64,000 bases of DNA, from positions 545 to 64,544 of the forward strand of contig CAZJJX010000006.1 in NCBI GenBank assembly GCA_964546555.1, in the 5' to 3' direction. This DNA is from an uncultured Candidatus Saccharibacteria bacterium (GTDB lineage: Bacteria > Patescibacteriota > Minisyncoccia > Phycocordibacterales > UBA5272). Of the stretch, positions 1 to 64,000 are shown in pieces. A program made the position numbers and the translations under genes. How positions within the stretch are numbered: the first letter of the stretch is position 1; each line of letters begins with the position of its first letter. The notes under the pieces are model-generated. The model was not told the DNA's origin, did not search any database, and saw only the letters and a list, made by a program, of their open reading frames with translations.

Positions 1-232
1 GATCCAACGTCTAGTGCCGTTGCTGATGAAGTGGGTAAGTGTTGCTTAAGTGCTTGTATTGCTTTTTCTACTTCAAGAATCCATATGATGCAACTTATTC
101 TAACATAGAGTTTTGAGTATTCTATGGAAAATAGCACGTTCAAAAATAAAGACTAATACGAGAAAAATGTTTGACTAAACATAGTACTAATGGTAGTTTA
201 TAACAGTCGTTCATTCTACCGGAGGTGCACAC

Positions 233-784
233 GTGAGACTTATATCTTATAGTGAAGCAGAGAACAAAGTTATAAATCTAAAAGATCGTCTAGGAAAACC
301 CGTCGACCAAGGAATAACTGAGGCACTAATTCATTGCACGCGTTTTGTGCAAGCTCTAGGTTTTGAAACAAGCCAAAGCTGTGAAGGTCATATCGACTGG
401 AGTTTTCCTTTTCCATGGATTGAGTTTTGTGTCCCGCATACAGAGGTGAAGGTACCTGCAGCTTGGCAGGTTTGGAAACTTCGCAATCGTACTCGTGCTA
501 TTTTAGAAAATACAAGGCATAAGAAAAATGAAGAAGAAAAGATTGATCAATTTTGTACAATGATGACAAAATATCTGCTTGAATATAAAAGATTCAAAAA
601 TATACCCATTGAGTCACATATGCATGTTTATCGATGGAATCCATTTAGGTTTCGTTTGCAGCCAACATATAGCTGGTTATCAGAAGGGTACAAAAAGCAG
701 GCGATTATCAAGAGCTCGACAAGTTACTCAATCTTCAGCGGAATGTACTTACTTCTTTTGCTTCATTTTGTGTTGATCGACTAA
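233..784 (+). CDS. hypothetical protein
   Basis: 183-aa ORF with a GTG start. I recognise no family motif. Confidence 0.4.
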   Translation: MRLISYSEAENKVINLKDRLGKPVDQGITEALIHCTRFVQALGFETSQSCEGHIDWSFPFPWIEFCVPHTEVKVPAAWQVWKLRNRTRAILENTRHKKNEEEKIDQFCTMMTKYLLEYKRFKNIPIESHMHVYRWNPFRFRLQPTYSWLSEGYKKQAIIKSSTSYSIFSGMYLLLLLHFVLID

Positions 785-1006
785 AATACGAAAAAAAACT
801 TTGTTGGAATTCCCGAAGAAGGATGTCCTGGTTGTATGGGTCGTGGTTAATATGTGGCAACCTCACTAATCCCTCGCATGGCGCGAGGGTTTTTCTTTTA
901 GTGTGTTTAATTAGATATAGTAATGATTGTAATTATACTAGTACTGTTAAACTATTTTACAAGAATAAACCGCCTTCGAATGGTTTCATCCAAAGGCGGT
1001 TGTTGG

Positions 1007-1411
1007 TTACTTGAGTGATTTCTGCAACGTATGGAATTGATACACTATTGTTGCATCTTCCGTGATCTTCTTGATAAGGTCAGTAAGTGAAAGAGTTGGC
1101 CTTTTCATAGCTTCAGCACAGACATGCTCGAGAACTTGCTTCATGTCAGATTTTATTACTTCAGGGTCGGCGTCACATGTATCGAGTTGGGTAATTTGGT
1201 CAATCACTTCTGCCCACCCAACTGGAACCATTGCGACGACCTGCTTACCATGAATCACGAGTGCGGCAGGCTCTCCTGTGCCCCCACTTCTTCTACGTGC
1301 ACTTTCAGATCTCTTCGCAGCTGAAATGCTTTGACTTTTTTCACTGTGTTCTCCTTTAATTAAAAATAACCTACAAAGCATAATACTATACATCAAACCT
1401 ACTTTAGTCAA
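1007..1411 (-). CDS. hypothetical protein, weakly Phd/YefM-antitoxin-like; start uncertain
   Basis: The TTG start overlaps the TGA stop of the upstream GIY-YIG gene (TTGA). The segment GEPAALVIHGKQVVAMVPVGWAEV resembles the Phd/YefM core pattern. Confidence 0.4.
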   Translation of the reverse strand: MTKVGLMYSIMLCRLFLIKGEHSEKSQSISAAKRSESARRRSGGTGEPAALVIHGKQVVAMVPVGWAEVIDQITQLDTCDADPEVIKSDMKQVLEHVCAEAMKRPTLSLTDLIKKITEDATIVYQFHTLQKSLK

Positions 1412-1680
1412 TTATCGTAGTGTAGGGGTAATGTAGAAGAATCTTGAAATAAAGTTATTTTCTTTTCTCTTTTCCAGCGTTTAATTTCAGCTTCTCTTTT
1501 GAGGGCTTCGCTAAGCGTCTGGTGTTCTTCTTTATATTTTAGAACTACTGGCCGCCTAATTTTCGTATAGTGAGCACCTCTCTTAGAATGATTATGTTGA
1601 GATAGTCTTCTTACTATATTGTTGGTTGATCCGACACACAATGTCTTGTCTGCGCATTCAAGGATATATACGAAATACAT
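1408..1680 (-). CDS. GIY-YIG nuclease family protein (small UPF0213/YhbQ-like type)
   Basis: The pattern MYFVYILEC..LCVGSTNNIVRRLSQHN...ALKREAEIKRWKREKK matches the GIY/YVG, Arg and Glu motifs of stand-alone GIY-YIG proteins. Confidence 0.85.
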   Translation of the reverse strand: MYFVYILECADKTLCVGSTNNIVRRLSQHNHSKRGAHYTKIRRPVVLKYKEEHQTLSEALKREAEIKRWKREKKITLFQDSSTLPLHYDN

Positions 1681-1793
1681 ATTTTAATTCTAGCACTTCC
1701 GATTTGGTTTAAGTCAATTCTTTACTTAAGGTCGATTTTAAAAGTAAAGTGCTACATTGTGATAAAAAAGTGCTTAGATATTACCCGATATAT

Positions 1794-1822
1794 TTGACAT
1801 ACCACAATATACATTGTAGTAT
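1794..1822 (+). promoter_or_regulatory. sigma70-type promoter candidate for the 1852 ORF
   Basis: TTGACA (1794-1799), 17-nt spacer, TAGTAT (1817-1822). An AAGGA Shine-Dalgarno sits before ATG 1852. Confidence 0.5.
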
Positions 1823-1851
1823 GTACTTATCCTATCAACATAAGGAAAAAC

Positions 1852-2388
1852 ATGAAATATGATGTTCTTTTAGTTGCTGCTGCACTAGATGAGTTGTCAA
1901 AAGAGTCTAAGGTTGGATCAATGGATAACGCGCAGATTGTTGTTAATGCTTTCCATGATCTTGAACCACGAGAACTTATTGTTGCCGAAGTGACTCGTAC
2001 CAAAAAAGGTAGTTCTACTGAAGGTCAGACAAATCTTGGTAACGTGTCATTAAAACATGAAGATGAACGAGTCACCGATGTTCGTGGTGTAAAGTATGCA
2101 AGAGTTGGTAAGTGGAAGATCTGGCGTTCTGTAGATAGAAAAAGAAAAAGTGTTTCAAGGATTTGGTTTGTCCATTTTCTTTCACAAGGTGTTCACGATG
2201 GAGCAAGAGATCGTGAATTCTACGTTGAATATGATCAGAATCTTGTTCCAAAGGGTTTTGCGTATATGGGGGAGATACAGCAGATGTTTCGCTTTTTTCG
2301 ATTTACTTTCTTCAAGAAGAAAACTGTGGTCGTCTTTGGGGAGGTTTGCGACACACAAGATGAATTTCTTGTTACTTTTGGTTCATAA
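1852..2388 (+). CDS. hypothetical protein
   Basis: 178-aa ORF with its own promoter-like signal, an SD and a downstream terminator. Confidence 0.5.
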   Translation: MKYDVLLVAAALDELSKESKVGSMDNAQIVVNAFHDLEPRELIVAEVTRTKKGSSTEGQTNLGNVSLKHEDERVTDVRGVKYARVGKWKIWRSVDRKRKSVSRIWFVHFLSQGVHDGARDREFYVEYDQNLVPKGFAYMGEIQQMFRFFRFTFFKKKTVVVFGEVCDTQDEFLVTFGS

Positions 2389-2411
2389 GTTTAGATTTAA
2401 AAAACAATAAT

Positions 2412-2437
2412 AAAAAACTCGCTTCGGCGAGTTTTTT
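2412..2437 (+). terminator. rho-independent terminator
   Basis: AAAAAACTCGC-TTCG-GCGAGTTTTTT: a GC stem with a UUCG loop, flanked by an A-run and a T-run. Confidence 0.8.
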
Positions 2438-2679
2438 CTATGCAAAAAATTTGTGCTAAAGGTATAGTTGCGGATAATCGGAAAATGGAAAATCGGGCTA
2501 GAAAAGGGGTCATGCACAATTTATTTATAAAATGCGCGGTGTACTACAATTCAAACTAGGAAATAGGCGAATTGTCTACGTCGAATTTCGGTTACGGTAA
2601 GAGGGTGTAGTAATAGTCATGGTATGTATAAAAGTATATCAGTTGAGGTTATAATAGAGTGTATTGTATTTAAAACATG

Positions 2680-2709
2680 TTGACTTATTACTAAGTGAAA
2701 GTATATAAT
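2680..2709 (+). promoter_or_regulatory. orphan sigma70-type promoter candidate
   Basis: TTGACT (2680-2685), 18-nt spacer, TATAAT (2704-2709). No ORF follows. Confidence 0.45.
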
Positions 2710-2715
2710 TTGCTT

Positions 2716-2780
2716 CTAAGCTCTGATGGACACGAAATCTAAGCACACACGCATAGATGTCCTCAGGGCTTTTCCTTTTG
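2716..2780 (+). ncRNA. candidate small RNA (hairpin plus U-rich tail), family unknown
   Basis: Arms 2719-2733 and 2756-2770 give about 14 bp (one bulge, one G-U) around a 22-nt loop, followed by TTTCCTTTTG. The hairpin starts a few nt after the predicted TSS. Confidence 0.3.
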
Positions 2781-2820
2781 CTTAGTATATAGGATGAAGT
2801 TGGGACTTTTTATAACAAGA

Positions 2821-2856
2821 AACCGCCTCCCAACGGTTTCGTTGAGTGAGGCGGTT
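2821..2856 (-). terminator. rho-independent terminator of the 2855-3160 ORF
   Basis: AACCGCCTC...GAGGCGGTT stem. On the minus strand it is followed by a U-rich tract and it overlaps the stop codon. Confidence 0.6.
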
Positions 2857-3160
2857 ACAGCTTTTCATCTGCAATTATTGCATGGAGACCGATACACCCA
2901 ATCAACCAAAACCATCCCGGGAATAACAAAAAAATTCCCATGATCACGATGGTTGTGCTTCCTGTAAGTATTGGTAGACCGTCGCTGTCGGGATCAAGGT
3001 TTGGGGTAAACTTCACCCAGATTTCGGGGTAGTAAAAAGAAGTCAGAAACCAAACTAGTCCTACTACAAAAATCGTCATTGAGATTTTGTTAGCAATTTC
3101 TTTGCGAGTCACTTTATTTCTCCTTAGTTTAATGATCAGATTCATGACACACTCTATCAT
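2855..3160 (-). CDS. small integral membrane protein, hypothetical
   Basis: 101 aa with three hydrophobic helices. Confidence 0.5.
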   Translation of the reverse strand: MIECVMNLIIKLRRNKVTRKEIANKISMTIFVVGLVWFLTSFYYPEIWVKFTPNLDPDSDGLPILTGSTTIVIMGIFLLFPGWFWLIGCIGLHAIIADEKL

Positions 3161-3347
3161 TTAAAATTAATCTGTCTAGTTGGCTAGGGTTACCGCCCTA
3201 CTACTTTATTATAAATTTATCGATAAAATTTTAAGACTGTGTATTTGAGTCTTCACACATATTGTGTGTATTTGTGTGGATGATGTTCTCCTAGAACCTG
3301 CGGTATTGGAAAATAATTACATCATAGATAAATGTTATACTGATGGA

Positions 3348-3438
3348 ATGGCAACTCTTATATTCGGTGTTGGTGTCCCTGGTTCAGGGAAGACAACAAT
3401 TCTACAAAAATTATCTAAAAACAATAGTATTGACATTG
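3348..3438 (+). pseudogene. N-terminal fragment of a P-loop NTPase/kinase, truncated by IS insertion
   Basis: MATLIFGVGVPGSGKTTILQKL carries a Walker A motif. The reading frame runs straight into the IS inverted repeat at 3439, and no continuation is visible after 4386. Confidence 0.6.
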
Positions 3439-4386
3439 TGTCAATACTAAAGTGTATATTAATCAAGCGTTGTATACACTCTTCAAGTACTTCTCAAGCC
3501 TTTCAAGCGGAGTAGATTCTAGTGTCTGATGAAATCTCGATTGATTGTAGAATGAAGTATACGCATAGAGATGCCTCCTTCTGTGCTCTCGTGAGATATG
3601 GTTAGATCTGGTTTTGGAGTGCCATTCTTCCATTAAGGTACGTATAACACGTTCTGCTTTTCCATTCGTCCATGGATGCTTCACTTGAGTAAAGGATTGA
3701 GTGAGTTTCTCTCGTCTACAGATATCAACGAAAGGATGTCCAACTCTTCCCTTGTATTCACTACCATTGTCTGAGTACACACCTCGTACAGTAAATGGCA
3801 TAGCTCTCATAACTTCTTCTAAAAAGATAGCAGAAGAGTAACTTGTCTTGTCAGGGAATATATCAGCATAAAGCCACCTTGAGTGATCATCTATTTCTAC
3901 AAAGAGATATTCCCGTGGTTGAGTAATACCTTCACCTCGAAGAAGAGGTAGTCGCTTCGTATCAAAATGAATCATTTCTCCTGGTGTATTCTTTTCATAT
4001 CTTCGTTCTCTATGCTCTTTCTTTCTTTGTTTCTCTTCCAGTATTACGATAGTCTTTTCTAGTTTCTTTAATCCTCGTTCTAGATTTCTCCATCGTTCAT
4101 TAATACTTAGTCTGTTATTAAAAATACCAAGTTTAGCATCCTTAATTGTTTCATAGACAGTTCTTCTTGTTACTTTGTATTCTTTAGCAAGTACGGTTAC
4201 ATTTCCTCGTTCTTTCTATCGTCTAAAGATCTCCCTTCGCTCATAGGGTAATAATTTGGTATTCTTATGCATACAAAAAGCGCGTAATTAGTTATTAAGA
4301 TTTGAACACCTTAATTATTACGTGCTTTTTGTATTTTTAGAATGAACTGTATACAACGCTAATTATATATACATTAATACTTGACA
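3439..4386 (-). mobile_element. IS481-family-like insertion sequence (~948 bp)
   Basis: Imperfect ~40-bp terminal inverted repeats, TGTCAA...AGCGTTGTATACA at 3439-3478 and the reverse complement at 4347-4386. They enclose a DDE/rve transposase. Confidence 0.75.
3463..4272 (-). pseudogene. IS481-type DDE transposase with an in-frame TAG at codon 19
   Basis: From ATG 4272 the frame reads MHKNTKLLPYERREIFRR-TAG(4216-4218)-KERGNVTVLAKEYKVTRRTVYE (HTH). It then continues in the same frame into the rve core (IDDHSRW, SDNGSEY, HPWTNGKAERVIRTL). Confidence 0.7.
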
Positions 4387-4408
4387 AATATATTTAAAAT
4401 GCTATAAT
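4381..4408 (+). promoter_or_regulatory. outward-facing hybrid promoter candidate (-35 inside the IS end)
   Basis: TTGACA (4381-4386, the last 6 nt of the IS inverted repeat), 16-nt spacer, TATAAT (4403-4408). Confidence 0.45.
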
Positions 4409-4414
4409 GGGATG

Positions 4415-4525
4415 GTAGCGCATTAGGGGGATGGTGGGACTTTACTGCGGGCTTCAATGCCTTCAGACATCATGAATTCCCGGCTACATGACCCGTCAGC
4501 ATAAAGTTGACGGGTTCTTTATTTT
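4415..4525 (+). ncRNA. candidate ~110-nt structured transcript ending in an intrinsic terminator; family unknown
   Basis: GC-enriched stretch with a repeated GGGATGGT word. Terminator hairpin CCCGTCA/TGACGGG (4492-4514) plus TTCTTTATTTT. Confidence 0.3.
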
Positions 4526-4576
4526 GCTTGGGTCACAAGATGATGTTGGAACTATAATATTTAATAAGCATGTTAA

Positions 4577-5023
4577 AATGTATGTATTAAATACTTCATT
4601 ATAGTTCGATGCGGACAATATGAAAACAGTCACCTTATAGAAGAAGGTAAGGAGGTTATGTTATCTGCTGCAACTAGGTTGCAATTATTTTGTTAAAATA
4701 AAAAATTAGCTGTTGTCGCATCATCTACACCTCGTGCCTTTGAAAGTGGTCAGATTATTGTAAATATTTTAGGCACGGAGCTACTAGTCAATGATTCACT
4801 GTGTGCTGCAGAAGAGGAGGGGAAATTTCCTAACAATGTGAAAGCTAAAGAATTTGTAGAAAGTTTCGGGAATGATATTGAAGTTCTTATAGCTATTGCG
4901 TCTCGAGAATATATCGAGACTCTTCCCGCATATCTTCTTTCACAAAATCTTAAAACTAATCTTAATCGTGGCGAATGTCTTGTAATAGATTTAGAGAAAA
5001 AAGAAATTAGTTATTTGAAATGA
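4577..5023 (+). pseudogene. histidine phosphatase (SixA/PGAM-type) pseudogene
   Basis: A single frame reads FIIVRCGQYENSHLIEEGKEVMLSAATRLQLFC-TAA(4694-4696)-NKKLAVVASSTPRAFESGQII...VLIAIASREYIETL. The RHG motif is RCG, there is no in-frame ATG, and there is an internal stop. Confidence 0.55.
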
Positions 5024-5202
5024 TTTTGCTGCCTCTAGTAAGCAAGTTCAGAACTTTGAATTGGTCGCAGGTAGAAAAAGAGATGAGGTTGTTTGATTCT
5101 TTTGTTGGAAGATAGCCAAATAAAAAGAGAGGATTTCTAGTTATAACATTTACCAATTCTTTCAAGAATTACAGGGTTGGTTGGAACTGGTATACTAAAG
5201 GT

Positions 5203-6201
5203 ATGGAAGGAAGTATCGAAAAGAAAAAACCAATGATTACTTTTAAAAATCAACCAAAACTTTCTGAGGATGAGGTTGATAAGAAACGTAATGAATTACG
5301 CGTAGCCCTTGTCTCCCATATTTCAAACTTTCTAGAGACTGATGAGTATTTTCAAGGGAAAGAAGTTATTGTCGAGTTTTCTGAGCAAGGAGTTTCATCG
5401 TTGGTGTGTTTTATTGAAACTGGTGATAAAAAATTTGTTCTAAAAATACCTTTGAATAGTACTGTTTTAGCTGGAGATGAAGCTCTCTTTCTGAAAACAT
5501 GGGAAGCATCTGGTGTTTCAGTCCCTCATGTTTTTAAAGAAGGCATGTTGGGGACTAGTTCATATCTTTTAATGCAATATATCGATGCACCAACTGTTCA
5601 GCAAAAATATAAAGATGGTAATGAAAACAAAGAGAACGGCTACTTTGAAGCAGGTAAAACTCTTCGAGTAATGCATAAACAAGAAGCGATAGGTTTCGGA
5701 AAAGTTATTAACGGAAGAGGTGAGTATGATTCTTTTGCAGAATGGTTGAATTCAGGTGATATGGAGAAAAGAGAGAAATACATACAAGAGCAACATCTCT
5801 TGGGTGAAGAACATGGATCAATTTCTCAAGCCAAAAATACTTTGATAAATTTTGCTGGGGGAAACTCTAAAAGTAGTTATTTACATTTTGATTACAGCAC
5901 GGGGCATTTGTTTGCAACCATACCATTAACTGTTTTCGATCCAGACCCGCTTTTTAATAATAGATATATAGATCTAGGCCGTACATTTGTAAACTACATA
6001 GCTCAAACAGAAGAATACCCAAAAAAACTTTTAGAAGGATATTGTGATGGAGAAGAAATAGATGAAAAAGCATTACATGCAGCAATTTTCATAAATATTG
6101 TTTATAAAATTCCTTATCAGCACCAAAAGGGAAGGATGCAAGTTATTCAGAATTTACAGAATTATTTGATACAAAATAAATATATATTAGAGTTGAAATA
6201 G
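5203..6201 (+). CDS. phosphotransferase-family kinase (APH/choline-kinase-like fold)
   Basis: FVLKIP (Lys), LMQYIDAP hinge, LHFDYSTGHLF and DPDPLFNNRYIDLG correspond to the HxD..N and DxD motifs of APH-type kinases. Confidence 0.65.
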   Translation: MEGSIEKKKPMITFKNQPKLSEDEVDKKRNELRVALVSHISNFLETDEYFQGKEVIVEFSEQGVSSLVCFIETGDKKFVLKIPLNSTVLAGDEALFLKTWEASGVSVPHVFKEGMLGTSSYLLMQYIDAPTVQQKYKDGNENKENGYFEAGKTLRVMHKQEAIGFGKVINGRGEYDSFAEWLNSGDMEKREKYIQEQHLLGEEHGSISQAKNTLINFAGGNSKSSYLHFDYSTGHLFATIPLTVFDPDPLFNNRYIDLGRTFVNYIAQTEEYPKKLLEGYCDGEEIDEKALHAAIFINIVYKIPYQHQKGRMQVIQNLQNYLIQNKYILELK

Positions 6202-6277
6202 TGACTTTACACAGCTAGTTCTGAAACCTGTTATGGTTATAAAAAATAACTATTGTAAAATATAGTTCAATAAGTTG

Positions 6278-6348
6278 CTGGGGTACAAGGACTCGAACCT
6301 CGATACTCAGGACCAAAACCTGATGTCCTACCATTAGACGATACCCCA
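6278..6348 (-). tRNA. tRNA-Gln (anticodon UUG)
   Basis: The reverse complement folds as a cloverleaf: TGGGGTA TC GTCT-AATGGTA-GGAC A TCAGG TTTTGGT CCTGA GTAT CGAGG TTCGAGT CCTTG TACCCCA G. CCA is not encoded. Confidence 0.9.
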
Positions 6349-6365
6349 ATTTATATTTACAATTA

Positions 6366-6475
6366 TGTACGTTTCGAATCTTTAGCGTCCTTCGTACTCA
6401 GGACCGCACTATTTTACCGTTCGCAGGCTCACTCGCTGATGTTCTACCACTTAACAGGACTGCGATTTCTACAGA
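6366..6475 (-). pseudogene. decayed tRNA-Gln-like copy
   Basis: TCGTACTCAGGACC (6392-6405) and CTGATGTTCTACCACTTAACAGGA (6435-6458) match the adjacent tRNA-Gln. The anticodon loop is replaced by about 33 nt, and the T-arm and acceptor cannot pair. Confidence 0.45.
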
Positions 6476-6581
6476 TTGATTACAATCTAAGAAATCGGGA
6501 GCATTAGACTACATTCGGCATTGCTGTGTCTCAGTACTGCGTTTTCAACAAAGTGAGTACACTTTAAGAAAACGGGAGGAT
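6459..6581. repeat. two paralogous 47-nt units, each containing a 35-nt hairpin
   Basis: Units at 6459-6504 and 6536-6581, with hairpins at 6463-6497 and 6540-6574. Three paired substitutions preserve base pairing. Confidence 0.65.
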
Positions 6582-6880
6582 GCCCCAAAACAGTTGTTAG
6601 TTTTCAGTGAATTCTGAATCTGATTTCTCAGCATTCATTTAGTTTTTTTACTATTCTACTATTCACTGACCACTAATAACTATCACAAAATACTACCATA
6701 TTCGTAGACTTTTTTCCATTGCTTGTATTTTGTCTTTAGCTAAAAGGCAAATGCTAAGGGCTAAATGCTTATATTTCGTGTTATTCACCTAATCCACAAT
6801 AAGACCATAAAAAGATTGCTTGCGCGAGAGAAAGAGCGAGGGGTATACTCAAGTACATTACTATTAAAAATAATTCACGT

Positions 6881-7159
6881 ATGTCTTCATCAACCTCGAA
6901 TCATGTCACGGGCGCAGAACACGAAAGTTTGCTCAGTAAGACACTTCACTCTGAAGTAGCACTGTCAGATTCAAGAATGGCATTACGTGAATTTGCTCAT
7001 AGAAAATTTATTCCTGCAATCAAGCGTGCTCAAGCAGATGATGACACACAGCAAACATTTACATCAGCAGCAACAAACCTTGCTATGGCTGGCTGGATCC
7101 TTACAGAATTAGCACTCCGTGCTGCTGAGCTTGCTGAAAAAAAGAATATTACGGTATAA
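6881..7159 (+). CDS. hypothetical protein
   Basis: 92-aa ORF with no recognisable motif. Confidence 0.4.
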   Translation: MSSSTSNHVTGAEHESLLSKTLHSEVALSDSRMALREFAHRKFIPAIKRAQADDDTQQTFTSAATNLAMAGWILTELALRAAELAEKKNITV

Positions 7160-7244
7160 AGTTGTACCCTTGACGTTTTATCTATTTTGTGAGAGAGTAA
7201 CGTTATAAAGATGCCTTATAATACAAGGTTAATCGAGGAAAATT

Positions 7245-7535
7245 ATGGCAATAAGTCAAGAATTACGAAAAGCACTAGAAAAAACTAAGCTTACCTTCGA
7301 AGAGCTTAGGGCTTTTGAAGCTGGGCTTATGCTTCTTACACCTGTTGAACAAAAAGAGTTTCTAAGTATCGTAGAAGAAAATCCAGAGCTCGTGTATCCA
7401 CTTTATATTAACTTCAAAGCTAAACTTCACGCGGCACAATATGGTGACGAAGAATGGCAGGAGGCAATCGAGCGTGAACTCTTTGAACTGGAAGAATACA
7501 TGAAGCGAAGACGGGTAGGGGATGAGATAGTGTAG
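7245..7535 (+). CDS. hypothetical protein
   Basis: 96-aa acidic helical ORF. A GAGGA SD sits 5 nt upstream (AAATT spacer), and a terminator follows. Confidence 0.55.
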   Translation: MAISQELRKALEKTKLTFEELRAFEAGLMLLTPVEQKEFLSIVEENPELVYPLYINFKAKLHAAQYGDEEWQEAIERELFELEEYMKRRRVGDEIV

Positions 7536-7574
7536 TCAGCTTGTGGCTAGTAGCTTGTAGTGGCTAGCTTAAAA

Positions 7575-7608
7575 ATACTGAGCGCACCGTAGGTGCACTC
7601 AGTATTTT
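7575..7608 (+). terminator. rho-independent terminator
   Basis: ATACTGAG-GCACC...GGTGC-CTCAGTAT stem followed by TTTT. Confidence 0.75.
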
Positions 7609-7674
7609 GTATGTATTCTACGAACTAATAGCTAAAGGCTACCGCTTTCCAGTTAATCCTTATATACTAGAGAC

Positions 7675-8214
7675 ATGAAATCACTTCTAGAGAGTCTTCG
7701 TCTTATTGTGGCTCGGAAAGATAGTCGTGCTGTTGTTGTGGTTGCCGTAGTCATACTTTTTCTGCTTCTTCTTATGTATCAAAATGGAAAAGCAGGTCTT
7801 GAGGTGCTTACGTTTGAGTCGTTGTCATTTGATAAGAGAGCTGCGCTTGCTCTAAAGGTATTTTTTGATACTAAGAGTACATTTACCCCAGGAACACTTT
7901 TGCTTGCGATAGGTGGTATAGTGCTTAGTGCTATCAATCTTGCAATTGCTTATACGTATGTACGAATTCGTGGAGGTGCCATTATGAAGAGTGGATTATA
8001 TAGTGGCATCGGGCTACTACTTGCTATTTTTGGTGTTGGGTGTGCTGCGTGTGGAACTGCCCTCTTAGGTATTGTGCTTAGTTTTTTTGGGGCATCTGCA
8101 GTGCTTAGATTTCTCCCTTACGAAGGCCAGGAAATTGGGTACCTAGGGATTATTGTCCTATTGATTGCTACCTATACGCTTGCACAGAAGTTGCAAGCAC
8201 CAAATGTATGCTAA
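7675..8214 (+). CDS. integral membrane protein with an intramembrane CAAC motif, hypothetical
   Basis: 179 aa with several TM helices and GVGCAACGTALLG. Confidence 0.55.
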   Translation: MKSLLESLRLIVARKDSRAVVVVAVVILFLLLLMYQNGKAGLEVLTFESLSFDKRAALALKVFFDTKSTFTPGTLLLAIGGIVLSAINLAIAYTYVRIRGGAIMKSGLYSGIGLLLAIFGVGCAACGTALLGIVLSFFGASAVLRFLPYEGQEIGYLGIIVLLIATYTLAQKLQAPNVC

Positions 8215-8226
8215 GCTTTAGAGAGT

Positions 8227-8802
8227 ATGTCTGCACATATTGATGAAAAAATTTTAGCAAAGCGTACACGATATCTCCTCTTTGGGGTGATTATGGTTAT
8301 TATTGCATCGTTGTTTGAATTAAAACCAGGCACAGTATTTGATATTGGTCTTCCGCAGGAAACACAGAATACTGTCGGTACATATTATAAGGTTACTAAG
8401 GTTACTGATGGTGATACGATTCATATTAATATGAATGGCACAGATGAGCGCGTGCGACTCATTGGTATCAATACCCCAGAAACTGTAGATCCAAACCGAC
8501 CTACTCAGTGCTTTGGTAAAGAAGCAAGTGATCGCATGAAGGATCTTGCCTCTGGAAAAATTGTTCGACTAGAGTATGATGATAGTCAGTCATTACGGGA
8601 TACGTACGATAGACTTCTGGCGTACGTCTATCTAGAGGACGGGCAAATGCTTAATCGTAAAATGGTAGCAGAAGGGTACGCGTATGAGTACACCTATATG
8701 ATCCCGTATAAGTATCAGCGAGAGTTTCGAGATTTGCAAAAGCTCGCACAGAGCTCTAAGCGGGGGCTTTGGTCAGATGATACCTGTAGTGGAAAGAAAT
8801 AA
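8227..8802 (+). CDS. membrane-anchored thermonuclease (staphylococcal nuclease homolog)
   Basis: VTDGDTIHI..RVRLIGINTPET..FGKEAS...YDRLLAYVYL..MVAEGYAY are the SNase family motifs. An N-terminal TM helix is present. Confidence 0.85.
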   Translation: MSAHIDEKILAKRTRYLLFGVIMVIIASLFELKPGTVFDIGLPQETQNTVGTYYKVTKVTDGDTIHINMNGTDERVRLIGINTPETVDPNRPTQCFGKEASDRMKDLASGKIVRLEYDDSQSLRDTYDRLLAYVYLEDGQMLNRKMVAEGYAYEYTYMIPYKYQREFRDLQKLAQSSKRGLWSDDTCSGKK

Positions 8803-8819
8803 TACGTATCAGTAAACTC

Positions 8820-9527
8820 ATGGATTCACTTAGACACCTCCTCTCATTTTTTCTTAAGATAGCCATTGCACTTTTTATTCTCGTAATTGTGATTTGGCTT
8901 GTTACAACCATTAATCGAGCTAATAAATCAACCGCAAAAGTAGATACACAAAAAGAAGAAGTTATACAAAAGCGTACTGATATTTTACCTTCACCGCGAA
9001 AGTTCCAAGGGCTGTTCGGTTCTAGTAGTACAAGTCGTGCAACTCCACGTATTGTTTCGGCAAATGATTTTTCTGCTTTTGCGTTTAGCACATCAACATC
9101 ATTTAATACGTACTCAAGTCCCGTATTTCAAACACAGGGAAGTCAATTTAACACTAATCAGAATACTCAAGCTACTGCATTGCAAGACTCAGGTGTTAGC
9201 CGTGCTATGCTTGTACGTAATCTTTCTATCTATGAAGGTGGCCATGTATACACCGGTCTTAGTTTTGTTGGAGAAGCAAGAGATACGATGTTTCGTGATG
9301 GAAAATTTTTGATAGTTGTTGTTGATTCTTTAGGTAAAGTTGTAGGAGCTTCTTATGCTGTGGCGCAAAATACACTTGCTCCAGTTGGGTGGAAGCGCTT
9401 TGAGACACGTATTATGTATACACTTCCAAATAAGGTGCCGTGTACGATGATTTTTGAGGAGTCTTTGTCTCCAGGAGAGCAGGCACGCGCTCCTTCTCGC
9501 GTGGCAGTACCTATTACATGTAATTAG
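8820..9527 (+). CDS. membrane-anchored hypothetical protein, C-terminal Gmad2-like Ig domain (tentative)
   Basis: N-terminal TM helix and an S/T/Q-rich linker. The C-terminal region GEARDTMFRDGKFLIVVVD...GWKRFETRI resembles Gmad2-type domains. Confidence 0.45.
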   Translation: MDSLRHLLSFFLKIAIALFILVIVIWLVTTINRANKSTAKVDTQKEEVIQKRTDILPSPRKFQGLFGSSSTSRATPRIVSANDFSAFAFSTSTSFNTYSSPVFQTQGSQFNTNQNTQATALQDSGVSRAMLVRNLSIYEGGHVYTGLSFVGEARDTMFRDGKFLIVVVDSLGKVVGASYAVAQNTLAPVGWKRFETRIMYTLPNKVPCTMIFEESLSPGEQARAPSRVAVPITCN

Positions 9528-9547
9528 TCGATATGTTGCCAATAAAA

Positions 9548-9576
9548 AGCAGGTAAAGTATCATTCTTTACCTGCT
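9548..9576. terminator. bidirectional terminator hairpin
   Basis: AGCAGGTAAAG-7 nt-CTTTACCTGCT between convergent genes. Confidence 0.7.
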
Positions 9577-9582
9577 TGCTTG

Positions 9583-9975
9583 TTATCTTTCTTTTCTTGA
9601 TTCGATACCAAGGAGGATCTTGTCTGGATTAAATCCAGATTGTTTTGTAATGTAAACCCTAATCCTCCTCTCATCTCTTTTATTGATGTCTTTTGGGACA
9701 AGTGTTACGCCTTCCCAGATTTCTTGAAGGACTGTCTCGCTTAGAACAAACGGCTTTGGTTTTTTCGTTACTTTTGCATCTTGCGCGCGCTTTCTAGCGG
9801 CCTGGCCGATTTCGTTTACTCGTTTCTTGATATCATCCGGTACTTGCTCCCAAGTGCCGTAGCCCAGGAGGCTAGATGTCCTTGTCCTGTTTCTCCAGAA
9901 CCCTCCAACAAAATTCTGTTTTCCTGTTTCGATAAGTTCTAGAGCCATGCGATTAAGTTCGCTTAGACTTCTCAT
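9583..9975 (-). CDS. hypothetical protein
   Basis: I chose the ATG at 9975 (MRSLSELNR...) because an AAGGGG SD precedes it. The ORF track extends to 10038. Confidence 0.5.
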   Translation of the reverse strand: MRSLSELNRMALELIETGKQNFVGGFWRNRTRTSSLLGYGTWEQVPDDIKKRVNEIGQAARKRAQDAKVTKKPKPFVLSETVLQEIWEGVTLVPKDINKRDERRIRVYITKQSGFNPDKILLGIESRKER

Positions 9976-10050
9976 GTGCGCCCCTTTATAATAAAGTTCA
10001 ATCAAAAACACTATACAATATTGTATAGTGTTTAGCAAGGTTTTAGTGGT

Positions 10051-10344
10051 TTAGTGTAGTGTTATGTTACTGTTACCAAATTCTGGCGGTTGTTTTGAAG
10101 ATACTGTATACCCAAGTTTCTTCATATATTCTTGTAAATCTATATTACGGGCGCTGGTGGTTTGATTGTTACTTAATTCTCTAAAAATAGTAAGATACGT
10201 TGATGGAGTAAGAACGCGAGACTCTTGTTCTTCATCGCTAACATGATCTCTAAAAAGAGATGAAAGGGTCTCCTCCTTCTCTATTTCCGTGTCCTGTTTC
10301 TCAACAAAAGGATTGTTATTTGCAGAGAATGATGGTGACTCCAT
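10051..10344 (-). CDS. hypothetical protein
   Basis: 97-aa acidic ORF co-oriented with its neighbours. Confidence 0.45.
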   Translation of the reverse strand: MESPSFSANNNPFVEKQDTEIEKEETLSSLFRDHVSDEEQESRVLTPSTYLTIFRELSNNQTTSARNIDLQEYMKKLGYTVSSKQPPEFGNSNITLH

Positions 10345-10354
10345 GTGTGTAATA

Positions 10355-10801
10355 TTACGCTGTGAGGCGGTCGATTACTGCTTTTACAATAGCACCATCT
10401 GCAGTGTCACCAAGCTCTTTCATCATGATGCCGACAAACTGCCCTTTCTTGGTTGGGTCAATTGGTGACTCTGCAAGCTTTGCTTTAACTTTTGCTTCTA
10501 TGTCTGCTTCACTCATTTGTGCTGGAAGGAATTCTTCGATAACAGTGAGTTCATTCTTTTCATCCTCTGCTAACTCTGGGCGTCCTCCTGAGACGAATTG
10601 ATCAATAGAATCCTTTCGCTGCTTAGCGAGACGTTTAAGAACTTTTAGACAGTCCGCATCAGTAAGCGGATCAGTTGGTGGGCGTCCTTGTGTTACGAGT
10701 TCGTTGGTAAAAGCAGCCATAATCATACGAAGGGTACCTACGCGTACCGTATCTTTTGCGATCATTGCTGGCTTAAGTGCTGATTTGATTGTTTCTTGCA
10801 T
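10355..10801 (-). CDS. GatB/YqeY domain-containing protein
   Basis: MQETIKSALKPAMIAKD..VGTLRMI...LKRLAKQRKDSI...EEFLP...KGQFVGIMMKEL is the typical YqeY pattern. Start taken at ATG 10801. Confidence 0.85.
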   Translation of the reverse strand: MQETIKSALKPAMIAKDTVRVGTLRMIMAAFTNELVTQGRPPTDPLTDADCLKVLKRLAKQRKDSIDQFVSGGRPELAEDEKNELTVIEEFLPAQMSEADIEAKVKAKLAESPIDPTKKGQFVGIMMKELGDTADGAIVKAVIDRLTA

Positions 10802-10863
10802 AGTTTTTTGATTATAGCATAATCTAGGTTTTTTGCTTGGTGTGGAAGGGGTAATGTGTAAGC

Positions 10864-10902
10864 GGTACATGGGGTGCAACCTTCGGTTGCGCCCCATGTA
10901 CC
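10864..10902. other. strong UUCG-capped hairpin in a divergent intergenic region
   Basis: GGTACATGGGGTGCAACC-TTCG-GTTGCGCCCCATGTACC, about 17 bp with one bulge. Confidence 0.6.
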
Positions 10903-10932
10903 GCCACAAAATTTGCTATACTTACTACTATT

Positions 10933-11991
10933 ATGTCACTTACTATTATTGTTGCAATTATCGGAACTATTATTGTCGCTCTCCTTGTTGTTATTTTGTT
11001 ACGACAAGGAACTGCATCAAAAAGTGAAAACGATGATCAGACATTTCTAATCTTGCAAGATCAGCTTGAGCGGCTAAGAACAACACTTGATGCGAAGTTC
11101 GATAGGTCGTCATCTGAGTTGCATCAGGTGCTTCATCGTCAGAGTACAGAAGTAAACCGCTTAATGAATGACATTACGCGTGATCTCACAGAAGTGCGCG
11201 AAGGGAACAAGCAAGTGTTTTCAATGACTGAGCAGTTACAGAACCTCCAAGACATCCTTAAGAACCCAAAGCAACGTGGAGTCCTTGGAGAATATTATCT
11301 AGAAACACTCCTTAAGAATGTTATGCCTCCGGGATCTTTTGAAATGCAGTACCGTTTTCCGGATGGCACAATTGTAGATGCGGCAGTCTTTGTGAAAGAT
11401 AAAATTATTCCTATTGATTCTAAGTTTTCACTTGAGAATTACAATCGTATTAGCGAAAGTGAAGATCGCACAGAAAAAGACCGCTATGAAAAATTGTTCC
11501 TTAACGACCTTAAGAATCGTATTGTTGAAACATCAAAATATATTCAGCCAGAACAAAATACAATGGAATTTGCATTCATGTTTATTCCGCACGAAGCTAT
11601 CTACTATGATCTTATTCTTAATAAGATTGGCACAGTTACAGATGATACTGAGAGTCTTATCCAACGTGCAGCGTCCAAGTATAAAGTAATTGTTGTTTCT
11701 CCGACATCATTCCTTGCGTACCTTCAGACTGTGCTCCAGGGGCTTAAGGCTATGCAGATTGAAGAGTCAGCAAAAGATATAGTCAAGCGCGTAGGTGAAC
11801 TCGGAAAACATCTTAAAAGTTATGAAGAGTATCATAATAAATTAGGTAACACCTTAAACACTGTTGTTAATCATTACAATAGTTCAAGTAAAGAGCTTAA
11901 AAAAGTAGATAAGGATGTATTTAGAATCACTGAGAATCAAGTGGGTATGGAGCCAATGCTACTAGATAAGCCCTCTGGGAGCGATGAGTAG
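10933..11991 (+). CDS. rmuC: DNA recombination protein RmuC
   Basis: N-terminal TM helix, long coiled coil, then GVLGEYYLETLL...PDGTIVDAAV...IPIDSKF, the RmuC nuclease-like core. Confidence 0.9.
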   Translation: MSLTIIVAIIGTIIVALLVVILLRQGTASKSENDDQTFLILQDQLERLRTTLDAKFDRSSSELHQVLHRQSTEVNRLMNDITRDLTEVREGNKQVFSMTEQLQNLQDILKNPKQRGVLGEYYLETLLKNVMPPGSFEMQYRFPDGTIVDAAVFVKDKIIPIDSKFSLENYNRISESEDRTEKDRYEKLFLNDLKNRIVETSKYIQPEQNTMEFAFMFIPHEAIYYDLILNKIGTVTDDTESLIQRAASKYKVIVVSPTSFLAYLQTVLQGLKAMQIEESAKDIVKRVGELGKHLKSYEEYHNKLGNTLNTVVNHYNSSSKELKKVDKDVFRITENQVGMEPMLLDKPSGSDE

Positions 11992-12014
11992 TCGTTGGTT
12001 ATTATGCATTGATT

Positions 12015-12043
12015 AAAAAAACCGCGCTGGAGCGCGGTTTGTT
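12015..12043. terminator. bidirectional terminator hairpin
   Basis: AAAAAAACCGCGC-TGGA-GCGCGGTTTGTT. Confidence 0.75.
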
Positions 12044-12062
12044 GTGCTTGCTACACAAATAG

Positions 12063-12410
12063 TTAACTTGGATCTTTTGGGAATCCAAAAATGTCTCTTT
12101 CGGGAAAGTTATTCTTGGGTGCTCTACCGGTATCTTTTTTTTGAATTTCTTTCAAGATTTTTCGATACTTGTAGATCTCGTAGAGGTTTGTTATGACATA
12201 ATACAGTGAAATGAGTGCTCCAAGCGGTCCCGAAAATAGAAGTACTCTAAACGCGTGGCGCTCACCTGCATCCCCGAAAAGATGAGCGGGGGCGTTGCCT
12301 AGGTATCGAGCAATAAGTACAGCGATAACACCAAAAGGAATCCAGGATATAAGTACGTACCATACGTATACCGAGATTCCACTTACGTAAGCAAGGTGAT
12401 TAAAGTCCAT
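12063..12410 (-). CDS. membrane protein, hypothetical
   Basis: 115 aa with an ATG start and 2-3 TM helices. Confidence 0.5.
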   Translation of the reverse strand: MDFNHLAYVSGISVYVWYVLISWIPFGVIAVLIARYLGNAPAHLFGDAGERHAFRVLLFSGPLGALISLYYVITNLYEIYKYRKILKEIQKKDTGRAPKNNFPERDIFGFPKDPS

Positions 12411-12416
12411 TTCTAC

Positions 12417-12524
12417 TTAGTACTTTGATTTTCTTTGAAAGATGTATGATGTAATGCCACATATTGAGGCGATAATTGCGACTGCAATAAGAGTGGCGGT
12501 TAGGATAGTTATTCCAAGATTCAT
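12417..12524 (-). CDS. possible 35-aa single-TM micro-protein
   Basis: Below the ORF-track cutoff: MNLGITILTATLIAVAIIASICGITSYIFQRKSKY. It lies immediately upstream of, and co-oriented with, the 12063 ORF. Confidence 0.3.
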   Translation of the reverse strand: MNLGITILTATLIAVAIIASICGITSYIFQRKSKY

Positions 12525-12618
12525 AGTAGTACGTTCCTAGTTTTCGGAGAACAAAAAGAGTTTAAAAAAGCGACTAATCTTAAACTATCATAAGTGCACA
12601 AAAAGTCAATAGTATGCT

Positions 12619-12647
12619 CTTGCATAGTTATTGGAATTAGTGTATAA
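12619..12647 (+). promoter_or_regulatory. sigma70-type promoter candidate for rplU
   Basis: TTGCAT, 17-nt spacer, TATAAT. The -10 ends 10 nt before ATG 12658, and there is no SD. Confidence 0.5.
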
Positions 12648-12657
12648 TTTCACAACT

Positions 12658-12975
12658 ATGTCATTCGCAGTTATTCAAACAGGTGGGAAACAATATAAAG
12701 TCGCTGTAGGCGATGAAATCGCAGTTGAGAAATTAGCTGGCGATCATAAGGTGGGAGACAAGGTTACCCTTGATACCGTTGTACTTACTGATGATGGTAA
12801 GAGTACTGTACTTGGCACTCCTTTTATTAAAGGCGCATCAGTTACAGCAACTGTACGCGAGATAGGACGTCTTGATAAAGTACTTGTTGTACGATATCGT
12901 CAAAAGTCACGTTATCACAAGAAGAATGGTCATCGTCAGCCGTATATGGGTCTTACTATTGATTCAATCAAGTAG
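12658..12975 (+). CDS. rplU: 50S ribosomal protein L21
   Basis: MSFAVIQTGGKQYKV..GD...EKL...VL..G...IG.P...A.V.A.V......KV.V.RY..K..Y.KK.GHRQ is the L21 signature. Confidence 0.9.
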   Translation: MSFAVIQTGGKQYKVAVGDEIAVEKLAGDHKVGDKVTLDTVVLTDDGKSTVLGTPFIKGASVTATVREIGRLDKVLVVRYRQKSRYHKKNGHRQPYMGLTIDSIK

Positions 12976-13000
12976 ACGACAGGTAAACAGATGTCAGACT

Positions 13001-13039
13001 AAACACAAAAGCGCGAACGAAGGTCGCGCTTTTGTGTTT
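13001..13039. terminator. bidirectional terminator, 16-bp perfect stem
   Basis: AAACACAAAAGCGCGA-ACGAAGG-TCGCGCTTTTGTGTTT. Confidence 0.8.
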
Positions 13040-13071
13040 TCTGGTCACTAGTAACTAACCACTACCTTCAA

Positions 13072-13698
13072 CTAGTTTCTATGATCAAGAGCTTGTTTGA
13101 ACGTATTTTTATCTACGTACTCAAGCTCAAGACCACTTGATAAACCTCGTGCTAAGTGAGTGAGTTGTACGGTATCTATCCCAACTATCTGTTTAATGGT
13201 TTTTTCTATGTACTCAGTTGTAGTGTCACCGTAGTCAGTTACAGGGAGTGCAAAAATAATTTCATTAAGTGTTTTGTTTGCAATGCCTGCATGGATATAA
13301 CTCGTAAGTTCTCGAATACGGATAAGTTCTGAAGGTTTTTCGGTAAGAGGCGGGACAAGACCTCCTAGAATAAAATAAATACCATTATATGAGCCAGTTT
13401 TTTCGATTGCATCTAGATCGAGCTCTTTTTCTACAATCATGAGTGTTGTATTTTCTCGGGAAGAAGACGCACAAATATCACATATCATGACATCTGGTTT
13501 TGCATACTTGTCGCCATAATATCTGAAGCATTTCTTACACTGTTTCCCTGTAAACTTAAGCTCGTCGAGGGCTTTAATAAGTTGCTCTTTATATGAAGAG
13601 TGTTCTCGTAATAAGAAATAAACAAAACGCTTGGCTTGTTTTGGGCCAATACCAGGAAAGCGCATAAGTAGTTCTGCAAGTCGGTCGGTTGGGTTCAT
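13072..13698 (-). CDS. recR: recombination protein RecR
   Basis: FPGIGPKQAKRFVYFLL (HhH), a C4 zinc finger CKKC...CDIC, and a Toprim region. Start taken at ATG 13698. Confidence 0.9.
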   Translation of the reverse strand: MNPTDRLAELLMRFPGIGPKQAKRFVYFLLREHSSYKEQLIKALDELKFTGKQCKKCFRYYGDKYAKPDVMICDICASSSRENTTLMIVEKELDLDAIEKTGSYNGIYFILGGLVPPLTEKPSELIRIRELTSYIHAGIANKTLNEIIFALPVTDYGDTTTEYIEKTIKQIVGIDTVQLTHLARGLSSGLELEYVDKNTFKQALDHRN

Positions 13699-13845
13699 GT
13701 ATTTTGTTAAGTATAACAAAATTAGCTGCTAGTTGTTAGACGTTAGGTTTTAGAAAATACATGCTAATAAAAATCTAGCAAAAAAGAGACATTTATGTTT
13801 TACAACTTGTATATTAAGCTAAAAGTTAACAGCTAAAGACTATCT

Positions 13846-15321
13846 CTAAAAATCATCAACTGGGACGTTAACATTAGGAAGTGAAAAGTCACCGAACTCA
13901 CTTTTCTCAATAGTGACGAACGATGTCTTCTTGTCATCGAAGTAAAGTTCAACCGAACCCGTTGGTCCGTTACGGTGCTTTTCGACCAGGATTTCTACAA
14001 TATTTTTTCGAGCAGAGGCTTCGTCGCCGTACTTGTCTTCGCGGTGGATGAACATAACAATATCCGCATCTTGTTCGATAGATCCAGAGTCACGAAGATC
14101 CGATAGTCGCGGCTTACCACCACGTGATTCTACGGCACGAGAAAGCTGCGAGAGGGCAATTACCGGAGCATTGAATTCCTTTGCAAGTCCTTTTAGTGAT
14201 CGAGAGATTTCGGTAACTTGGTTCACCATATTGTCGTAGACTTTTGATGTTCCCATAAGCTGGAGGTAGTCCACGATAATAAGACCAATTGGTCTATCAG
14301 AGTTGAGTCTTCGAAGTGTACTTCGCATGTTAAGAATTGTGTTTGCAGGTTTATCGTCTACAAAGATCGGTGCTTTCATAAGTTCATGCATACCACGCTG
14401 AAGGCGCTCGAATTCTTCATCAAGAGAGAGTTTTGCGGTACGAAGCTTCCAGCTATCAACCTGAGATTGTGCAGAAAGCATACGGTCAACGAGCTGCTCT
14501 TTACTCATTTCTAGTGAAAATATTGCAACAGGAATATTGTGTTTTACTGCAGCGTTACGAGCAAAATCTAGCGCAAGGGACGTCTTACCAACAGAAGGAC
14601 GTGCGGCTAAAATGATGAGGTCAGATGGTTGGAATCCAGAGAGTTTGTTATCAAGATCACGAAAGCCAGACGGTGTACCACGCATGTTTCCATCCCGTTC
14701 TGCCATCTTTTCGATACGTGCCCATGTTTCATCAATAAGTTCATTAAAACCAATAAGACGATCAGATGATCCTCCTTTCATAGTGATTTCATAGACACTT
14801 CGCTCTGCCTCTTCAAGTACTGATTCAAGAGAGTCGTCTTCATTGTAAGCAATTTCGCCGATATGAGTTGTTGCTTCGATTAGTTTGCGCAGGAGTTCTT
14901 TCTTGCGAACAATTTGTGCGTAGTATTTTGCATTTGCTGCAGAACCAACAAGACCAAGAAGCTCTGAGAGATATTGTGCACCACCGATTTGGTCAAATTG
15001 CTTACTTGCGCGAAGTGCAGCAGAGACAGTAAGGATATCAACTGGCTCTTTGTTGTTAACAAGCACTTCTATAGCTTCGAATATGATTTGGTGTTTTGCA
15101 GCGTAGAAACTTTGTGCAGATACAAGGTCAGCAATATCAAACAGTGCTTCAGAAGAGAGAAGAAGTGACCCAAGGAGCGCTTTTTCTGATTCTAGATCTT
15201 GAGGTGGAATGCGTGCTCCACGTAGTGGGTCTTGCCCTTCTTTATCTTGCGTATAATCGCTGTAGCTTCTTTTTTTGTATGGCCGCTTGCTTGGGGCGCT
15301 TAATTGGTTAAGAGGTAACAT
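13846..15321 (-). CDS. dnaB: replicative DNA helicase DnaB
   Basis: PPQDLESEKALLGSLL N-domain, Walker A ARPSVGKTSLAL, IIVDYLQLM, SQLSRAVE. Confidence 0.95.
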   Translation of the reverse strand: MLPLNQLSAPSKRPYKKRSYSDYTQDKEGQDPLRGARIPPQDLESEKALLGSLLLSSEALFDIADLVSAQSFYAAKHQIIFEAIEVLVNNKEPVDILTVSAALRASKQFDQIGGAQYLSELLGLVGSAANAKYYAQIVRKKELLRKLIEATTHIGEIAYNEDDSLESVLEEAERSVYEITMKGGSSDRLIGFNELIDETWARIEKMAERDGNMRGTPSGFRDLDNKLSGFQPSDLIILAARPSVGKTSLALDFARNAAVKHNIPVAIFSLEMSKEQLVDRMLSAQSQVDSWKLRTAKLSLDEEFERLQRGMHELMKAPIFVDDKPANTILNMRSTLRRLNSDRPIGLIIVDYLQLMGTSKVYDNMVNQVTEISRSLKGLAKEFNAPVIALSQLSRAVESRGGKPRLSDLRDSGSIEQDADIVMFIHREDKYGDEASARKNIVEILVEKHRNGPTGSVELYFDDKKTSFVTIEKSEFGDFSLPNVNVPVDDF

Positions 15322-15528
15322 GTCTACTAGTGTACTAAAAAGTTCGCATCTTGCACAAATTAAAATCTATTGTTTTTTGATAATAAATAGTGGATAGTGG
15401 GGACAACCAGGAAAGACAACAGGTATAGACCGCTTCTCTATCAGACAACAGATGAAACTGCATGTGTTCACATAGATATTTTGCAATTAAACCAAGAATG
15501 TATACCGTTCTCTGACAGTCTGATAGTA

Positions 15529-16923
15529 CTACTGCTTTCTAACTTCTTGACCTTTTGAGGTATCTTTTACTGTAAATCCATGAGACTCTATCTCACGGCG
15601 TAAGTCATCTGCTAACATATAGTCTTTTTGATTACGAGCGTGTTCACGTTCTTCAAGAAGTGTCTTTACTTCTTCTGGAACAACAATTTCTTCCCTTATC
15701 ACTCTTTCAAGTCCGAGTCCAAGCATGTCACTAAGTGCGATAAGTGTAGTATAGCGATCAACTTCGAGGATTTCTTGGTCTTTCATTAGTTTCCACAGTG
15801 TTGCGATAACCTCAGGTGTAGCAAGGTCTTGAGTGAGTGCATGGTGTGCCTGATGTATATATGATGCATTTACATGCCCATGAGGGGTCTTGTGGTTAAG
15901 GCAGTAGTCTACGAGCTTATGGTATGCAATTGATGCACCATCGAGTGCCTCGTAGGAGAACTGAAGTTCTTTTCTGTAATGCGCGGTCAGCAAAAAGTAA
16001 CGATATGCCATCGGGTCGTAACCTTCTTTTTGTATTGATGTTACCGTTAAAAAGGAGTCATTTGATTTTGACATTTTACCAGTTGTATCTAAGAGGTGAT
16101 TGTTGTGCATCCAGTAGTTCACATAAGGTTTACCTGTCGCGCAAGTGCTCTGTGCAATTTCGTTAGTATGATGCACTGGTATATGTTCGATGCCACCTGT
16201 ATGCACATCAAAATGTTCCCCTAGATATTTCATAGACATCGCGGAACATTCAATATGCCATCCAGGAAACCCTACTCCCCAAGGGGAATCCCACTCCATC
16301 TGACGCTTCTCGTTTTTTGGAGAAAACTTCCACAATGCAAAGTCTGTGATATTTCTCTTCTTAGTGTTTTCTTCGACGCGTGCGCCACTTTTAAGGCCTT
16401 CAATATCTAAATGAGCAAAGTCACCATAGTCTCTAAATTTTGATGTATCAAAATAAATGCCATCATCTATGATTCTGTAGGTGTAACCTTTTTTTTCTAA
16501 TGTTTGAACGAGTGTGATCTGATCTTGTATTGTTTCTGTTGCGCGAGGAAAGTTATACGCATCAAGTGGGATGTTAAGGAGTGTTAGATCGTCAAAATAT
16601 GCTTGAGTGTATTGCTTTGCGATGTCCCATACAGTTTTTCCTTCTCGTCGTCCTCCTTTTTCCATCTTATCTTCACCACTGTCTTGATCATCCACGATAT
16701 GTCCAACATCAGTAATATTGATCACGTGAGTAACGTCGAATCCAGATGAGATAAACATCCTACGGAGCGTGTCTGCAAAAACTGCCGCACGCATATTCCC
16801 AAGGTGTTGATAGTGATACACCGTTGGGCCACAAGAATATATCCCGACATGTCCAGGTTTAAGTGGTGTGAAGGTTTCTAGGGATTTTGTTTTTGTATTA
16901 TAAAGCTTTATCTCGTCGTGCAT
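15529..16923 (-). CDS. cysS: cysteine--tRNA ligase
   Basis: Class I synthetase with CGPTVYHYQHLGNMR (HIGH-type) and KMSKS; CysS-type zinc ligands are present. Confidence 0.95.
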   Translation of the reverse strand: MHDEIKLYNTKTKSLETFTPLKPGHVGIYSCGPTVYHYQHLGNMRAAVFADTLRRMFISSGFDVTHVINITDVGHIVDDQDSGEDKMEKGGRREGKTVWDIAKQYTQAYFDDLTLLNIPLDAYNFPRATETIQDQITLVQTLEKKGYTYRIIDDGIYFDTSKFRDYGDFAHLDIEGLKSGARVEENTKKRNITDFALWKFSPKNEKRQMEWDSPWGVGFPGWHIECSAMSMKYLGEHFDVHTGGIEHIPVHHTNEIAQSTCATGKPYVNYWMHNNHLLDTTGKMSKSNDSFLTVTSIQKEGYDPMAYRYFLLTAHYRKELQFSYEALDGASIAYHKLVDYCLNHKTPHGHVNASYIHQAHHALTQDLATPEVIATLWKLMKDQEILEVDRYTTLIALSDMLGLGLERVIREEIVVPEEVKTLLEEREHARNQKDYMLADDLRREIESHGFTVKDTSKGQEVRKQ

Positions 16924-16980
16924 GGAGTGTGATGGTAATACCTTTATTCTAGCATATTTTCTGTGTATACTAACATCTAT

Positions 16981-18255
16981 ATGTCATCGATTTTTTCTTC
17001 CAACAATGGTGAACAAGGATCTGTTCATCTGCCAAAATATTTTACAAAGAGTTTTACTATTAAGAGTATTGCTGTAGGTGCTTTTATCTTTACTATTTTT
17101 GGGGTAGGTTTTCTTCTGGGTACAGCTATGAATAGTAGTGTTAAAGCTGACACTCAGATGAGTAGTGTGAGTCTAGATACGCCACTTTTCAAAGCAGTAA
17201 AGAGCAACCTTGATGGTAAGTTTGTTTTTTGGAAATCATCATCAACACTTCCGACCGCAAAGGAGTTTGAGTACGGAATGATACGTGGTTATGTTGAGAG
17301 TTACAAGGACCCATATACAGTATTTTTCCCACCAGTTGAGGCAAAGAGTTTTGCTCAGACAGTGAAGGGGTCGTTTGGTGGTGTTGGTATGACTGTTGGT
17401 ATGAAGGATGGCAACATTGTTGTTATTGCTCCACTTAAGGATTCTCCGGCGATGAAAGCAGGTGTTAAGGCGGGAGATATTGTTGTTGCGGTTGATGGTA
17501 AGAGTATGCTTGGTAAAAATTCAGAAGAAGCCGTCTCTCTTATTCGTGGTGAATTAGACACAACAGTAACACTTTCTGTGCTCCATGTTGACGGAAAAGC
17601 CCCAGTTGATATCAAGATTGTTCGTAAAGAAATAAAGATACCAACACTTGATACTGAAAAGAAAGATAATGTGTTTATTATCAAACTCTACAACTTCTCA
17701 GCAGAGTCACCGGATCTTTTCCGAAAGGCGCTCAATGAATTCCTTGCTACAAAGTACACAAGGCTTGTAATTGATCTTCGAGGTAACCCGGGAGGATATC
17801 TAAATGCGGCAGTAGAAATGTCGAGCTACTTCTTGAAAGAAGGGCAAGTGGTTGTAAGTGAACGACAAGGAAAAGATGAGGCAATTGTAAACCACAGAAG
17901 TACAGGTATCAAAGGATTACCTGCAAATATAAAAGTAGTTATCCTTGTTGATGGTGGGTCAGCGTCAGCTTCAGAAATTGTCGCAGGAGCGCTTAAGGAT
18001 CATGGTATCGCAAAGATTGTTGGTGTAAAGTCATTTGGAAAGGGTTCAGTACAAGAGCTTGTGAATCTCGACGACGGCTCATCACTTAAGGTGACCATTG
18101 CAAAGTGGTATACACCAAACGGTGTTAATATCTCAGAGCACGGCATTAAGCCAGATGTGGAAGTTGCTGTTGCTACATCAACACCAAAAGGTTTCAAGGG
18201 TGTCTATGATGCTCAAATGATCAAGGCGGTAGAAGTGGTGAAGAAGATGCAGTAA
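16981..18255 (+). CDS. S41 family C-terminal processing peptidase (PDZ-containing)
   Basis: PDZ region (GVGM...PAMKAGVKAGDIVVAVDG), GNPGGYL, SASASEIVAGALKD. ATG 16981 is preferred over the GTG at 16963. Confidence 0.9.
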   Translation: MSSIFSSNNGEQGSVHLPKYFTKSFTIKSIAVGAFIFTIFGVGFLLGTAMNSSVKADTQMSSVSLDTPLFKAVKSNLDGKFVFWKSSSTLPTAKEFEYGMIRGYVESYKDPYTVFFPPVEAKSFAQTVKGSFGGVGMTVGMKDGNIVVIAPLKDSPAMKAGVKAGDIVVAVDGKSMLGKNSEEAVSLIRGELDTTVTLSVLHVDGKAPVDIKIVRKEIKIPTLDTEKKDNVFIIKLYNFSAESPDLFRKALNEFLATKYTRLVIDLRGNPGGYLNAAVEMSSYFLKEGQVVVSERQGKDEAIVNHRSTGIKGLPANIKVVILVDGGSASASEIVAGALKDHGIAKIVGVKSFGKGSVQELVNLDDGSSLKVTIAKWYTPNGVNISEHGIKPDVEVAVATSTPKGFKGVYDAQMIKAVEVVKKMQ

Positions 18256-18301
18256 ACAAGAGTACAGACATCAGACAGTTAGACAACAGACTTTCTGATT
18301 T

Positions 18302-18344
18302 AAATACAAAAAGGCGGCCGCTTCGCGGCCGCCTTTTTGTATTT
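18302..18344 (+). terminator. terminator with a 19-bp perfect stem
   Basis: AAATACAAAAAGGCGGCCG-CTTCG-CGGCCGCCTTTTTGTATTT. Confidence 0.8.
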
Positions 18345-18399
18345 TAGTCTGAGTAGTCAGTAGTTGTCTGGGAAGTCTGCGACATGGTAGTATAGAAAT

Positions 18400-18840
18400 A
18401 TGAAAGTAATTCTCCTAAAAGATACAGCAAAACTCGGTAAGCGTGGCGAGGTAAAAGAAGTGGCAGATGGTTACGCTATCAACGTGCTCATTAAGAAGGG
18501 TGACGCCCTCCAGGCGACACCTTCAGAGCTTGCAAAATGGAAAGCAAAAGAAGAATCTAAACTTCATAAAAAAGAAGTTGCAACTAATACTTTTGTGCAG
18601 CTTCTCGATACAATAAAAGAATCAAAGGTAGTTATTGCGGGTAAAAAATCAGATGCTAAAGGTCAGCTTTTTGCACAGGTTAAGGAAGTTGATATTGTTG
18701 ATGCTATTTTTGCGGCAACAAAGTTTTCTCTTGATCCAAAACAGATTCATATCACTACTTTGATTAAGTCGGTTGGTAAACATACGGTTACTCTCGTACA
18801 AGGGGAAAGAAAAGCATCTATTGCCATAGAAGTGCTCTAG
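18400..18840 (+). CDS. rplI: 50S ribosomal protein L9
   Basis: MKVILLKD...[19 protein letters not shown] is the L9 N-domain signature. Confidence 0.9.
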
Positions 18841-18952
18841 GTATTAGAGTGGTTTTGTAAGAATGTTTTATCTGTAATTATTGTTACTATAAAGATACTG
18901 TGATAGTGTGAAGAAAGTTCTTTAGGGTGTACTTATACACAAGGAGGCGATC

Positions 18953-19345
18953 ATGAGTACATTGCAAACAATTACATGGTTTTCTACATGGCAGACAGCA
19001 AAGCATACCAAAATCTTTTCTTTTGGTATACAAGGTGAGCCAGTGCTTAACAATAATTATCTTGAGATTAGTTTTTGTGATGATGTAGAACAAAGAATTT
19101 TCAAGAAACATGTTGTAAGATTTGGTAAGGGGTTCTTTGTTCTTTGGTCTACATATAAAGATTTTGGTGGCACCTGGGGTGGAGAGCATTTGTATGTTAG
19201 GTCGGTCTTAGATGTGTCTGGAAATCGTCTTTATGAAGTGATGCGTTCAAAGGATTCGCATTATTATTTTCTTGATAAAGCAAGTGCTGCTGAGATGGCT
19301 TTGTTTGAGAGAAAGTGTAGAGTGACACTTCGTGGTGGTGACTGA
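18953..19345 (+). CDS. hypothetical protein
   Basis: 130-aa ORF with a GGAGG SD 5 nt upstream (CGATC spacer) and a terminator after it. Confidence 0.5.
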   Translation: MSTLQTITWFSTWQTAKHTKIFSFGIQGEPVLNNNYLEISFCDDVEQRIFKKHVVRFGKGFFVLWSTYKDFGGTWGGEHLYVRSVLDVSGNRLYEVMRSKDSHYYFLDKASAAEMALFERKCRVTLRGGD

Positions 19346-19382
19346 ATCGTAGGCATACACGAAACAAAAAAAGCTACAATGA

Positions 19383-19417
19383 AAAAACGACCGCATGTGA
19401 GGTCGTTTTTATTTTTT
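19383..19417. terminator. bidirectional terminator hairpin
   Basis: AAAAACGACC-GCATGTGA-GGTCGTTTTTATTTTTT between convergent genes. Confidence 0.75.
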
Positions 19418-19425
19418 AGAGTGAC

Positions 19426-19701
19426 TTAGAGTCCAATGTTTGCTACTTTCTTTCGCTTGGTTGTACCGTCGAGATGCTTCATGCGGCGCTCTGTGAAGGT
19501 TACCGTACCTTCTTCGAGTGCAAAGAGAGTGTGATCACGTCCAAGACCAACGTTCTTTCCTGGGAGGATCTTAGTGCCGCGCTGACGAACGATAATTGCA
19601 CCAGCTGTAGCTATTTCTCCAGCATAAAGTTTAGTACCAAGGTACTTTGGTTTACTGTCTGTTAGGTTTTTTGCCGAACCTGCGGCCTTTCTTGTTGCCA
19701 T
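19426..19701 (-). CDS. rpmA: 50S ribosomal protein L27
   Basis: [16 protein letters not shown]...G......[22 protein letters not shown] is the L27 signature. Confidence 0.9.
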
Positions 19702-19730
19702 AGCGTATACTAAATAATGATTAAACTATA

Positions 19731-20096
19731 ATGCATAGTATACAAGATAATCTTAAAAAAATCAATAGCGCCATAAGCTACACTATTATTATCTCTCTTT
19801 TTGTTGGGTTATTAGGAATCACTTGTGCTATATGGTATATATCAAATGTTAAACTAAAGAATGTCAAGGGTATTGTCTATACTTCATCTGTTACTGAGCA
19901 GTTAAGTGGGTCTACCATAAAGGCTATAGAGGGTGTAAAAGATAAAGCACCTTTTGGGTCAAAAAGTGGAAAAACATATACATTTAGCTGGTGTCAAGGA
20001 AGTTCTCGAATTAAAGAAGTAAATAAAATCTACTACACAACAGAGGAAGAAGCAAAACGTTCCGGGAGAACTTTATCGAAGTTATGTAAACGATAG
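19731..20096 (+). CDS. membrane-anchored hypothetical protein with an Ada-like C-terminal Cys motif (tentative)
   Basis: N-terminal TM helix. The C-terminus YTFSWCQGSSRIKEVNKIYYTTEEEAKRSGRTLSKLC resembles the small metal-binding Ada-type/'sunset' domains. Confidence 0.45.
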   Translation: MHSIQDNLKKINSAISYTIIISLFVGLLGITCAIWYISNVKLKNVKGIVYTSSVTEQLSGSTIKAIEGVKDKAPFGSKSGKTYTFSWCQGSSRIKEVNKIYYTTEEEAKRSGRTLSKLCKR

Positions 20097-20277
20097 GGGT
20101 TCAGACAGCAGACCGCTTTGCTTACAGATAATAGAATGAAATACTGAAAGTGTTCGAGTGTGTCGACTGTCTGCTCGTCTGATATCTGTTATCTGCTGGT
20201 ATAGTATGATTATCCACTTTCTATTTCTTCTGCTGTCGTTATACTAAAAATATAGTAAAGAAAACAAAATAATCCAT

Positions 20278-20340
20278 ATGGCAAAAGAAACAAAAACACA
20301 CAAAAAAGAAGCAAAGAAACCAAAGAAGACTAAGAAGTAA
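20278..20340 (+). CDS. possible 20-aa lysine-rich micro-ORF
   Basis: MAKETKTHKKEAKKPKKTKK. The stop directly abuts a strong palindromic terminator. There is no SD. Confidence 0.3.
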   Translation: MAKETKTHKKEAKKPKKTKK

Positions 20341-20341
20341 A

Positions 20342-20369
20342 AAACCGCGGGACGTACGTCCCGCGGTTT
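20342..20369. terminator. bidirectional terminator, 28-nt perfect palindrome
   Basis: AAACCGCGGGACGT|ACGTCCCGCGGTTT. Confidence 0.75.
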
Positions 20370-20388
20370 GTTCTCGATGTTTGATGTC

Positions 20389-20799
20389 TTAGTTCTTTGA
20401 GCCTGTAAGGCTCCTCCTCATAATGTTGTAAGCAAGAATGAGAAACATGATTGCGATCACCATTTGAGACGGTGTTGCAGCAAAAAAACCGTAGTAGTAG
20501 TTTCCTAGAAGACTACCATGGAGACCAAGGAATGCAGATCCGCCGATGAGTACTCCAAGAAGTGACCCAAATGTGAGCGCAACCATAAGTGATGGTCTTT
20601 GAAGAAGCGGAGGATCACGAAGCCATAGCATACAGAAAAAGAGTACGATACATCCGCAAATACACAGTCCTGCGGAGTAATACAAGGCCAAATCGTCGCT
20701 CCCATTTCTTTGAAAATAGGCTGGTAGACGTGGCGAGATGCCAAAAAAAATGCATAACGCTACCGTATTGTTCTGCAAGAAATCGTAGATGGGTTTCAT
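20389..20799 (-). CDS. integral membrane protein, hypothetical
   Basis: 136 aa with an ATG start and 4 predicted TM helices. Confidence 0.55.
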   Translation of the reverse strand: MKPIYDFLQNNTVALCIFFGISPRLPAYFQRNGSDDLALYYSAGLCICGCIVLFFCMLWLRDPPLLQRPSLMVALTFGSLLGVLIGGSAFLGLHGSLLGNYYYGFFAATPSQMVIAIMFLILAYNIMRRSLTGSKN

Positions 20800-20959
20800 C
20801 GTCTAGTTCCTTTATGTGTTGTGATTGAATGAGCTTTAAATATTGTACTGTATATTATATAATTTGTCAATATTTACAATACGTGCAAATAGTGTTTTAA
20901 AATTCTAACCACACCACAGGTAATCTAAGCAAGTTTCTGATATACTGCCTCCCATAGTT

Positions 20960-21547
20960 ATGATACTCACTCAAAGGCTTGATGCCGCGATTAAGCGTGC
21001 AGCGCAACTTCATCGCAACCAGGTGCGCAAGGATATTGCAAGGACACCATATATTACGCATCTTGTTGCAGTTGCGACACTTGTTGCATCGGCAACTGAT
21101 GATGAGGATACAATTGTTGCAGGACTCATGCATGACTCTCTTGAAGACGTGCCAGGATATACGTACGACAGTCTCGTTGATGATTGCGGAGAGCGTGTTG
21201 CAGAGATTGTGTCACATGTTACAGAGCCGCTTGATGCAAACAAAAGTGAAGACGAGCAGCTACCATGGCTTACCCGTAAAGAAGCTTACCTTAATGTATT
21301 GAAAGAGGGAGGGGAAGCTGCAGCACTTGTCTCTCTTGCAGATAAAATCCATAATACCGAAAGTTATATTGATGATTTTCACAACGAAGGAGAAGCATAT
21401 AAGGAACGTTTTGGTTCAAGTTTACAGAACCGTGTTTGGTTTCATGATGAAGTGTTTAAGCATGTATCGTCCATGCTTGGAGATGAACATCATTTAGTAA
21501 AGCGTTTTAAGACATCGATGGACATTTTCAGAAGTCTTTCTGTTTAA
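20960..21547 (+). CDS. HD domain protein (SpoT/RelA-type hydrolase-like)
   Basis: AAQLHRNQVRKD...PYITHLVAVA...VAGLMHDSLEDV matches the HD_4 / (p)ppGpp-hydrolase-like pattern. The substrate is not inferable. Confidence 0.75.
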   Translation: MILTQRLDAAIKRAAQLHRNQVRKDIARTPYITHLVAVATLVASATDDEDTIVAGLMHDSLEDVPGYTYDSLVDDCGERVAEIVSHVTEPLDANKSEDEQLPWLTRKEAYLNVLKEGGEAAALVSLADKIHNTESYIDDFHNEGEAYKERFGSSLQNRVWFHDEVFKHVSSMLGDEHHLVKRFKTSMDIFRSLSV

Positions 21548-21606
21548 TGTATACAATAGTGATTACAAAGTTTGTTATACTGTTTTTATAAAGAATCTAA
21601 AGTTCT

Positions 21607-22368
21607 ATGATTGATACCTATATCTCCGTTATTATTTCACTTCTTATTATCGAAGTGTTATTGTCTATGGATAATGCGCTCGTGAATGCAACACTTGCTA
21701 ATGCTTTGCCAGAACATGAACGAAAAAAGGCGATACGTTTTGGTATTTTACTTGGAGCACTTTTTAGAATTATAGCTTTAGCATTTGTTGCGATAATTAT
21801 ACAAAATATTTGGATCAAGGTAGCTGGCGCACTGTACCTTATCTATCTTGCCATAAGTCATCTTGGGCGTGTCGTTGATGAGCATGGTGAGATACGTATC
21901 CGAGAGCGTACGTTTAAAGGTGTTATTACACAGATAGCACTTGCAGATATTGTGTTTAGTATTGATAATGTTATTTCTGCTGTAAGTTTTTCATCCAATA
22001 CTGTGCTTGTCATTATTGGTGTGCTTATCGGCATTGTAAGTATGCTCTTTATTACGCCTATCCTTTCGACGCTTGTACATCGTTATAAAGGTATGCCGCA
22101 AGCCGCATATGCAATTGTCGGTATTATTGGATGTACGCTTGCAATTGAGACACTCTGGGGTGTTCATATTAGCGAAGTGTCGAAGTTCATTATGGTGCTT
22201 GCAATAATTGCATTTACCGTTATGTATGAGCACAGTGTGGTGCTAAGGACAGTGTCAAATCCAATTCTTAAAAAAATGCAGTATCTTGTTGCGTTTCCTC
22301 TTGATATTGCATATGCGGTACGAGATATAGTCCGTAGTGTAAAAAAAAGAGTATCACAGTCAGAGTAG
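21607..22368 (+). CDS. TerC family integral membrane protein
   Basis: Duplicated LSMDNALV / FSIDNVISAV motifs and multiple TM helices. Confidence 0.85.
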   Translation: MIDTYISVIISLLIIEVLLSMDNALVNATLANALPEHERKKAIRFGILLGALFRIIALAFVAIIIQNIWIKVAGALYLIYLAISHLGRVVDEHGEIRIRERTFKGVITQIALADIVFSIDNVISAVSFSSNTVLVIIGVLIGIVSMLFITPILSTLVHRYKGMPQAAYAIVGIIGCTLAIETLWGVHISEVSKFIMVLAIIAFTVMYEHSVVLRTVSNPILKKMQYLVAFPLDIAYAVRDIVRSVKKRVSQSE

Positions 22369-22375
22369 AAATAAT

Positions 22376-22403
22376 AAACCCGCCATTTTCTGGCGGGTTT
22401 TTT
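22376..22403. terminator. bidirectional terminator hairpin
   Basis: AAACCCGCCA-TTTTC-TGGCGGGTTTTTT. Confidence 0.8.
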
Positions 22404-22404
22404 C

Positions 22405-22962
22405 TTAGGAGGCTGAAGGAACCATGTTTCTTGTTTCTTTTTCAATTCGTTTACGCTCTTTTTCGCCAGGTGGGGGTGGGAGTGTGCAGAGCATGTATTC
22501 GAGGAACAAGATAAAACCAAATGCAAATATATAAATGACAGCAATCAAGTCACTAATGTTAAATGCTAAAGAAAGAAAAAATTTGCTTAGAAAAACCAGA
22601 GTGATGAATGTCACACAAAAACTTTCCATAACGACTAGAGTGAGTCGAGGAATCTTTCTAGTTGTTATAGCGATAGGTAGCGTGTCACTTATTTTTTGGG
22701 TGTCCTTCATTCTTTTGAGCTTTTTAGTTATATTCCACATCACAAAAGTGTTTACTGTGTGTACAGTGAGAAACAAGAGATCGTTTCCCGATGTAAAAAA
22801 ATATACAGCCGCAGTTAGTCCAAGGAGAGCTGCACAAAGTAGTGCAAAAAACGAGATCCACGTAAAAAGATCTTTGTGTGTAATTGGTGTATACAACTCA
22901 ATCTGTCGAACAATCCATGTTGTCTTGGTAGTCAGCCACTCGTCGATACTTTCAAACAACAT
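22405..22962 (-). CDS. integral membrane protein, hypothetical
   Basis: I chose ATG 22962 (MLFESIDEW...) because a GGAGGT SD precedes it. The track's TTG start is at 22974. Confidence 0.55.
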   Translation of the reverse strand: MLFESIDEWLTTKTTWIVRQIELYTPITHKDLFTWISFFALLCAALLGLTAAVYFFTSGNDLLFLTVHTVNTFVMWNITKKLKRMKDTQKISDTLPIAITTRKIPRLTLVVMESFCVTFITLVFLSKFFLSLAFNISDLIAVIYIFAFGFILFLEYMLCTLPPPPGEKERKRIEKETRNMVPSAS

Positions 22963-23056
22963 ATGTACCTCCAATTTTGTGTACGAAGAACAAGTAGAAC
23001 TAATATATATTATACATTAACATATGTGTCTAGTCAAGGTGTCGTATACTTAGAAT

Positions 23057-26000
23057 ATGACACACTTAGATACACGATTCGCAGAACGATACAAAAAATT
23101 AAATAAAGAACAAAAGTGTGCAGTAGACGAGACTGAAGGTCCCGTGCTTGTGGTTGCTGGCCCTGGTAGTGGTAAGACAGAGCTTCTCTCGCTTCGTGTA
23201 GGGAATATCCTTCAGAAGCACCAGGTGTCTCCTCATAATATTTTGTGTCTAACATTTACTGATAATGGTGCAGTTAATATGCGCGAGAGACTTTCGTCTT
23301 TAATCGGTGGAGATGCATATCGCGTATCTATTTTTACCTTCCATGCTTTTTGTAATCATATCATAGCGCGACACCCAGAATATTTTTGGAAGGCCGCACA
23401 CTTTTCTCAGGCAAGTGATGTCACTCGAGCTGAAATTTTGCAAACGCTTTTTGCAACACTTCCGCATGATCATCCGCTTGCAAGCTATCATCCAGAAAAG
23501 GGGTATGTATATTTGCGTGATGTTGCTGATCGTATCAAGCATATCAAGAGTTATGGATATACTTCGGATGAATACGAGGCAGTGCTTAAGCAAATTCCAA
23601 AAGAATACAGTGCGATAAATACTATATTACAAACGTGGCCTGAGCGACTTTCCATTAAAAAGACAGATGAAGTTGAATCAATTGCCGCAGCCTTGCGAGC
23701 ACTTAACGGTACCACTTCGCTTTATCTTGCAACGACTTTAACAAGTGCACTTGACGCTGCACGTATCCTTGGTAAAACAGAACCAATCGGAGATTGGAAA
23801 GCAAAGTTCACAGTAAAAGGTGATGAGGGGGTAATCCTTAAGGATTCGTATAATGAAGAGAAGATTCTCGCTGTTGGTGAATTATATAAGCAGTACAGTA
23901 AAGAGATGCATAAGCGAGCACTCTATGATTATGATGACATGATTATCGAGGTGGTGCACGCTCTACAAGAGCACAGTGTATTGCGTAACATGTTAGAAGA
24001 GCAATACCAGTTTATTTTGATTGATGAATTCCAAGATACCAATGAAGCACAGATGTCACTTGTCAGGTCTATTACCTCTAACCCTGTACATGAAGGTCGT
24101 CCTAACATTATGGTTGTTGGTGATGACGACCAAGCAATCTATAAATTCCAAGGTGCTGAGATATCACACATCATGCGCTTTCGTGAAAGTTCCTATAGAG
24201 ATGTAACAACCATTGTGCTTGATAAAAATTATCGCTCAACACAGAAGGTGCTAGACCTTGCACGTACGCTTATCACACAAGGTCGTGGACGACTCGAGAA
24301 TAAGTATGACGATATTAAAAAAGTGTTAACGCAAGAAAATAAAACTCTCGATAAGGGGTCTATCACCATAACAACATACGGCGCTGATGTGGCAGAGTAT
24401 GCTCACGTTGCACGCTCAATACGAAAAGCGCTCGATGATGGAGTTCCTGCAGAAGAGATAGCGGTGCTTGCACGTGGTCACAGAGAACTCCGTGCGATAC
24501 TCCCATATCTTGATAGAGAGCGTATTCCGTATGAATATACAAAAAAAGCAAATGTCTTTGATGAACCTCATGTCAAAATTTTGATTGAAGTGTGTGAATA
24601 TCTTGCATCAGTTATGCAAGATGGTAAAACAGCAGATTATATGTTGCCAAGAATTCTTTCACATCCTTGTTTTTCTTTAAGTAGACTTGATGTCTTTTCT
24701 CTTGCTGTGCTTGCAAAAGAAAAGCACAGCACTTGGACTGAGGCGCTTCTTGTTACAGAGTCTGCTCAAGTACAAACAATCGGGAAACTTCTTGCTGAAC
24801 TCTCAGTTGATAGTGCTACAACGCCACTTGAGCATGTCCTAGAAACATTTATGGAAAAAAGTGGTTTTAAGGATTATTATTTTTCTCGTGAATCAATTAC
24901 CAAGAGCCCAACTACCTATGTAGCATTTCTTGCATCCCTTAAAACATTCATAGAGGCACTTCGTGTCTGGAAAGAAGGAGAGGTGCTCTATGTGACAGAT
25001 GTTGCTCCATTTGTTGCGATGCATGTTGATCATGATATTGCACTTACGAGTGAGTCGCCGTTTATGCGACATGAGCATTCTGTATCTCTTATGACAGCAC
25101 ACGCTTCTAAAGGTCTTGAATTTGCTCATGTATATCTCATCGCAACGCATGATGATAGCTGGACCAAGTCACCTCGTACTAATATTGCCCCACTTCCATC
25201 TCCGCTTGTACCACTTATGCAACCGGCAGGAGATACAGAAGATGACTTTATTAGACTTCTCTATGTAGCAATCACACGCGCTAAACATACGCTCCATATT
25301 AGTAGTCATAAACCACAAGTTAGATATTTGCCTTCATTATCTGAGGTATCTTCTGTTGATCAAGATGATGTGCCAATTGAAGCACATGAAAATGCACTCG
25401 CGCTTCACAAAGAACCATACAAAGAAGAAGAGTGGGCACTTCTTAGGCGACTTGTAAAAAACTATGCGATGCCAGTAACACATCTTAATAATTTCGTCTC
25501 ACTTAAAGATGGTGGGCCATTATATTTTATTGAGCAAAACCTTTTACGCTTCCCTCAGCCGATGAACCCGTCTGGTGTTTACGGTTCTGCAATACATAAA
25601 GCAATTGAAGAGCTTGTCATGTACCCACACTATAACGCAGGCGAGGCGCTATCATATGAGCACCTCGTAACTGTTTTTACAAAAACCCTCGCGAAAGGAA
25701 GATTGCCGGTGTATGAAATGGAAAAGCAGCACACTCGTGGTCTAGAGGTATTAAAGACTTTGTATAAGCATAAAGACACAATGTTTACTTCAACTGACAA
25801 GGTTGAAGTTGATATGAAACATGAAGGCGTTTTAGTAGGGGAAGCACATCTTGTTGGTAAGATAGATTTACTTCGTATAACTCGCGATGGGTATGAGGTG
25901 ATTGATTTTAAAACCGGAAAGGGATATGCCTCGTGGGATGACGCAAAAACTGATCTTGATAAGATTAAACTGCATAAGTATAGGCAACAACTTATTGTTT

Positions 26001-26260
26001 ATAAAATTCTTTTAGAAAATTCTACTACCTATAAAAATCTACCTGTTACAAAGTTATCGCTGTGGTTTGTCGAAGATGCGAAGCCGACACTGTTTACACT
26101 TGATCTTGGAGAACAAGAAGTAGAGAGAACAAAAAAATTAATTGAAGCCGTTTATCACAAAATCGTCACTCTTGATATTACCTTTGACACAAGTAAGTAT
26201 GGGGATACCTATAAAGGCCTTCTACAGTTTGAAGATGATCTTATTCAAGGGGTCATATAA
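23057..26260 (+). CDS. UvrD/PcrA-family helicase fused to a C-terminal PD-(D/E)XK nuclease (AddA-like)
   Basis: AGPGSGKT, LIDEFQDTN, VVGDDDQAIYKFQGA, NYRST, SLMTAHASKGLEF. The C-terminus has GKIDLLRI..YEVIDFKTGK...YRQQLIVYKILL (RecB-type nuclease motifs). Confidence 0.85.
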   Translation: MTHLDTRFAERYKKLNKEQKCAVDETEGPVLVVAGPGSGKTELLSLRVGNILQKHQVSPHNILCLTFTDNGAVNMRERLSSLIGGDAYRVSIFTFHAFCNHIIARHPEYFWKAAHFSQASDVTRAEILQTLFATLPHDHPLASYHPEKGYVYLRDVADRIKHIKSYGYTSDEYEAVLKQIPKEYSAINTILQTWPERLSIKKTDEVESIAAALRALNGTTSLYLATTLTSALDAARILGKTEPIGDWKAKFTVKGDEGVILKDSYNEEKILAVGELYKQYSKEMHKRALYDYDDMIIEVVHALQEHSVLRNMLEEQYQFILIDEFQDTNEAQMSLVRSITSNPVHEGRPNIMVVGDDDQAIYKFQGAEISHIMRFRESSYRDVTTIVLDKNYRSTQKVLDLARTLITQGRGRLENKYDDIKKVLTQENKTLDKGSITITTYGADVAEYAHVARSIRKALDDGVPAEEIAVLARGHRELRAILPYLDRERIPYEYTKKANVFDEPHVKILIEVCEYLASVMQDGKTADYMLPRILSHPCFSLSRLDVFSLAVLAKEKHSTWTEALLVTESAQVQTIGKLLAELSVDSATTPLEHVLETFMEKSGFKDYYFSRESITKSPTTYVAFLASLKTFIEALRVWKEGEVLYVTDVAPFVAMHVDHDIALTSESPFMRHEHSVSLMTAHASKGLEFAHVYLIATHDDSWTKSPRTNIAPLPSPLVPLMQPAGDTEDDFIRLLYVAITRAKHTLHISSHKPQVRYLPSLSEVSSVDQDDVPIEAHENALALHKEPYKEEEWALLRRLVKNYAMPVTHLNNFVSLKDGGPLYFIEQNLLRFPQPMNPSGVYGSAIHKAIEELVMYPHYNAGEALSYEHLVTVFTKTLAKGRLPVYEMEKQHTRGLEVLKTLYKHKDTMFTSTDKVEVDMKHEGVLVGEAHLVGKIDLLRITRDGYEVIDFKTGKGYASWDDAKTDLDKIKLHKYRQQLIVYKILLENSTTYKNLPVTKLSLWFVEDAKPTLFTLDLGEQEVERTKKLIEAVYHKIVTLDITFDTSKYGDTYKGLLQFEDDLIQGVI

Positions 26261-26270
26261 TTGAAGCATA

Positions 26271-26582
26271 ATGCCAAAATCTGTAGTTCGAGGTAACCAT
26301 ACGACAATCATTGAAGCTGCACTGTCAGTGTGTAAGATGTTGGAAAAAATCGGAGTTGAAATTTCTCCAGGAATTATTATTGCTCGTGTTACTTCAAAAA
26401 AGAAAAGTATTAAATTAAAAAAGCTCAACAACGAAACATTTGAAATGATTATTGTGGTAAAAAGTAGTAAGCAAATCTTTAAACTTTACAGCAAAGATCA
26501 CAAGGCAATTATAGAGGTTGTTAATGGTCTCACTAAAGAAGGGTGGCATGTGCTCCCTATGATTGATCTAAGTTTTGGCTAG
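26271..26582 (+). CDS. hypothetical protein between the helicase-nuclease and the Cas4-like nuclease
   Basis: 103-aa ORF, 10 nt after the helicase stop. I cannot assign a family. Confidence 0.5.
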   Translation: MPKSVVRGNHTTIIEAALSVCKMLEKIGVEISPGIIIARVTSKKKSIKLKKLNNETFEMIIVVKSSKQIFKLYSKDHKAIIEVVNGLTKEGWHVLPMIDLSFG

Positions 26583-26632
26583 GTGTTGTTCTCTGGAACT
26601 CTTGTATAGATAAGGGTATACTAACGTGTATT

Positions 26633-27520
26633 ATGCCAGATAAATATACTGCTGTATGGGTGTCACATTCATCGATGGGGGATTTTCTTAAGTGTCCACG
26701 ACTGTATTATCTTCATAACATGTATAAGTCCAAGAAAACTGGGCACAAGGTATCGCTCGTGAGTCCTCATATGTCGCTAGGTATCGCTGTTCATGAGGTC
26801 CTAGAAGGGCTTGCAGATTATCCAGCACATGAACGTATGGATAGAGATTTACGTGCAAAGTTCGAAGAAGCGTGGAATAAGGTGACAGGGTTACGTGGAG
26901 GCTTTACAAGCGAAGCTCAAGAAGAAGAGTTCAAGATGCGCGGTAAGCAGATGATTAACAATGTGATCAAGGATCCACGTTTTCTTGTTAATAAGTGTAT
27001 TAAGCTTAAACGCGATACGATGCCTTGTAACTTTTATATCTCAGAAGATCATAATATTATTTTAAATGGTCTTGTTGATTGGATAGAGTATCTTCCTGAA
27101 ACTGATTCGTTACATATTGTTGATTTTAAAACAGGCAAGAACGAGGAACAAGAAGGGTCACTCCAGTTACCTATCTATCTACTTCTTTGTAATGCACTTC
27201 AGAAACGTGCTGTAACAAAAGCAAGTTACTGGTATCTTGAGTCAGATTCTATGGTTGAGGCTTTGCTACCTGACGCAGAAACCGCAAAGGAACAGGTGCT
27301 TGCTGTTGCTATGCGCGTGAAAGAGGCGCGAACAAAAGCAAAACGATCTGGAGAAGACAGTGTCTTTGTGTGTCCAAAGGGAGCGTATGACCCCAAGACA
27401 CAAGAAGGGGGGTGTTTTGGGTGTCGCCCATATGAGTATATTCTTAATGAGGATAAGCGTGTGACGTTTGTCGGTGTGGGAGGATTTTCTCAGGACATGT
27501 ATATACTTAGTGAATCATAG
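26633..27520 (+). CDS. PD-(D/E)XK nuclease with Cas4/AddB-type cysteine pattern
   Basis: One N-terminal Cys (FLKCPRLYY), the nuclease core GLVDWIEY...LHIVDFKTGK...LQLPIYLLL, and three C-terminal Cys (VCPKG...GGCFGC). Confidence 0.75.
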   Translation: MPDKYTAVWVSHSSMGDFLKCPRLYYLHNMYKSKKTGHKVSLVSPHMSLGIAVHEVLEGLADYPAHERMDRDLRAKFEEAWNKVTGLRGGFTSEAQEEEFKMRGKQMINNVIKDPRFLVNKCIKLKRDTMPCNFYISEDHNIILNGLVDWIEYLPETDSLHIVDFKTGKNEEQEGSLQLPIYLLLCNALQKRAVTKASYWYLESDSMVEALLPDAETAKEQVLAVAMRVKEARTKAKRSGEDSVFVCPKGAYDPKTQEGGCFGCRPYEYILNEDKRVTFVGVGGFSQDMYILSES

Positions 27521-27592
27521 ACATGTCTCGCAAAAAGAAATGGTGTATACTTAAGCTATTAGTAGTTTTACTTGTAATGTATAAATAACACT

Positions 27593-28210
27593 ATGACACT
27601 ATTTGGAAAAATTGTATTTATTTCTACGCTTCTTATCGTTGGAGGAGGTGCATATTATGCTGTAATATCGTATGTTTCAAATGATAATCAATCTGCGGCT
27701 GAAGAAAAAGCAGCAGTCGTTGTACCTATTACAGAATCTGCACAAGAGGTTGCGTCATCATCACCTGTTGCGACATCTTCCATAAATGCTAGCGCTACAT
27801 CAAGTGCATCTACGTCTACATCAACAAAGAAGATTCCTTTTTCTCAATTTATAAAACAATCAGGATCATATAAATGTTCTGTTGTTCAGTCTGTTGCTCA
27901 GATGTCCACAACAGGTGTGGTTTATCTTGATAACGGTATGGTGAAAGCAGAGTTTGCTGTATCTGTTGCCGGTCAATCGCTTAAAACATATATGATTGCA
28001 AAAGATGGGTTCACCTACACATGGACAAGTAACGATCTTACAAAGGGATACAAGACAAAAATTGCTCAAGCTAAAGGTGACACATCTACACAATCAAAAG
28101 GCACCATTACTTGGGATGGTTCTCAGATAGGTGATTACTCATGTGAAGACTGGAAAGCAGACGCATCTATGTTTGTACTTCCAAAGACTATTACATTTGT
28201 GACACAGTAG
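27593..28210 (+). CDS. membrane-anchored/secreted hypothetical protein
   Basis: N-terminal TM helix, an S/T/A-rich linker and a C-terminal globular part with 2 Cys. Confidence 0.5.
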   Translation: MTLFGKIVFISTLLIVGGGAYYAVISYVSNDNQSAAEEKAAVVVPITESAQEVASSSPVATSSINASATSSASTSTSTKKIPFSQFIKQSGSYKCSVVQSVAQMSTTGVVYLDNGMVKAEFAVSVAGQSLKTYMIAKDGFTYTWTSNDLTKGYKTKIAQAKGDTSTQSKGTITWDGSQIGDYSCEDWKADASMFVLPKTITFVTQ

Positions 28211-28243
28211 TTATAGATAAGTAGGTGTGTGTAAAGGAATAGT

Positions 28244-28280
28244 AAAAAAAAGAGGGCGGCCAAAGGCCGCCCTCTTTTTT
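28244..28280 (+). terminator. rho-independent terminator
   Basis: AAAAAAAAGAGGGCGGCC-AAA-GGCCGCCCTCTTTTTT. Confidence 0.85.
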
Positions 28281-28288
28281 GCACCGCA

Positions 28289-28317
28289 TTTGTAAAAAAC
28301 CATAGATTTGCTATAAT
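28289..28317 (+). promoter_or_regulatory. sigma70-type promoter candidate
   Basis: TTGTAA, 17-nt spacer, TATAAT. The -10 ends 9 nt before ATG 28327. Confidence 0.45.
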
Positions 28318-28326
28318 GTCTAGTAT

Positions 28327-29073
28327 ATGGCATCACGAACATATCTATACGGTAAGAATCCACTTAAAGAAGCGCTTGCTTTTTATGCACGCACAGGAGT
28401 AAATCCTCTTACTGAAGTATTGCTTACACGACAAGCAGAGCAAGATAGAGATATTATGAGTAGTATCCAGTCTCATAAAATTACCTACTCTGTAGTCACT
28501 TCACAGGAAATAGAAAGCCATGTGGGAAGAGATACAGTGCACCAGGGGATTCTTGCACTTCTTGATCAAAAGGGATTATATACTTCCCTAAAGGACGCAC
28601 TTACACTGTGTAGCCAAAAAGAAAGACCACTTATTGTGCTTATGGATGAACTTCAGGACCCACACAATGTTGGAGCAATTATTAGATCATCTGTAGCATT
28701 TGGTGCTTCTGCTATCTTTATTCCTGAGCATAACCAGACTCAGATAACTGGAACGGTGATTAAGTCTTCCGCAGGAATGAATTTTTCTATACCAGTAGTT
28801 CAAATTGGTAACATAAATACAACGCTTCTTAAGCTTAAATCGCTCGGTTATTGGATCGATGCATTGACAGGAAAAGGTGATACGCAATTACCTGATGTGC
28901 ATTTTGATACACCAGTTGTTATTATTGTTGGTAGTGAAGGTGTTGGTATTGCAAAAAAAACTCTTGAGCATTCAGATTTTCAACTTACAATCCCGATGCA
29001 TAAACATGCAGAATCATTAAATGCATCTAATGCTGTTGCGGTAACACTCTATGAGTGGAGTAAACAACAATAG
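28327..29073 (+). CDS. rlmB: TrmH/SpoU-family 23S rRNA 2'-O-ribose methyltransferase (RlmB-like)
   Basis: YGKNPLKEAL N-domain, DELQDPHNVGAIIRSSVAFGA, VVIIVGSEGVGI, IPM....ESLNASNAVAV. Confidence 0.8.
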   Translation: MASRTYLYGKNPLKEALAFYARTGVNPLTEVLLTRQAEQDRDIMSSIQSHKITYSVVTSQEIESHVGRDTVHQGILALLDQKGLYTSLKDALTLCSQKERPLIVLMDELQDPHNVGAIIRSSVAFGASAIFIPEHNQTQITGTVIKSSAGMNFSIPVVQIGNINTTLLKLKSLGYWIDALTGKGDTQLPDVHFDTPVVIIVGSEGVGIAKKTLEHSDFQLTIPMHKHAESLNASNAVAVTLYEWSKQQ

Positions 29074-29086
29074 AAGTCGGTGATAT

Positions 29087-29116
29087 AAAAAGGCACACCA
29101 TTATGGTGTGCCTTTT
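29087..29116. terminator. bidirectional terminator hairpin
   Basis: AAAAAGGCACACCA-TTA-TGGTGTGCCTTTT. Confidence 0.8.
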
Positions 29117-29125
29117 GGATGCGCA

Positions 29126-29638
29126 CTATGCGACATGTTCATTTTTGAAACGATCAATTGAATTTCGTATAGACATTTTTTCAAGGAAATATCCTTCAAA
29201 TGTTTGTGCGTGAAGGTTTCCTTCTGTGTTACTTCGTGTTGCATATGTAGCAAACTGCACAAGGGTACGTAAGAGCTCTCCTCCCTCATAGATGTTCCAC
29301 TTTTCTAGTGTGTGAGGAAAAATTTCTGCAGGAAAATCCTTCATTACACTCAAACCCCAGCATGTAAGATTGACAGGTGATATTCTTTTTAGCTTTGTTG
29401 CGAGTTCTGCAGCTGGCTCGACTCTTCCACCTGGATAAGCGCCGCTTAGATAGAGTTGTGGCGTATAAGGGTCAATATATGAAGAGATGACATTAAAATC
29501 ACCGCTTTCAAAAAATGCAACAAGATTATCGATCGAGCGCCCTGTTATCGCTTCGAGGGCGTGTTGTAGTTTGTGTACCAAAACTTGAGAGAGGTCAATT
29601 GACCGAGTCTGCATGAAGATAACAAGAGGTTTCTGCAT
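29126..29638 (-). CDS. hypothetical protein
   Basis: 170-aa ORF with an ATG start, an AAGGAT SD and no recognisable motif. Confidence 0.5.
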   Translation of the reverse strand: MQKPLVIFMQTRSIDLSQVLVHKLQHALEAITGRSIDNLVAFFESGDFNVISSYIDPYTPQLYLSGAYPGGRVEPAAELATKLKRISPVNLTCWGLSVMKDFPAEIFPHTLEKWNIYEGGELLRTLVQFATYATRSNTEGNLHAQTFEGYFLEKMSIRNSIDRFKNEHVA

Positions 29639-29806
29639 ATATATCCTTCGTTTAAGTAAGGGGGCATCTATTGTGATCCTACAAGAAAAAATTATCTTGT
29701 CAATAAATTACACATTTTAGTATAGGGTGACAGTAAAGTCATAAAACAATAGATGTAGCTACTTGTAAATAAATGCAACTTAGCTAATAAGTGATAGAAT
29801 AGAGCA

Positions 29807-30856
29807 ATGATTAACCGACTGCTTCGAAATCTTTCTAATGATATTGGTATTGATCTTGGAACCGCTAACACACTTGTTTATGTTCGAGGTCGAGGTATTG
29901 TGATTAATGAGCCATCTGTTGTTGCGCTTAATACAAAGACAAACCGAGTTGTTGCTGTAGGACTTGAAGCAAAGAGTATGATGGGAAGAACCCCGGCTCA
30001 TATTCGTATTGTTCGACCACTAGTAGATGGAGTTATTTCTGATTACGAAGTAACAGAAGAAATGCTTAGCTATCTTATTAACAAAGCAAACGAAATCGAC
30101 CGTAAGCCATTTCGTCCTCGTGTTGTTATTGGTATTCCTGTCGGTATTACAAATGTAGAAATGCGAGCAGTGTATGATGCTGCAAAATCAGCAGGAGCAG
30201 GAAGTGTCTATATTGTTGAAGAGCCGATGGCTGCTGCAATCGGTGTACATCTTCCTATTCATGAACCTGTCGGAAGTATGATTGTTGATATTGGAGGAGG
30301 GACTACTGATATTGCGGTGATTGCTTTATCTGGAGTAGTGCGTGCAAAAAGTATCAAAGTCGCAGGAGATAAGTTAAATGAAGATATCATTACCTATATG
30401 CGTGATGAGTTCAAAATGCTTATTGGTGAAAAAACAGGTGAACATATCAAAACGACGATTGGGTCAGCTCTTCCTGATGAAGAAGGTCAAGAGCTAAGTG
30501 TGAAGGGTCGCGATCTTGTGACAGGTCTTCCTCGTGAGGCAGTTATCACTGATGTTGATATTCGTGAAGCAATGTATGCATCGGTATCGCTTCTTGTTGA
30601 AGCGATACGAGAAGTACTCGAAACAACACCTCCTGAGGTTCTTGCAGATATTATGCAAAAAGGCATAACACTTGCAGGTGGTGGTGCTCTTATTCGTAAT
30701 CTGCCACATCTCCTTGAGATGCAACTTAAAGTGCCTGTATCTGTGGCGGATGACCCTCTTACTGCTGTTGCGCGAGGTACAGGAATTATTCTTGAGAATA
30801 TTCCGCTCTATAAGGATATACTAGTAGAAAATACCGATGACATATCTTTTAGGTAG
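29807..30856 (+). CDS. mreB: rod shape-determining protein MreB
   Basis: DIGIDLGTANTLVY, VVIGIP, MIVDIGGGTTDIAV, ITLAGGGALI are the actin-fold motifs. Confidence 0.95.
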   Translation: MINRLLRNLSNDIGIDLGTANTLVYVRGRGIVINEPSVVALNTKTNRVVAVGLEAKSMMGRTPAHIRIVRPLVDGVISDYEVTEEMLSYLINKANEIDRKPFRPRVVIGIPVGITNVEMRAVYDAAKSAGAGSVYIVEEPMAAAIGVHLPIHEPVGSMIVDIGGGTTDIAVIALSGVVRAKSIKVAGDKLNEDIITYMRDEFKMLIGEKTGEHIKTTIGSALPDEEGQELSVKGRDLVTGLPREAVITDVDIREAMYASVSLLVEAIREVLETTPPEVLADIMQKGITLAGGGALIRNLPHLLEMQLKVPVSVADDPLTAVARGTGIILENIPLYKDILVENTDDISFR

Positions 30857-31628
30857 AGCACAAAAAAAAAGAAATAAGCGCCTCTATGCATTCTATGTGT
30901 GTTTGTTTGTTGTGCTTATGCTTTTCTGGCCATCGATTAAAAAATTTACCTACAAAGTTATTGAGCCTTTGGTAGTGTCTTTTGGGTTATCGCAAACCAC
31001 TTTGTCCCTTGTGCCTGATTTTCTTGAAACATATATCACAACACATAAAGAGCTTTCGGAAGAAAATAAAAAATTAGAACAAAAAGTTGAATCTCTTGAG
31101 AATGCTCTTGCTGACCTTGACGCAAAGATGCGTGATTACCAAGCAGTAACCACGCTCTATGCATCTTCTTCAGAAAAGGAAGGACGTGTCCTTGTAATGT
31201 ACCCGCTTATGCAAGATATAACACGAATCTATTCTACAATCATGCTCTCAAAAGGTTTTAAAGATGGTCTTGATGTTGGCACTATAGTCTACATACGAGG
31301 TAACCAGGCAGCATGTGTTGTTCAAGAAGTCTTCCCGTTAACATCAAAATGTCTTTTGTATACATCATACGGTGTGGTAACAGAAGGCGTTACCTCTTCA
31401 TCTTCTGTCGTGCTCACGCTTACCGGAAGAGGTGGTCACTATATGGCTGATGTTGTAAGAGATACACCCGTATCAAAAGGTGAGACAGTGTATTTACGTA
31501 GTAATCCAAAAATTGTCATAGGGACAATACAAGAAGTTTCTAATAATAACCAGGATACGTCATGGCACATTTTTGTTAAGAGTGCGTATAATCCAAGTAC
31601 AGCATCAGTTTTTTATGTACAGCAATAA
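30837..31628 (+). CDS. mreC: rod shape-determining protein MreC
   Basis: Position after mreB, N-terminal TM helix, coiled coil (EENKKLEQKVESLENALADLD) and a beta-rich C-terminal domain. Confidence 0.7.
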   Translation: MTYLLGRAQKKRNKRLYAFYVCLFVVLMLFWPSIKKFTYKVIEPLVVSFGLSQTTLSLVPDFLETYITTHKELSEENKKLEQKVESLENALADLDAKMRDYQAVTTLYASSSEKEGRVLVMYPLMQDITRIYSTIMLSKGFKDGLDVGTIVYIRGNQAACVVQEVFPLTSKCLLYTSYGVVTEGVTSSSSVVLTLTGRGGHYMADVVRDTPVSKGETVYLRSNPKIVIGTIQEVSNNNQDTSWHIFVKSAYNPSTASVFYVQQ

Positions 31629-31797
31629 GAAAACAAATCCAATGATTACTACGATATGTGTATGGACACTTATTGTCATTGCCTTTTTTATGGATGTCAT
31701 TTTCGGAAGTATGAGGATACCTATTTTTACAACAATAGTTTGTGCTATAGTAACGTTATATGAATGTATTTCGCCGTATATCTATAAGGCGCGCTAG
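31615..31797 (+). CDS. small membrane protein in the mreD position (identity uncertain)
   Basis: 60 aa from ATG 31615 with two hydrophobic helices. It is much shorter than typical MreD. Confidence 0.3.
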   Translation: MYSNKKTNPMITTICVWTLIVIAFFMDVIFGSMRIPIFTTIVCAIVTLYECISPYIYKAR

Positions 31798-33499
31798 GGC
31801 ACAAGCATCTCACGAGATTGACCCTGAAGATGTTTTTTTGGATTCACAAAATCTATCCAATTTAAACGTAGATCAATTAGAAGGTCAACTAGAAAGGCCG
31901 CTTGGTAAACATATTTTTTATATTGCGCTTATTGTATCATTTGTTATTGTGTTTGGTTTTTCGTACAGACTTTTTGCGATGCAAGTAATCCAAGGTGAGG
32001 ACTATGAAGAAAAGGCAAACAATAACCATCTCAAAAAATTACCCCTCTTTGCACTCCGTGGGACTATCGCTGACCGCAACGGTGAACTCCTTGCCTGGAA
32101 CTCAACACGAATGCTTGAAGAGGGTACTTCAACAGATCAGGCACCAAAAAAAGATGACGATATACCGAAGCGTGTTTATATAAAGGAAAAAGGATTTTCG
32201 CATATTCTTGGTTATGTAAGTTATCCAAAGCGCGATCAGTCAGGAGTCTTTTGGCAAGATGAATATGTCGGTAAAGACGGTATAGAAAAACAGTACCAAC
32301 AAGAATTAGCAGGAGTAAAAGGTGAACGCATTATTGAAGTGACGGCACGTCATGAAGTCGAGGCACAGAATGTTGTCGTATATCCAAGTCATGGTATCAA
32401 CCTTAAACTTTCTATTGATAAAGATGTACAAGCAAAATTATACGAACGTATAGAAGCGCTTGCAAAGAAGGCGTCGTTTACTGGTGGTGCGGGAGTTATT
32501 ATGGATGTGACTAATGGAGAAATACTTGCGCTAACAAGTTACCCGGAATATGATAACAATCTTATTACAAACGCAACAACAAAAGAGGAAAAAGCAACTG
32601 TTGCAGAAGATCTCTTGGATAAGAGAAGAAAATTCCTCAACCGAGCAGTTGGTGGATTATTCACTCCTGGGTCTACTGTTAAGCCGTTTTTTGCATACGC
32701 TGCACTTGCAGAAGGTATTATTACTCCTGAGAAAAATATTTACAGTAGTGGCAAGCTTGTGATTAAGAACAAATATGGGGGTCCTGATACTGTTTTTAAG
32801 GATTGGAAAGCGCATGGTTATGTTGATATGCGTGACGCTATAGCTGAGTCATCAGATGAATATTTTTATCAAATAGGAGGAGGGTACCAAGATCAGAAGG
32901 GACTCGGTATTGCACGTCTTGATGCTTATGCGCAGAAGTTTGGGTTTTCAAGTAGTACAGGAATTGATCTACCTGGTGAAGAAAATGGAATCATACCAAC
33001 TCCAGAGTGGAAGAAGAAAGTGTTTGGCGAAGATTGGCTCTTAGGTAACACGTATCACTCATCAATTGGGCAGTATGGTTTCCAGCTTACCCCGCTTGAA
33101 CTCGTGAGAGCTGTAGCATCTCTAGCAAATGGTGGCATACTTGTGACCCCACATCTTGCGGTAGGTCTACAGACTTCTACATCATCACTTGAGCTTAACA
33201 AGAGTCAACTTAAGATAATTCAAGAAGGTATGTTACAAGCGGTTGAAGGTGAAAAAGGTACAGCGCGAGCTCTTGATATAAAAGGTGTAAGCATTGCTGC
33301 AAAATCAGGAACTGCAGAACTAGGTGTGAGTAAGCAACTTGTTAATTCTTGGATTACAGGATATTTTCCGTATGAGAAACCACGATATGCATTTGTGGTG
33401 ATTATGGAAAAAGGTGATAGGCATAATCCATTTGGTGCTGTATTTGCTGCACGCGAGACGATTGAATGGATGCGGGATAATACTGACTATACAAAATAA
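31760..33499 (+). CDS. mrdA: penicillin-binding protein 2 (elongation transpeptidase)
   Basis: N-terminal TM helix, PBP dimer domain, GSTVKPF (SxxK), SSD, KSGTAE (KxG). Confidence 0.9.
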   Translation: MNVFRRISIRRARAQASHEIDPEDVFLDSQNLSNLNVDQLEGQLERPLGKHIFYIALIVSFVIVFGFSYRLFAMQVIQGEDYEEKANNNHLKKLPLFALRGTIADRNGELLAWNSTRMLEEGTSTDQAPKKDDDIPKRVYIKEKGFSHILGYVSYPKRDQSGVFWQDEYVGKDGIEKQYQQELAGVKGERIIEVTARHEVEAQNVVVYPSHGINLKLSIDKDVQAKLYERIEALAKKASFTGGAGVIMDVTNGEILALTSYPEYDNNLITNATTKEEKATVAEDLLDKRRKFLNRAVGGLFTPGSTVKPFFAYAALAEGIITPEKNIYSSGKLVIKNKYGGPDTVFKDWKAHGYVDMRDAIAESSDEYFYQIGGGYQDQKGLGIARLDAYAQKFGFSSSTGIDLPGEENGIIPTPEWKKKVFGEDWLLGNTYHSSIGQYGFQLTPLELVRAVASLANGGILVTPHLAVGLQTSTSSLELNKSQLKIIQEGMLQAVEGEKGTARALDIKGVSIAAKSGTAELGVSKQLVNSWITGYFPYEKPRYAFVVIMEKGDRHNPFGAVFAARETIEWMRDNTDYTK

Positions 33500-33524
33500 A
33501 AATCTGCCTAAGTGTGGCAGATTT
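33500..33524 (+). terminator. terminator hairpin
   Basis: AAATCTGCC-TAAGTGT-GGCAGATTT. Confidence 0.65.
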
Positions 33525-33694
33525 ATGGAGGGTATTTACATCTATTACCGATAAGCAACAGCCCACATGATTGCGTTTGGTAGTGATCAAATTACAAATG
33601 CAACAGAAGAGTAACTATAATTACATAGTATTATTATATTTTGTCAATATACCATAGACACTACGTTTATGGTATAATACAATCCACTTATTTT

Positions 33695-34150
33695 ATGGAA
33701 TATTTAACACTTGAAAAGAAACAATTACTAGAAGATGAGCTCAATAATCTCATCACTGTTCGTCGTAAGGAGATTGCTGATGCTCTTGAATATGCAAAGT
33801 CACTTGGTGATCTTTCAGAAAACGCGGAATATCACCAGGCTCGTGAAGACCAAGCAAACTGTGAAGACAGAATCATCCACATCGAGCAGATCCTCAAGAA
33901 TGCAGTTATTATGGGTAGTCATGAGGCAGGTGTCGTAAACGTCGGCTCTACAGTGACTGTCCTTAAGAAAGGAACAAAGGAAGAAAGAACGTTTGCGCTC
34001 GTTGGAAGTGAGGAAGCAGATTCTGTGTCTGGTAAAATTTCTAACGAATCCCCACTTGGTCAAGCGCTTCTTGGTAAGAAGAAAGGCGATAAAGTCATTG
34101 TGTCTGCTCCAAAGGGTGAGATTGAATACACTATTATTGAAACAGAGTAA
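33695..34150 (+). CDS. greA: transcription elongation factor GreA
   Basis: LT.E....L..EL..L....R.EI...L..A...GDLSENAEY..A.E.Q......I. Start taken at ATG 33695. Confidence 0.9.
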   Translation: MEYLTLEKKQLLEDELNNLITVRRKEIADALEYAKSLGDLSENAEYHQAREDQANCEDRIIHIEQILKNAVIMGSHEAGVVNVGSTVTVLKKGTKEERTFALVGSEEADSVSGKISNESPLGQALLGKKKGDKVIVSAPKGEIEYTIIETE

Positions 34151-34162
34151 GTATGTATGAAG

Positions 34163-34194
34163 AAAAATCCCACAGAAGACCCTGTGGGTTTTTT
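34163..34194 (+). terminator. rho-independent terminator
   Basis: AAAAATCCCACAG-AAGACC-CTGTGGGTTTTTT. Confidence 0.85.
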
Positions 34195-34266
34195 GTTAGT
34201 TACACATACTAGACAAAACTAATAATACCATGTAGTGTTGTGATAGGTGTTTTTTTGGAGGTCCAT

Positions 34267-34977
34267 ATGAGCCAGTCACCGTTTCTAATGTCTCGTCCTT
34301 TGGAATTTCCTGTGCTTGATGAAGTTGTTTCAGAAGGGTTCCATAAAATTTCTTTTATAAACCCTTTTCGAGAAGACAGAGATCTTCTTGATGGAAATGA
34401 CTTTTTTCAAAAAATTCCAACATTACATGCTGCTAGTATTAAAAAAATTATCACTGCATATGTTCTCTCAGATGATGTGGTCTTTAATGAGTTTGTGCGG
34501 AGAGATTCACAAGCGATAGAGTACTATCTTGATCTCTATCAAGGAAACTTTAAGGGTCGGAAAGGTGTTATTGAAAAAATTCAAAAATCTCACTTAACAA
34601 TTCTTTTTTATCAATATCTTCAAAAAAGAATTCCTGAATGTATTGAGTTTCTTGAAGAGCAAATTGATAAAGTATTTATCCAAGAAAGTGATGGAGTTCT
34701 TTCGTATGACATGGCACTTGTGCTTAGTAATAAGGCACGTACTGCGTACGACACAGTCACTGCATTGTCTAACAGAAACTTATCAGGTATCGATTTTCAA
34801 AAAATTGATAACAGTACTTCGCTTCGACACTATATATATCTTTGGACATTGTTAGTGTATCTTGCAGGGCTTGATAAGAAATTTGATAAAAAGCCTGAAG
34901 AAAAGAAACAGCTAAAGGAACAAGCTCTTTCACGGCTCAAGACAATACTTAGAGTTTGGTGCGTTGAAAAATCTTGA
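34267..34977 (+). CDS. hypothetical protein
   Basis: ATG 34267 is preceded by a GGAGGT SD. 236 aa with no recognisable motif. Confidence 0.5.
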   Translation: MSQSPFLMSRPLEFPVLDEVVSEGFHKISFINPFREDRDLLDGNDFFQKIPTLHAASIKKIITAYVLSDDVVFNEFVRRDSQAIEYYLDLYQGNFKGRKGVIEKIQKSHLTILFYQYLQKRIPECIEFLEEQIDKVFIQESDGVLSYDMALVLSNKARTAYDTVTALSNRNLSGIDFQKIDNSTSLRHYIYLWTLLVYLAGLDKKFDKKPEEKKQLKEQALSRLKTILRVWCVEKS

Positions 34978-34991
34978 CGATTAATGTTGCT

Positions 34992-35022
34992 AAAACCTCA
35001 CATCCAAATGTGAGGTTTTTTT
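34992..35022 (+). terminator. rho-independent terminator
   Basis: AAAACCTCACA-TCCAAA-TGTGAGGTTTTTTT. Confidence 0.85.
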
Positions 35023-35080
35023 GTGTGACATATTTGTTCATATGTTGATTTTTTAGTAAAAATTCAATTTTAGTTATTAT

Positions 35081-35147
35081 CCACACAATTGTGTGGTGAA
35101 TCTGTGCCAAAGTGGGGTATAATGGGGAGCAGTGGGGCAAAGTGGGA
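35081..35147 (+). promoter_or_regulatory. mraZ promoter/operator: 16-bp palindrome plus a 10-bp-phased AGTGGGG repeat array
   Basis: CCACACAATTGTGTGG (35081-35096). Then AGTGGGG 35111, AATGGGG 35121, AGTGGGG 35131 and AGTGGGA 35141, with TATAAT (35118-35123) embedded. Confidence 0.65.
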
Positions 35148-35167
35148 GTTTTGCTTCGCTAAGAGAT

Positions 35168-35602
35168 ATGTTAATCGGAAAGTACACACACGACCTAGAT
35201 CCAAAAAAAAGACTTACGCTACCATCAAAGTGGCGCACTGATCTAGGGAAAAAAGTGGTTGTAACTAACGGATTAGATAGTTCATTGTTTGTTTTTCCTA
35301 TCGAAGAATGGGAAAAGATGGCACAGAAACTTTCTGAAGGAGGTTTTGGAAATCAAGACAGTCGAAGTTTTAATCGCTTCATGCTTGGTAATGCGTTTGA
35401 GACAGATGTTGATTCTGCTGGACGTATTGTTATACCAGACTCACTCAAGACATTCGCAAAGCTCTCATCAAAAGTTGTACTCGCTGGAATGTATTCGCGA
35501 GTAGAGCTCTGGGATGAGGCGCTCTGGGATGCAAACATTGCAAAAGTAAATAACGAAGCTGATGTTCTTGCCTCAAAACTAAATGACCTTGGAATAATCT
35601 AG
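35168..35602 (+). CDS. mraZ: division/cell wall cluster transcriptional regulator MraZ
   Basis: MLIGKYTHDLDPKKRLTLPSKWR and a second SpoVT-AbrB half, DSAGRIVIPDSL. Start taken at ATG 35168. Confidence 0.9.
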   Translation: MLIGKYTHDLDPKKRLTLPSKWRTDLGKKVVVTNGLDSSLFVFPIEEWEKMAQKLSEGGFGNQDSRSFNRFMLGNAFETDVDSAGRIVIPDSLKTFAKLSSKVVLAGMYSRVELWDEALWDANIAKVNNEADVLASKLNDLGII

Positions 35603-35610
35603 TACGAGCT

Positions 35611-36501
35611 ATGCATATCCCTGTACTTTTACAAGAATCAATAGAAGGTTTGCGTATCAAACCTGACGGCATCTATGTTGACTGCACAACTAACCGCGGT
35701 GGACATAGTAAAGAGATACTCAAAGTTCTGGATGAACGTGGTGTCCTTATCTGTATCGATCTTGATCAAGAAGCGTTACAGGAAGCACGTGAAATTCTCG
35801 AGAAAGAGTCACCAAAGGCAAAAATACATTTTATTGTATCCAACTTTAGACATTTAGCTTCTATTCTCAAAGATTTGAAGATAGAACGTGTCGATGGAAT
35901 ACTTGCTGATCTTGGTATCTCTTCGCAAGAGCTTGATGATTCAAAGAGAGGGTTTTCATTTAGATTTGATGAACCGCTCCTTATGACATTTTCAGCTAAG
36001 CCGGAAGAAGATATGACAACCGCATATGACATCGTGAACTTCTGGAGCGAATCAACAATTGCAGATGTACTCTATGGATTTGCAGATGAAACATATGCAC
36101 GACGTATTGCCAAAAGAATCGTAGAGAAAAGAATAGAATCACCGATAAAAACTACATTTGAACTCGTTGATATCATTGCCTCATCGGTTCCGGCTGTGTA
36201 TCGTCACAAAAAAACCCACTTTGCCACAAAAACATTCCAAGCACTTCGTATGGCGACCAACGACGAACTTGGCAGCGTAAGCGAACTTATCGATACATTA
36301 CCGACAGTGCTAATGGGGGAAGGTAGAGCATGTATCATTACCTTCCACAGTACAGAAGATAGAATTGTAAAACATAAACTTCGTTCCTATCAGGAAACAC
36401 TTAAACCAATTACTAAAAAAGCAATTATCCCAACAAACGAAGAGATAGATGCAAATGTTCGCGCAAGAAGTGCTCAATTAAGAATCGTTGAAAGAATTTA
36501 A
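35611..36501 (+). CDS. rsmH: 16S rRNA (cytosine1402-N4)-methyltransferase RsmH
   Basis: HIPVLLQE, YVDCT...GGHS, DLGISS.QLD...RGFSF, ITFHS.EDR.VK. Confidence 0.95.
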   Translation: MHIPVLLQESIEGLRIKPDGIYVDCTTNRGGHSKEILKVLDERGVLICIDLDQEALQEAREILEKESPKAKIHFIVSNFRHLASILKDLKIERVDGILADLGISSQELDDSKRGFSFRFDEPLLMTFSAKPEEDMTTAYDIVNFWSESTIADVLYGFADETYARRIAKRIVEKRIESPIKTTFELVDIIASSVPAVYRHKKTHFATKTFQALRMATNDELGSVSELIDTLPTVLMGEGRACIITFHSTEDRIVKHKLRSYQETLKPITKKAIIPTNEEIDANVRARSAQLRIVERI

Positions 36502-36537
36502 TTATTATCATAACTACTCACGACAAGTTCCTAACGT

Positions 36538-36855
36538 ATGAATCTCACTTACACTTCAAAAACTTTTTATGAACGAGCAGTTCATACTATGCTTGGCACA
36601 TTGTGTATTCTTGCGCTAGTGTACTGTGCCGTTCTTCTTTCACTTGTTTTTTCTGTCATTGAGCGTAAGCAAAATACAATCGCTTCTCGTGATCTTTCTT
36701 CACAGCTTTCTTCTTATGAAGCAAAGTATGCAAATACTGTTGCGTCAATCTCAGAAACAGACCTTTCGTCACATGATTTTGTACGTGTTGATAATGCAAC
36801 ATTTGCAGTTCGTAAAGATGATATAGCAAGTTATACTGTGCTCTATGCACGCTAA
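36538..36855 (+). CDS. FtsL-position single-pass membrane protein
   Basis: 105 aa with one TM helix, located between rsmH and ftsI. Assignment is by position only. Confidence 0.4.
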   Translation: MNLTYTSKTFYERAVHTMLGTLCILALVYCAVLLSLVFSVIERKQNTIASRDLSSQLSSYEAKYANTVASISETDLSSHDFVRVDNATFAVRKDDIASYTVLYAR

Positions 36856-38608
36856 TTCTGGTCGTCAAAAATTTCCTACGCTTTCTCGTGATCAGGAGAT
36901 GCGTTCAAAAAGTAGAATCGATATGGTTCTTTTGGCGCTCCTTGTACTTACACTTATCATAGTATCAAGAGCTTTTTATATTCAAGTAGTTAAGCATGAG
37001 TACTACACTGAACTTGCTGATAAACAATATGTTTCTAAAATTCCTATCAACTTTGATCGTGGGAATATTTATTTTTCCCGCTACAAGAGCACGGTAGTTC
37101 CTGTGGCGCAACTAAAGACAACTTATAGAATCGCTATAGATCCGGCACAGATTACAAACGCAGAGACGTTGTATAAGCGTCTAAGTGAAGTCCTTCCTTC
37201 GCTTGATAGAGATGCTTTTATTGCAAAGGCAAGCAAAGTAAATGACCCATATGAAGAAGTTGCAAAAAATGTCTCAGAAGAAGATGTGGCAGTTTTGCGT
37301 ACAAAAAAACTTGCAGGAGTTACTTTTGTAAAAGATAATAAGCGGTCATATCCTCAAGATACTATCGGTGCTAAGGTGATCGGTTTTGTTGGCTCTGATG
37401 GTGTTCATGTAAGAGGACAGTATGGTCTTGAGCGATACTATGATGATATTCTTACACGTAAGAGTAATGATATGACCGTTAACTTTTTTGCAGAGCTGTT
37501 TACTGACATTCAAAAGACGATTATTTCAAATACTGATAAACAAGAAGGTGATATTGTGCTTACTATTGATGCTGAAGCAGAGCGTGTCTTACATCAGACA
37601 CTTCTTGAGACTAAGAAAACATGGAATTCGGATACTATAGGTGGTATCATCATGGATCCAAAAACTGGGAGGATTATTGCGATGGACGGATTGCCAACCT
37701 TTAACCCAAATGATTTTACGCAAGTAAAGAATTCTCAAGATTTTGCAAATCAAAATGTCTCAGGAGTGTACGAAATGGGTAGTATTATTAAGCCAATTAC
37801 CATGGCGTCTGCTCTTGATGCTGGTGTGGTCAGTGAGTCTACAACATATGATGATACAGGTTTTCGTGACCTTAATGGTTACAAGGTTCGTAACTTCGAT
37901 GGCAAACCTCGTGGTAAGGGCACAACGATGCAGATGGTCCTTGACCAGTCACTTAACGTTGGTATCGTATTTTTGGTTGAGCAGTTAGGAACAAAGCGAT
38001 TCCAAGAGTACTTTAAGAGATTTGGTATAGGTACAGAGACTGGTATCGATCTACCAACAGAGGCAAGTGGTCTTACAAAAAATATCGAAAGTCCTGTTCT
38101 GGTTGATAATGCAACTGCTGGTTTTGGGCAAGGTATTGCAATTTCTCCTATCCAAACAATCCGTGCTCTCGCTGTCCTTGGTAACGGGGGTAAACTTGTG
38201 TCACCACATGTTGTTGATAGTATTGTTTATCAAAATGGTGATGTTAAGAAAATGGCCTATGAAGACGGTGAGCAGGTAATTAGCGCTTCCACAAGTGAGA
38301 GAGTTTCTCGTATGCTTGTGCATGTGGTAGATACAGCACTTCAGAAAGGTGCAATGAAAATGGATCGTTATACCATTGCTGCAAAGACCGGCACCGCACA
38401 GATGGTAAAGCCAGGGGGAGGGTATTATGAGGACAGGTACCTCCACTCTTTCTTTGGCTATTTTCCTGCATATGATCCTAAGTATATTATTTTCCTTTTT
38501 CATACGTACCCAAAAGGTGCAGAGTATGCTTCAGCAACCCTCACCGACCCATTCTTTAAGCTTGTAAAATTCTTGATTAGTTACTACGAATTGCCGCCTG
38601 ACAGATAG
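36845..38608 (+). CDS. ftsI: peptidoglycan D,D-transpeptidase FtsI-type PBP
   Basis: N-terminal TM helix, GSIIKPIT (SxxK), SLN, KTGTAQ. The start could instead be ATG 36899. Confidence 0.9.
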   Translation: MHANSGRQKFPTLSRDQEMRSKSRIDMVLLALLVLTLIIVSRAFYIQVVKHEYYTELADKQYVSKIPINFDRGNIYFSRYKSTVVPVAQLKTTYRIAIDPAQITNAETLYKRLSEVLPSLDRDAFIAKASKVNDPYEEVAKNVSEEDVAVLRTKKLAGVTFVKDNKRSYPQDTIGAKVIGFVGSDGVHVRGQYGLERYYDDILTRKSNDMTVNFFAELFTDIQKTIISNTDKQEGDIVLTIDAEAERVLHQTLLETKKTWNSDTIGGIIMDPKTGRIIAMDGLPTFNPNDFTQVKNSQDFANQNVSGVYEMGSIIKPITMASALDAGVVSESTTYDDTGFRDLNGYKVRNFDGKPRGKGTTMQMVLDQSLNVGIVFLVEQLGTKRFQEYFKRFGIGTETGIDLPTEASGLTKNIESPVLVDNATAGFGQGIAISPIQTIRALAVLGNGGKLVSPHVVDSIVYQNGDVKKMAYEDGEQVISASTSERVSRMLVHVVDTALQKGAMKMDRYTIAAKTGTAQMVKPGGGYYEDRYLHSFFGYFPAYDPKYIIFLFHTYPKGAEYASATLTDPFFKLVKFLISYYELPPDR

Positions 38609-38629
38609 TGATACTTGTTACTATAAAAT

Positions 38630-38661
38630 AAAATGTGGCAACATCTAGTTGCCACATTATT
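38630..38661. terminator. bidirectional terminator hairpin
   Basis: AAATGTGGCAAC-ATCTAG-TTGCCACATT between convergent genes. Confidence 0.75.
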
Positions 38662-38669
38662 GTGAGATC

Positions 38670-39194
38670 TCACTGTAAATTGCCGGTTGTGTTACCGGCT
38701 CTCCACTTGTAGTTTCGGTAAGAGAATTTACCATCTTCGTAATGGGTAACGATGATGACTTCAATATCGTCATCATTTTTGAGATTAACACATTTATTGA
38801 AATCGTCACCCCCTAACTTTTTTTCTCCGTAGTAGGAAAGATTAAGGTTGTGTTTATCATCTACTATGTTACTGACGCGAAAGCGACACTCTGTCACTGA
38901 AGGGGAACTGGTTGCTTCAGCGTGTGTAGCGTAACCAACTGCACCACCTACAGCTGTGGTAATAGGGATAGATAAGCCGCCTGTAATAGCTGCTGCTGTG
39001 CCTACTAGAGCACCAGGAAGTGCTGCTAAGGTCTTATTTTCGGTATTTCCGTGTGTAAGAATAAGATCGCTTATCTTACTCTTTAGTATCGTCTTATTTT
39101 CAGTGTGCTCTGGCTGTTTTAAAGCATCGCAACCTGCTAGACCTAGGTATGTGCACATTGCTAAAAAAGCGATAATTGCATTACGATATTTCAT
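38670..39194 (-). CDS. lipoprotein with a glycine-zipper segment, hypothetical
   Basis: Signal peptide plus lipobox LGLAGC, GALVGTAAAITGG...AVGGAVG, and an AAGGAG SD. Confidence 0.7.
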   Translation of the reverse strand: MKYRNAIIAFLAMCTYLGLAGCDALKQPEHTENKTILKSKISDLILTHGNTENKTLAALPGALVGTAAAITGGLSIPITTAVGGAVGYATHAEATSSPSVTECRFRVSNIVDDKHNLNLSYYGEKKLGGDDFNKCVNLKNDDDIEVIIVTHYEDGKFSYRNYKWRAGNTTGNLQ

Positions 39195-39305
39195 CTTGTT
39201 CTCCTTGGTAAGTACCCCTGGTTAAAGCCTATGACAACTTACCATCTTTGTCAAACCGCTGACTATTTTGCTTGCTATAAGTTGTAAGCATTATACACTG
39301 TTGTT

Positions 39306-40754
39306 ATGATACATAATGCAAGAATTAAAAAATTAAACGAAATAACTTATAACGGTGGTACTGTTGTCTATCAAATGTGTCGTGATATTCGTGCTATTGA
39401 TAACGACGCATTGCTTTTTGCTCAGGAGTTGGCTATATCTAAAAAGGCGCAACTTATTGTAAATTACGTTATTTGGAACTATACATGGCAAGGGGCAACA
39501 CGGAGATTGTATGATTGGGTTCTGCCATCATTACAAGAAGTAGAAAAAGAATTACGAAAGCATAATATCCCGCTTGTAGTTACTTTTGAGGAAGAGAAAT
39601 TATTTTCTAAAAAGAAATTTACTAAAGTACCTGATCATGTTGGTGCTGTGGTTATTGATCAGCTTCCACTGAGATTTATGAGAAAGTGGAAAGAGCAGTT
39701 TTTGAAACATAACGGAACGGTTCCATTGTATGAAGTAGATGCACATAATTGTATTCCTGTCTGGGAATTGTCACAAAAGCAGGAGTTTGCAGCACACACC
39801 ATTAGAAGAAAAGCACACGAAAAGCTTCCTCTTTTTTTGGAAGAGTTTAAAAAACTTTCCAAGCATCTTCCAAATAAGGATCTGCTAACAACTATCCAAG
39901 AGGTGCATTGGATTGAGGTTTCTTGTCTAATCAAGTGCGATGAAAGTGTTACAGAAACAGGGTCATTTACTCCTGGGACAGATGCAGGTATGAAGCTTCT
40001 TAAAGAATTTTTAGAAACCAAGCTTGCCAATTATGACACAAGTCGAAATGATATTAACGTTGAAGGGCAGAGTAATCTTTCAGCATACATAGCTCATGGC
40101 AATATTTCACGTCGTCGAATTATTTTGGAACTTTTGAAATACACAAAAGTAGAAATAACTGATGCATTTGATGCTGTGAAGAATGGCTCAAATGGCACCA
40201 TGGGGAGTGTGGCGGCTTTTATTGAAGAGTGTGTTGTAAGAGCTGAGATTGCTGAGAATTTTTGTTTTTATAATGAAATGTATGACTCATACGACGGGTT
40301 TCCATCATGGGCGCAAGATACATTACAGAAGGCAAGTGCTGATCGACGTGAATATACCTATACCTATGAAGAATTTCGTGATGCAAAAACTCATGATGAC
40401 GTGTGGAATGCAGCTCAGATGCAGATGGTGACAACAGGGAAGATGCATGGCTATATGAGAATGTACTGGGCAAAAAAGATTCTTGAATGGAGTGCTTCAC
40501 CAGAAGATGCGATGAGAACTGCTGTTACTTTAAATGATATCTATGAATTAGATGGAAGAGAACCAAATGGTTATGTTGGGTGTGCATGGAGCATCGGAGG
40601 GTTACATGATAGACCATGGTTTCCTCGGCCTATATTTGGTGCGGTGCGATACATGGCATTATCTGGTGTAAAAAAACGTGGTGACATCAAACGCTACATA
40701 ACAACATGGCTCAAGCAATCCAGTTCACTTTTTGATACAACTACAAATGACTAG
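39306..40754 (+). CDS. class II CPD photolyase
   Basis: HGNISRRR, KMHGYMRMYWAKKILEW, GYVGCAWSIGGLHDRPW..RPIFG..RYM are typical class II motifs. Confidence 0.9.
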   Translation: MIHNARIKKLNEITYNGGTVVYQMCRDIRAIDNDALLFAQELAISKKAQLIVNYVIWNYTWQGATRRLYDWVLPSLQEVEKELRKHNIPLVVTFEEEKLFSKKKFTKVPDHVGAVVIDQLPLRFMRKWKEQFLKHNGTVPLYEVDAHNCIPVWELSQKQEFAAHTIRRKAHEKLPLFLEEFKKLSKHLPNKDLLTTIQEVHWIEVSCLIKCDESVTETGSFTPGTDAGMKLLKEFLETKLANYDTSRNDINVEGQSNLSAYIAHGNISRRRIILELLKYTKVEITDAFDAVKNGSNGTMGSVAAFIEECVVRAEIAENFCFYNEMYDSYDGFPSWAQDTLQKASADRREYTYTYEEFRDAKTHDDVWNAAQMQMVTTGKMHGYMRMYWAKKILEWSASPEDAMRTAVTLNDIYELDGREPNGYVGCAWSIGGLHDRPWFPRPIFGAVRYMALSGVKKRGDIKRYITTWLKQSSSLFDTTTND

Positions 40755-40790
40755 TTTTATTTTTTATTTCGTGATATCGTAGAAGCTTGT

Positions 40791-41435
40791 GTGTACGCCA
40801 GTGTGGTGTACCCAAACAATAGGAGAAATTCGGTGGCGCTATCACCTCCACGTCAACTTTTTGTGCTGCTTCTGCTTTCTGCGACTGCGCTCCTTGCGTT
40901 TGCGCAAATAACGAAGCCCCCTGAGATTCTTGTTCCTGCCTCAACATATCAATCAATTGTTGTTGACGGTACCAAAGACACATTCGATCCTGCTTTGTCA
41001 TTTAGTGTTAGCAATAAGACAGTAAAAATCTGCAGTGTAAGTAATATTGCAAAAATAATTCTTACCACACCTCGTAGAAGTAAAGGTCAAATGACGCGAG
41101 TTGTCTTGTATCAGATTGGTAGAGAAACTGCAGATAATTTGATTCTTGTACAACTACGTGAAAAGAAACATAGGCAGTACACGTTCACACCTCAAGTGAT
41201 CTATGAACTCATGAAGAACACTGATGATGGGAAAGTGAGGTCAATGTGGGAGAGTGCTAAGAATGTCTATTTCTATGTACGGCACAACAATAAGCCAGTA
41301 ACTGTTACAGTTGCAAAGCAAGATTGTGGATTTTTTGTTGATGCTACTGATAATATCCTAAAAAAACGTTCCCCACCAAATCCTCCTGAAATGATCCGGA
41401 GGAAGGACGAACTTGTTGCGGTTGTAGTACCGTAA
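40791..41435 (+). CDS. secreted hypothetical protein (start uncertain)
   Basis: GTG start and a signal-like LFVLLLLSATALLAFAQ. No family motif. Confidence 0.45.
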   Translation: MYASVVYPNNRRNSVALSPPRQLFVLLLLSATALLAFAQITKPPEILVPASTYQSIVVDGTKDTFDPALSFSVSNKTVKICSVSNIAKIILTTPRRSKGQMTRVVLYQIGRETADNLILVQLREKKHRQYTFTPQVIYELMKNTDDGKVRSMWESAKNVYFYVRHNNKPVTVTVAKQDCGFFVDATDNILKKRSPPNPPEMIRRKDELVAVVVP

Positions 41436-41527
41436 TCATCACCTGAGCTATGTGCTCGGGTTTTTTCTGTCTACAGATATAAAAACTTGCTTTTTTTTAT
41501 AAATATTGTATAATATATAATATATCT

Positions 41528-42400
41528 ATGCTAAAAAAAGCACCTACAAAACAATCTAAAGAACGTACTTTTTCTCAAAGAGGTCTACCTAAGCGTGCTT
41601 TTAAGACCGCCTCAAGTTTACCACCTAAAGACACTTCATGGGGGAATGTTGCAACGTGGTATGATGCACATCTAGAAAAAGGCAAAGACACCTATCATGA
41701 AAAAGTTGTCTACCCACATCTTCTTAGAATTATTGGGGAAGCGAAAGATAAGCGTGTTCTTGATCTTGCGTGTGGGCAGGGGCAGTTCTCGCGAATGCTC
41801 TCAGAAAAGGGAAGTCTTGTAACGGGTATTGATCTTGGTGAAGAGCTTATCACAATAGCCAAAAAGCAGAACGCTTTATTACCTGCGAAAAAAAATCCTA
41901 TTACGTATGTTCATGGTAGCGCCGATACCTTGTCGATGTTTTCTGATGTGTCATTTGATATTGTTGTATGTGTGCTTGCACTTCAGAATATCGAGAATCT
42001 TTCAAAAACAATTAAAGAAGCACATCGTGTTCTAAAAGATAAGGGGACGTTTATCTTCGTGCTTAACCATCCTGCTTTTCGTAATCCTCGTCAAACACAC
42101 TGGGGATACGATGAGTCAACTGACACACAGTATAGACGTGTTGATGAATATATGAGTGAGTCACATACTAGGATTGACATGACTCCTGGAAGTAGTAAAG
42201 AGAAGAAGTTTACGGTGTCATTTCACCGGCCGCTTCAGGTATATATTAAGGCACTCGCAAAAGCAGGTTTTGTATTAGCACGACTTGAAGAATGGGAGAG
42301 TCATAAAGTAAGTGAACAAGGACCTCGTCAAAAAGCAGAGAACAAGTCTCGTAAAGAAATTCCACTGTTTATGTGTATTGAGGCGAAGAAAGGGAATTAG
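41528..42400 (+). CDS. class I SAM-dependent methyltransferase
   Basis: VLDLACGQGQFS (motif I), DIVVCVLALQNI, GTFIFVLNHP. Confidence 0.85.
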   Translation: MLKKAPTKQSKERTFSQRGLPKRAFKTASSLPPKDTSWGNVATWYDAHLEKGKDTYHEKVVYPHLLRIIGEAKDKRVLDLACGQGQFSRMLSEKGSLVTGIDLGEELITIAKKQNALLPAKKNPITYVHGSADTLSMFSDVSFDIVVCVLALQNIENLSKTIKEAHRVLKDKGTFIFVLNHPAFRNPRQTHWGYDESTDTQYRRVDEYMSESHTRIDMTPGSSKEKKFTVSFHRPLQVYIKALAKAGFVLARLEEWESHKVSEQGPRQKAENKSRKEIPLFMCIEAKKGN

Positions 42401-42405
42401 TTGTC

Positions 42406-42460
42406 AATACAAGAAAATCAGGAGCGGCGCCTACGGCGCCGCTCCTGATTTTCTTGTATT
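42406..42460 (+). terminator. terminator-like 26-bp perfect palindrome
   Basis: AATACAAGAAAATCAGGAGCGGCGCC-TAC-GGCGCCGCTCCTGATTTTCTTGTATT. Confidence 0.75.
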
Positions 42461-42540
42461 GTATTACTAACTGCTAACACTTAACCCTTAGCTTAATCAC
42501 TAGTCACTGACCACTGTATTGTATGCTATACTATACTCCT

Positions 42541-43227
42541 ATGAAAAAAATGTCACATTTCTTCCTAAAAACAACTGAAGGCAAGTTCCTTGGTTCTGTT
42601 GGTGCCGTGCTTATTGTATTACTTGGGTATTATTTTTACGCTGCACCTAGTTCGTCTACGACTAAGACAGAGGACATTGTTATTAAGCAGACTGACCATG
42701 TTCGTGGCGCAAAGGATGGCAAGGTAACACTTGTTGAGTTTGGTGATTTTCAGTGTCCTGCCTGTGCTGCATATGAACCTATTGTTCGTCAGGTGATGCA
42801 AGACAATAAAGATATCTTGAAGTTTTCATTCCGTCATTTTCCATTAACACAAATTCACAAGAACGCACTTCTTGCTGCAAAGGCTTCAGAAGCAGCAGGT
42901 ATTCAAGGTAAGTTCTGGGAGATGCATGACATGCTCTATGATAAGCAAGAAGAGTGGGGTGAAGCGCTTAATGCTCGTGAGTACATTATGATGTATGCAA
43001 CAACACTTAAGTTAGATATAAAGAAGTTTACATCTGATCTTGAGAGTAAAACTCTTGAAGATAAAATTCTCGCTGAGTTTAAGGAAGGTGTAGGACTCGG
43101 TGTCCAAGGTACTCCTACATTCTTTATCAACGGTCAGAAAGTAGAAAATAATCCTCGTGACCTTGCTGCATTTAACAAGATGATCCAAGAAGCAGCGAAG
43201 GATGCAGCTATGCCTACGAAAAAGTAA
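42541..43227 (+). CDS. DsbA-family thiol:disulfide oxidoreductase (membrane-anchored)
   Basis: N-terminal TM helix, FGDFQCPACAAYEP (CxxC), GTPTFFING (cis-Pro loop). Confidence 0.85.
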   Translation: MKKMSHFFLKTTEGKFLGSVGAVLIVLLGYYFYAAPSSSTTKTEDIVIKQTDHVRGAKDGKVTLVEFGDFQCPACAAYEPIVRQVMQDNKDILKFSFRHFPLTQIHKNALLAAKASEAAGIQGKFWEMHDMLYDKQEEWGEALNAREYIMMYATTLKLDIKKFTSDLESKTLEDKILAEFKEGVGLGVQGTPTFFINGQKVENNPRDLAAFNKMIQEAAKDAAMPTKK

Positions 43228-43277
43228 ATTACGTCCAGAGATCTTGAATTACTATTAACCATTAACTATAAACTATC

Positions 43278-43505
43278 GTGATTAAGGAATTTTTACTCAA
43301 ACAAGCAGTCAAACATGGTACAAAGAACCTCCCAAAGGATCAAGCAGAAATGCTTCAGAAGGCGGTAGAGAAGAATCCGAAGCTGTTTGAAAAGATTGCA
43401 AAGGAAATCGATGAGCTAAAGAAATCTGGTAAACCAGAAATGTATGCAGCGCTCGATGTGATGAAGAAGTATGAGAAGGAGCTCCGGGAAGCATTAGCAA
43501 GCTAG
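43278..43505 (+). CDS. hypothetical K/E-rich helical protein
   Basis: 75 aa with a GTG start, followed by a terminator. Confidence 0.4.
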   Translation: MIKEFLLKQAVKHGTKNLPKDQAEMLQKAVEKNPKLFEKIAKEIDELKKSGKPEMYAALDVMKKYEKELREALAS

Positions 43506-43524
43506 TGGAGCTATATAAGTAAAT

Positions 43525-43555
43525 AAAAAACTATGTCTTACGACATAGTTTTTTA
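43525..43555 (+). terminator. rho-independent terminator
   Basis: AAAAAACTATGTC-TTAC-GACATAGTTTTTT. Confidence 0.8.
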
Positions 43556-43730
43556 TTCGCGCATCCTGCGTGAACGCAGGAATACCCCATGGCGTCAGCC
43601 TGAGGGATGAATGCGTAACTCATATCGTAAGGTATGAGCAAACAGCAGAGCTGTTTGAAGCCATAATCCAAAGGATTAGGGGACAAGGATACCATGTGGC
43701 GTGAGCCCACGGTGTTTCATTTACTAAAAA
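43556..43730. other. GC-enriched cluster of short hairpins, unassigned (ncRNA or REP-like element?)
   Basis: Consecutive hairpins: CCTGCG-TGAA-CGCAGG, CTCATA-8 nt-TATGAG, AACAGC-AGA-GCTGTT, TAATCC-AAA-GGATTA, ACC.TGTGG-7 nt-CCACGGT. Internal repeat ATACC..ATGGCGT[C/G]AGCC. Confidence 0.3.
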
Positions 43731-43789
43731 GTTTTAATACATAAGAGAAATTTAGTTATCCACAAGAAAATTCTTGTTGTTCTATTGCA

Positions 43790-43807
43790 CTAGAACATTT
43801 GTTCTAG
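43790..43807. promoter_or_regulatory. LexA operator (Cheo-type SOS box)
   Basis: CTAGAACATTTGTTCTAG is a perfect 8+2+8 palindrome containing GAAC-N4-GTTC. It ends 12 nt before the lexA ATG and overlaps TAGTAT. Confidence 0.8.
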
Positions 43808-43819
43808 TATGCTAAAAGT

Positions 43820-44383
43820 ATGAAAGACAAAGAAGTAGTATCAGAATTTTTTATTGAACATAACCGTATGCCAACATACGAAGAGATGAAGTCACTCTTT
43901 GGAGTAGCGTCCAAAAACACCGTCGCCTATAGAGTCAACAAGCTCCTCGAAGAAGGATTCCTTCTGAAAGATGGCACCAAGCTCATGCTCGCAGAGACAG
44001 GATCGGTAATGCGGCTGAGCACAGTGCAAGCAGGATTTCCAACCGCAGCAGATGAGGATGTTGAGACAGAACTACTCTCCCTTGATGACTTCCTGATAGA
44101 ACGAAAACAGAGTACATATATGCTAGAAGTCCAAGGGGAGTCGATGATAGATGCAGGGATATTAGAAGGAGATCTGGTTTTGGTAGAAAGAGGAAGGACG
44201 CCGCGAAGGGGAGATATCGTACTAGCCCTCGTCGAGAATGAATATACACTTAAATATCTCGAAACAGAAAATGGTAAACCAGTTCTTGTTCCCGCAAACA
44301 AAGCATTCAAGAAAATTTATCCGAATCCAAATAAGTTACGCATTGAGGCGGTATTAAAAGCAGTAGTCCGAAAGTACAGGTAA
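43820..44383 (+). CDS. lexA: LexA repressor (S24 peptidase)
   Basis: Winged-helix N-domain, Ala-Gly cleavage site (VQAGFP), GESM (Ser) and TLKY (Lys). Confidence 0.9.
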   Translation: MKDKEVVSEFFIEHNRMPTYEEMKSLFGVASKNTVAYRVNKLLEEGFLLKDGTKLMLAETGSVMRLSTVQAGFPTAADEDVETELLSLDDFLIERKQSTYMLEVQGESMIDAGILEGDLVLVERGRTPRRGDIVLALVENEYTLKYLETENGKPVLVPANKAFKKIYPNPNKLRIEAVLKAVVRKYR

Positions 44384-44566
44384 CAAATTATAGATAAGAG
44401 ACATACAGACACTCAGACCGCTTCGCATACAGACATCAGACATAATAGAAATATCTTAGTTCTGAAACTTTACTCAAGAATTTCAATTTTAAAATACTGT
44501 GAATTTAAAAAATCTACGAATTAGGAATCGCTACAACTAGTAACAATTAACTATTAACTAACAATC

Positions 44567-45016
44567 ATGACAACACCTAACACAACACGCGCAATACTAC
44601 GCATTACAGCAGGAGGGAAGAACACCTCACGTATCAACTACGCTCGTCGCATGTATGCTATCATCAGACGCTACACACCAGAGGCTGCAGTTGGTATGCA
44701 TAATGAATGTTATGCAGAGCTAACCGGTCTTCGCACTTTCTTCAAGATGACATATGCAGAACTCGCAGAGAGTATCGTAAGAGATCTCAAGAAAGAAATT
44801 GGCATCTCTTTTACGATAAATGTTGCAAAAGCAATCGAGTTCGATGCTGTGCGTACGGCTTCTAAAAAGTCAAAGCAAATCTCTACGTACAAAGAAATCA
44901 ATACTCTTTTCAGAGGAGCTTCATTTGTACCTAGAGAAGATAGAACAAGTATCCGTCGTACGCTCCGTGCACGTCGTATTAGATTAAGTGTCCCTTATCT
45001 TGGTAAGGTGGCATAA
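44567..45016 (+). CDS. collapsed Y-family DNA polymerase-like ORF (probable remnant, catalytically incomplete)
   Basis: IRRYTPEAAVGMHNECYAELTG aligns with the Y-family ..RYT..VE..SIDEAYLDLTG motif (D to N). GISFTINVAKA corresponds to v.S.GiA.nk.LAK, and it ends at VPYLGKVA (the IPGVGKV HhH). The N-terminal DxD motif and the little finger are absent. Confidence 0.5.
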   Translation: MTTPNTTRAILRITAGGKNTSRINYARRMYAIIRRYTPEAAVGMHNECYAELTGLRTFFKMTYAELAESIVRDLKKEIGISFTINVAKAIEFDAVRTASKKSKQISTYKEINTLFRGASFVPREDRTSIRRTLRARRIRLSVPYLGKVA

Positions 45017-45207
45017 TAATTCTTACAACTTTTATGAGAACAATTTTAGCTATTACAACATTTGTTTCTTTCTGGATGGTTATCATCTAAAGCTTATCTA
45101 AAATCGCCTTATTCATTGGTTAACTTTTCTATCTACCTAGCTTAAGGGGATTCTACATGAGCTTTACCACATCCATTTAGTGCTATACTGTATACAAATA
45201 TATATAT

Positions 45208-45603
45208 ATGAACACAGTCTCTTGGTACGCACAACTCATTAAGCCAACGTGGGCACCACCATCGTGGCTTTTTGGGCCAGTGTGGACAGTGCTCTACATA
45301 CTGATTGCAATCTCATTTGGAAAGGTATTTATGCTTGCGTATCAAAAGGAAATTCCTTTTATCGTTGTATTGCCTTTTATTCTTAATTTGTTTTTTAATT
45401 TTATTTTTTCTCCAATACAATTTAATCTAAAAAGTAACATCTTTGCTGCTATTGATATTATTCTCGTGCTCACTACTCTAATCTGGGCAATGGTTGCAAT
45501 CTATCCATATGAAAAGTGGGTGACCTATATGCAGATACCGTATATACTCTGGGTATCTTTTGCAACCGTACTGCAACTTACCGTTACGTATCTTAATAGA
45601 TAG
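45208..45603 (+). CDS. tspO: TspO/MBR family tryptophan-rich membrane protein (short form)
   Basis: WYAQLIKPTWAPPSWLFGPVWTVLYILIA and further TM helices. Confidence 0.85.
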   Translation: MNTVSWYAQLIKPTWAPPSWLFGPVWTVLYILIAISFGKVFMLAYQKEIPFIVVLPFILNLFFNFIFSPIQFNLKSNIFAAIDIILVLTTLIWAMVAIYPYEKWVTYMQIPYILWVSFATVLQLTVTYLNR

Positions 45604-45716
45604 TACCTTTGTGTTTCTTGGTCGCGTTGAAAATTAGAATTTATTGCTCTTGTCTTATTCAAAACTTTTTATCGACAATGGAAGAATGTGTTACTTTGTG
45701 CTAGAATCATACAATT

Positions 45717-46853
45717 ATGTCACTATCTATCGGAATTGTTGGGTTGCCTAATGTCGGGAAATCGACACTTTTTAATGCACTTACAAAAAAAAGTGTGCCA
45801 GCTGAGAACTATCCATTTTGTACCATTGATCCGTCAGTGGGAATTGTGGCAGTGCCTGATGAGCGCCTTGAGGCGCTCTCAAAGATGAGTGGATCTAAGA
45901 AGATATTGCCTGCTGCGGTTGAGTTCGTTGATATCGCAGGACTCGTAAAAGGGGCAGCGTCTGGCGAAGGACTTGGAAATGCATTCCTCTCTCATATTCG
46001 TGAGACTGATGCAATTGCAGAAGTGGTGCGTATCTATGAGAATACTGACCTCATCCATGTAGAAGGAACCGTTGACCCACTTCGTGATATTGAGATCATC
46101 AATATGGAGCTCATTTTAGCTGACATGCAGACTGTTGAGAAGCGTCTAGGTACTATCGAGCGAGATGTGAAGCGTGGTGATAAAGACGCGATCAAACTAA
46201 AGGAAATCATGGGGAAGATAAAAGTAACCCTTGAAGATGAGAAGCTTGCTAATACTATAGCGCTTACCGATGATGAACAGCGTGTGGTACGTGAACTACA
46301 CTTGATAACTATGAAGCCATTTCTGTATGTGCTTAACAAACAGCACGGCGGGAAGAACCTTGATGAGTTACAGGATGGGCGGTTCGAGAAGTTGCTTGCG
46401 TATTTCAAGAATAATAATTATCACTATGTGGTAGTCGATGCAAAGATAGAGGATGAGTTAAAAGATTTTGAGGGTGCCGAGAAAGAAGATATGCGAAGCA
46501 TGCTTCTTTCGAGTACGTCCAGCGATGAACCTTTGGGTGATGTTGGAGTTGTGGGAGATGGAATCAATAATCTTATCAAGGCAGGGTATGATTTGCTTTC
46601 ACTTGAAAGTTACCTCACTACTGGAGAAATGGAGACTCGTGCGTGGACTATTAAGCGTGGGTCTACTGCGCCACGTGCGGCTGCAGCTATCCATACGGAT
46701 TTTGAACAGAAGTTCATTAGAGCGGAAGTGGTGGCGTACAAAGAGCTCATAGCGTGTGGAAGCTTCGCAGAAGCAAAAGCAAAAGGTAAGGTGCGCACAG
46801 AGGGGAAAGAGTACATTGTACAGGACGGGGATGTGATTGAGTTTAAGATTTAA
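45717..46853 (+). CDS. ychF: redox-regulated ATPase YchF (Obg-like)
   Basis: IGIVGLPNVGKSTLFNALT, FVDIAGLVKGAS.GEGLGN.FL, and a TGS-like C-terminus AWTI..G..AP.AA..IH.DF...FIRAEV. Confidence 0.95.
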   Translation: MSLSIGIVGLPNVGKSTLFNALTKKSVPAENYPFCTIDPSVGIVAVPDERLEALSKMSGSKKILPAAVEFVDIAGLVKGAASGEGLGNAFLSHIRETDAIAEVVRIYENTDLIHVEGTVDPLRDIEIINMELILADMQTVEKRLGTIERDVKRGDKDAIKLKEIMGKIKVTLEDEKLANTIALTDDEQRVVRELHLITMKPFLYVLNKQHGGKNLDELQDGRFEKLLAYFKNNNYHYVVVDAKIEDELKDFEGAEKEDMRSMLLSSTSSDEPLGDVGVVGDGINNLIKAGYDLLSLESYLTTGEMETRAWTIKRGSTAPRAAAAIHTDFEQKFIRAEVVAYKELIACGSFAEAKAKGKVRTEGKEYIVQDGDVIEFKI

Positions 46854-46895
46854 AAAGTGGCCATTTGGCCACTTTTTAAATCTTAAACTCAATCA
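46834..46895. terminator. 29-bp perfect inverted repeat overlapping the ychF 3' end
   Basis: Left arm 46834-46862 (the last 17 coding nt, the stop, and 9 nt), loop ATTT, right arm 46867-46895. Verified base by base. Confidence 0.7.
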
Positions 46896-46949
46896 TCCGG
46901 TGACGTTGCCGGGTTCCGTGGAATGAGTCGGACACCGGTGTGTGGTGAC

Positions 46950-46990
46950 TACAAAATAGTAAAGCGCTTCTAGAATTTCTAGAAGCGCCT
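46950..46990 (-). terminator. terminator of the 47018-47194 ORF
   Basis: GCGCTTCTAGA-ATT-TCTAGAAGCGC, followed on the minus strand by TTTACTATTTT. Confidence 0.7.
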
Positions 46991-47017
46991 TATAAAGATA
47001 GCGTACTTGTTATTATC

Positions 47018-47194
47018 TTAGTGTGGAGTATACAAGATGATAAACATCATGAACCCAAAGAACGGTGATATGAGTGCGTAGATAAGTTTCTCCCACCATA
47101 CAGCTGACTTATCTGTGATAAGCTCTTTGATGGGTCGATAGACACCGTAACCACAAACTACAATTGCCAAAAGGATTGTCAGTTCACGAAGCAT
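47018..47194 (-). CDS. 58-aa two-helix membrane protein (not in ORF track)
   Basis: MLRELTILLAIVVCGYGVYRPIKELITDKSAVWWEKLIYALISPFFGFMMFIILYTPH. A TAAGGAGA SD sits 5 nt upstream (AAACA spacer), and it has its own terminator. Confidence 0.55.
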   Translation of the reverse strand: MLRELTILLAIVVCGYGVYRPIKELITDKSAVWWEKLIYALISPFFGFMMFIILYTPH

Positions 47195-47258
47195 GTTTTC
47201 TCCTTATTTTTCAATGTTTTTACTCGACTTCCAGTGATAATTCTACATGTATATTATT

Positions 47259-47306
47259 ATTTGTCAAATAAACCTATTGACAAATAGATAGTACTTGTGC
47301 TATAAT
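47259..47306 (+). promoter_or_regulatory. near-consensus promoter whose -35 is half of a 9-bp inverted repeat
   Basis: ATTTGTCAA (47259-47267), 9 nt, TTGACAAAT (47277-47285). TTGACA, 18-nt spacer, TATAAT (47301-47306). Confidence 0.5.
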
Positions 47307-47311
47307 GAAAT

Positions 47312-47412
47312 TCCAACATATCGCAGTTGCCAATGATTGTTGGTTAGGGCGTGTGAGTTTTGGAACAAAGCACCGTGTGGTGCCTCCCGAGATTCATACG
47401 TCCCTTTTTTTT
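47312..47412 (+). other. structured leader or small RNA upstream of the ECF sigma gene
   Basis: Hairpins CCAACA...TGTTGG and GCACC-GTGT-GGTGC. GGGCGT...ACGTCCC encloses them and is followed by T8. Confidence 0.3.
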
Positions 47413-47484
47413 TGCATTATCATAACAAGATGTCTGTAGTGAAATATTTTTGATACTGTGTTGTACTATAGTATGTAGCCTGTC

Positions 47485-48069
47485 ATGCAAACCCTTGTCT
47501 CAGAATCTAACCAAGATGCAACCGATGAATCGATTGCGCTTTTGGTTATAGAGGGTGACAAGGAATTGTTCGGGGTACTTATTGATCGCTATGAACAAAA
47601 AATAGCACGCTATATACGAAAGTTCACCCAAGAGAAGGAGGATATCTCTGATATTGTACAAACTGTTTTTATAAAAGCATATACAAACCTTGCAAGCTTT
47701 GATACGACTCGATCATTTAACAGTTGGATCTATAGAATTGCACACAATGAGAGTGTAAATCATCTTAAGAAAAAAACCGGAGAAAAAATTGCATTTATTG
47801 ATTTTGACACATTTTTTCCGCATCCATTCTCTCCTTTTTCACCAGAAATAGATTTCCTCTCCAAGGAATCCAAAGAACAGTTAGAAAAATCGTTAACTCA
47901 TATATCTCCAAAATACCGTGAAGTTCTCGTCTTATATTATTACGAAGAGCTTTCCTATCAGGAGATAGCAGATGTATTAAGAATCCCCGTTGCAACAGTT
48001 GGTGTACGCCTAAAGCGTGCAAAAACTGCACTAGAAAAATCTCTCCTAGATAATCATTACCAATCATGA
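47485..48069 (+). CDS. ECF-type RNA polymerase sigma factor
   Basis: Region 2 (DIVQTVFIKAY....FD......SWIYRIAHN) and region 4 (YREVLVLYYYEELSYQEIADVLRIPVATVGVRLKRAK). Confidence 0.9.
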   Translation: MQTLVSESNQDATDESIALLVIEGDKELFGVLIDRYEQKIARYIRKFTQEKEDISDIVQTVFIKAYTNLASFDTTRSFNSWIYRIAHNESVNHLKKKTGEKIAFIDFDTFFPHPFSPFSPEIDFLSKESKEQLEKSLTHISPKYREVLVLYYYEELSYQEIADVLRIPVATVGVRLKRAKTALEKSLLDNHYQS

Positions 48070-48800
48070 ACTCACTAAAAGAAAAAATTTTACATACTGT
48101 TAAGCACGAAAAAATTTCGATGATACCTCGCTGGAAGTTTTTGCTGTATTCAGGTACCGTACTTTTTTCACTTGTATTTCTTATTCTTTCGCTCATTTTT
48201 GTGATGAGTCTAGCGATGTTTCTTTTGTCTTCATATGGTTATTTGGAAATGCCACTTGAGGATTTCGGGGAAATGATTCGTACACTTACGGCAGTACCTG
48301 TTTTTCTTTTCTTGACAATGATCGTCCTGGTTGTTCTTATTGAATTTGTTGCAAAGCAGTACACTACTGCTTTTAGACGCCCAGTACTTGTTATGCTTCT
48401 TATTATTACACTTAGTTCGTTGTGTATTGGGTATGCTGTTAGTAAGACACCGATGCATGAGTATATGCATACATATATGAAAAAGCATCGCTTTGAACGT
48501 GCGTCTTCTATGTATGATAGACCTCGACCACGAACATCTCCAGATGGGCTAGATATTATGCGTGGTGAGATTACCTCAGTTGTAGACACAGGGGCAACCA
48601 TAAAACTGTTTAATGGTGAAGAGATTGTTGTAGATTTTGAGGAGCTCTCTACAAGTAGTGTAAGTAAGCGATTACCAGTTGCCGGTGATGATGTTGTCAT
48701 GCTTGGCACTTCAACACAAGGTAGATTTGTCGTAAAGAAAATCAAAGTTCTTCCAGCTAAAGATGGCACAGGAAGACCCTCTCGTTCATTTGTGAAATAA
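48066..48800 (+). CDS. membrane protein, putative anti-sigma factor (by position)
   Basis: ATGA overlap with the sigma gene and about 4 TM helices. There is no zinc-binding anti-sigma motif, so the call is positional only. Confidence 0.5.
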   Translation: MNSLKEKILHTVKHEKISMIPRWKFLLYSGTVLFSLVFLILSLIFVMSLAMFLLSSYGYLEMPLEDFGEMIRTLTAVPVFLFLTMIVLVVLIEFVAKQYTTAFRRPVLVMLLIITLSSLCIGYAVSKTPMHEYMHTYMKKHRFERASSMYDRPRPRTSPDGLDIMRGEITSVVDTGATIKLFNGEEIVVDFEELSTSSVSKRLPVAGDDVVMLGTSTQGRFVVKKIKVLPAKDGTGRPSRSFVK

Positions 48801-48932
48801 ATTTACGGAAGGAGAAGTAGTATAGAGTGGAGGGGTTAGATTCTGGGATACGCGTTATCAGAAAATAACCTCTTCTGTAGATATACTGACACACTACATT
48901 TCTATTGATTATTGACTTACAATTCGTACACT

Positions 48933-49373
48933 ATGAAAACAAATTTTAGAAACAAAACAATCTTAACGGTACTCTCGTTTGTTGCGTTCGGTGCAGTATC
49001 AGCTTCTGCTATGGGTTATGGACAAATAGGTATGGGAGCACTTAATGCTGACGAAGCAGCTACACGTCACGCAACAATGTTCGAAGCGCAGGCAAAAATT
49101 CTAGGCATCCCTTCATCTGAAATCAAAGATGCTTGGGCAAATGGTAAAGATCTGAAAACACTTGCACAGGAAAAAGGAATAAGTGAAGCAACGTTACAAG
49201 AGAAAATGAAAGCAATGAGAATCGAACAGATGAAGACACAGCTCGCAGCACTCGTTAGTAAAGGGGTAATCACACAAGCTCAAGCAGATAAGCGACTCGT
49301 GACTATGGCAAATATAGAATCAAAAGGCAAGAGTGGTGGGAAAGGGCGACACGGAAAGGGATTTGGCATCTAA
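48933..49373 (+). CDS. secreted helical protein, DUF2680/YckD-like (tentative)
   Basis: Signal peptide (ILTVLSFVAFGAVSASA), helical repeats with VSKGVITQAQADK, and a basic G/K tail. Confidence 0.45.
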   Translation: MKTNFRNKTILTVLSFVAFGAVSASAMGYGQIGMGALNADEAATRHATMFEAQAKILGIPSSEIKDAWANGKDLKTLAQEKGISEATLQEKMKAMRIEQMKTQLAALVSKGVITQAQADKRLVTMANIESKGKSGGKGRHGKGFGI

Positions 49374-49385
49374 TTCATGTATTAT

Positions 49386-49413
49386 AAAAGCACCTCAACA
49401 GAGGTGCTTTTTT
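49386..49413 (+). terminator. rho-independent terminator
   Basis: AAAAGCACCTC-AACA-GAGGTGCTTTTTT. Confidence 0.85.
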
Positions 49414-49474
49414 GCAGGTGGATTGTCTACACGATTCTTTCTTATAATCCAAAAAAACTTGCTATACTGTATTT

Positions 49475-50425
49475 ATGATGAAAGTTTCTAGTAGTCTACC
49501 AGATCTTGTTGTTTTGCGAGGTGGTGCTGATAATTTTAAGCGTTCACTGCAGGATGGGGCAGATGTTTTGGCTTCTCTTACAAAGATAGGCTATGAGCCA
49601 GTTGATGTTCTTATTGATAAAGAAGGGCAGTGGACGGTGCATGGATTTCCAACAGATCCACATAAGGTCTATACGCGTGCACACACCGTCGTCGACACAA
49701 CGCGTATGACGGGGCAGCCGTATCAAGCGATTGCAAAAAGGATGAACATACCACTTATTTTTTCTAAAGATGAAGTTATGACTCTTGATAGAGAAGATCT
49801 TTACAGACTCCTTAGACAACAACAAATACAGTGTCCAGATACACTTGTTGTGCGCGCTAATCAACCACTTAAAGACAGTCTCTTTAGAGAGGTCTGGACT
49901 AAGTTCCATACACCGATCCTCGTAAGACCGCTTCATCCGCACAGGTCTGTTTCTTCAAAAATTATTAAGATATTTCATGACCTTGAGGCAACCGTTCGCA
50001 AGTATCACGAAGAAGGGGTTGATATCCATATACTTACGTATAAGAAAGCTCATACGACATCAATGGCTATACTTCCCCAATTCCGTAAACAAAAAATATA
50101 TGTACCAATGTGGGTGGATACATTCCCAGAAGAAGGTTCGCTTCCAGGTAAAGACTCTCGTATGCAGCCACATCTGCAAGCGCCGGAATTTAGACGTGAG
50201 AATATGCATGCTATTGCAAAAAAAGTGTACCAAGCACTTGGGCTAACAACACCTGCATGTATTGATCTTGTGCATCATAATAATAATTATATTGTTGTTA
50301 ATGTTGACCTGCATCCATCCCTTAGTAGAGATGGGAGATTTATGCAGTCACTTAAGACAACAGGGGTTGATGCTGGGCACTATGTGCATGAGTGCATCAA
50401 GAGGTCATATGACGTCACAGGATAG
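49475..50425 (+). CDS. divergent D-alanine--D-alanine ligase-like ATP-grasp protein
   Basis: The overall architecture follows Ddl (VVLRGG....SL.DG..V...L...GY.PV.VLIDKEGQW; PILVRP; CIDLV...YIVVNVD). GSSVG is HRSVSS, and E.N..PG is NVDLHPS. Confidence 0.5.
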   Translation: MMKVSSSLPDLVVLRGGADNFKRSLQDGADVLASLTKIGYEPVDVLIDKEGQWTVHGFPTDPHKVYTRAHTVVDTTRMTGQPYQAIAKRMNIPLIFSKDEVMTLDREDLYRLLRQQQIQCPDTLVVRANQPLKDSLFREVWTKFHTPILVRPLHPHRSVSSKIIKIFHDLEATVRKYHEEGVDIHILTYKKAHTTSMAILPQFRKQKIYVPMWVDTFPEEGSLPGKDSRMQPHLQAPEFRRENMHAIAKKVYQALGLTTPACIDLVHHNNNYIVVNVDLHPSLSRDGRFMQSLKTTGVDAGHYVHECIKRSYDVTG

Positions 50426-50534
50426 TAAGCTTATTAGTGTTATTTTAGGGTTGCCACTTATTATTGCTTTGATTATGTATCTATTGCGTTACTATCTCTA
50501 ATTTCTTATGTGCATCAAGGTACGTATTTAGTTA

Positions 50535-50569
50535 AAAATAAAATTAAAAATACCTCGCATAGCGAGGTA
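50535..50569 (-). terminator. terminator of the small-ORF pair
   Basis: TACCTCGC-ATA-GCGAGGTA, followed on the minus strand by TTTTTAATTTTATTTTT. Confidence 0.7.
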
Positions 50570-50614
50570 TAGTCAATGTAACTTAATTTACAAGATGTTG
50601 TTAAAAAAACCTTT

Positions 50615-50761
50615 TTAAAGTGCTCCATGTATCTCCGGAATATGTTGACACATAGGAGAGAGTTGAGCGATGAAGTCGTTGGTTTTATTAGATGAATCAA
50701 GTCTAGGTGGTTTTCTTTCTGGATCATTTTCATATACAGGTACAATAGTTTTTGGTATCAC
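50615..50761 (-). CDS. 48-aa small protein, paralog 1 (not in ORF track; different frame from track ORF 50515-50745)
   Basis: AAGGAG, 3 nt, GTG. The product is VIPKTIVPVYENDPERKPPRLDSSNKTNDFIAQLSPMCQHIPEIHGAL, and the stop lies before the terminator. It is homologous to 50825-50988, with synonymous third-position differences. Confidence 0.45.
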   Translation of the reverse strand: MIPKTIVPVYENDPERKPPRLDSSNKTNDFIAQLSPMCQHIPEIHGAL

Positions 50762-50824
50762 AGACTCCTTTCTGGTTAATTCAAGCAAGATTTTAGAAAA
50801 TCAATCTTTTATTTCGTATTTTTT

Positions 50825-50988
50825 TTAATTGAAACCAAAAACAGAAGAAGATAGTGCTTGAGTGATTTCAGGTACTGGAGTGTATCCACAAATTAGATAG
50901 AAAGAATCAAAGATCTTTTTTTGAAAGTAAGATCAATTTCCTTGTTTTCTGGATCATTTTTTGGCAAAATGACTAGATTTTTTACCAT
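50825..50988 (-). pseudogene. small protein paralog 2, interrupted by a -1 frame change at an A7 run
   Basis: ATG 50988 gives MVKNLVILPKNDPENKEIDLTFKK, then the A7 run (plus-strand T7 at 50916-50922). The frame stops at 50893, while the -1 frame continues IFDSFYLICGYTPVPEITQALSSSVFGFN to 50825. Confidence 0.4.
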
Positions 50989-51105
50989 AATTAAGTCCTT
51001 TCAGTCGATTAAGGTGCATTCATTTTTTATCTTAGCACATCTGTTAATCTATGTCGAAATTGTTGGCTTCAGCCTTAGGTGTTACCAGATTATTCTTACA
51101 CTTAA

Positions 51106-51141
51106 AAAGTAAAAACCGCCCCTCTGGTAAGTATGGCGGTT
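51106..51141 (-). terminator. terminator hairpin upstream of the small-ORF pair
   Basis: AACCGCC-14 nt-GGCGGTT, followed on the minus strand by TTTTTACTTTTT. Confidence 0.6.
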
Positions 51142-51509
51142 ATTACTGTGTCTTATTACTAAAAGTTCTAAGAGACGTCTTTGTTTGATGCGTACAGTTG
51201 CTCCTTAAGCGTTGTCTAAATACTTAAACAAAACTTAGATGCTCCCGCCTTTGTTGGTATATATACTTATTAAGAGTATCTATACAAACAGTTGTTCGAA
51301 GCCGCATCTTGCTTTTGTATTAGCGATAGAGTTAGGTTATGTGATTGCTCATATAACGCTTCTATTAAAATTGCTAATAACGAAACAACTGCCTACATAT
51401 AAGTGTAGCACCAACTGTGATATACTCAAGTGGTACAAGGGTAAGTTATTCACATGTTGTCTGTTTTGTGATTACTCTCACTAACCCCTGATTATGAAGC
51501 TATGAAGCT

Positions 51510-52319
51510 ATGAAGAGCGCTAAACTGTCTTATGCTATCGATAAAGAATTTATACGCGAATGTCTTACTTACTATAAGGCACACGGAAGACATGAGTTGC
51601 CGTGGAGAAAACGAATCACGGCATACAAAATTCTTGTAAGTGAGATAATGTTACAGCAAACGCAAGTAGCACGTGTGCTTCCAAAATATACACTATGGAT
51701 GAAGCGCTTCCCGACACTTCGAGCGCTACAAGGTGCATCGTTACAAGAGTTACTAATTCTTTGGCAAGGGCTTGGTTATCAAAGGAGATGTAAAGCACTC
51801 TACGCTATTGCAAAAGAACATAAAACGTTACCGAAACACTATAATGAACTACTTAAGTTACCGGGGATAGGAGTGTACACCTCCTCTGCGATTTGTGCAT
51901 TTGCATACAATAGATTTGATCACCCACTTCTGGAAACTAATATTAGAACTGCACTTATTGAATATTATTTTCAAGCAGAGGAGAGTGTGCACGATGGGAT
52001 GCTTTATGATGTGCTTGATCGCTTGGTTACTTGTAAGGAAGTACAAGATATCGGTGCACGAGGTTTTTACTATGCGGTCATGGACTTTGGTGCTTACTTG
52101 AAGTCAAATAGAATTTCTCATAACGCAAAGAGCGCACACTACAGTAAACAATCTGCTTATAAGGGATCCTTTAGAGAGTTACGTGCTAAAGTACTCTTTG
52201 CTATCACACATCACTCGCACCTTCCGAGTGACCCTCGTGTTAATGATGTGCTTGATCGTTTGGTTAAAGAAGGATACATCACAACAGATAAACAAGGGGT
52301 CTACGTAATACTGAATTAG
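51510..52319 (+). CDS. HhH-GPD DNA glycosylase, MutY/Nth-like but lacking the 4-Cys Fe-S loop
   Basis: LPWRK...YKILVSEIMLQQTQV and the HhH LPGIGVYTSSAICAFAYN. After MDFGAYL there is no C-x6-C-x2-C-x5-C motif, and the C-terminus looks winged-helix-like rather than NUDIX. Confidence 0.75.
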   Translation: MKSAKLSYAIDKEFIRECLTYYKAHGRHELPWRKRITAYKILVSEIMLQQTQVARVLPKYTLWMKRFPTLRALQGASLQELLILWQGLGYQRRCKALYAIAKEHKTLPKHYNELLKLPGIGVYTSSAICAFAYNRFDHPLLETNIRTALIEYYFQAEESVHDGMLYDVLDRLVTCKEVQDIGARGFYYAVMDFGAYLKSNRISHNAKSAHYSKQSAYKGSFRELRAKVLFAITHHSHLPSDPRVNDVLDRLVKEGYITTDKQGVYVILN

Positions 52320-53011
52320 TTTTCAGATAGTCCACACTCTTTAAGCAGCGTATCAACCTGTTTAGGGGTAAGTCGATGGACAGTTTTTGACTTAAGTCCA
52401 TGAAGCACAAATGACATAATGCGCACACGCTTAAGTGTCATAACGGTAAGGTTAAGTGCATTTAACATACGACGTATCTCGTGCTTCTTGCCTTCAGTAA
52501 GGATAATACGAAGAGAATGTCCTTCGTTATAGATTGAAACCGCTTTTACTGGGGCATAGGTTGCTTCCTGAGTTCTGATTCCTTTTTTTAGGAGGGTTAC
52601 GACACGAGGTGTTGCTTTTTCTCGTACCTGGACTTCGTACTCCTTCTCACGGCCAAATTTTGGGTTAAGGAGGGCGTCAACGACACGATAATCGTTACTA
52701 TAGAGGAGAAGCCCTTCACTTTCTTTGTCGAGTCGTCCGAGTGGTTCACAAGCAGGAAGTGATGCTAGTTTACCTGTGACTTCACCACGTGGCTTATGGT
52801 AGAGGGCATAGATAAGGTCTTTAGCTAGGGTTTTAACAGTAACTATATCATTGTGTACAACTTTACTTCCGAGTGTTGCAACTTTTTTATTGATTGTGAC
52901 GTATCCTTTTGCGATATAGTCATCGATTGTTCTACGAGAACCTATGCCTTCATCACGAAGGAATACATTGATACGTTTTGGTTCTTTGCTTTCTACTTTG
53001 ATTTCTTTCAT
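52316..53011 (-). CDS. RsuA/RluB-family pseudouridine synthase
   Basis: S4 domain (RINVFLRDEGIGSRR....I..G.V..N) and GRLDKESEGLLL (catalytic Asp). Confidence 0.9.
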   Translation of the reverse strand: MKEIKVESKEPKRINVFLRDEGIGSRRTIDDYIAKGYVTINKKVATLGSKVVHNDIVTVKTLAKDLIYALYHKPRGEVTGKLASLPACEPLGRLDKESEGLLLYSNDYRVVDALLNPKFGREKEYEVQVREKATPRVVTLLKKGIRTQEATYAPVKAVSIYNEGHSLRIILTEGKKHEIRRMLNALNLTVMTLKRVRIMSFVLHGLKSKTVHRLTPKQVDTLLKECGLSEN

Positions 53012-53032
53012 AGTAATGTATGTATAAAGATC

Positions 53033-54277
53033 TTAGCGAGTGTCTTTCATTGGAAGGACGTGCGAGATACTCCACACTATAGCACATCCTAGAATAATAA
53101 ACATGAGTCCAGGTCGATCACTTAAAAATGGCGTAACAATCACGCCAACTGTCCCTACAATGAGCATTCCGATTCCTTGGAGATTAATAAATAGTGCAGT
53201 AAGAGATGGATCTTCTGGGCCTATTTTTTTAAAATAGTAACTAAACGACATTGTTTCAACAAGCGATGCTCCTATTCGCGATATTATAAGGAGTAGTGCC
53301 CAGACCCATAACGTTGTTGTATTGATTACAGCAAAGAGAAGCGATGTCACACTAAGGATGAGCATGCCTATGATGAGCATTTCTTTTTCACCAAATTTTT
53401 TATCAGCAAGATATCCTAATTCGTACGGGAGAAGTACAAGTGGAATAAGTGCAATAGGGAGGATGATAGTCATGTAGCTTGTAAGCGGGATACCAATTGA
53501 TGTCAGGTAAAGCGGAGAGTAAATAATCATTGTTGCATAAAAAACATTTACTGCAAGTTCTCCAACCAGCGCTGCGCGTAAGTTTTTATTTTTGAGTGCC
53601 TGGCGTGCTGCACTTAGAAGATCAATTTGGTGATATGCTGGCTCACGAATATGGTGGAGATACTTATGAAGGAAAAATAGATAGGGTATGAGCATAGAGG
53701 CTGCTACAGCGTAGAGTGCACCAAATGAATAATGCTTAAGTATGGTGCCTCCGATAAATGGCGCAATGAGTACTGCAAGGTTGAAGATTGCCAAGAAAAG
53801 TCCACGGACACTTCCTACCTTTGAGTGGATCGTAAAATTTTCTATGAAGATGTTTAGAGAAATATTAAGAAGCACTTGAAGTACAAAATGTACAATGAAA
53901 AAGATTGGAAGGAGATATGGGATTTTCGTTAAACCAAAAGCAGTAATTACTATTATTTCTGCGATTGCCACAGCATATGTGAAGCCATAGGTGTGGAATT
54001 TTTTTACTGAGCGAGCAATATTGACTGAAGCAAAAAGTGCAAGAATACTACCAATCATGTAGATCGCGCTAACGATGGAGGAGTTGAAATACTTATGCAG
54101 ATAAGATGACGATGCGTAGACGGGGATGGCATAATGAAGCGCAAAAAGAAACGTCATGACATACGTGACGACAAGGAGGCGGTGTTTTAGAATTGCGTGC
54201 ATACTATCATGTAAGTATAGCAATGAAATAGCTAAGTAAAGAACGTTTTGTGTTGATAGGGTAAGAGTTTTTAACAA
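53033..54277 (-). CDS. MFS transporter (start uncertain: TTG 54277 or ATG 54202)
   Basis: About 12 TM helices with the typical 6+6 organisation. Confidence 0.8.
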   Translation of the reverse strand: MLKTLTLSTQNVLYLAISLLYLHDSMHAILKHRLLVVTYVMTFLFALHYAIPVYASSSYLHKYFNSSIVSAIYMIGSILALFASVNIARSVKKFHTYGFTYAVAIAEIIVITAFGLTKIPYLLPIFFIVHFVLQVLLNISLNIFIENFTIHSKVGSVRGLFLAIFNLAVLIAPFIGGTILKHYSFGALYAVAASMLIPYLFFLHKYLHHIREPAYHQIDLLSAARQALKNKNLRAALVGELAVNVFYATMIIYSPLYLTSIGIPLTSYMTIILPIALIPLVLLPYELGYLADKKFGEKEMLIIGMLILSVTSLLFAVINTTTLWVWALLLIISRIGASLVETMSFSYYFKKIGPEDPSLTALFINLQGIGMLIVGTVGVIVTPFLSDRPGLMFIILGCAIVWSISHVLPMKDTR

Positions 54278-54331
54278 ATAAGCGGTGTGTCACCATATGA
54301 TGATACACCGCTTACAGTACCCATAGAAAAC

Positions 54332-56239
54332 TTAGACGCTTATAATTACCGGAATGATAACAGGACGTTTCGCTGTCTTTTGAAGAAGGAATTTTGTTGT
54401 TGCTTCTGCAATGTCTTGTTTCATTTGATCAAGGTTATTGTATCCGCCGCGAGCAAGTGAGTCATCGATAACTTTCTTGGTGAGAAGGCGTGTCTGATAG
54501 AGAAGGTCCTGAGATTCCTTAAGGTATACGAATCCACGCGAAATAAGGTCAGGTGATTTTTTAAGAGCGTGAGTATGGCCGTCGATAACCCCAATCACAA
54601 CAAACATACCATCCTCAGCAAGCGCCTGTCTGTCACGCATAACGACATCCTGGATTTTGCCAACAGAAGTCCCATCTACTACGATCATTTCGCTCGGTGC
54701 TTTTTCTTTGATTGCAACGATAGCATTACCTTCGTTTCTTATCTCGATCACCATACCGTTATCTGGGATAACAATATTGTCTTCGCTTGTACCAAGTTTT
54801 CGCTCCAGATCAGCATGAACACGAAGCATGTAGTGGTACCCATGAACAGGAATGAAGAACTTCGGATGGATCTTTCGATGGATCCACATGAGCTCGTCAG
54901 CGTTTGCATGGCCTGATGAGTGTACATCTGATGTTTTATAGTGGATAAGGTGAGCACCTTGACGTGATAGGCGGTCTTTTAGGTTCTGTACTGCACGTTC
55001 ATTACCTGGTACAACAGATGAAGACATAAGAATGGTATCACGTGGTGTAAGACGAATAAACTTGTGAGTCTTACTTGCAATACGGCCAAGTGCTGCGAAC
55101 TCTTCACCTTGTTGACCTGTCGCTAAGATAATAAGTTTGTTCTCAGGGTAACGAGTAATGTCCTCAAGAGGTATAAGTGTCTCAGGTTTTACCTTAAGCA
55201 TGTCAGCAAGCTTTGCAATTTCTACGTTAGTTTTCATACTACGACCTTCGACGATAACTTTTTTACCATAACGTTCTGCGGTTTCAAGCATGAAGAGCAT
55301 GCGCTCAACTTGTGATGCAAATGTGCTAATGATAAGACGACCAGGGGTTTCTCTGATGATGTTTTCAATATTTTTATAAACAACTGTATCAGAAATAGAA
55401 AAGCCAGGATTCTCACAGTTTGTAGAATCCGCCATGAGAAGAAGTGTTTTTCTGTTTTCAAATACTTTGTAACGATCTTCTTCGTCACCTGTAGGTATGC
55501 CATCATTGTGCTCAAGGCGAAGGTCTCCTGTGTGGACGATATCACCATATGGAGTCTCAATAATGATACCCATTGAGTCAGGGATAGCATGGGTAACACC
55601 GAAGAATCGAACTTTAAGATCTCCAAGGGTGACAGTATCGTCACGCTCTACAACATTTATAGTAAGGGGAGCAAGATGAGGGAATTCTTCCTGTCGCTTC
55701 TTGATCATGAGTGACGTAAATAGTCGAGCGTATATTTGTGGGTTGCTTATGCGTGGCATGATATAAGGTACAGACCCGATGTGGTCAAGGTGACCATGAG
55801 TCACAAGCATTCCTTTTATCTTGTGCTTATGCTCCTCGAGGTAGCGAGTGTTTGGCAAAATAAAATCAATTCCAGGGGTACTTGTCTCTGTGAATTGAAC
55901 CCCACAATCTATGATGAGGATGGTGTCTTTGTACTCAATCATACTCATATTTCTACCGATCTCTTCTACACCGCCAAGATGAATAACACGAATATCGCCA
56001 TCTTTAAGAGGGGGAATGTGGTCGGTCTCTCGTTTTCCACTCACTGTTGTATCAAACTTAGGTCCGACCACTGGACGGTTTTGGCGGTTGTTGCGTGGCT
56101 TACTAGCGCCTGGTCTTGATGAACGATCGTGTACTCGTTTTGGGTACGCACTCTGCGCTTGTGGTATTTGAGGAGTTTGTGATGTTGGTTGTGTATCTGA
56201 AGAATCCTGGTATATAGTTGTGGTGTTATTTATTTTCAT
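54332..56239 (-). CDS. rnj: ribonuclease J
   Basis: Metallo-beta-lactamase HGHLDHIG, beta-CASP, SGHA. An ~80-aa low-complexity N-terminal extension is present. Confidence 0.9.
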   Translation of the reverse strand: MKINNTTTIYQDSSDTQPTSQTPQIPQAQSAYPKRVHDRSSRPGASKPRNNRQNRPVVGPKFDTTVSGKRETDHIPPLKDGDIRVIHLGGVEEIGRNMSMIEYKDTILIIDCGVQFTETSTPGIDFILPNTRYLEEHKHKIKGMLVTHGHLDHIGSVPYIMPRISNPQIYARLFTSLMIKKRQEEFPHLAPLTINVVERDDTVTLGDLKVRFFGVTHAIPDSMGIIIETPYGDIVHTGDLRLEHNDGIPTGDEEDRYKVFENRKTLLLMADSTNCENPGFSISDTVVYKNIENIIRETPGRLIISTFASQVERMLFMLETAERYGKKVIVEGRSMKTNVEIAKLADMLKVKPETLIPLEDITRYPENKLIILATGQQGEEFAALGRIASKTHKFIRLTPRDTILMSSSVVPGNERAVQNLKDRLSRQGAHLIHYKTSDVHSSGHANADELMWIHRKIHPKFFIPVHGYHYMLRVHADLERKLGTSEDNIVIPDNGMVIEIRNEGNAIVAIKEKAPSEMIVVDGTSVGKIQDVVMRDRQALAEDGMFVVIGVIDGHTHALKKSPDLISRGFVYLKESQDLLYQTRLLTKKVIDDSLARGGYNNLDQMKQDIAEATTKFLLQKTAKRPVIIPVIISV

Positions 56240-56266
56240 ATATTTGTTAAAAGTTAAATTATTTTG

Positions 56267-57982
56267 TTAATGGATACTATTTTGTAAAATTTCTAATAAT
56301 GGTTTGTAATATGTTTTTGGCCAAACATTATCAACATACCTATACCAGCTTTCAACAAGCATAAAACGAGAAGCATTGCTGTAACTGTACAAAGGAAGAG
56401 GCGATGTTACCTTGTCATTGTTAATATAGATAAGTGATGGTGCGAATAAAAATATTCCCGGAACCTCCTCTTTAAATTCCTCCTTTGCAGCACTGTAGGC
56501 GTTTAGACGTTCATTTTCATCGATACTTGTTCTTAGAATTTCCAGATTTTCATCAAGGGTTTTGCTTACGTAATTAGAAATATTAAGCCCCGGGTAAGCA
56601 CGCTGTGACGAGTGCCAAAATGCATAAAGATCAGAAGGGGATTCTGTGATTGCACCAAAAAGAAGTGCTTGGAAATCCCTATCCTTGATAATATTTTGAT
56701 TAAGGTCAGAGACATCATAGATAACAACGTTTGTCTTAACTCCGATTGCTTCCCAGTACCCCTTAATCATTTCTGAAACTTTTTTCATTTCATCAGTATT
56801 AATAGTGACAAGTGTTATTTCAAGAGTTGAAGAGGCAGTTTTTAACGCTTTTGACTTGATAAGTAGCTCTTTTGCTTGGACTGGGTCATAGAGATTTTCA
56901 GTATCTTCGCTATCAAATGGGTAAGGCGTGTTGATGACTTTACCGTAATGAAGTAAGACAGTATCTACTATTGCTTGCTTATTGATGGCCATCTGTAGAG
57001 CTACTCGTACATTTTTGTTAGCAAGAGGAGTAAGTTTATTTGGATTGAAAAAGACGGCAAAAGTTCGAGGGAGTAGCGAAGTTTTAATCGATGATGTTGC
57101 TACTGAGATGGTACTAATTTTCTCAGGAGACACTCCGTGAATTCTTGTTATATCATGATCTTCGAAAGCTTTCAGTAGATATTTTTCACTCTGATATGTG
57201 TAGATAGTGATAGTTTCAATGTAAGGTCGGCCAAGCGTATAGTTTTTGTGTGACTGAAGTTTAAATACTGTCGGGATGCCTGATTGCGTTATTATGTCCT
57301 CTATTTTATATGGCCCACTACCAACGGCGTGAATATTAAAATCACTAAGACTCATCTGGTCTTCGGTTAAGTTTTTCCAAACATGTTTTGGGAGTATTCC
57401 AAGTGAGAGTGTTTCCATAAAAAGAGGAAATGGTTTCTTAAGAACAAAGGTGAGTTGACTATCTGAATTCTTTTCAATAGTTACACCCTCCCATTCGATT
57501 CGGTGCGGGCTTTTTACAACAGGACTTTGAACAAGGCTCACCGTATAAATAACATCATCGGTGGTAATCTTTACACCATCATGGAAACGTGCCTTGTCCT
57601 TAAGGGTAACGGTGTAACGTAGACCGTCATCACTTCTGTCGATTTGTCGTGCCATATCAAGCACAATGGTCCCATCAGAATTCTTTTTTGTAAGACCAGC
57701 AAAAACAAGTGACGTCATGTCTTCATCAGGATCAGATGTTGCAAGAACTGGGTTTATAAAGCGAGGCGTACCAATAATACCTTCTCTTAGTTCTCCTCCG
57801 TATGTTGGAACAGTAATAAGAAAACGCTTGTTAAACACAACAAATGACGCAAAAAAGAAACAAACACCAAGAGCCACTAAAAGCCAGAAAACAATAACTT
57901 TTTCTGGAGAAAGTGACTTATAAATAGTAGATAACTTGTTGCTGAAACTAGCAAATTTAGTTCTATATTGAGATGTGTCCAT
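56267..57982 (-). CDS. membrane-anchored family-5 (peptide/nickel type) solute-binding protein
   Basis: N-terminal TM helix and SBP_bac_5-like YTVTLKDKARFHDGVKITTDDVIYT. ATG 57982 avoids the overlap with secG that the track start at 58057 would create. Confidence 0.7.
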   Translation of the reverse strand: MDTSQYRTKFASFSNKLSTIYKSLSPEKVIVFWLLVALGVCFFFASFVVFNKRFLITVPTYGGELREGIIGTPRFINPVLATSDPDEDMTSLVFAGLTKKNSDGTIVLDMARQIDRSDDGLRYTVTLKDKARFHDGVKITTDDVIYTVSLVQSPVVKSPHRIEWEGVTIEKNSDSQLTFVLKKPFPLFMETLSLGILPKHVWKNLTEDQMSLSDFNIHAVGSGPYKIEDIITQSGIPTVFKLQSHKNYTLGRPYIETITIYTYQSEKYLLKAFEDHDITRIHGVSPEKISTISVATSSIKTSLLPRTFAVFFNPNKLTPLANKNVRVALQMAINKQAIVDTVLLHYGKVINTPYPFDSEDTENLYDPVQAKELLIKSKALKTASSTLEITLVTINTDEMKKVSEMIKGYWEAIGVKTNVVIYDVSDLNQNIIKDRDFQALLFGAITESPSDLYAFWHSSQRAYPGLNISNYVSKTLDENLEILRTSIDENERLNAYSAAKEEFKEEVPGIFLFAPSLIYINNDKVTSPLPLYSYSNASRFMLVESWYRYVDNVWPKTYYKPLLEILQNSIH

Positions 57983-58043
57983 GGGGTTTTCACTTAGGAC
58001 TATCGTTTTGTGGTAGGTGCTACGAGCAAAAATGCTTAAATAT

Positions 58044-58271
58044 TTAGCGACCAGCAATTACTGGTACAAAGACAGACAAGACAAAAGCAATACCTATAAC
58101 AATGGTAAGGGTGTGAAGTGTTTTTTCAGCACCTCGCTTTTGAAAAGCTGCTCCAGATCCCCCGTCCGCGCCAAAAGCACCAGAAGCGTCTGTGTTTGTT
58201 CGTTGAACGAGTACAAGCACTATTAGGAGAATCGCTAGTAAAACCTGCACAATAGATAGCAATTGAAACAT
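58044..58271 (-). CDS. secG: preprotein translocase subunit SecG
   Basis: LLIVLVLVQR.....SGAFG........F..RG.EK.L...T. ATG 58271 sits 7 nt after a TATACT hexamer. Confidence 0.8.
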   Translation of the reverse strand: MFQLLSIVQVLLAILLIVLVLVQRTNTDASGAFGADGGSGAAFQKRGAEKTLHTLTIVIGIAFVLSVFVPVIAGR

Positions 58272-58425
58272 AAGTACTAGTATAACATAAAGAGAAGCAA
58301 TCTGCAAAATATAAATTCCAAAAAATAGGGAGTATTTTTTTGTTTAAAAGCAAGTAAGTTGATACTAATTTTGCTTGAAAAAGGTTTAAAAGTGAATAAA
58401 ACAAAGTTATTTTGAAGAGAACGCA

Positions 58426-61400
58426 CTAAGGAGTCTGTTTAAGGCGCTTTATCTCATTTACAGCAAGGGTTTTTTCTCCGTTACGCGTAGATATTTTTCC
58501 TTTAACAACTAAAGGAACATCAAGGGTAAGTAGGTCTTTATAGCGTTTGTAGCTCTCAGGAAATACTGCAACCTCGATAAATCCTGTATAGTCACGTAAG
58601 GTCACAAGACCCATTTTGTCTCCTTTTTTAGTAATCGTCACTTTAATAGCTTCTATAATAACAGCAATAGATACTTCGTTACCGTCGAGTCCATGTGAAT
58701 GAATTTTTTCTATATCAAGATTACGAGCAAGTATCTTTTCTTTCCAAGGGTCAAGAGGAAAACCAGAGACAAAGAGTCCAAGAAGTTCTTTTTCCCACTG
58801 AAGTCTTTGTTTTTGTGAAGCGGGGGCGACTTTTTTCATAACAAATGAAGATTCTGTAGGAATGTCAAATAGACTATTCTGTAAAATATTATCTTTCACA
58901 ACATGCTTATGAAATTCAAGTATGCTTTCAAGGTTTGCAAGAATCTCATTTCTTTCAGCAAAACTATCCAAGGCTCCACACATTGTGAGTGCTTCGAGAG
59001 ATTTTTTATTAAGATTCTTATGAGTTATTCGTCTAATAAAATTTTCAAATGAAGTGAAAGTTCCACCTTTTCTTCGCTCTGCGATGATTGCGTCTGATAT
59101 GTCGACCCCAAGATTTTTAACTGTGTAAAGTCCAAAACGGATTTCTTCTTTTCCTTCATTATTTGTGACAATACTGAAGCCACCTTCACTCATGTTTACG
59201 TCAGGCGGCAATACAGTAATGCCCATTCTTTTACACTCTGACACAATTTCAGAAATTTTCTCAACATCCCCACTTTCATTAGTAAGAATAGCTGTCATGT
59301 ATGCAACAGGGAAGTTTGCTTTCATATATGCAGTTTGATAAGCAACTCGTCCGTAACTAGCAGCGTGAGCTTTATTAAAACCATACGCGGCAAACGGCTC
59401 AATGAGTGACCAGAGTTCCTGACTTTTTTTTGCTGTAAGTCCATGTTCTAAGAATCCTTCCATGAGCTTTTCTTTTTGAGCTTGCATTTCTGCTGGGATT
59501 TTTTTACCCATAGCTTTTCGAAGCTTATCCGCTTCAAGCCATGAATATCCAGCAAGATGGATGGCAATAAGCATTACGTCATCCTGGTACACAATCACTC
59601 CAAATGATTGATCGAGAATTGGCTCAAGACGCTGATCAAGATAGTGTACTAGCTCTGGGTTTTGCTTACGCTTAATATACTCTGGGATCATTTCAAGTGG
59701 TCCAGGACGATACAGTGCTACCATAGCATTAATATCAAAAATCGTTGTAGGTTTGAGTTCTTTTAGAAAGCGTGTCATACCTGATCCATTTAATTGGAAG
59801 AGCCCCATTGTCTCACCTCGTGCGAGCATGGAGAATGTTTTTTCATCTTCGAGTGAAATATTTTCTATATCAACATCAATGTTATAGCGACTTTTTGTAA
59901 GCGCGATTGCATCCCCAAGAATGGTGAGGTTTCGAATACCCAGAAAGTCAAACTTAAGAAGTCCTGCATCTTCGATGGTGTACATATCATACTGAGTAAT
60001 AATTTTTCCACCCTTAGGGTCTTTTTGTATTGGAGTAAAATCCCAAAGTGGTAGTGGTGAAATAACTGTTCCAGCGGCATGAACAGAAATATGTCTCGCA
60101 CAACCTTCTACTTTTTGTGCCATGTCGAGAATATCTTGGGTCTCTCTATCTGTGTCGTATGCCTCTTTTAATTCAGGTATTTCCTCTAGTGCACCAGCAA
60201 TAGTAACAGGGAACCCTTGTTTAGGTGGGGGAATCATTTTACTTATTCGGTCTCCGACAACATAGGGATATTTCATTGCGCGTGCAACATCACGTACTGC
60301 ACCACGAGCCATCATTGTTCCAAATGTTCCAATTTGTGCAACGTTATCAATCCCGTATTTCCCGCGCGCATAATCAATAACTTCGTCACGCCGGGTGTCA
60401 GAATAGTCCATATCAATATCAGGGGCTGAAGGGCGTTCGGGGTTAAGGAAGCGCTCAAAGGGCAGTTTGTATGATATCGGGTCACATTTAGTTACTTGTA
60501 GCAAATAAGTTACAAGAGATCCTGCAACAGAACCTCTAATATTTGTCAGGATTCCATTTTCTCTGGCATAGCGAAGCAAATCGTACACAACCAAAAAGTA
60601 AGGGGAGTATCCTTTATCCGCAATAACTTTTAACTCATACTCAAGACGTACTTTTACAGCATCTGTTAGCTCTAACTTACGAATACTAAGTCCCGCATAA
60701 GCAAGATCACGTAGATCCTCATTGTAACTTTTTTTATATTCAATTGCAGGGAAAACCCACTTACCTAAAGGAATTTCTAGATCACATATGTCTGCAATTT
60801 TTAAGGTGTTCTCAAGCGCTCCAGGAACCTCTTTGAAGAGATCGGGTATATCGGTCTCAAATGAAAATGTATCCTTTGCAAAAATGTGATTATATTCTTC
60901 AAGAGAATGTTCCTCGCCATTAACCAGGTATAAGATCTTTTGTGCAGGTTTGTCGTGGTGGTTTAGATAGTGAGTATTCCATGTTGCAACAAGGGGGATA
61001 GATGTTTCTTGTGCAAATTTAATTGTTCGTCTTGTGAGTTCATCAGCATTATCTATATTTTTTTGTGGATTAATTTCAAGATAATAAGACTCTGGAAAAT
61101 TTTTTTTGTAAAAGTCTAAGCGTTTAGCTGCAAGAGTTGTATCAACCATGAGCAAATTTGTTATATCACCCCAGAGTCCACCTGAAAGCACGATAAGTCC
61201 AGACGCATAGGTGCTTAATATTTCATCTGTGAGAATAGGTGAAAGTGGATTATCTACGTTTACAATAGATGTGATTCTCATTAAGTTTTTATAACCGTCC
61301 ACATTTTTTGCAATAAGAACAAGTTGATATTTTCTGTCGTCAACCTTAATTGTAAATTCAGCACCCACAATTGGCTTAATACCTTCTTTTTTGCAAGTAC

Positions 61401-61551
61401 TAAAAAACTCAATAGTTCCGTACATGTTGCTGTAGTCGGTAAGCGCAACTGCTGGCATTGAAGCATTCTTGGCTGCCTTTATAAGATCTGGAACTTTTGG
61501 CAAAGCACGGAGAAGGGAATAGTGAGAATGGTTTCGAAGATGGATAAACAT
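58426..61551 (-). CDS. dnaE: DNA polymerase III subunit alpha (DnaE)
   Basis: PHP domain (FIHLRNHSHYSLL), PDIDMDY, GLLKFDFLG, FNKAHAASY, and an OB fold at the C-terminus. Confidence 0.95.
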   Translation of the reverse strand: MFIHLRNHSHYSLLRALPKVPDLIKAAKNASMPAVALTDYSNMYGTIEFFSTCKKEGIKPIVGAEFTIKVDDRKYQLVLIAKNVDGYKNLMRITSIVNVDNPLSPILTDEILSTYASGLIVLSGGLWGDITNLLMVDTTLAAKRLDFYKKNFPESYYLEINPQKNIDNADELTRRTIKFAQETSIPLVATWNTHYLNHHDKPAQKILYLVNGEEHSLEEYNHIFAKDTFSFETDIPDLFKEVPGALENTLKIADICDLEIPLGKWVFPAIEYKKSYNEDLRDLAYAGLSIRKLELTDAVKVRLEYELKVIADKGYSPYFLVVYDLLRYARENGILTNIRGSVAGSLVTYLLQVTKCDPISYKLPFERFLNPERPSAPDIDMDYSDTRRDEVIDYARGKYGIDNVAQIGTFGTMMARGAVRDVARAMKYPYVVGDRISKMIPPPKQGFPVTIAGALEEIPELKEAYDTDRETQDILDMAQKVEGCARHISVHAAGTVISPLPLWDFTPIQKDPKGGKIITQYDMYTIEDAGLLKFDFLGIRNLTILGDAIALTKSRYNIDVDIENISLEDEKTFSMLARGETMGLFQLNGSGMTRFLKELKPTTIFDINAMVALYRPGPLEMIPEYIKRKQNPELVHYLDQRLEPILDQSFGVIVYQDDVMLIAIHLAGYSWLEADKLRKAMGKKIPAEMQAQKEKLMEGFLEHGLTAKKSQELWSLIEPFAAYGFNKAHAASYGRVAYQTAYMKANFPVAYMTAILTNESGDVEKISEIVSECKRMGITVLPPDVNMSEGGFSIVTNNEGKEEIRFGLYTVKNLGVDISDAIIAERRKGGTFTSFENFIRRITHKNLNKKSLEALTMCGALDSFAERNEILANLESILEFHKHVVKDNILQNSLFDIPTESSFVMKKVAPASQKQRLQWEKELLGLFVSGFPLDPWKEKILARNLDIEKIHSHGLDGNEVSIAVIIEAIKVTITKKGDKMGLVTLRDYTGFIEVAVFPESYKRYKDLLTLDVPLVVKGKISTRNGEKTLAVNEIKRLKQTP

Positions 61552-62385
61552 ACAATTTAACTATTACGAGATAGATATATAGCAACTAGTTTAGCAGAGT
61601 AATTTGAAAATGCAGTATTCAAAATGTGAAGAGGCGATAGTCAAAAATAAAGTGTACCTTTATATGAAATAGAACGCTCTATACAACATTTACATTGTCG
61701 TGGTGGATTACATACAGTCTCTCCGCATCAATTATATTTATGGATTTTAAAGATAAAATAACTATTAGATGATGCAGAACATTTAATACTACATTTTTAA
61801 ATCAACAAATATTTAAATATTAGAAAATACGGAATAATAAACTAAAAAATAAGTAATAGCATAAAACGTAAGTAGGGTGTCACCTAAAGCTTAAAATAAT
61901 AAAGCGTCACGGTTACAAATTTAGATCATGATTGATCTATATAGTTTTAAATTATCTTCTATTACAATCATACTAATTTATTGGTAAGCAGCAAAAAATT
62001 GGGTGTTCTAATTATTTTTAAATATTCCATTTTACATTTTATTTACAATGTATTTTAACTATTAGGTTTATTCTAATATAATTGGTATTTTATTTCTGCT
62101 TTTGCATTACCAATAAATTTGTTCTCTATTTGTTTTGATTTCATTTTGGTTATTTTTATATTTTGAATAAAATTATATTTTAAAAATCGGTCATTAGTAG
62201 ATTCTAAAAATTGTTGCTTTTTTGATTTAATTTTTAGTCATATTTTAGATGTATTGTTTTGTGCCAATTTTGTATTTATTACTTTTTAAAATAAGGTTTT
62301 TCTAAATGTACTTTATCCACAATTTTTTCACAGTTTAGTATGTACTTAAGCAGCATTTTTACTATACTTATTTACATATAAATTC

Positions 62386-64000
62386 ATGCAAGATTTTTGT
62401 AATCGAATCGCTCGTACATTGTCTATGGCGTTAGCCGTATACCTCATACAGTCTCTCTCACTCTCATCTGTGTATGCGGCGGTTCTTACTGCTGATCTTC
62501 GTTCTTCAGTGCCACAAAAGAATATCGCTCTTGTTGTAAATCTTTCTGTGTCTGATGTTGCTATCGCGAACGCTTCTTTCCTTGGTGGTCCTGTACGTGT
62601 TGTTGAGACTGCAGGGGTAGCAATTGTTCCTACTGCTTTTACAGAAGCTCTTAATGCTCTTACATCTAGTATCTCTAGTTCGGTGTTTTCAAAAAATAAG
62701 TATATTACTTCTACCGCAAATAATTATGGCTCATTTATTAAGCCAACGGTAACTCTTCCTTCTACTAGTTTTGTAGATCTTGTTGGTAGTCAACTATTTA
62801 TTTCAGCACAGAACGTTAAGGCTGATTCTCTTATTAATCAAAACCCAAAAAGTAATTTTGCCGCTTTTGATAAGATTTCTCTAGCTGTTTATTGTGATTC
62901 ATCGGCACTATTTACTTCTGTAGATGTTGATCGTTGTAATTATGAAAAGCATGCTCTTGGTTTAGTTACAAAAAATAGTGCCAATACTTCATATTCATCA
63001 TCTACGATCTCTACAGAGGTTAACCCTCCTTTTGCCTACAATAGTTCATCGACCCAACCAACGACTATTGTTTACTTAACAACAAGTACCACCACATACA
63101 TTACTAGGTATGTTAATGTTCCTGGTCCGGCAGGCAAAGATGGACGAGATGGTAAGGATGGTGTTAATGGGAGGGATGGTTATTCTGGAGGAAACTTCTT
63201 CTCAATAGCAAACACAACCTCAAGTGGAGGTTCTTCTTCATTTACATCTGGTTCAAATATTACTCTTTCTAGTACTACACTTAATGGTGCGAGCCTATTT
63301 AATGGTGATGCAATTTTTAATAGTAATCTTACTGTTTACGGCACAACAACACTTGCAACCACCACTTTTAATGGAGGTGTAACCGCTGGTAACCTTACTG
63401 TAAACAATATTACTGTCACAGATTCTGCTAACCTTGCCACAACAACAATCAGTAATCTGCAGATTGTTGGAGCTCTCTACGACAGTTCGAATTCAGGTGG
63501 TTCATATGGCCAGGTTCTTGTAAGCAACGGTACTTCTACCTTCTGGGCAAATGCAACCGGTACAATTATCGGAGGTTCAGCAACAGGTTCTATGTTCTTC
63601 TGGAATGGGACAACATGGGTTGAAAATACGAATCTTTTAACAGATTTAAGTGGGAACGTAACAGCAAACGGAGATCTTACTATTAATGGAGATTTCTCTG
63701 TTGGAAGTACAACAATTGGTAATTTAAACGCTGGAACAACAACTATTGAAAGAGCAATAATTTCTAATGCAAATATTACTTTTGCTACTTCAACAAATCT
63801 ATTTTCACAGATACTAAGCGTATCTACGGGAACTATTGGTGTTCTTAATGTATCTACTGGAACTGTTATTAATCTTAATGCAAACAGTGCTTCGGTCGGT
63901 ACTTTGTATATTGGGGACAGTACTTCAACAAATGCATACATTAATAGCTTGGTTACCACAATTGTGCAAGCAGTTAATGCAGTTTTTGATAACTTAACCG
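62386..64000 (+). CDS. large secreted surface protein with a collagen-like segment and tail-fibre-like repeats (3' partial; runs off the window)
   Basis: I translated by hand from ATG 62386 to the window end with no stop (538 codons). It has a signal peptide (SMALAVYLIQSLSLSSVYA/A), GPAGKDGRDGKDGVNGRDG at 63124-63180, then N/T/G/S-rich beta-type repeats including SGGSYGQVLVSNGTSTFWAN. Confidence 0.7.
   Translation, partial: MQDFCNRIARTLSMALAVYLIQSLSLSSVYAAVLTADLRSSVPQKNIALVVNLSVSDVAIANASFLGGPVRVVETAGVAIVPTAFTEALNALTSSISSSVFSKNKYITSTANNYGSFIKPTVTLPSTSFVDLVGSQLFISAQNVKADSLINQNPKSNFAAFDKISLAVYCDSSALFTSVDVDRCNYEKHALGLVTKNSANTSYSSSTISTEVNPPFAYNSSSTQPTTIVYLTTSTTTYITRYVNVPGPAGKDGRDGKDGVNGRDGYSGGNFFSIANTTSSGGSSSFTSGSNITLSSTTLNGASLFNGDAIFNSNLTVYGTTTLATTTFNGGVTAGNLTVNNITVTDSANLATTTISNLQIVGALYDSSNSGGSYGQVLVSNGTSTFWANATGTIIGGSATGSMFFWNGTTWVENTNLLTDLSGNVTANGDLTINGDFSVGSTTIGNLNAGTTTIERAIISNANITFATSTNLFSQILSVSTGTIGVLNVSTGTVINLNANSASVGTLYIGDSTSTNAYINSLVTTIVQAVNAVFDNLT

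Follow-up and report, generated by a model that had tools for sequence, protein, structure and literature searches.

The 64,000-nucleotide stretch of DNA analysed here (the window) comes from a candidate-phyla-radiation (CPR), Parcubacteria/Nomurabacteria-like bacterium, and it raises the question of how translation starts at genes that have a promoter-like hexamer immediately before the ATG and no Shine-Dalgarno sequence. The initial annotation had listed eight genes at which a TATACT, TAGAAT, TAGTAT or TATAAT hexamer ends exactly 6 nt before the start codon, five of them with a TGn extension. All eight hexamers were found in the sequence at the positions given for them, each separated from its ATG by exactly 6 nt, and exactly five of the eight carry TGn, the exceptions being the genes at 7675, 23057, and 41528 (Table 1). 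The exact -10 element is ambiguous at two of these three TGn-less sites because a second overlapping hexamer is present there: at the helicase gene (23057) a second hexamer, TAGAAT, directly adjoins the ATG, and at the methyltransferase gene (41528) a second, overlapping TATAAT lies at a gap of 13 nt. The base at -1 is T or C at seven of the eight sites. A ninth gap-6 case, the photolyase gene at 39306, was absent from the earlier list.

Table 1. Start signals of genes in the window. Gap is the number of nucleotides between the signal and the ATG.
Site	Strand	Signal	Gap (nt)	Gene (coordinates)	Basis and remarks
1678..1695	-	tgcTAGAAT-taaaat-ATG (hexamer 1687-1692)	6	GIY-YIG domain protein (1408-1680)	sequence and Pfam GIY-YIG; residues 1-74 align with profile 1-76, placing the start at the domain edge
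5188..5205	+	tggTATACT-aaaggt-ATG (5191-5196)	6	kinase-like protein, APH/fructosamine kinase family (5203-6201)	family search; identical sequence with the same start in public collection
7663..7677	+	ttaTATACT-agagac-ATG (7663-7668)	6	hypothetical 179-aa protein (7675-8214)	
18385..18402	+	tggTAGTAT-agaaat-ATG (18388-18393)	6	rplI, bL9 (18400-18840)	TIGR00158; residues 1-144 align with profile 1-144
23045..23059	+	tcgTATACT-tagaat-ATG (23045-23050)	6	UvrD/PcrA-like helicase (23057-26260)	family search
29792..29809	+	tgaTAGAAT-agagca-ATG (29795-29800)	6	mreB (29807-30856)	family search
41516..41530	+	ataTATAAT-atatct-ATG (41516-41521)	6	class I methyltransferase (41528-42400)	family search
49460..49477	+	tgcTATACT-gtattt-ATG (49463-49468)	6	Ddl-like (D-Ala-D-Ala-ligase-like) ATP-grasp protein (49475-50425)	family search
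39294..39308	+	TACACT	6	photolyase (39306-40754)	family profile; residues 2-468 align with profile 3-453
19699..19712	-	TAGTAT	5	rpmA, bL27 (19426-19701)	residues 1-73 align with profile 1-73
58269..58287	-	TGtTATACT	7	secG (58044-58271)	residues 3-69 align with profile 2-68
15319..15334	-	TACACT	7	dnaB (13846-15321)	family search
12643..12660	+	TATAAT	9	rplU, bL21	family search; predicted leader 2-3 nt
16966..16983	+	TATACT	9	C-terminal processing peptidase	family search
28309..28329	+	TGcTATAAT	9	rlmB	family search
43805..43822	+	TAGTAT	9	lexA-like repressor	family search
45699..45719	+	TGcTAGAAT	9	ychF	residues 1-377 align with profile 1-365
10914..10935	+	TGcTATACT	10	RmuC-like protein	family search
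26617..26635	+	TATACT	10	Cas4/PD-(D/E)xK-like protein	family search
13696..13718	-	TGtTATACT	11	recR	family search
54200..54222	-	TGcTATACT	11	hypothetical 389-aa protein	family search
20938..20962	+	TGaTATACT	13	RelA/SpoT-domain protein	family search
18941..18955	+	AAGGAGG	5	hypothetical protein (18953-19345)	best -10 candidate ~43 nt upstream
22960..22972	-	GGAGG	5	hypothetical membrane protein (22405-22962)	
34257..34269	+	GGAGG	5	hypothetical protein (34267-34977)	
39192..39206	-	AAGGAG	6	putative lipoprotein (38670-39194)	
47192..47205	-	AAGGAG	5	58-aa membrane peptide (47018-47194)	TGTAGAAT ~45 nt upstream

The spacings of 5-10 nt that had been described for a further set of genes hold for rpmA, secG, rlmB, ychF, lexA, and rplU but not for yqeY, which was not located in the window; a fragment of a Y-family polymerase lies at 44567, and no TAnnnT stands 5-10 nt before that ORF. 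The genes with gaps of 9-13 nt are as numerous as those at gap 6, and they should give leaders of 2-6 nt and not be truly leaderless. No Shine-Dalgarno is present at the eight listed genes or in the gap 5-13 group of the window. For at least one conserved "promoter", that of the PBP2 gene (31760, gap 8), the coding sequence of a small overlapping ORF is the better explanation. The promoter of the C-terminal processing peptidase gene stands back-to-back with a cysS promoter (TGcTAGAAT, 16946-16951, minus strand, gap 22), and the RmuC-like gene is only 35 nt from a divergent gene that starts at 10897 on the minus strand.

At a gap of 6 nt, the four hexamers are seen eight times among the 67 gene starts of the window. 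Control offsets in the same upstream regions, at gaps of 14 nt or more, have 0.51 per offset (Poisson P = 7.5e-8), and control ATGs have about 0.09 per offset. When positions -30 to -1 were shuffled, 0.26 were expected at this gap, the maximum was 5, and 8 was never reached at any offset in 2000 shuffles. With gaps of 5-11 nt taken together, one of the four hexamers precedes 22 of the 67 genes, about one third, against 1.8 expected. Within the window the hexamers pile up with a sharp boundary at 6 nt and are absent at 2-5 nt. An unsupervised Gibbs sampler, given the 24 nt upstream of first genes, returned nTATA[A/C], whose most frequent position corresponds to gap 6; it did not recover a Shine-Dalgarno from these regions. 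The base at -1 is T in 67% of first-gene starts.

AT-rich intergenic DNA might yield TATAAT-like hexamers everywhere, or start codons might have been assigned wrongly: intergenic A+T is about 69%, the window has about 2950 copies of TAnnnT, and the gene at 41528 sits in an (AT)n-like run. We regard such an origin by chance or artefact as scarcely credible. It is rejected by the shuffles, the offset controls, and the scan of related species described below, and the AT-rich control, the 33% GC Bacillus anthracis plasmid pXO1 with an equal number of hexamers, has none at gap 6, while Shine-Dalgarno sequences are found on 51% of its genes. A 50 kb control from Escherichia coli likewise has no gap-6 peak. 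Mis-assigned starts are argued against by the N-termini of family profiles, by in-frame stops upstream, and by gene calls made independently in public annotations: alignments with the profiles begin at residues 1-5 for bL9, bL27, YchF, GIY-YIG, SecG, bL21, RlmB, and GreA, the ATG is the first start codon downstream of an in-frame stop, and public annotations contain nine of ten proteins with identical starts. The MreB protein has 349 aa, a length that is kept in its homologs.

Genes in the window were predicted with a home-made caller in which the first ATG is taken as the start. An annotation-free test, independent of that caller but demanding an ATG and a long ORF, was made by scanning 1.32 Mb from 80 related Parcubacteria species for TGnTA[TG]A[AC]T followed by an ATG and an ORF of at least 80 codons. 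The scan gave 242 sites, with 34 at gap 6, 16 at gap 7, 8 at gap 8, 11 at gap 9, and 8 at gap 10; none was found at gaps of 2-5 nt and about one beyond gap 12. At least one case is present in 66 of the 80 related loci. The enrichment at 6 nt and its sharp onset are found in the window and in the 80 related species alike. Orthologs retain a -10 box 6-10 nt from the ATG; its sequence and the exact gap both drift. The rplI gene has gap 6 in the window and TGTATAAT at gap 8 in the closest relative, L001, where rlmB (gap 9 in the window) and the RelA/SpoT-domain gene (gap 13 in the window) both have TGCTATACT at gap 10, and the ortholog of the Cas4/PD-(D/E)xK-like gene at 26633 (gap 10 in the window) has TGTATACT at gap 8. 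An extended -10 is found at gap 6 in the mreB orthologs of L002, L003, L004, L031, L037, L042, L071, and L073, and at gap 9 in those of L001, L009, L010, L045, and L048. Before the helicase gene, cgTATACTTA is kept in L001 with the ATG 20 nt downstream, and hence not every gene is fixed in the leaderless state.

A profile of 446 sites in the clade, anchored on the -10, has T (0.43) at -15 and G (0.43) at -14. At -23 to -21 from the hexamer start, which corresponds to a 17-bp spacer, the -35 position has T (0.52), T (0.53), and G (0.32). At about 0.1 bit per position this -35 signal is weak, as is expected of extended -10 promoters. These features support the assignment of the hexamers as putative -10 elements of housekeeping σ70-type promoters, mostly of the extended form TGnTAnnnT with a weak TTG 17 bp upstream. 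Transcription by bacterial RNA polymerase normally begins at the seventh base past the -10, with a preference for a purine after a pyrimidine. Both the start 7 bp after the -10 and a YRY start element are documented (PMC12641261). At sites whose ATG is 8-11 nt from the hexamer, A occupies the seventh downstream position in 36-58% of cases; the pooled figure is 49%, and the background is about 33%. With a start at the seventh base, a 6-nt gap puts the A of the ATG at +1, and the T-A-T within "T ATG" would itself be the consensus Y-R-Y element. The start codons at gap 6 after an extended -10 are 68 ATG, 4 GTG, and 0 TTG. The motif TGnTAnnnT stands at gap 6 before 6.5-8.9% of first-in-unit or divergent genes (18 of 216 divergently oriented genes) and is 4-5 times rarer, though still found at 1.7%, before operon-internal genes, defined as those no more than 25 nt downstream of a same-strand gene.

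On this sequence evidence, we consider it highly probable that housekeeping σ70-type promoters adjoin the ATGs, that mRNAs start at or next to the AUG, and that these mRNAs undergo leaderless translation. The proposal of the initial annotation that transcripts begin there is supported by the promoter geometry, the pile-up at gap 6, the depletion at operon-internal genes, and the near-exclusive use of ATG, from which the real 5′ ends and the pathway taken by the ribosome are deduced. The resulting mRNAs would start 5′-AUG without space for a Shine-Dalgarno, and must then use a leaderless route, in which a ribosome with initiator tRNA would bind the 5′-terminal AUG directly. Of the approximately 56 genes that are first in a transcription unit in the window, leaderless mRNAs are predicted for about 12 (gaps 5-8), among them the core genes rplI, rpmA, mreB, dnaB, secG, helicase, and photolyase. 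A further 11 or so genes, with gaps of 9-13, would have the very short leaders noted above, again without a Shine-Dalgarno, and approximately six accessory genes would have a leader of 25-40 nt with a canonical one.

The ATG-adjoining promoters could be real but secondary, most mRNA coming from upstream promoters or readthrough and the leaderless form being a minor isoform. Several gap-6 genes lie 92-179 nt after a same-strand gene, and some motif copies before operon-internal genes are inside upstream coding regions, both of which would fit this explanation. We judge it unlikely, given that the sharp pile-up at 6 nt with none at 2-5 nt indicates selection on the relation between transcription start and AUG, that leaders made by readthrough hold no Shine-Dalgarno, and that the same peak occurs at the divergent genes, where readthrough is impossible.

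TAnnnT might instead be a translation signal on leadered mRNA, an A/U-rich non-Shine-Dalgarno element bound by the ribosome or S1, as in GeneMarkS-2 group B. The Shine-Dalgarno is near-absent, at background level, in 76 loci of related Parcubacteria (56 observed against 40 expected), and the 16S 3′ end of the relative L009, GGATCAATTCAATTG, lacks CCTCC. Parcubacterial ribosomes are reported to have lost the anti-Shine-Dalgarno (anti-SD) in about half of cases, to have lost bS21, and to have a shortened bS1 (Tsurumaki et al. 2022, PMC9297842). With the anti-SD and Shine-Dalgarno so scarce in Parcubacteria, some non-Shine-Dalgarno signal must exist, and even operon-internal genes show an excess of T at -1 and of A at -2/-3. 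The Bacteroidetes of group B are alike in their low Shine-Dalgarno use and A/U-rich start-codon context, but their motif stands before all genes, including operon-internal ones, on leadered mRNAs, whereas the motif here is promoter-like and depleted at internal genes, where a ribosome-binding site would also be expected. The TG at -15/-14 and the TTG 17 bp upstream are DNA-level promoter features, and the drift of the gap from 6 to 10 nt among orthologs, together with the presence of the motif 33-46 nt upstream of Shine-Dalgarno-led genes as their promoter candidate, also argues against a translation signal, which we find very improbable.

Alongside the predicted leaderless genes, the Shine-Dalgarno sites that had been quoted, AAGGAG before 39194 and 47194 (both minus strand) and GGAGG before 34267 and 22962 (the latter minus strand), are real, and with those at 233 and 18953 they bring the number in the window to six genes. 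GGAG or GAGG is enriched about 10-fold at spacers of 5-6 nt, and at spacers of 4-10 nt it is found at about 10% of genes (10 hits against 0.9 expected). The genes of this class are all hypothetical, with spacers of 5-7 nt. Of nine operon-internal genes, none has GGAG or GAGG. The two initiation modes first proposed do coexist, but there are at least three initiation contexts, because operon-internal genes have neither signal. The window does not contain a 16S gene; the existence of a real, minor Shine-Dalgarno class suggests that the anti-SD of its sublineage is probably intact. Both L009 and the window belong to the clade covered by Tsurumaki et al. (2022).

This architecture belongs to a leaderless type already known from bacteria, GeneMarkS-2 group C. 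There, a Pribnow-type TAnnnT box stands 6-8 nt before the first genes of operons, and predictions put 25-50% of transcription units in the leaderless class, alongside leadered genes (PMC6028130). Group C has been reported mainly for the high-GC Actinobacteria (90%) and for Deinococcus-Thermus (97%), with few cases elsewhere (PMC6028130). The layout of the Actinobacteria and Deinococcus (M. tuberculosis, M. smegmatis, Corynebacterium, Streptomyces, and D. deserti) is reproduced here, including the 6-nt mode. What is new is the lineage: the layout is well known in other bacteria, and our literature search found no report of it for a Parcubacteria/Nomurabacteria-like lineage. Unlike group C, this is a Parcubacteria/CPR genome of 39% GC with mostly extended -10 (TGn) promoters, and the remaining genes are mostly without a Shine-Dalgarno, whereas those of group C carry Shine-Dalgarno-type sites. 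Leaderless starts are almost only AUG here, whereas mycobacteria reportedly use GUG too (Shell et al. 2015). In E. coli, the leaderless mRNAs of lambda cI, transcribed from PRM, and Tn1721 tetR depend on 70S initiation at the 5′-terminal AUG, a mechanism established in earlier work (O'Donnell & Janssen 2002; Moll et al. 2004; Brock et al. 2008). The predicted mRNAs of the window would be like these in starting at the A of the AUG, lacking a Shine-Dalgarno, and requiring a 5′-terminal AUG. In E. coli, however, leaderless mRNAs are rare exceptions, and here they would be a major class that includes ribosomal protein, cell-shape, and replication genes.

We suggest tentatively, with a confidence just short of an even balance, that throughout the Paceibacteria/Parcubacteria class, leaderless or near-leaderless initiation from an extended -10 is the main recognisable mode, and that it replaced Shine-Dalgarno pairing as the anti-SD, bS21, and bS1 domains decayed. 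The Nomurabacteria-like sublineage of the window would be an intermediate, its Shine-Dalgarno class of about 10% being confined to accessory, possibly acquired, genes. The report of anti-SD, bS21, and S1-domain loss in Parcubacteria gives no account of what replaces Shine-Dalgarno pairing (PMC9297842), and the arrangement described here offers an answer to the question of mRNA recognition that it raised. Gene-start calling in metagenome-assembled genomes (MAGs) of the CPR is still often Shine-Dalgarno-oriented; a -10 box that recurs across the clade 6 nt ahead of the ATG would be an independent start signal and could flag start calls that may be wrong. Compact promoter/start cassettes such as TGnTATACT-N6-ATG may be of use for new Patescibacteria genetic systems. 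Abundant leaderless expression would reach beyond the high-GC Actinobacteria and Deinococcus into a radiation with low GC and reduced genomes, a point relevant to whether leaderless initiation is an ancestral trait or one that has re-evolved repeatedly. If the class-wide reading is true, a very large uncultured radiation would be a natural system for Shine-Dalgarno-independent translation.

In the initial annotation, at least eight genes were predicted to give leaderless mRNAs, as one of four -10 hexamers (TATACT, TAGAAT, TAGTAT or TATAAT) ends exactly 6 nt before the ATG, five of them with a TGn extension. All eight hexamers are present at their assigned positions, each followed by exactly 6 nt and then ATG, and exactly five carry TGn; at three of the eight, TGn is missing or alternative hexamers overlap the site. 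The assigned gene identities also held in family searches. A ninth gene with the same gap between hexamer and start codon encodes a photolyase at 39306, behind TACACT. Most of the further genes named at looser spacings were recovered, with gaps of 5 nt for rpmA, 7 nt for secG, and 9 nt for rlmB, ychF, lexA and rplU; yqeY was not located, having no match among the window ORFs tested.

Window genes with a -10 hexamer ending exactly 6 nt before the ATG
Product	Position	Strand	Basis
GIY-YIG	1408-1680	-	family search
Kinase-like protein	5203	+	family search
Hypothetical protein	7675	+	family search
bL9	18400	+	family search
UvrD/PcrA-like helicase	23057	+	family search
MreB	29807	+	family search
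Methyltransferase	41528	+	family search
Ddl-like ATP-grasp protein	49475	+	family search

The sample consisted of 64 kb of the source genome and approximately 20 kb from each relative, and the 67-68 window genes were called by a simple home-made codon-usage caller that chooses the first ATG. Both the 67 window gene starts and the loci of 80 relatives (1.32 Mb) confirmed enrichment at gap 6. Counts of the four hexamers in the window are 8 at gap 6, 2 at gap 7, 6 at gap 9, 3 at gap 10 and 2 at gap 11. Control ATGs (n = 2263) gave approximately 0.09 hexamers per offset, the same regions further upstream 0.51 (P = 7.5e-8 for gap 6), and shuffled sequence 0.26, with eight never reached at any offset in 2000 shuffles. 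For gaps 5-11 together, 22 of 67 genes carry one of the four hexamers, vs 1.8 expected.

The start codons themselves are well supported. No listed gene has another start codon between its ATG and the preceding in-frame stop, and public annotations contain nine of ten proteins with precisely the same starts. Alignments to family profiles begin at or near the first residue (protein vs profile: bL9 1-144 vs 1-144, bL27 1-73 vs 1-73, YchF 1 vs 1, GIY-YIG 1 vs 1, SecG 3 vs 2, bL21 3 vs 1, RlmB 5 vs 3), and nearly all MreB homologs are 349 aa long. The ychF gene (45717-46853), itself behind TGcTAGAAT at a 9-nt gap, encodes a conserved ATPase mentioned in one source as a reported modulator of leaderless-mRNA translation in E. 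coli (cited in PMC12641178).

An annotation-free search of the 80 species-level relatives (1.32 Mb) for TGnTA[TG]A[AC]T followed by ATG and an ORF of at least 80 codons yielded 242 strong extended -10 sites. These number 34 at gap 6, 16 at gap 7, 8 at gap 8, 11 at gap 9 and 8 at gap 10, with none at gaps 2-5 and approximately one per offset past gap 12. The sharp edge at 6 nt would be expected if transcription start must not cut off the start codon, and the distribution is the textbook sequence signature of leaderless mRNAs. At least one case occurs in 66 of the 80 loci, the three richest (L002-L004) all being among the four closest relatives, and gap-6 start codons in the clade are ATG in 68 cases, GTG in 4 and TTG in none. 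Among mreB orthologs that head a transcription unit, those of at least 13 species have an extended -10 box 6 or 9 nt from the ATG. Gap 9, clear in the window (6-7 genes), forms a small bump in the relatives (11 vs 8 at gaps 8 and 10), and we make no claim that it represents a true second mode. Substantial gene order is common to the window and one relative only, L001, so ortholog footprinting was restricted to approximately 15 genes; L001 keeps promoters within 8-10 nt of the ATG for rplI, rlmB and the genes at 20960 and 26633, while the promoter sequences have drifted. The same pipeline gave no gap-6 peak in 50 kb of E. coli or in 50 kb of the AT-rich B. anthracis plasmid pXO1, which contains 207 hexamers vs 214 in the window and has a Shine-Dalgarno (SD) in 51% of its genes. 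One locus, L078, is labelled Crocinitomicaceae (Bacteroidota), yet its MreB is 61% identical to the query and its bL27 start context is Parcubacteria-like; it may be a mis-binned contig.

A motif so close to the start codon might be a ribosome-binding site rather than a promoter, and its distribution fits a promoter: the gap-6 motif precedes 6.5-8.9% of first or divergent genes and is rarer, at 1.7%, in genes no more than 25 nt behind a same-strand gene. When 446 TAnnnT sites from the window and the 80 related loci, each 5-10 nt ahead of a called start, were aligned, the profile had TG at -15/-14 (G 0.43) and, at -23 to -21 from the hexamer start, T-T-G, which is a -35 element at the canonical 17-bp spacer. 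The same -10 motif lies 33-46 nt upstream of SD-bearing genes. A Gibbs sampler applied to the 24 nt upstream of first genes returned nTATA[A/C], whose mode corresponds to gap 6, and recovered no SD motif there. Nor are these promoters forced against the ATG by lack of space, since upstream intergenic distances of gap-6 genes are 92-179 nt.

Transcription start sites centred 7 bp after the -10 have been described, as has a Y-R-Y start element (PMC12641261). RNA polymerase is expected to start at the seventh base past the hexamer, and at gap 6 that base is the A of the ATG. When the ATG lies 8-11 nt away, this seventh base is A in 36-58% of sites (49% pooled), vs a background of approximately 33%. 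A pyrimidine directly precedes the ATG at seven of the eight listed sites, and in 67% of window first genes this base is T, so that T-A-T is itself a start element. In the relatives, T occupies -1 in 53% of first genes and 45% of operon-internal genes, a strong enrichment vs the 31% before in-frame internal ATGs. As operon-internal genes are also enriched, this is not purely a transcription-start effect, and T at -1 may be a translation-context signal.

One candidate promoter was rejected. The conserved TGTGCTATAGT, a promoter mimic 8 nt before the ATG of the PBP2 gene (31760), changes in a codon-like manner, and its conservation is explained by the coding sequence of an overlapping small hydrophobic ORF (31573-31797, plus strand). 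Lying between mreC and the PBP2 gene, with an overlap of 38 nt at the PBP2 start, this ORF may be an MreD-like remnant. Its product would have 74 aa if read from a TTG and approximately 51 aa if read from an ATG at 31642. Some control regions are extremely compact: the divergent pairs at 10898-10932 and 16924-16980 are only 35 and 57 nt apart with back-to-back promoters, and the cysS TGcTAGAAT (minus) and a peptidase TATACT (plus) are separated by 14 nt.

The proposal that leaderless and SD-led initiation coexist was right as far as it went, and further classes must be added to it. GGAG or GAGG at a spacer of 4-10 nt occurs 10 times in 6 of 62 caller genes vs 0.9 expected, peaking at spacer 5-6; the four closest relatives have 11 vs 1.3 expected, and the other 76 loci 56 vs 40, near background. 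The four SD genes named initially, at 22962(-), 34267, 39194(-) and 47194(-), all carry a full GGAGG or AAGGAG; with 233 and 18953 they form our SD-led working set, to which the small ORF 47194(-) was added by hand. None of the six has a significant family match, and all are hypothetical, membrane or lipoproteins. In approximately 11 window genes the gap is 9-13 nt, which should leave leaders of 2-6 nt. Longer predicted leaders without an SD precede greA (gap 16), cysS (gap 22), dnaE (approximately 36) and mraZ (gap 44). None of nine operon-internal genes has either a promoter or an SD, and these are probably started by coupling or re-initiation. The Rfam search of the window matched one tRNA only, and thus no known leader RNAs.

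The predicted mraZ leader (ATG 35168) is approximately 37 nt and SD-less. Upstream lie GTGGG direct repeats at 35112, 35132 and 35142, with a GGGGAG variant at approximately 35124 and a spacing of approximately 10 nt; the repeats (35112-35146) overlap TATAAT at 35118-35123, and the relatives L001, L002 and L005 keep the repeat-rich region. Judged by this arrangement, the repeats before mraZ-rsmH look like an MraZ autoregulatory operator.

The window has a GC content of approximately 39%. Its MreB matches one NCBI protein exactly and shares 85-94% identity with proteins labelled Candidatus Pacebacteria/Paceibacterota, and among the genomes of a species-level collection the nearest are Nomurabacteria-like Parcubacteria, i.e., CPR/Patescibacteria. 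Long ORFs end in TAA or TAG. Reading TGA as sense did not lengthen real genes, and the standard bacterial code (code 11) was retained. TGA stops are scarce (7 of 68 window genes; 1408, 3463, 5021-5023, 19343-19345, 34975-34977, 38670 and 48067-48069) and fall mostly in accessory genes: three of the six SD-led hypotheticals, the GIY-YIG gene, an integrase fragment, a short ORF and an ECF sigma factor. Their concentration in the SD-led class relative to the rest of the window (Fisher P = 0.012) hints that this class may be foreign or recently acquired. The integrase-core (rve) fragment (170 aa, 3463-3975, minus) is followed by approximately 860 nt without a convincing ORF, and 3463-4837 is probably a decayed insertion sequence; other ORF-poor stretches are 2389-3462, 50426-51509 and 61552-62385.

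We infer that transcription of the gap-6 genes would begin on the A of the ATG and that the resulting 5'-AUG mRNAs would enter the leaderless pathway of translation, with the 5'-terminal AUG bound directly by either a 70S ribosome or a 30S-IF2-fMet-tRNA complex. Such direct binding is established in E. coli and mycobacteria. Leaderless initiation may plausibly be connected with the reduced ribosome of Parcubacteria, in which the anti-SD and bS21 are often missing and bS1 is short; anti-SD loss is reported for about half of Parcubacteria (PMC9297842). The 64-kb window contains no 16S gene, and a 16S rRNA 3' end is present in one related locus only, L009 from a Paceibacteria MAG (18580-18650), where it reads ...GTCGTAACAAGGCACGGGTAGCGGAAGCTGTTCGTGGATCAATTCAATTG, without the CCTCC anti-SD after GGATCA, in agreement with that reported loss.

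The window shares its layout with GeneMarkS-2 group C genomes and with the experimentally mapped leaderless transcriptomes of Mycobacterium, Corynebacterium, Streptomyces and Deinococcus (PMC6028130). No description of leaderless mRNAs in CPR/Patescibacteria, including Parcubacteria, Saccharibacteria and TM7x, was found in the full-text literature available outside subscription journals. The system is of a known kind, and what appears to be new is the lineage: a low-GC, genome-reduced CPR class in which SD use is near absent outside a small accessory class.

Follow-up and report, generated by a model that had tools for sequence, protein, structure and literature searches.

What are the two similar hairpins that lie beside a tRNA-Gln gene in this DNA of an uncultured Saccharibacteria bacterium? 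In the window, by which we mean the whole 64,000-nt stretch that was analyzed, a first-pass annotation had described two ~46-nt units with a period of 77 nt, had judged their fold rather than their sequence to be conserved, and had thereby implied a structured noncoding RNA particular to the locus. A repeat search recovered the units as a single 50-nt direct repeat (6455 to 6504 and 6532 to 6581; 80% identity, 77-nt spacing), and their degenerate 43-nt consensus is present exactly twice in the 64-kb window, compared to 0.00 expected from 100 shuffles. The shared fold proposed for them was likewise borne out: the 35-nt cores (6463 to 6497 and 6540 to 6574) each form an outer stem of 7 bp, a 3-by-2 internal loop, an inner stem of 6 bp, and a loop of 4 nt. 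All three compensatory double substitutions reported between the first hairpin (HP1) and the second (HP2) are correct, namely, A-T to T-A at positions 3/33, G-C to A-T at 12/25, and T-A to G-C at 14/23. When a covariance model built from relatives (R1) was run on the window, HP1 scored 83 bits and HP2 66 bits, and the remainder scored 12 bits or less. The hairpins and the second mini-hairpins (hp2) that follow them are these:

6460 to 6501, minus strand: HP1, CUCC-CGAUUUC-UU-AGAUUG-UAAU-CAAUCU-GUA-GAAAUCG-CAG, a near-perfect match to the family consensus; R1 match at 6444 to 6507, minus strand, 83 bits, E = 1.4e-19; fold z score −7.4 as RNA and −7.6 as DNA.
6449 to 6459, minus strand: degenerate hp2, 3′ of HP1, UCCUGUUAAGU; compare UCCUGUUAAGGA in related locus L109 (family alignment).
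6537 to 6578, minus strand: HP2, with the architecture of HP1 and three compensated pair changes; R1 match at 6521 to 6584, minus strand, 65.8 bits, E = 4.9e-15.
6510 to 6536, minus strand: long-form hp2, 3′ of HP2, UACUGAGACACAGCAAUGCCGAAUGUA.

Relative to shuffled sequences, the minus-strand RNA folds of the 50-mers (z scores of −7.4 for HP1 and −5.6 for HP2) were more stable than the plus-strand folds (−4.4 and −3.1), and DNA folds of both 50-mers on both strands ranged from −5.5 to −7.6. The UACUG...(A)UGUA module that forms the long hp2 after HP2 also stands 3′ of the hairpin in L024, L029, L048, and L077 (L numbers denote related loci with copies of the family), and HP1 and HP2 were either inserted from different family lineages or derived one from the other with pairing kept. 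A third degenerate copy at 6591 to 6640 (repeat D2) was not supported by the covariance model. As had been stated, the hairpins contain no open reading frame and are followed by no U tract on either strand, and hence they do not have the form of intrinsic terminators; near them, a terminator scan flagged just a weak GGGG/CUCC stem at 6573 to 6587. Upstream of the window copies, the minus strand showed no site resembling a promoter.

The adjacent tRNA-Gln(UUG) proved to be genuine, and the first-pass annotation had overlooked that both hairpins lie within a degenerate paralogue of it, on the minus strand at ~6367 to 6587, directly upstream of the intact gene. Read along the minus strand from 6587 to 6367, the tRNA-Gln pieces come in the correct order with the hairpins interleaved:

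6579 to 6587, minus strand: copy of tRNA-Gln positions 1 to 9, directly 5′ of HP2, UGGGGCAUC; real gene, UGGGGUAUC; repeat D4.
6502 to 6509, minus strand: copy of the tRNA-Gln D-stem/D-loop, directly 5′ of HP1, GUCUAAUG.
6395 to 6448, minus strand: remainder of the tRNA-Gln-like unit, comprising GGUAGAACAUCAG (D arm and 5′ strand of the anticodon stem), a 30-nt replacement of the anticodon loop, and GGUCCUGAGUA (identical to the real tRNA-Gln gene); repeat D5.
6367 to 6394, minus strand: decayed T-arm region, CGAAGGACGCUAAAGAUUCGAAACGUAC; the acceptor 3′ strand is absent.
6277 to 6348, minus strand: intact tRNA-Gln(UUG), immediately downstream of the pseudo-copy (ARAGORN; Rfam RF00005, 59.9 bits).

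Since its T arm is decayed and its acceptor 3′ strand is absent, the upstream copy could not work as a tRNA, and tRNA-Gln(UUG) is the sole tRNA found in the window by either ARAGORN or Rfam. By eye, the intact gene has an AT-rich upstream region of its own, with CATAAT at 6359 to 6364 on the minus strand. An Rfam scan around the locus returned just tRNA in the window and nothing meaningful at an E value of ≤10 for positions 6150 to 6900. The earlier statement that no tRNA, tmRNA, RNase P, or SRP signature is visible stands insofar as no Rfam family matches the hairpins, but it fails for tRNA, since both hairpins lie within a pseudogene that resembles tRNA-Gln.

The same layout is present in at least 10 other CPR genomes. 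The window aligns with L024, L048, L029, and L079 over 215 to 306 nt (E values of 1e-18 to 1e-29), the unit at 6395 to 6448 has homologous units in both L024 and L048, and the junction of UAAUG with CUCCC on the 5′ side of HP1 is identical in 10 other loci. A tRNA-Gln 5′ fragment is fused to the hairpin in the window and in L024, L029, L048, L077, L079, L094, L098, L112, L132, and L137, with an intact tRNA-Gln downstream wherever the contig extends that far. The locus itself is 100% identical in two independent samples, and both contigs end within it; since exact-protein look-ups gave just these two contigs, no polymorphism can be read there. Homologues of the neighboring kinase (P0003, P0004, and P0005; 71 to 75% identity) adjoin neither tRNA-Gln nor a hairpin, so synteny is uninformative about gain or loss of the hairpins. 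Kinase homologues at 60 to 63% identity are named Paceibacterota or Nomurabacteria, which marks the source of the window as a CPR bacterium of the Paceibacteria type, and the window also codes for ordinary bacterial replication genes.

The homologue search showed that the hairpins are far from particular to this locus. We scanned one-genome-per-species sets of bacteria and archaea with a pattern in which just the outer stem and the tags were fixed and obtained at least 119 stretches. Among the matches listed, 57 were exactly 42 nt long, nearly all of them in MAGs labeled Saccharibacteria, Paceibacterota/Paceibacteria, Nomurabacteria, Taylorbacteria, Parcubacteria, or Minisyncoccia, while those that differ in length and come from other phyla appear to be chance matches. 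A metagenome pattern that fixed only inner features recovered the flanks without bias, and these were CTCCCGA (29), TTCCCGA (5), TTCCCAT (3), and others on the 5′ side and TCGCAGT (26), ACGCAGT (4), TCGCAAT (4), and ATGCAAT (3) on the 3′ side. An nhmmer profile collected 157 copies in 135 loci. Among the matches listed, the family is restricted to Patescibacteria/CPR genomes and metagenomes; viral contigs gave zero family matches. An identical 42-mer occurs in MAGs labeled Saccharibacteria and Nomurabacteria, and one Saccharibacteria MAG holds four nearly identical ~85-nt copies that share even the flanking stem. Copies per MAG were few in the DNA examined, and the copy number per genome appears low. 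Location is extragenic for 68 of 70 copies. Across 20 related loci, Rfam 15 at its gathering threshold identified nothing beyond tRNAs, and a scan of 8 of these at an E value of ≤1 gave only subthreshold chance matches, none at the hairpin. We found no description of this hairpin element in the searchable literature.

On the tRNA strand, the family core reads C-UCC-CGAUUUC-UU-[6-bp stem, UAMU loop]-GUU-GAAAUCG-CA-G-U. The module is thus a bipartite hairpin of ~42 to 47 nt, or a unit of ~55 to 65 nt with the usual second mini-hairpin, which is short and variable and follows most copies; the two hairpins of a unit are unrelated in sequence. In the genome set, the unpaired tags CUCC and CAGU stand at the 5′ and 3′ ends in 52 and 54 of 57 copies, respectively, the 5′ internal loop is UU in 56 of 57, and the terminal loop is UAAU, UACU, or UAUU. 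Some loci (L066, L067, L069, and L132) contain a second hairpin type, CUCCC-UGUUUG...CAAACA-GCAG, which has only the tags in common with the first. Tandem head-to-tail arrays occur in L066, L105, L175, and L215, and the repeating unit is exactly the hairpin plus second hairpin (57 nt, three times, in L066; ~49 nt, four to five times, in L105); the L066 array has no spacers.

Paired changes proved to be statistically supported in two independent samples, both ascertained by patterns that favor intact copies. The 57 copies of the genome set had 96.5% of stem cells paired, with double changes at 9 of 13 pairs (70 such cells); on each of the five measures, 0 of 500 shuffles scored as high, and the best slid register paired at most 52%. 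The 57 distinct copies recovered from metagenomes and aligned with a covariance model had 98.9% paired and double changes at 9 of 14 pairs (99 cells), which 0 of 500 shuffles equaled on four measures and 2 of 500 for pairs with double change, with a slid register of at most 57%. An isolated closing pair between the first C of CUCC and the G of CAG, missed in the first-pass annotation, also covaries (79 copies have C-G, 11 have U-A, and 5 are discordant). A constraint on the fold is thereby upheld, the same types of change recurring in ~110 distinct homologues. The accompanying claim that sequence is not conserved does not hold, as the outer stem, the internal loops, UAMU, and CUCC/CAGU are strongly kept across CPR classes. 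Purifying selection may act on individual copies, a point to be read with the intact-favoring samples in mind.

Copies of the family are often associated with tRNA genes: 48 of 157 (31%) lie within 300 nt of one, against a background of one tRNA per 10 kb in the same DNA, and 37 of these are on the same strand as the tRNA while 11 are on the opposite strand. Many copies sit where the D or T loop would be in a partial tRNA copy, or in the loop of a stem resembling a terminator, and many with no tRNA nearby are in terminator-like stems or beside gene starts. In L048, three tRNA-Gln-like units stand in tandem and are identical save for the exact 64-nt module, which the first has between UCUAAUG and GUAGGAC, a clean filled/empty pair that shows no target duplication. 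In L132, L112, and L098, each repeat unit consists of an AT-rich tRNA-Gln upstream region, a tRNA 5′ fragment, and then the hairpin, and the position of the D-loop junction varies, L132 differing from the others. Behind other tRNAs we observed a composite with the order tRNA, bidirectional terminator, reverse complement of the tRNA 3′ end (from the T loop), CCGCGGG, hairpin, conserved body, and a direct copy of the same tRNA from the T loop to the 3′ end; in L021, the reverse complement of the local tRNA end matches at 24 of 24 nt. One Paceibacterota MAG has three such ~150-nt composites, behind tRNA-Tyr, -Arg, and -Ile, whose bodies share ~95% identity as judged by eye in the alignment and whose ends are locus specific. 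Although the composites contain GUAGGUUUCGAGC...GAGAGGCGAAUCC, which resembles the 5′ part of a tmRNA, ARAGORN and Rfam find no tmRNA, and the three copies lie behind different tRNAs of one MAG; we rejected that identity. In general, copy boundaries are sharp, and parts of the adjacent tRNA gene are duplicated, in direct and inverted orientation, alongside the modules. Within 2.5 kb of 70 copies, no recurrent protein family was found, just scattered housekeeping clusters, and no transposase, integrase, tyrosine or serine recombinase, cas, tnpA, tnpB, or iscB gene was detected; no mobilizing enzyme could therefore be identified.

We asked whether these hairpins act as RNA or as DNA. A functional RNA module on the tRNA strand (the hairpin with or without hp2), serving in protein binding, processing, or stability, or else the core of a tRNA-Gln-derived small RNA that would be expressed from duplicated tRNA-Gln promoters, is a possible reading that we hold tentatively. 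It draws on the strong covariation together with the conserved unpaired nucleotides and loop, on near-identical copies across CPR classes, on the 37:11 strand bias with neighboring tRNAs, on the AT-rich tRNA-Gln upstream region in each unit of L132, L112, and L098, on the ability of the CUCC tag to pair with GGGG/GGGAG of the tRNA-Gln 5′ end, and on the greater stability of the minus-strand RNA fold in the window. In L215, moreover, the hairpin begins directly after the discriminator base of tRNA-Thr and so must be part of the primary transcript. However, three polarity tests that are independent of ascertainment single out no transcribed strand: stem mismatches comprise 22 G.U and 18 A.C cells (P = 0.64), orientation relative to flanking protein genes is spread over the four arrangements as 31/18/18/15, and the copies split 42 versus 42 by their orientation to the local GC skew. 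Furthermore, no conserved promoter or terminator travels with the sharply bounded module, a terminator separates the tRNA from the hairpin in most tRNA-downstream cases, the window copies have no upstream promoter-like site on the minus strand, and no Rfam family matches. The RNA gene specific to this locus that was implied at the outset is not supported by these results or by the behavior of the element as a dispersed repeat with well over 100 copies. Enrichment of GNA triloops, a DNA-hairpin signature, offered too few cases to use. Weighing the evidence on polarity and mobility against the points for an RNA role, we give a DNA repeat a probability of about 0.5 and place an RNA module among the tentative alternatives.

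Other DNA-based explanations account for parts of these observations. Hairpins that were recognition or arm sites of tiny integrative or invertible elements using the tRNA D or T loop would, by recombination with tRNA genes, leave partial tRNA copies resembling attL and attR. The direct abutment of hairpins on tRNA fragments with one end in the D loop (at the UAAUG and CUCCC junction) or the T loop is in keeping with such remnants, as are the composites behind tRNA-Tyr, -Arg, and -Ile, which open with the local tRNA end in reverse complement and close with the same end in direct orientation, and the tandem head-to-tail units, the expected product of repeated integration. We nonetheless consider this origin unlikely, given many copies with no tRNA nearby, a D-loop junction that is not constant, and no tyrosine or serine recombinase near any of the 70 copies or close to the window locus. 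Known att sites have a core-overlap-core layout, which is absent from the hairpin. Integron attC sites were also rejected: their R″/R′ boxes read RYYYAAC/GTTRRRY and they stand in cassette arrays next to intI, whereas the outer stem here is CGATTTC/GAAATCG and cassette arrays and integrase neighbors are absent. As cis-regulatory DNA, the palindrome would supply a −35-like element or a bidirectional terminator to neighboring genes. At ~9 Nomurabacteria/Paceibacterota loci, a plus-orientation hairpin is followed by CGGGAG and then TATAAT-N6-8-ATG, with the loop xTTACA 17 nt upstream of TATAAT, i.e., at the −35 position, which is the geometry of a leaderless promoter; and ~17 copies are flanked by perfectly complementary sequences of 8 nt or more, which form a stem that differs per locus and is mostly terminator-like, the copies being enclosed by an A tract, GC stem, and U tract. 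Yet each of these is true of a subset only, the window copies have neither a following TATAAT, a U tail, nor a gene within 300 nt, and covariation of the inner stem is unexpected for a protein-binding operator, so that we regard a regulatory role as very improbable. A mini-CRISPR array or guide RNA scaffold (Cas12/TnpB-like), with the tRNA-matching sequence after CGGGAG as the guide, might be suggested by two repeats with a 77-nt period in which the sequence after each hairpin, read in the plus orientation, is antisense to the 5′ end of tRNA-Gln. This idea is effectively refuted: the repeats are just 80% identical, the “spacers” are pieces of a tRNA-Gln pseudogene that continue past the hairpin, spacerless arrays exist (L066), no cas, tnpB, or iscB gene lies near the 70 loci, and there are no viral matches. 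Finally, removal of the module restored an ARAGORN tRNA in 1 of 94 copies, compared to 6 and 1 in shifted controls, and the modules are thus not introns; for a group I or bulge-helix-bulge intron, there is in addition no RF00028 match, and the window copy has neither a T arm nor an acceptor 3′ strand.

Our preferred reading, at a probability of roughly one-half, is that the window hairpins are two copies of a Patescibacteria-wide, small, nonautonomous palindromic repeat of the same general kind as REPs, MITEs, and double-hairpin elements. The absence of polarity and of a recurrent neighboring protein, the sharp boundaries, the filled/empty pair, the spread within genomes, and the arrays make such a repeat the best fit. 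The hairpin would be recognized as a folded single strand, of DNA or RNA, by an enzyme acting in trans, and compensatory changes would arise as only copies that keep the hairpin propagate, rather than from a dedicated RNA at the locus; the window copies themselves would then do nothing for the cell. The tRNA and terminator contexts would follow if modules insert into, or persist in, loops of stem-loops that are already there, and strong hairpins are plausible triggers of template-switch-like events that could produce the direct and inverted tRNA duplications beside the modules. Several observations run against a selfish DNA element: the sequence conservation across CPR classes is unusually high, the 37:11 bias toward the tRNA strand could mean cotranscription, the unpaired UU, UCC/CA, and UAMU are kept as in protein-binding RNAs, and the apparent copy number per genome is low.

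Comparison with known systems shows likeness to several and identity with none. REPs are extragenic, imperfect palindromes of 20 to 40 bp that are repeated within a genome and flank a cognate RAYT (Y1 transposase) gene. The CPR element is likewise a small extragenic imperfect palindrome with an unpaired tag at the hairpin foot, multicopy, sometimes clustered or in tandem, and located between genes and near terminators, and for REPs, too, action as DNA or RNA is debated. Tagged REPs, of the GTAG and CGTC superfamilies, carry their conserved tag unpaired at one end (PMC3733652). Here, by contrast, the tags are CUCC and CAGU, and the element is longer (42 to 47 nt), with two helices and conserved internal loops; its apparent copy number is low, its sequence is shared across CPR classes rather than species specific, its association with tRNA genes and fragments is strong, and neither a RAYT-like gene nor a recurrent transposase-like cluster was seen within 2.5 kb of the 70 copies. 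Mitochondrial double-hairpin elements of ~50 to 60 nt consist of two hairpins in intergenic DNA and noncritical parts of RNA genes of small compact genomes; tandem insertions occur, and the mechanism of their mobility is unknown. These and other repetitive hairpin-forming elements (reviewed in PMC2800124) are similar in form only. They are organellar rather than bacterial and unrelated in sequence to the CPR element. MITEs and Rickettsia palindromic elements are nonautonomous, structured, and intergenic, occur in reduced genomes, and can sit in protein and RNA genes. Both (reviewed in PMC10969869 and PMC3184786) are among the closest kinds. In contrast to MITEs, however, terminal inverted repeats and a target site duplication are not definable for the core module, the L048 pair being without duplication; the unit is much smaller, and flanking inverted repeats are locus specific (terminator stems or local copies of tRNA ends). 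The palindrome-associated elements of the IS200/IS605 group (PATEs) are similar in that their hairpins are directly oriented and they have neither terminal inverted repeats nor a target site duplication. PATEs, however, insert in a strand-specific manner (lagging strand) and have left and right subterminal hairpins that are alike, whereas in the CPR family there is no replication strand bias (42 versus 42), the two hairpins of a unit are unlike, and no TnpA or TnpB gene is nearby. Patescibacteria also have tRNA introns that are group I ribozymes of at least 200 nt in the anticodon loop of functional tRNAs (PMC13011429). Those, too, are insertions in CPR tRNA genes that hide them from standard tRNA finders, whereas here there is no group I signal, the positions are in D and T loops, and removal does not restore the tRNA.

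It is conceivable, though we doubt it, that the family is an undescribed CPR-specific cis-element, either a tiny loop-inserting mobile element that copies tRNA ends or a universal protein-binding RNA module. In the former case, the element would insert into loops of tRNA genes and terminators in their folded state, with no duplication of the target, and would trigger direct and inverted copying of tRNA ends; in the latter, CPR bacteria would graft a protein-binding module onto tRNA-derived small RNAs and transcript ends. That the element marks something mechanistically new is accordingly a long shot rather than our expectation. As a small palindromic repeat, the hairpins look more like a selfish DNA element than a locus-specific RNA gene, and any function is a candidate only.

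The element is a previously uncatalogued, small, structured, interspersed repeat of ~45 nt that is CPR-wide. It has practical consequences: it breaks assemblies, two independent contigs ending inside the window locus, and the tRNA-like fragments that it makes can confuse annotation. CPR/Patescibacteria have tiny genomes with little noncoding DNA, in which repeats and small RNAs are almost uncharted. An element absent from Rfam, associated with tRNAs, and keeping one sequence and one fold from Saccharibacteria to Paceibacteria and related groups offers a handle on the plasticity of tRNA loci in these organisms, through duplication, scrambling, and breakage, or on RNA-protein interaction.

Beside the intact tRNA-Gln(UUG), the minus strand of the window carries a second, degenerate tRNA-Gln copy, which was missed by both ARAGORN and Rfam. 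The two family hairpins interrupt this paralogue, as does a 30-nt stretch that replaces its anticodon loop, and a terminator-like hairpin lies within its span:
6367-6587, minus strand, degenerate tandem paralogue of tRNA-Gln, unannotated
6385-6421, plus strand, GC-rich terminator-like hairpin GCGTCCT..AGGACCGC, then ACTATTTTACC
The terminator-like hairpin is made of the 3' strand of the tRNA-Gln anticodon stem together with the reverse complement of that strand, a construction that is also conserved at two other hairpin-carrying loci, L024 and L048. Contigs from two other samples, L219 and L220 (JGI 3300045345 and SRR23702464), are 100% identical to window positions 6296-6890. Each of the two contigs breaks off within the tRNA-Gln/hairpin region; the hairpin repeat evidently disrupts short-read assemblies.

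Several further features were found in the window:
3463-3975, minus strand, 170-aa ORF with integrase-core domains (rve/rve_3) only
6592-6612 / 6661-6681, inverted repeat with 21-nt arms (86% complementary) and a 48-nt loop
6727-6766, plus strand, imperfect palindrome TTTTGTCTTTAGCTAAAAGGCAAATGCTAAGGGCTAAAT
The ORF, which is probably a truncated remnant of an IS3/IS481-type transposase, lies 2.3 kb from tRNA-Gln. In minus-strand sense, the inverted repeat is directly upstream of the pseudo-tRNA. The palindrome, upstream of a 92-aa ORF at 6881-7159, matched a microRNA model only weakly, at the level of chance (21 bits, where the gathering score is 76). Positions 6591-6606 (repeat D2) are similar to the 5' part of the hairpin; a third hairpin copy there was unsupported by the covariance model.

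Elsewhere in the family, at about 6000-6105 of L215, the 3' acceptor end of tRNA-Thr(GGU), GCUCCCA, also serves as the CUCCC tag for a hairpin starting directly after the discriminator base, and a second hairpin follows in tandem. Composite elements of about 150 to 200 nt lie roughly 65 to 90 nt downstream of different tRNAs in L008, L021, and L064, all from one Paceibacterota MAG, and were seen also in L015, L037, L044, L054, L118, L179, and L206. In each, the 3' end of the local tRNA is present as its reverse complement at the start and as a direct copy at the finish. Each also contains one or two hairpins, and its body is conserved and includes an internal hairpin that covaries and a tmRNA-like motif, GWAGGUUUCGAGC.

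Units of hairpin plus mini-hairpin (the short, variable second hairpin) also form head-to-tail arrays, without spacers between units, at these loci:
L066, 1304-1483, three identical units of 57 nt
L105, 4540-4800 and 7400-7500, four to five units of about 49 nt, diverged but compensated
L175, 2129-2231, two units of 52 nt

At some Nomurabacteria/Paceibacterota loci (L031, L042, L053, L057, L061, L073, L087, and L113), the hairpin is followed at once by TATAAT or TATACT and, after 6 to 8 nt, by the start codon of a gene, polA among them. Here the hairpin loop provides a -35-like xTTACA at 17-nt spacing, and the arrangement is the promoter geometry of leaderless mRNAs.

Follow-up and report, generated by a model that had tools for sequence, protein, structure and literature searches.

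How is the division operon controlled in Paceibacteria, an uncultured, ultra-small CPR lineage whose members cannot yet be grown alone? The window, a stretch of 64,000 nucleotides from one such bacterium, poses this question at the start of its mraZ operon, where an array of G-rich repeats, a TATAAT hexamer, a DnaA-box-like 9-mer and a perfect palindrome lie close together. A first-pass annotation, made from the letters alone, had called the repeats very likely the MraZ operator and had suggested a second regulator acting next to them. The first of these readings was supported, as the downstream gene encodes the cell-division regulator MraZ, the repeats have the published core and spacing, the DNA-contacting residues of the protein are kept and the repeats are conserved in relatives. 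The second stood in part only.

The mraZ operon and its promoter

The mraZ gene occupies 35168..35602 on the plus strand and encodes 144 amino acids from its true start, ATG 35168. Its identity was established with Pfam PF02381 (5e-31) and with the equivalog TIGR00242 (128 bits against a cutoff of 98). The rest of the operon extends over 35611..38608 on the same strand and comprises rsmH (35611-36501), an open reading frame of 105 aa in the position of FtsL (36538-36855) and a gene for an FtsI/SpoVD-like PBP (36845-38608). A photolyase gene follows directly after the PBP gene, and the mraZ unit thus counts four genes, the same unit as the B. subtilis operon mraZ-mraW-ftsL-pbpB. The order mraZ-rsmH-ftsL-like-ftsI was identical in the relatives examined. 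On the upstream side, a terminator scan found the intrinsic terminator of the preceding gene at 34992..35026 (plus strand; a 12-bp stem followed by a T-run), which sets the mraZ promoter apart as a separate transcription unit. A weak Shine-Dalgarno-like AAGAG at 35161..35165, on the plus strand, is the putative ribosome-binding site of mraZ.

In front of the gene, four xTGG boxes on the plus strand are repeated with an exact 10-bp period (cores at 35112, 35122, 35132 and 35142) and are separated by 6-nt spacers. Box 1, AGTGGGG at 35111..35117 (core GTGG 35112-35115), adjoins the TATAAT hexamer at 35118..35123. Box 2, AATGGGG at 35121..35127 (core ATGG 35122-35125), has its first bases in common with the hexamer; its core is ATGG, not GTGG, which leaves intact the TGG trinucleotide that MraZ contacts in its cryo-EM complex with DNA. 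Box 3, AGTGGGG at 35131..35137 (core 35132-35135), holds a spurious GTG start codon, and box 4 is AGTGGGAG at 35141..35148 (AGTGGGA from 35141; core 35142-35145). The array thus straddles the hexamer, which lies between boxes 1 and 2 and 45 nt upstream of ATG 35168. All four repeats and the TATAAT were found exactly where the first-pass annotation had placed them. Three RTGGG motifs at a 10-bp period occur at this single site in the 64 kb (as two overlapping matches), and no match was obtained in 100 dinucleotide-preserving shuffles. The pattern GTGK-N6-GTGK-N6-GTGK, with one mismatch allowed, also recovered the array.

Two degenerate repeats further upstream, GTGTGGT at 35091 and CTGTGCC at 35102, had been described as members of the same phased series. 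Both strings exist, but they are out of phase and are not conserved, and they were rejected as boxes. The distance from 35102 to 35111 is 9 nt, not 10, and, measured from the core of box 1 at 35112, the two GTG cores are 19 nt (35093) and 8 nt (35104) away.

With respect to the promoter itself, the TATAAT is assigned as the -10 hexamer on the plus strand. A putative and weak -35-like TGGTGA is located at 35094..35099 on the plus strand, 18 nt upstream of the -10, and the transcription start site (TSS) is predicted at 35130..35131 on the plus strand, 7-8 nt past the -10. A scan of 34800-35400 for the sigma-70 consensus called no promoter, because the -35 is too weak for the threshold of the scan, though the -10 is perfect. 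The assignment of the -10 rests instead on the conservation of the TATAAT among relatives.

Conservation of the array in relatives

A scan of a genome collection with MraZ alignment provided 56 species-representative loci (GTDB), which together with the window gave 57 sequences. The source names of homologues and loci assign the bacterium to the CPR, within the Paceibacteria/Parcubacteria. The register was fixed by anchoring on GTGGnnTAnAAT, and 52 of the 57 sequences could be placed in this way, with the consensus AAGTGGgGTATAATGGgt..tAGTGGGGgaaaGTGGGAg. The pattern [GA]TG[GT] was found at offsets 0, 10, 20 and 30 in 52, 49, 49 and 49 of these 52 promoters, respectively; at the first offset the form was GTG[GT] in all 52, and box 2 was missing in three. 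The register of the boxes holds even when the array is as far as 228 nt from the ATG. The five loci that were not anchored carry the most distant MraZ homologues (at most 56% identity, PVC bacteria included), and the four of these outliers that were read have their own 10-bp-phased arrays of GTGG or GTGT. The repeats are therefore conserved upstream of mraZ in 52 of the 57 sequences, and the outcome that the first-pass annotation had named as refuting an operator, a lack of conservation in relatives, was not observed. In the 49 aligned relatives the TATAAT is near-invariant while the neighbouring spacers vary, which argues that it is under separate selection as a -10 hexamer.

Probable binding of MraZ and comparison with known operators

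MraZ operators are known as series of GTG(G/T) boxes with 6-nt spacers, usually three in number and four in M. genitalium (PMC12957436). The cryo-EM structure from M. genitalium places four MraZ subunits on four boxes (Sanchez-Alba et al. 2026, PMC12957436), and K13, R15 and R86, positioned by D11 and D82, read the TG(T/G) (PMC12957436). In the same system, mutations of the boxes cause a stepwise drop in binding and repression, and EMSA, reporter assays and cryo-EM together support cooperative binding and repression (PMC12957436). The window MraZ aligns to the M. genitalium protein (9qlr) without gaps over residues 1-102, and it also aligns without gaps to the M. pneumoniae structure. D11, K13, R15, D82 and R86 are all found at the same numbers in the window protein, which thus has the two DXXXR motifs as well as K13, R15 and R86 for contact with the bases, and these five residues are unchanged among the MraZ proteins of 17 relatives.

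It is highly probable that the phased repeats are the MraZ operator and that they serve the autorepression of the mraZ operon. The four boxes would present themselves on one face of the helix, flanking a strong -10 with a poor -35. If the M. genitalium complex is taken as a model, an opened MraZ oligomer may place each of four subunits on one TG(G/T) core in the major groove, and the core may be read through K13, R15 and R86. Relative to the predicted TSS at 35130-35131, the boxes would lie at about -19, -9, +2 and +12, and bound MraZ would span about -19 to +17. Such cover would keep RNA polymerase off both the -10 and the start site, and a -10 hexamer inside the array gives a clean mechanism of occlusion. 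The expected outcome is negative autoregulation of the four-gene division operon. For the window promoter, the TSS, the actual binding of MraZ and the direction of regulation are all inferred. The direction is not certain, as MraZ of M. gallisepticum has been reported to be an activator, in work relayed by PMC12957436.

Compared to the operator of M. genitalium, the window array shares several features. First, it consists of four direct GTG(G/T) boxes with 6-nt spacers and a 10-bp period, immediately upstream of mraZ. Second, the bases before the core are A-rich, as in AAAGTGG. The TSS, mapped within a box in M. genitalium (PMC12957436), would lie in or beside a box in the window as well. D11, K13, R15, D82 and R86 of MraZ are likewise common to the two systems. 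There are also clear differences. The cores are GTGT in M. genitalium, whereas those of the window are GTGG followed by G or A (GTGGGG, GTGGGA). Unlike in M. genitalium, the -10 of the window is found between boxes 1 and 2, hence the ATGG of box 2, and the predicted transcript includes boxes 3 and 4. Furthermore, the array in the window is accompanied by a conserved DnaA-like box and a 5'-UTR hairpin, and its host is a walled CPR bacterium with ftsL-like and ftsI genes in the operon.

In E. coli, Eraso et al. in 2014 reportedly described direct repeats for MraZ at Pmra. The Pmra sequence, read directly, is TTGACA...TAAACT...AGTGGGAAATTGTGGGGCAAAGTGGGAATA, and it has GTGGG-type boxes at a 10-bp period, as in the window; the 16-mer GTGGGGCAAAGTGGGA at window positions 35132-35147 is identical in E. 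coli Pmra. In contrast to the window, the E. coli promoter has three boxes, all of them downstream of the -10 (TAAACT), together with a consensus -35, TTGACA, and no DnaA-box core was found in the 150 nt that were read. The Pmra of B. subtilis also has three boxes, against four in the window; spacers of 4 nt separate these GTGG[A/T]G boxes, and R15 and R86 are required for repression (White et al. 10.1101/2022.02.09.479790). What distinguishes the window array is that it straddles the -10.

The MraZ operator of this lineage is thus an ordinary one of a known kind. The number of repeats and their helical phasing, which the first-pass annotation had found striking, are both the norm for MraZ operators. 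The operator is a textbook element, and its occurrence in CPR bacteria, down to a 16-mer shared with E. coli, mainly confirms its universality. Three features exceed what was expected. The array has four boxes with the -10 set among them, a DnaA-like box equals the operator in its degree of conservation and recurs at a LexA-like promoter, and the leader contains a small covarying hairpin. With respect to the first of these, the four-box form, which had been described as a peculiarity of Mycoplasma, is the rule in a large uncultured class.

A DnaA-box-like element upstream of the operator

The 9-mer TTATCCACA is located at 35077..35085 on the plus strand, with its core TATCCACA at 35078-35085, which would correspond to about -54 to -46. 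It was annotated at first pass as a consensus DnaA-box 9-mer, and it matches the 9-mer consensus TTATNCACA exactly. The core is near-invariant in 50 of the 52 relatives (kept in 48-50 of 50), where it lies 30-33 nt upstream of the TATAAT -10, and its flanks are unconstrained, the pattern of a site under purifying selection. The first T of the 9-mer is itself variable, being T in 28 of 50 relatives. Of the second regulator suggested at first pass, what remains is this core.

DnaA-box 9-mers with at most one mismatch occur 21 times in the window against 19.95 expected, which is chance density, and the exact 9-mer TTATCCACA is found in three copies against about 0.8 expected. All three exact copies are intergenic, are co-oriented with the next gene and lie 64-91 nt before its start. 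The genes that follow them are mraZ, an S24-peptidase LexA-like gene at 43820 and a gene for a large surface protein at 62386. The site at the LexA-like promoter is conserved in syntenic relatives. Among 26 metagenomic loci with this promoter, 20 have TATCCAC[AT], five have TTATCCCCA and one has TTATACACA, and the motif is separated from a GAAC-N4-GTTC SOS-type box by a gap of 17 or 27-28 nt. The two gap classes differ by one helical turn. In the 20-kb loci of six relatives, intergenic copies of TATCCACA were found at the mraZ and LexA-like promoters only.

Two other roles for the element were considered. A role as a general promoter element was rejected, as the other copies of TATCCACA are coding, both in 289 kb of the relatives' loci and in the six 20-kb loci. 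The YPQ codons of ftsI are an example of such coding copies. A role in oriC was rejected as well, with a single box at the site and matches of at most one mismatch that are unclustered and at chance density.

In its distribution, the core TATCCACA resembles a site recognised in trans by a factor with a small regulon. The strongest candidate for that factor is DnaA, because the match to the consensus is exact, the variants are known forms of the box and there is a precedent in B. subtilis. The variants in question are TTATACACA and TTGTCCACA, which are known from E. coli R2 and from actinobacterial boxes. As to the precedent, DnaA of B. subtilis binds and represses the yllB(mraZ)-ftsL promoter, according to later papers that cite the work (Goranov 2005, cited in PMC2533591, PMC8203912 and the White preprint), and lowers its expression on replication arrest. 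In Paceibacteria there is a single box at a near-fixed distance of 30-33 nt from the -10, conserved in about 50 species. The likeliest reading of TATCCACA, to which we would give about even confidence, is a solitary DnaA box of high affinity. If DnaA is bound at about -54 to -46, it would let the status of replication modulate the mraZ promoter.

Several observations run against DnaA. There is one box and no cluster at the mraZ promoter, and the first T of the 9-mer varies. Neither dnaA nor oriC was found among the window ORFs scanned. At the LexA-like promoter the TTATCCCCA variants depart from TTWTNCACA, and two distant relatives have GTGGATAA as a direct MraZ box in phase with the array.

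The element could instead be read by another clade-specific transcription factor, or be an upstream element that contacts RNA polymerase, with the match to DnaA a coincidence. We regard this as a serious candidate, though somewhat unlikely. It agrees with the single box per promoter and with the two spacings at the LexA-like promoter (17 and 27-28 nt), whose difference of one helical turn would suit a factor in contact with RNA polymerase from one face; moreover, the gene behind the third window site encodes a surface protein and has no link to replication. On the other side, the core TATCCACA matches the near-universal DnaA box exactly, and its variants TTATACACA and TTGTCCACA are known DnaA-box variants too. 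Control of an mraZ/ftsL promoter by DnaA also has its precedent, and a division operon and an SOS-type cassette together make a coherent replication-stress regulon.

A further possibility, which we consider improbable, is that TATCCACA acts as an additional MraZ box, the fifth, which is inverted, reads TGTGGATA on the minus strand and would support a second MraZ assembly or DNA looping. GTGG is indeed found on the strand opposite to TATCCACA, GTGGATAA is an in-phase member of the direct array in the two distant relatives (L048 and L051), and an extra AAGTGGGAG adjoins the element in two others (L036 and L045). Three observations weaken this reading. All eight positions of the element are invariant, TAT included, while genuine boxes vary freely after the GTGG (GG, AG, TG, GA); the spacing between the element and box 1 shifts by 3 nt, out of keeping with a phase lock; and the 8-9-mer is also conserved at the LexA-like promoter, where there is no GTGG array. 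In one relative (L046) the orientation is flipped and the element is still not in phase.

A hairpin in the 5' untranslated region

Box 4 takes part in a conserved RNA structure of the predicted transcript. The conserved core of this hairpin lies at 35137..35154 on the plus strand, where GCAAA(G) pairs with (T)TTTGC and the TGGGAG of box 4 is in the loop, such that the nucleotides separating boxes 3 and 4 are paired with those that directly follow box 4. The full stem of minimum free energy (MFE) pairs 35131-35142 with 35149-35160, and the window RNA from 35131 has an MFE of -12.9 kcal/mol (z -3.6). The first 30 nt or so of the transcript would thus fold into a small hairpin with box 4 in its loop. 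Scans of the window for Rfam families and tRNAs yielded one tRNA-Gln only, with no known RNA family at the 5' UTR.

Compensatory stem pairs were seen in the relatives with alifold, namely GCAAA/TTTGC, GCGAA/TTCGC, GGAAG/CTTCC, GCAT/ATGC and GAGAT/ATCTC. The MAFFT alignment of the UTRs is ungapped and the stem has two registers; covariation was therefore assessed by swapping arms and in a single-register subset. Cognate arms gave a mean stem of 5.94 pairs, compared with 4.42 +/- 0.22 for swapped arms and a maximum of 5.10 in 1000 swaps. In the single-register subset 90.7% of the cells were paired, and none of 500 shuffles was as high, with the reservation that the core has 5-6 pairs only and that its purine- and pyrimidine-rich arms raise the pairing background (83.1% in the shuffles). 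Slid controls in the same subset reached at most 72% paired. As the arms covary and are not fixed, the structure of the transcript is likely an object of selection. The hairpin is probably a stabiliser of the 5' end of the mRNA, and we prefer this reading because RNase J is encoded in the window.

Replication, division and the damage response

Taken together, the elements allow a tentative picture, which we hold with less than even confidence. The division promoter of Paceibacteria may be a three-part switch, made up of a DnaA box at about -50, a four-box MraZ operator around the -10 and a hairpin that contains box 4. The promoter of a LexA-like/Y-family-polymerase cassette carries this DnaA-like box too, at about -50 or -60 and on the matching face of the helix. 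Were DnaA to read both sites, the initiator would couple the status of replication directly to division as well as to the damage response, in organisms that have very few regulators. If true, this would be a conserved, sequence-defined form of a coupling that has been seen experimentally only in B. subtilis. The link between replication and division has been called poorly understood in a review (PMC8203912). An element such as TATCCACA, conserved as strongly as the MraZ boxes, offers a testable handle on it.

Other readings of the repeats and the palindrome

The G-tracts of the array, GGGG-N6-GGGG-N6-GGGG-N6-GGG at 35114-35146, could form a DNA G-quadruplex (G4) on the non-template strand, and this G4, not the binding of MraZ, could be the selected feature. 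The tracts are the sole canonical motif of the type G3+N1-7 x4 in the 64-kb window, and the mraZ promoter of S. aureus provides a precedent: its G-rich repeat region, which like that of the window lies beside the mraZ promoter and fits a G4 motif, folds in vitro and mediates repression by the ligand NMM (PMC11796246). Unlike in S. aureus, the G4 potential is not conserved in the clade of the window. Four G3 tracts are kept in only 16 of 52 relatives, and GGG is present in box 1 in 27 and in box 2 in 28 of the 52, compared with 49-52 of 52 that keep the xTGG cores at the 10-bp period. Since the cores are kept and the G-tracts are lost, selection acts on the boxes and not on G4 potential, and the window owes its motif mainly to the chance presence of GGG in each of the four boxes. 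We therefore consider the G-quadruplex a very unlikely basis for the conservation of the array, and the repeats are best read as MraZ boxes.

The perfect 16-bp palindrome CCACACAATTGTGTGG at 35081..35096 overlaps the DnaA-like 9-mer, as had been noted at first pass, and, being a perfect inverted repeat within a promoter region, it has the form in which the operator of a dimeric regulator might be expected. Its role as a regulator site did not hold up. About 1.1 perfect palindromes of this length are expected per 64 kb (200 Markov-1 simulations), and by itself the palindrome is not significant. None of the 56 relatives has the right arm, not even those whose MraZ is 92% identical, and the relatives have TTTTCTAG, at a fixed distance from the -10, in place of TTGTGTGG, the right half of the palindrome in the window. 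The left arm alone, which is the core of the DnaA-like box, is conserved. The palindrome is thus specific to the lineage of the window and is judged incidental, and it is highly improbable that it serves as an operator.

An N-terminal extension of MraZ encoded by the repeats is extremely unlikely, as the uninterrupted frame that opens at GTG 35132 and runs into mraZ (156 aa in the ORF list), and the gene calls of several relatives that contain peptides such as MGLSGAKWE, are outweighed by extensions that vary in length and in sequence past the repeat-encoded residues, by many relatives with the array 100-228 nt before the ATG, and by Pfam/TIGR profiles and PDB structures whose alignments begin at M1 of the ATG-35168 product. 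The majority of 567 MraZ homologues are called at 144 aa. The suspicion raised at first pass that the GTG start inside the repeats is wrong was thereby borne out. Gene callers often place the start of mraZ within the operator, which has given rise to false N-terminal extensions in many database entries, and the peptides with which the longer MraZ entries open, MGLSGAKWE among them, are the repeats in translation.

Shape and division genes around mraZ

The stretch of cell-shape and division genes (29807-38608) starts with mreB-mreC-PBP2 (29807-33499), which is separated by greA from a 245-aa ORF without a family match (34240-34977). This ORF lies before mraZ-rsmH-ftsL-like-ftsI, a unit that extends to 38608 and is immediately followed by a photolyase gene; in the relatives, its place is taken by a gene for an AspRS/AsnRS-type tRNA synthetase. 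None of mur, ftsW, ftsA, and ftsZ was found in the 10 kb beyond the mraZ-rsmH-ftsL-like-ftsI unit, and the dcw cluster is therefore split in the lineage of the window.

Operator and promoter of mraZ

The mraZ operator of E. coli K-12 (L063, 89480-89640) contains the 16-mer GTGGGGCAAAGTGGGA, which is identical in the CPR genome of the window, and this identity takes in both the spacer and the boxes. Many database entries for MraZ of the clade (among homologues P0001-P0096) are 146-183 aa long, not 144 aa, because gene callers choose an in-frame GTG within the operator boxes (35132 in the window). Such calls create false N-termini, for example, MGLSGAKWE and MGPSGGKWE.

Farther upstream, most of the relatives L001-L045 have kept the motif TTTTCTAG at a fixed distance of 21-22 nt from TATAAT, which corresponds to -41 to -34 from the predicted TSS. 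The window is without this motif and carries TTGTGTGG in its place (35088-35096). The position of TTTTCTAG is too far upstream to be a canonical -35, and its sequence is similar to the GTTCTAG half of the SOS-type box of the clade.

The surroundings of the DnaA-box-like ATATCCACA element vary among the relatives' mraZ promoters. At two loci (L036 and L045), an additional AAGTGGGAG box adjoins the element as AAGTGGGAGATATCCACA, approximately 70 nt upstream of TATAAT. At three others (L043, L044, and L047), TTGTGGG precedes the element by a few bases and forms an inverted repeat with it. L049 has two tandem copies (TATCCACAGCTTATCCACT).

Other copies of TTATCCACA in the window

An exact copy of the DnaA-box-like 9-mer TTATCCACA (43756-43764) is present in the promoter region (43756-43819) of an S24-peptidase LexA-like gene (43820-44383), downstream of which lies a short IMS/Y-family-polymerase ORF (44567-45016). 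The 9-mer is followed by the conserved GTTCTATTG and then by the SOS-type palindrome CTAGAACATTTGTTCTAG (43790-43807). Besides the window, this promoter was compared at L057, L059/L060, and L067-L094; 26 metagenomic relatives have either 17 or 27-28 nt between the TTATCCACA-type box and the SOS box, a difference of one helical turn. Because 6 nt separate the end of the -10 candidate TATGCT (43808-43813) from the ATG, the LexA-like mRNA may be leaderless.

The third exact TTATCCACA (62313-62321) lies within an AT-rich intergenic region of 834 bp, 73 nt upstream of a long plus-strand ORF that runs from 62386 past the window end. This ORF encodes collagen-like GxY repeats (GPAGKDGRDGKDGVNGRDG) and has no match in Pfam. 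At the other end of the region, dnaE (58426-61551, minus strand) is transcribed divergently from the ORF.

Long palindromes

Four palindromes of at least 16 bp were observed in the window versus 1.1 expected. Two perfect palindromes of 28 bp, AAACACTATACAATATTGTATAGTGTTT (10006-10033, inside an ORF called at 9583-10038 on the minus strand) and AAACCGCGGGACGTACGTCCCGCGGTTT (20342-20369), are of a length far beyond chance.
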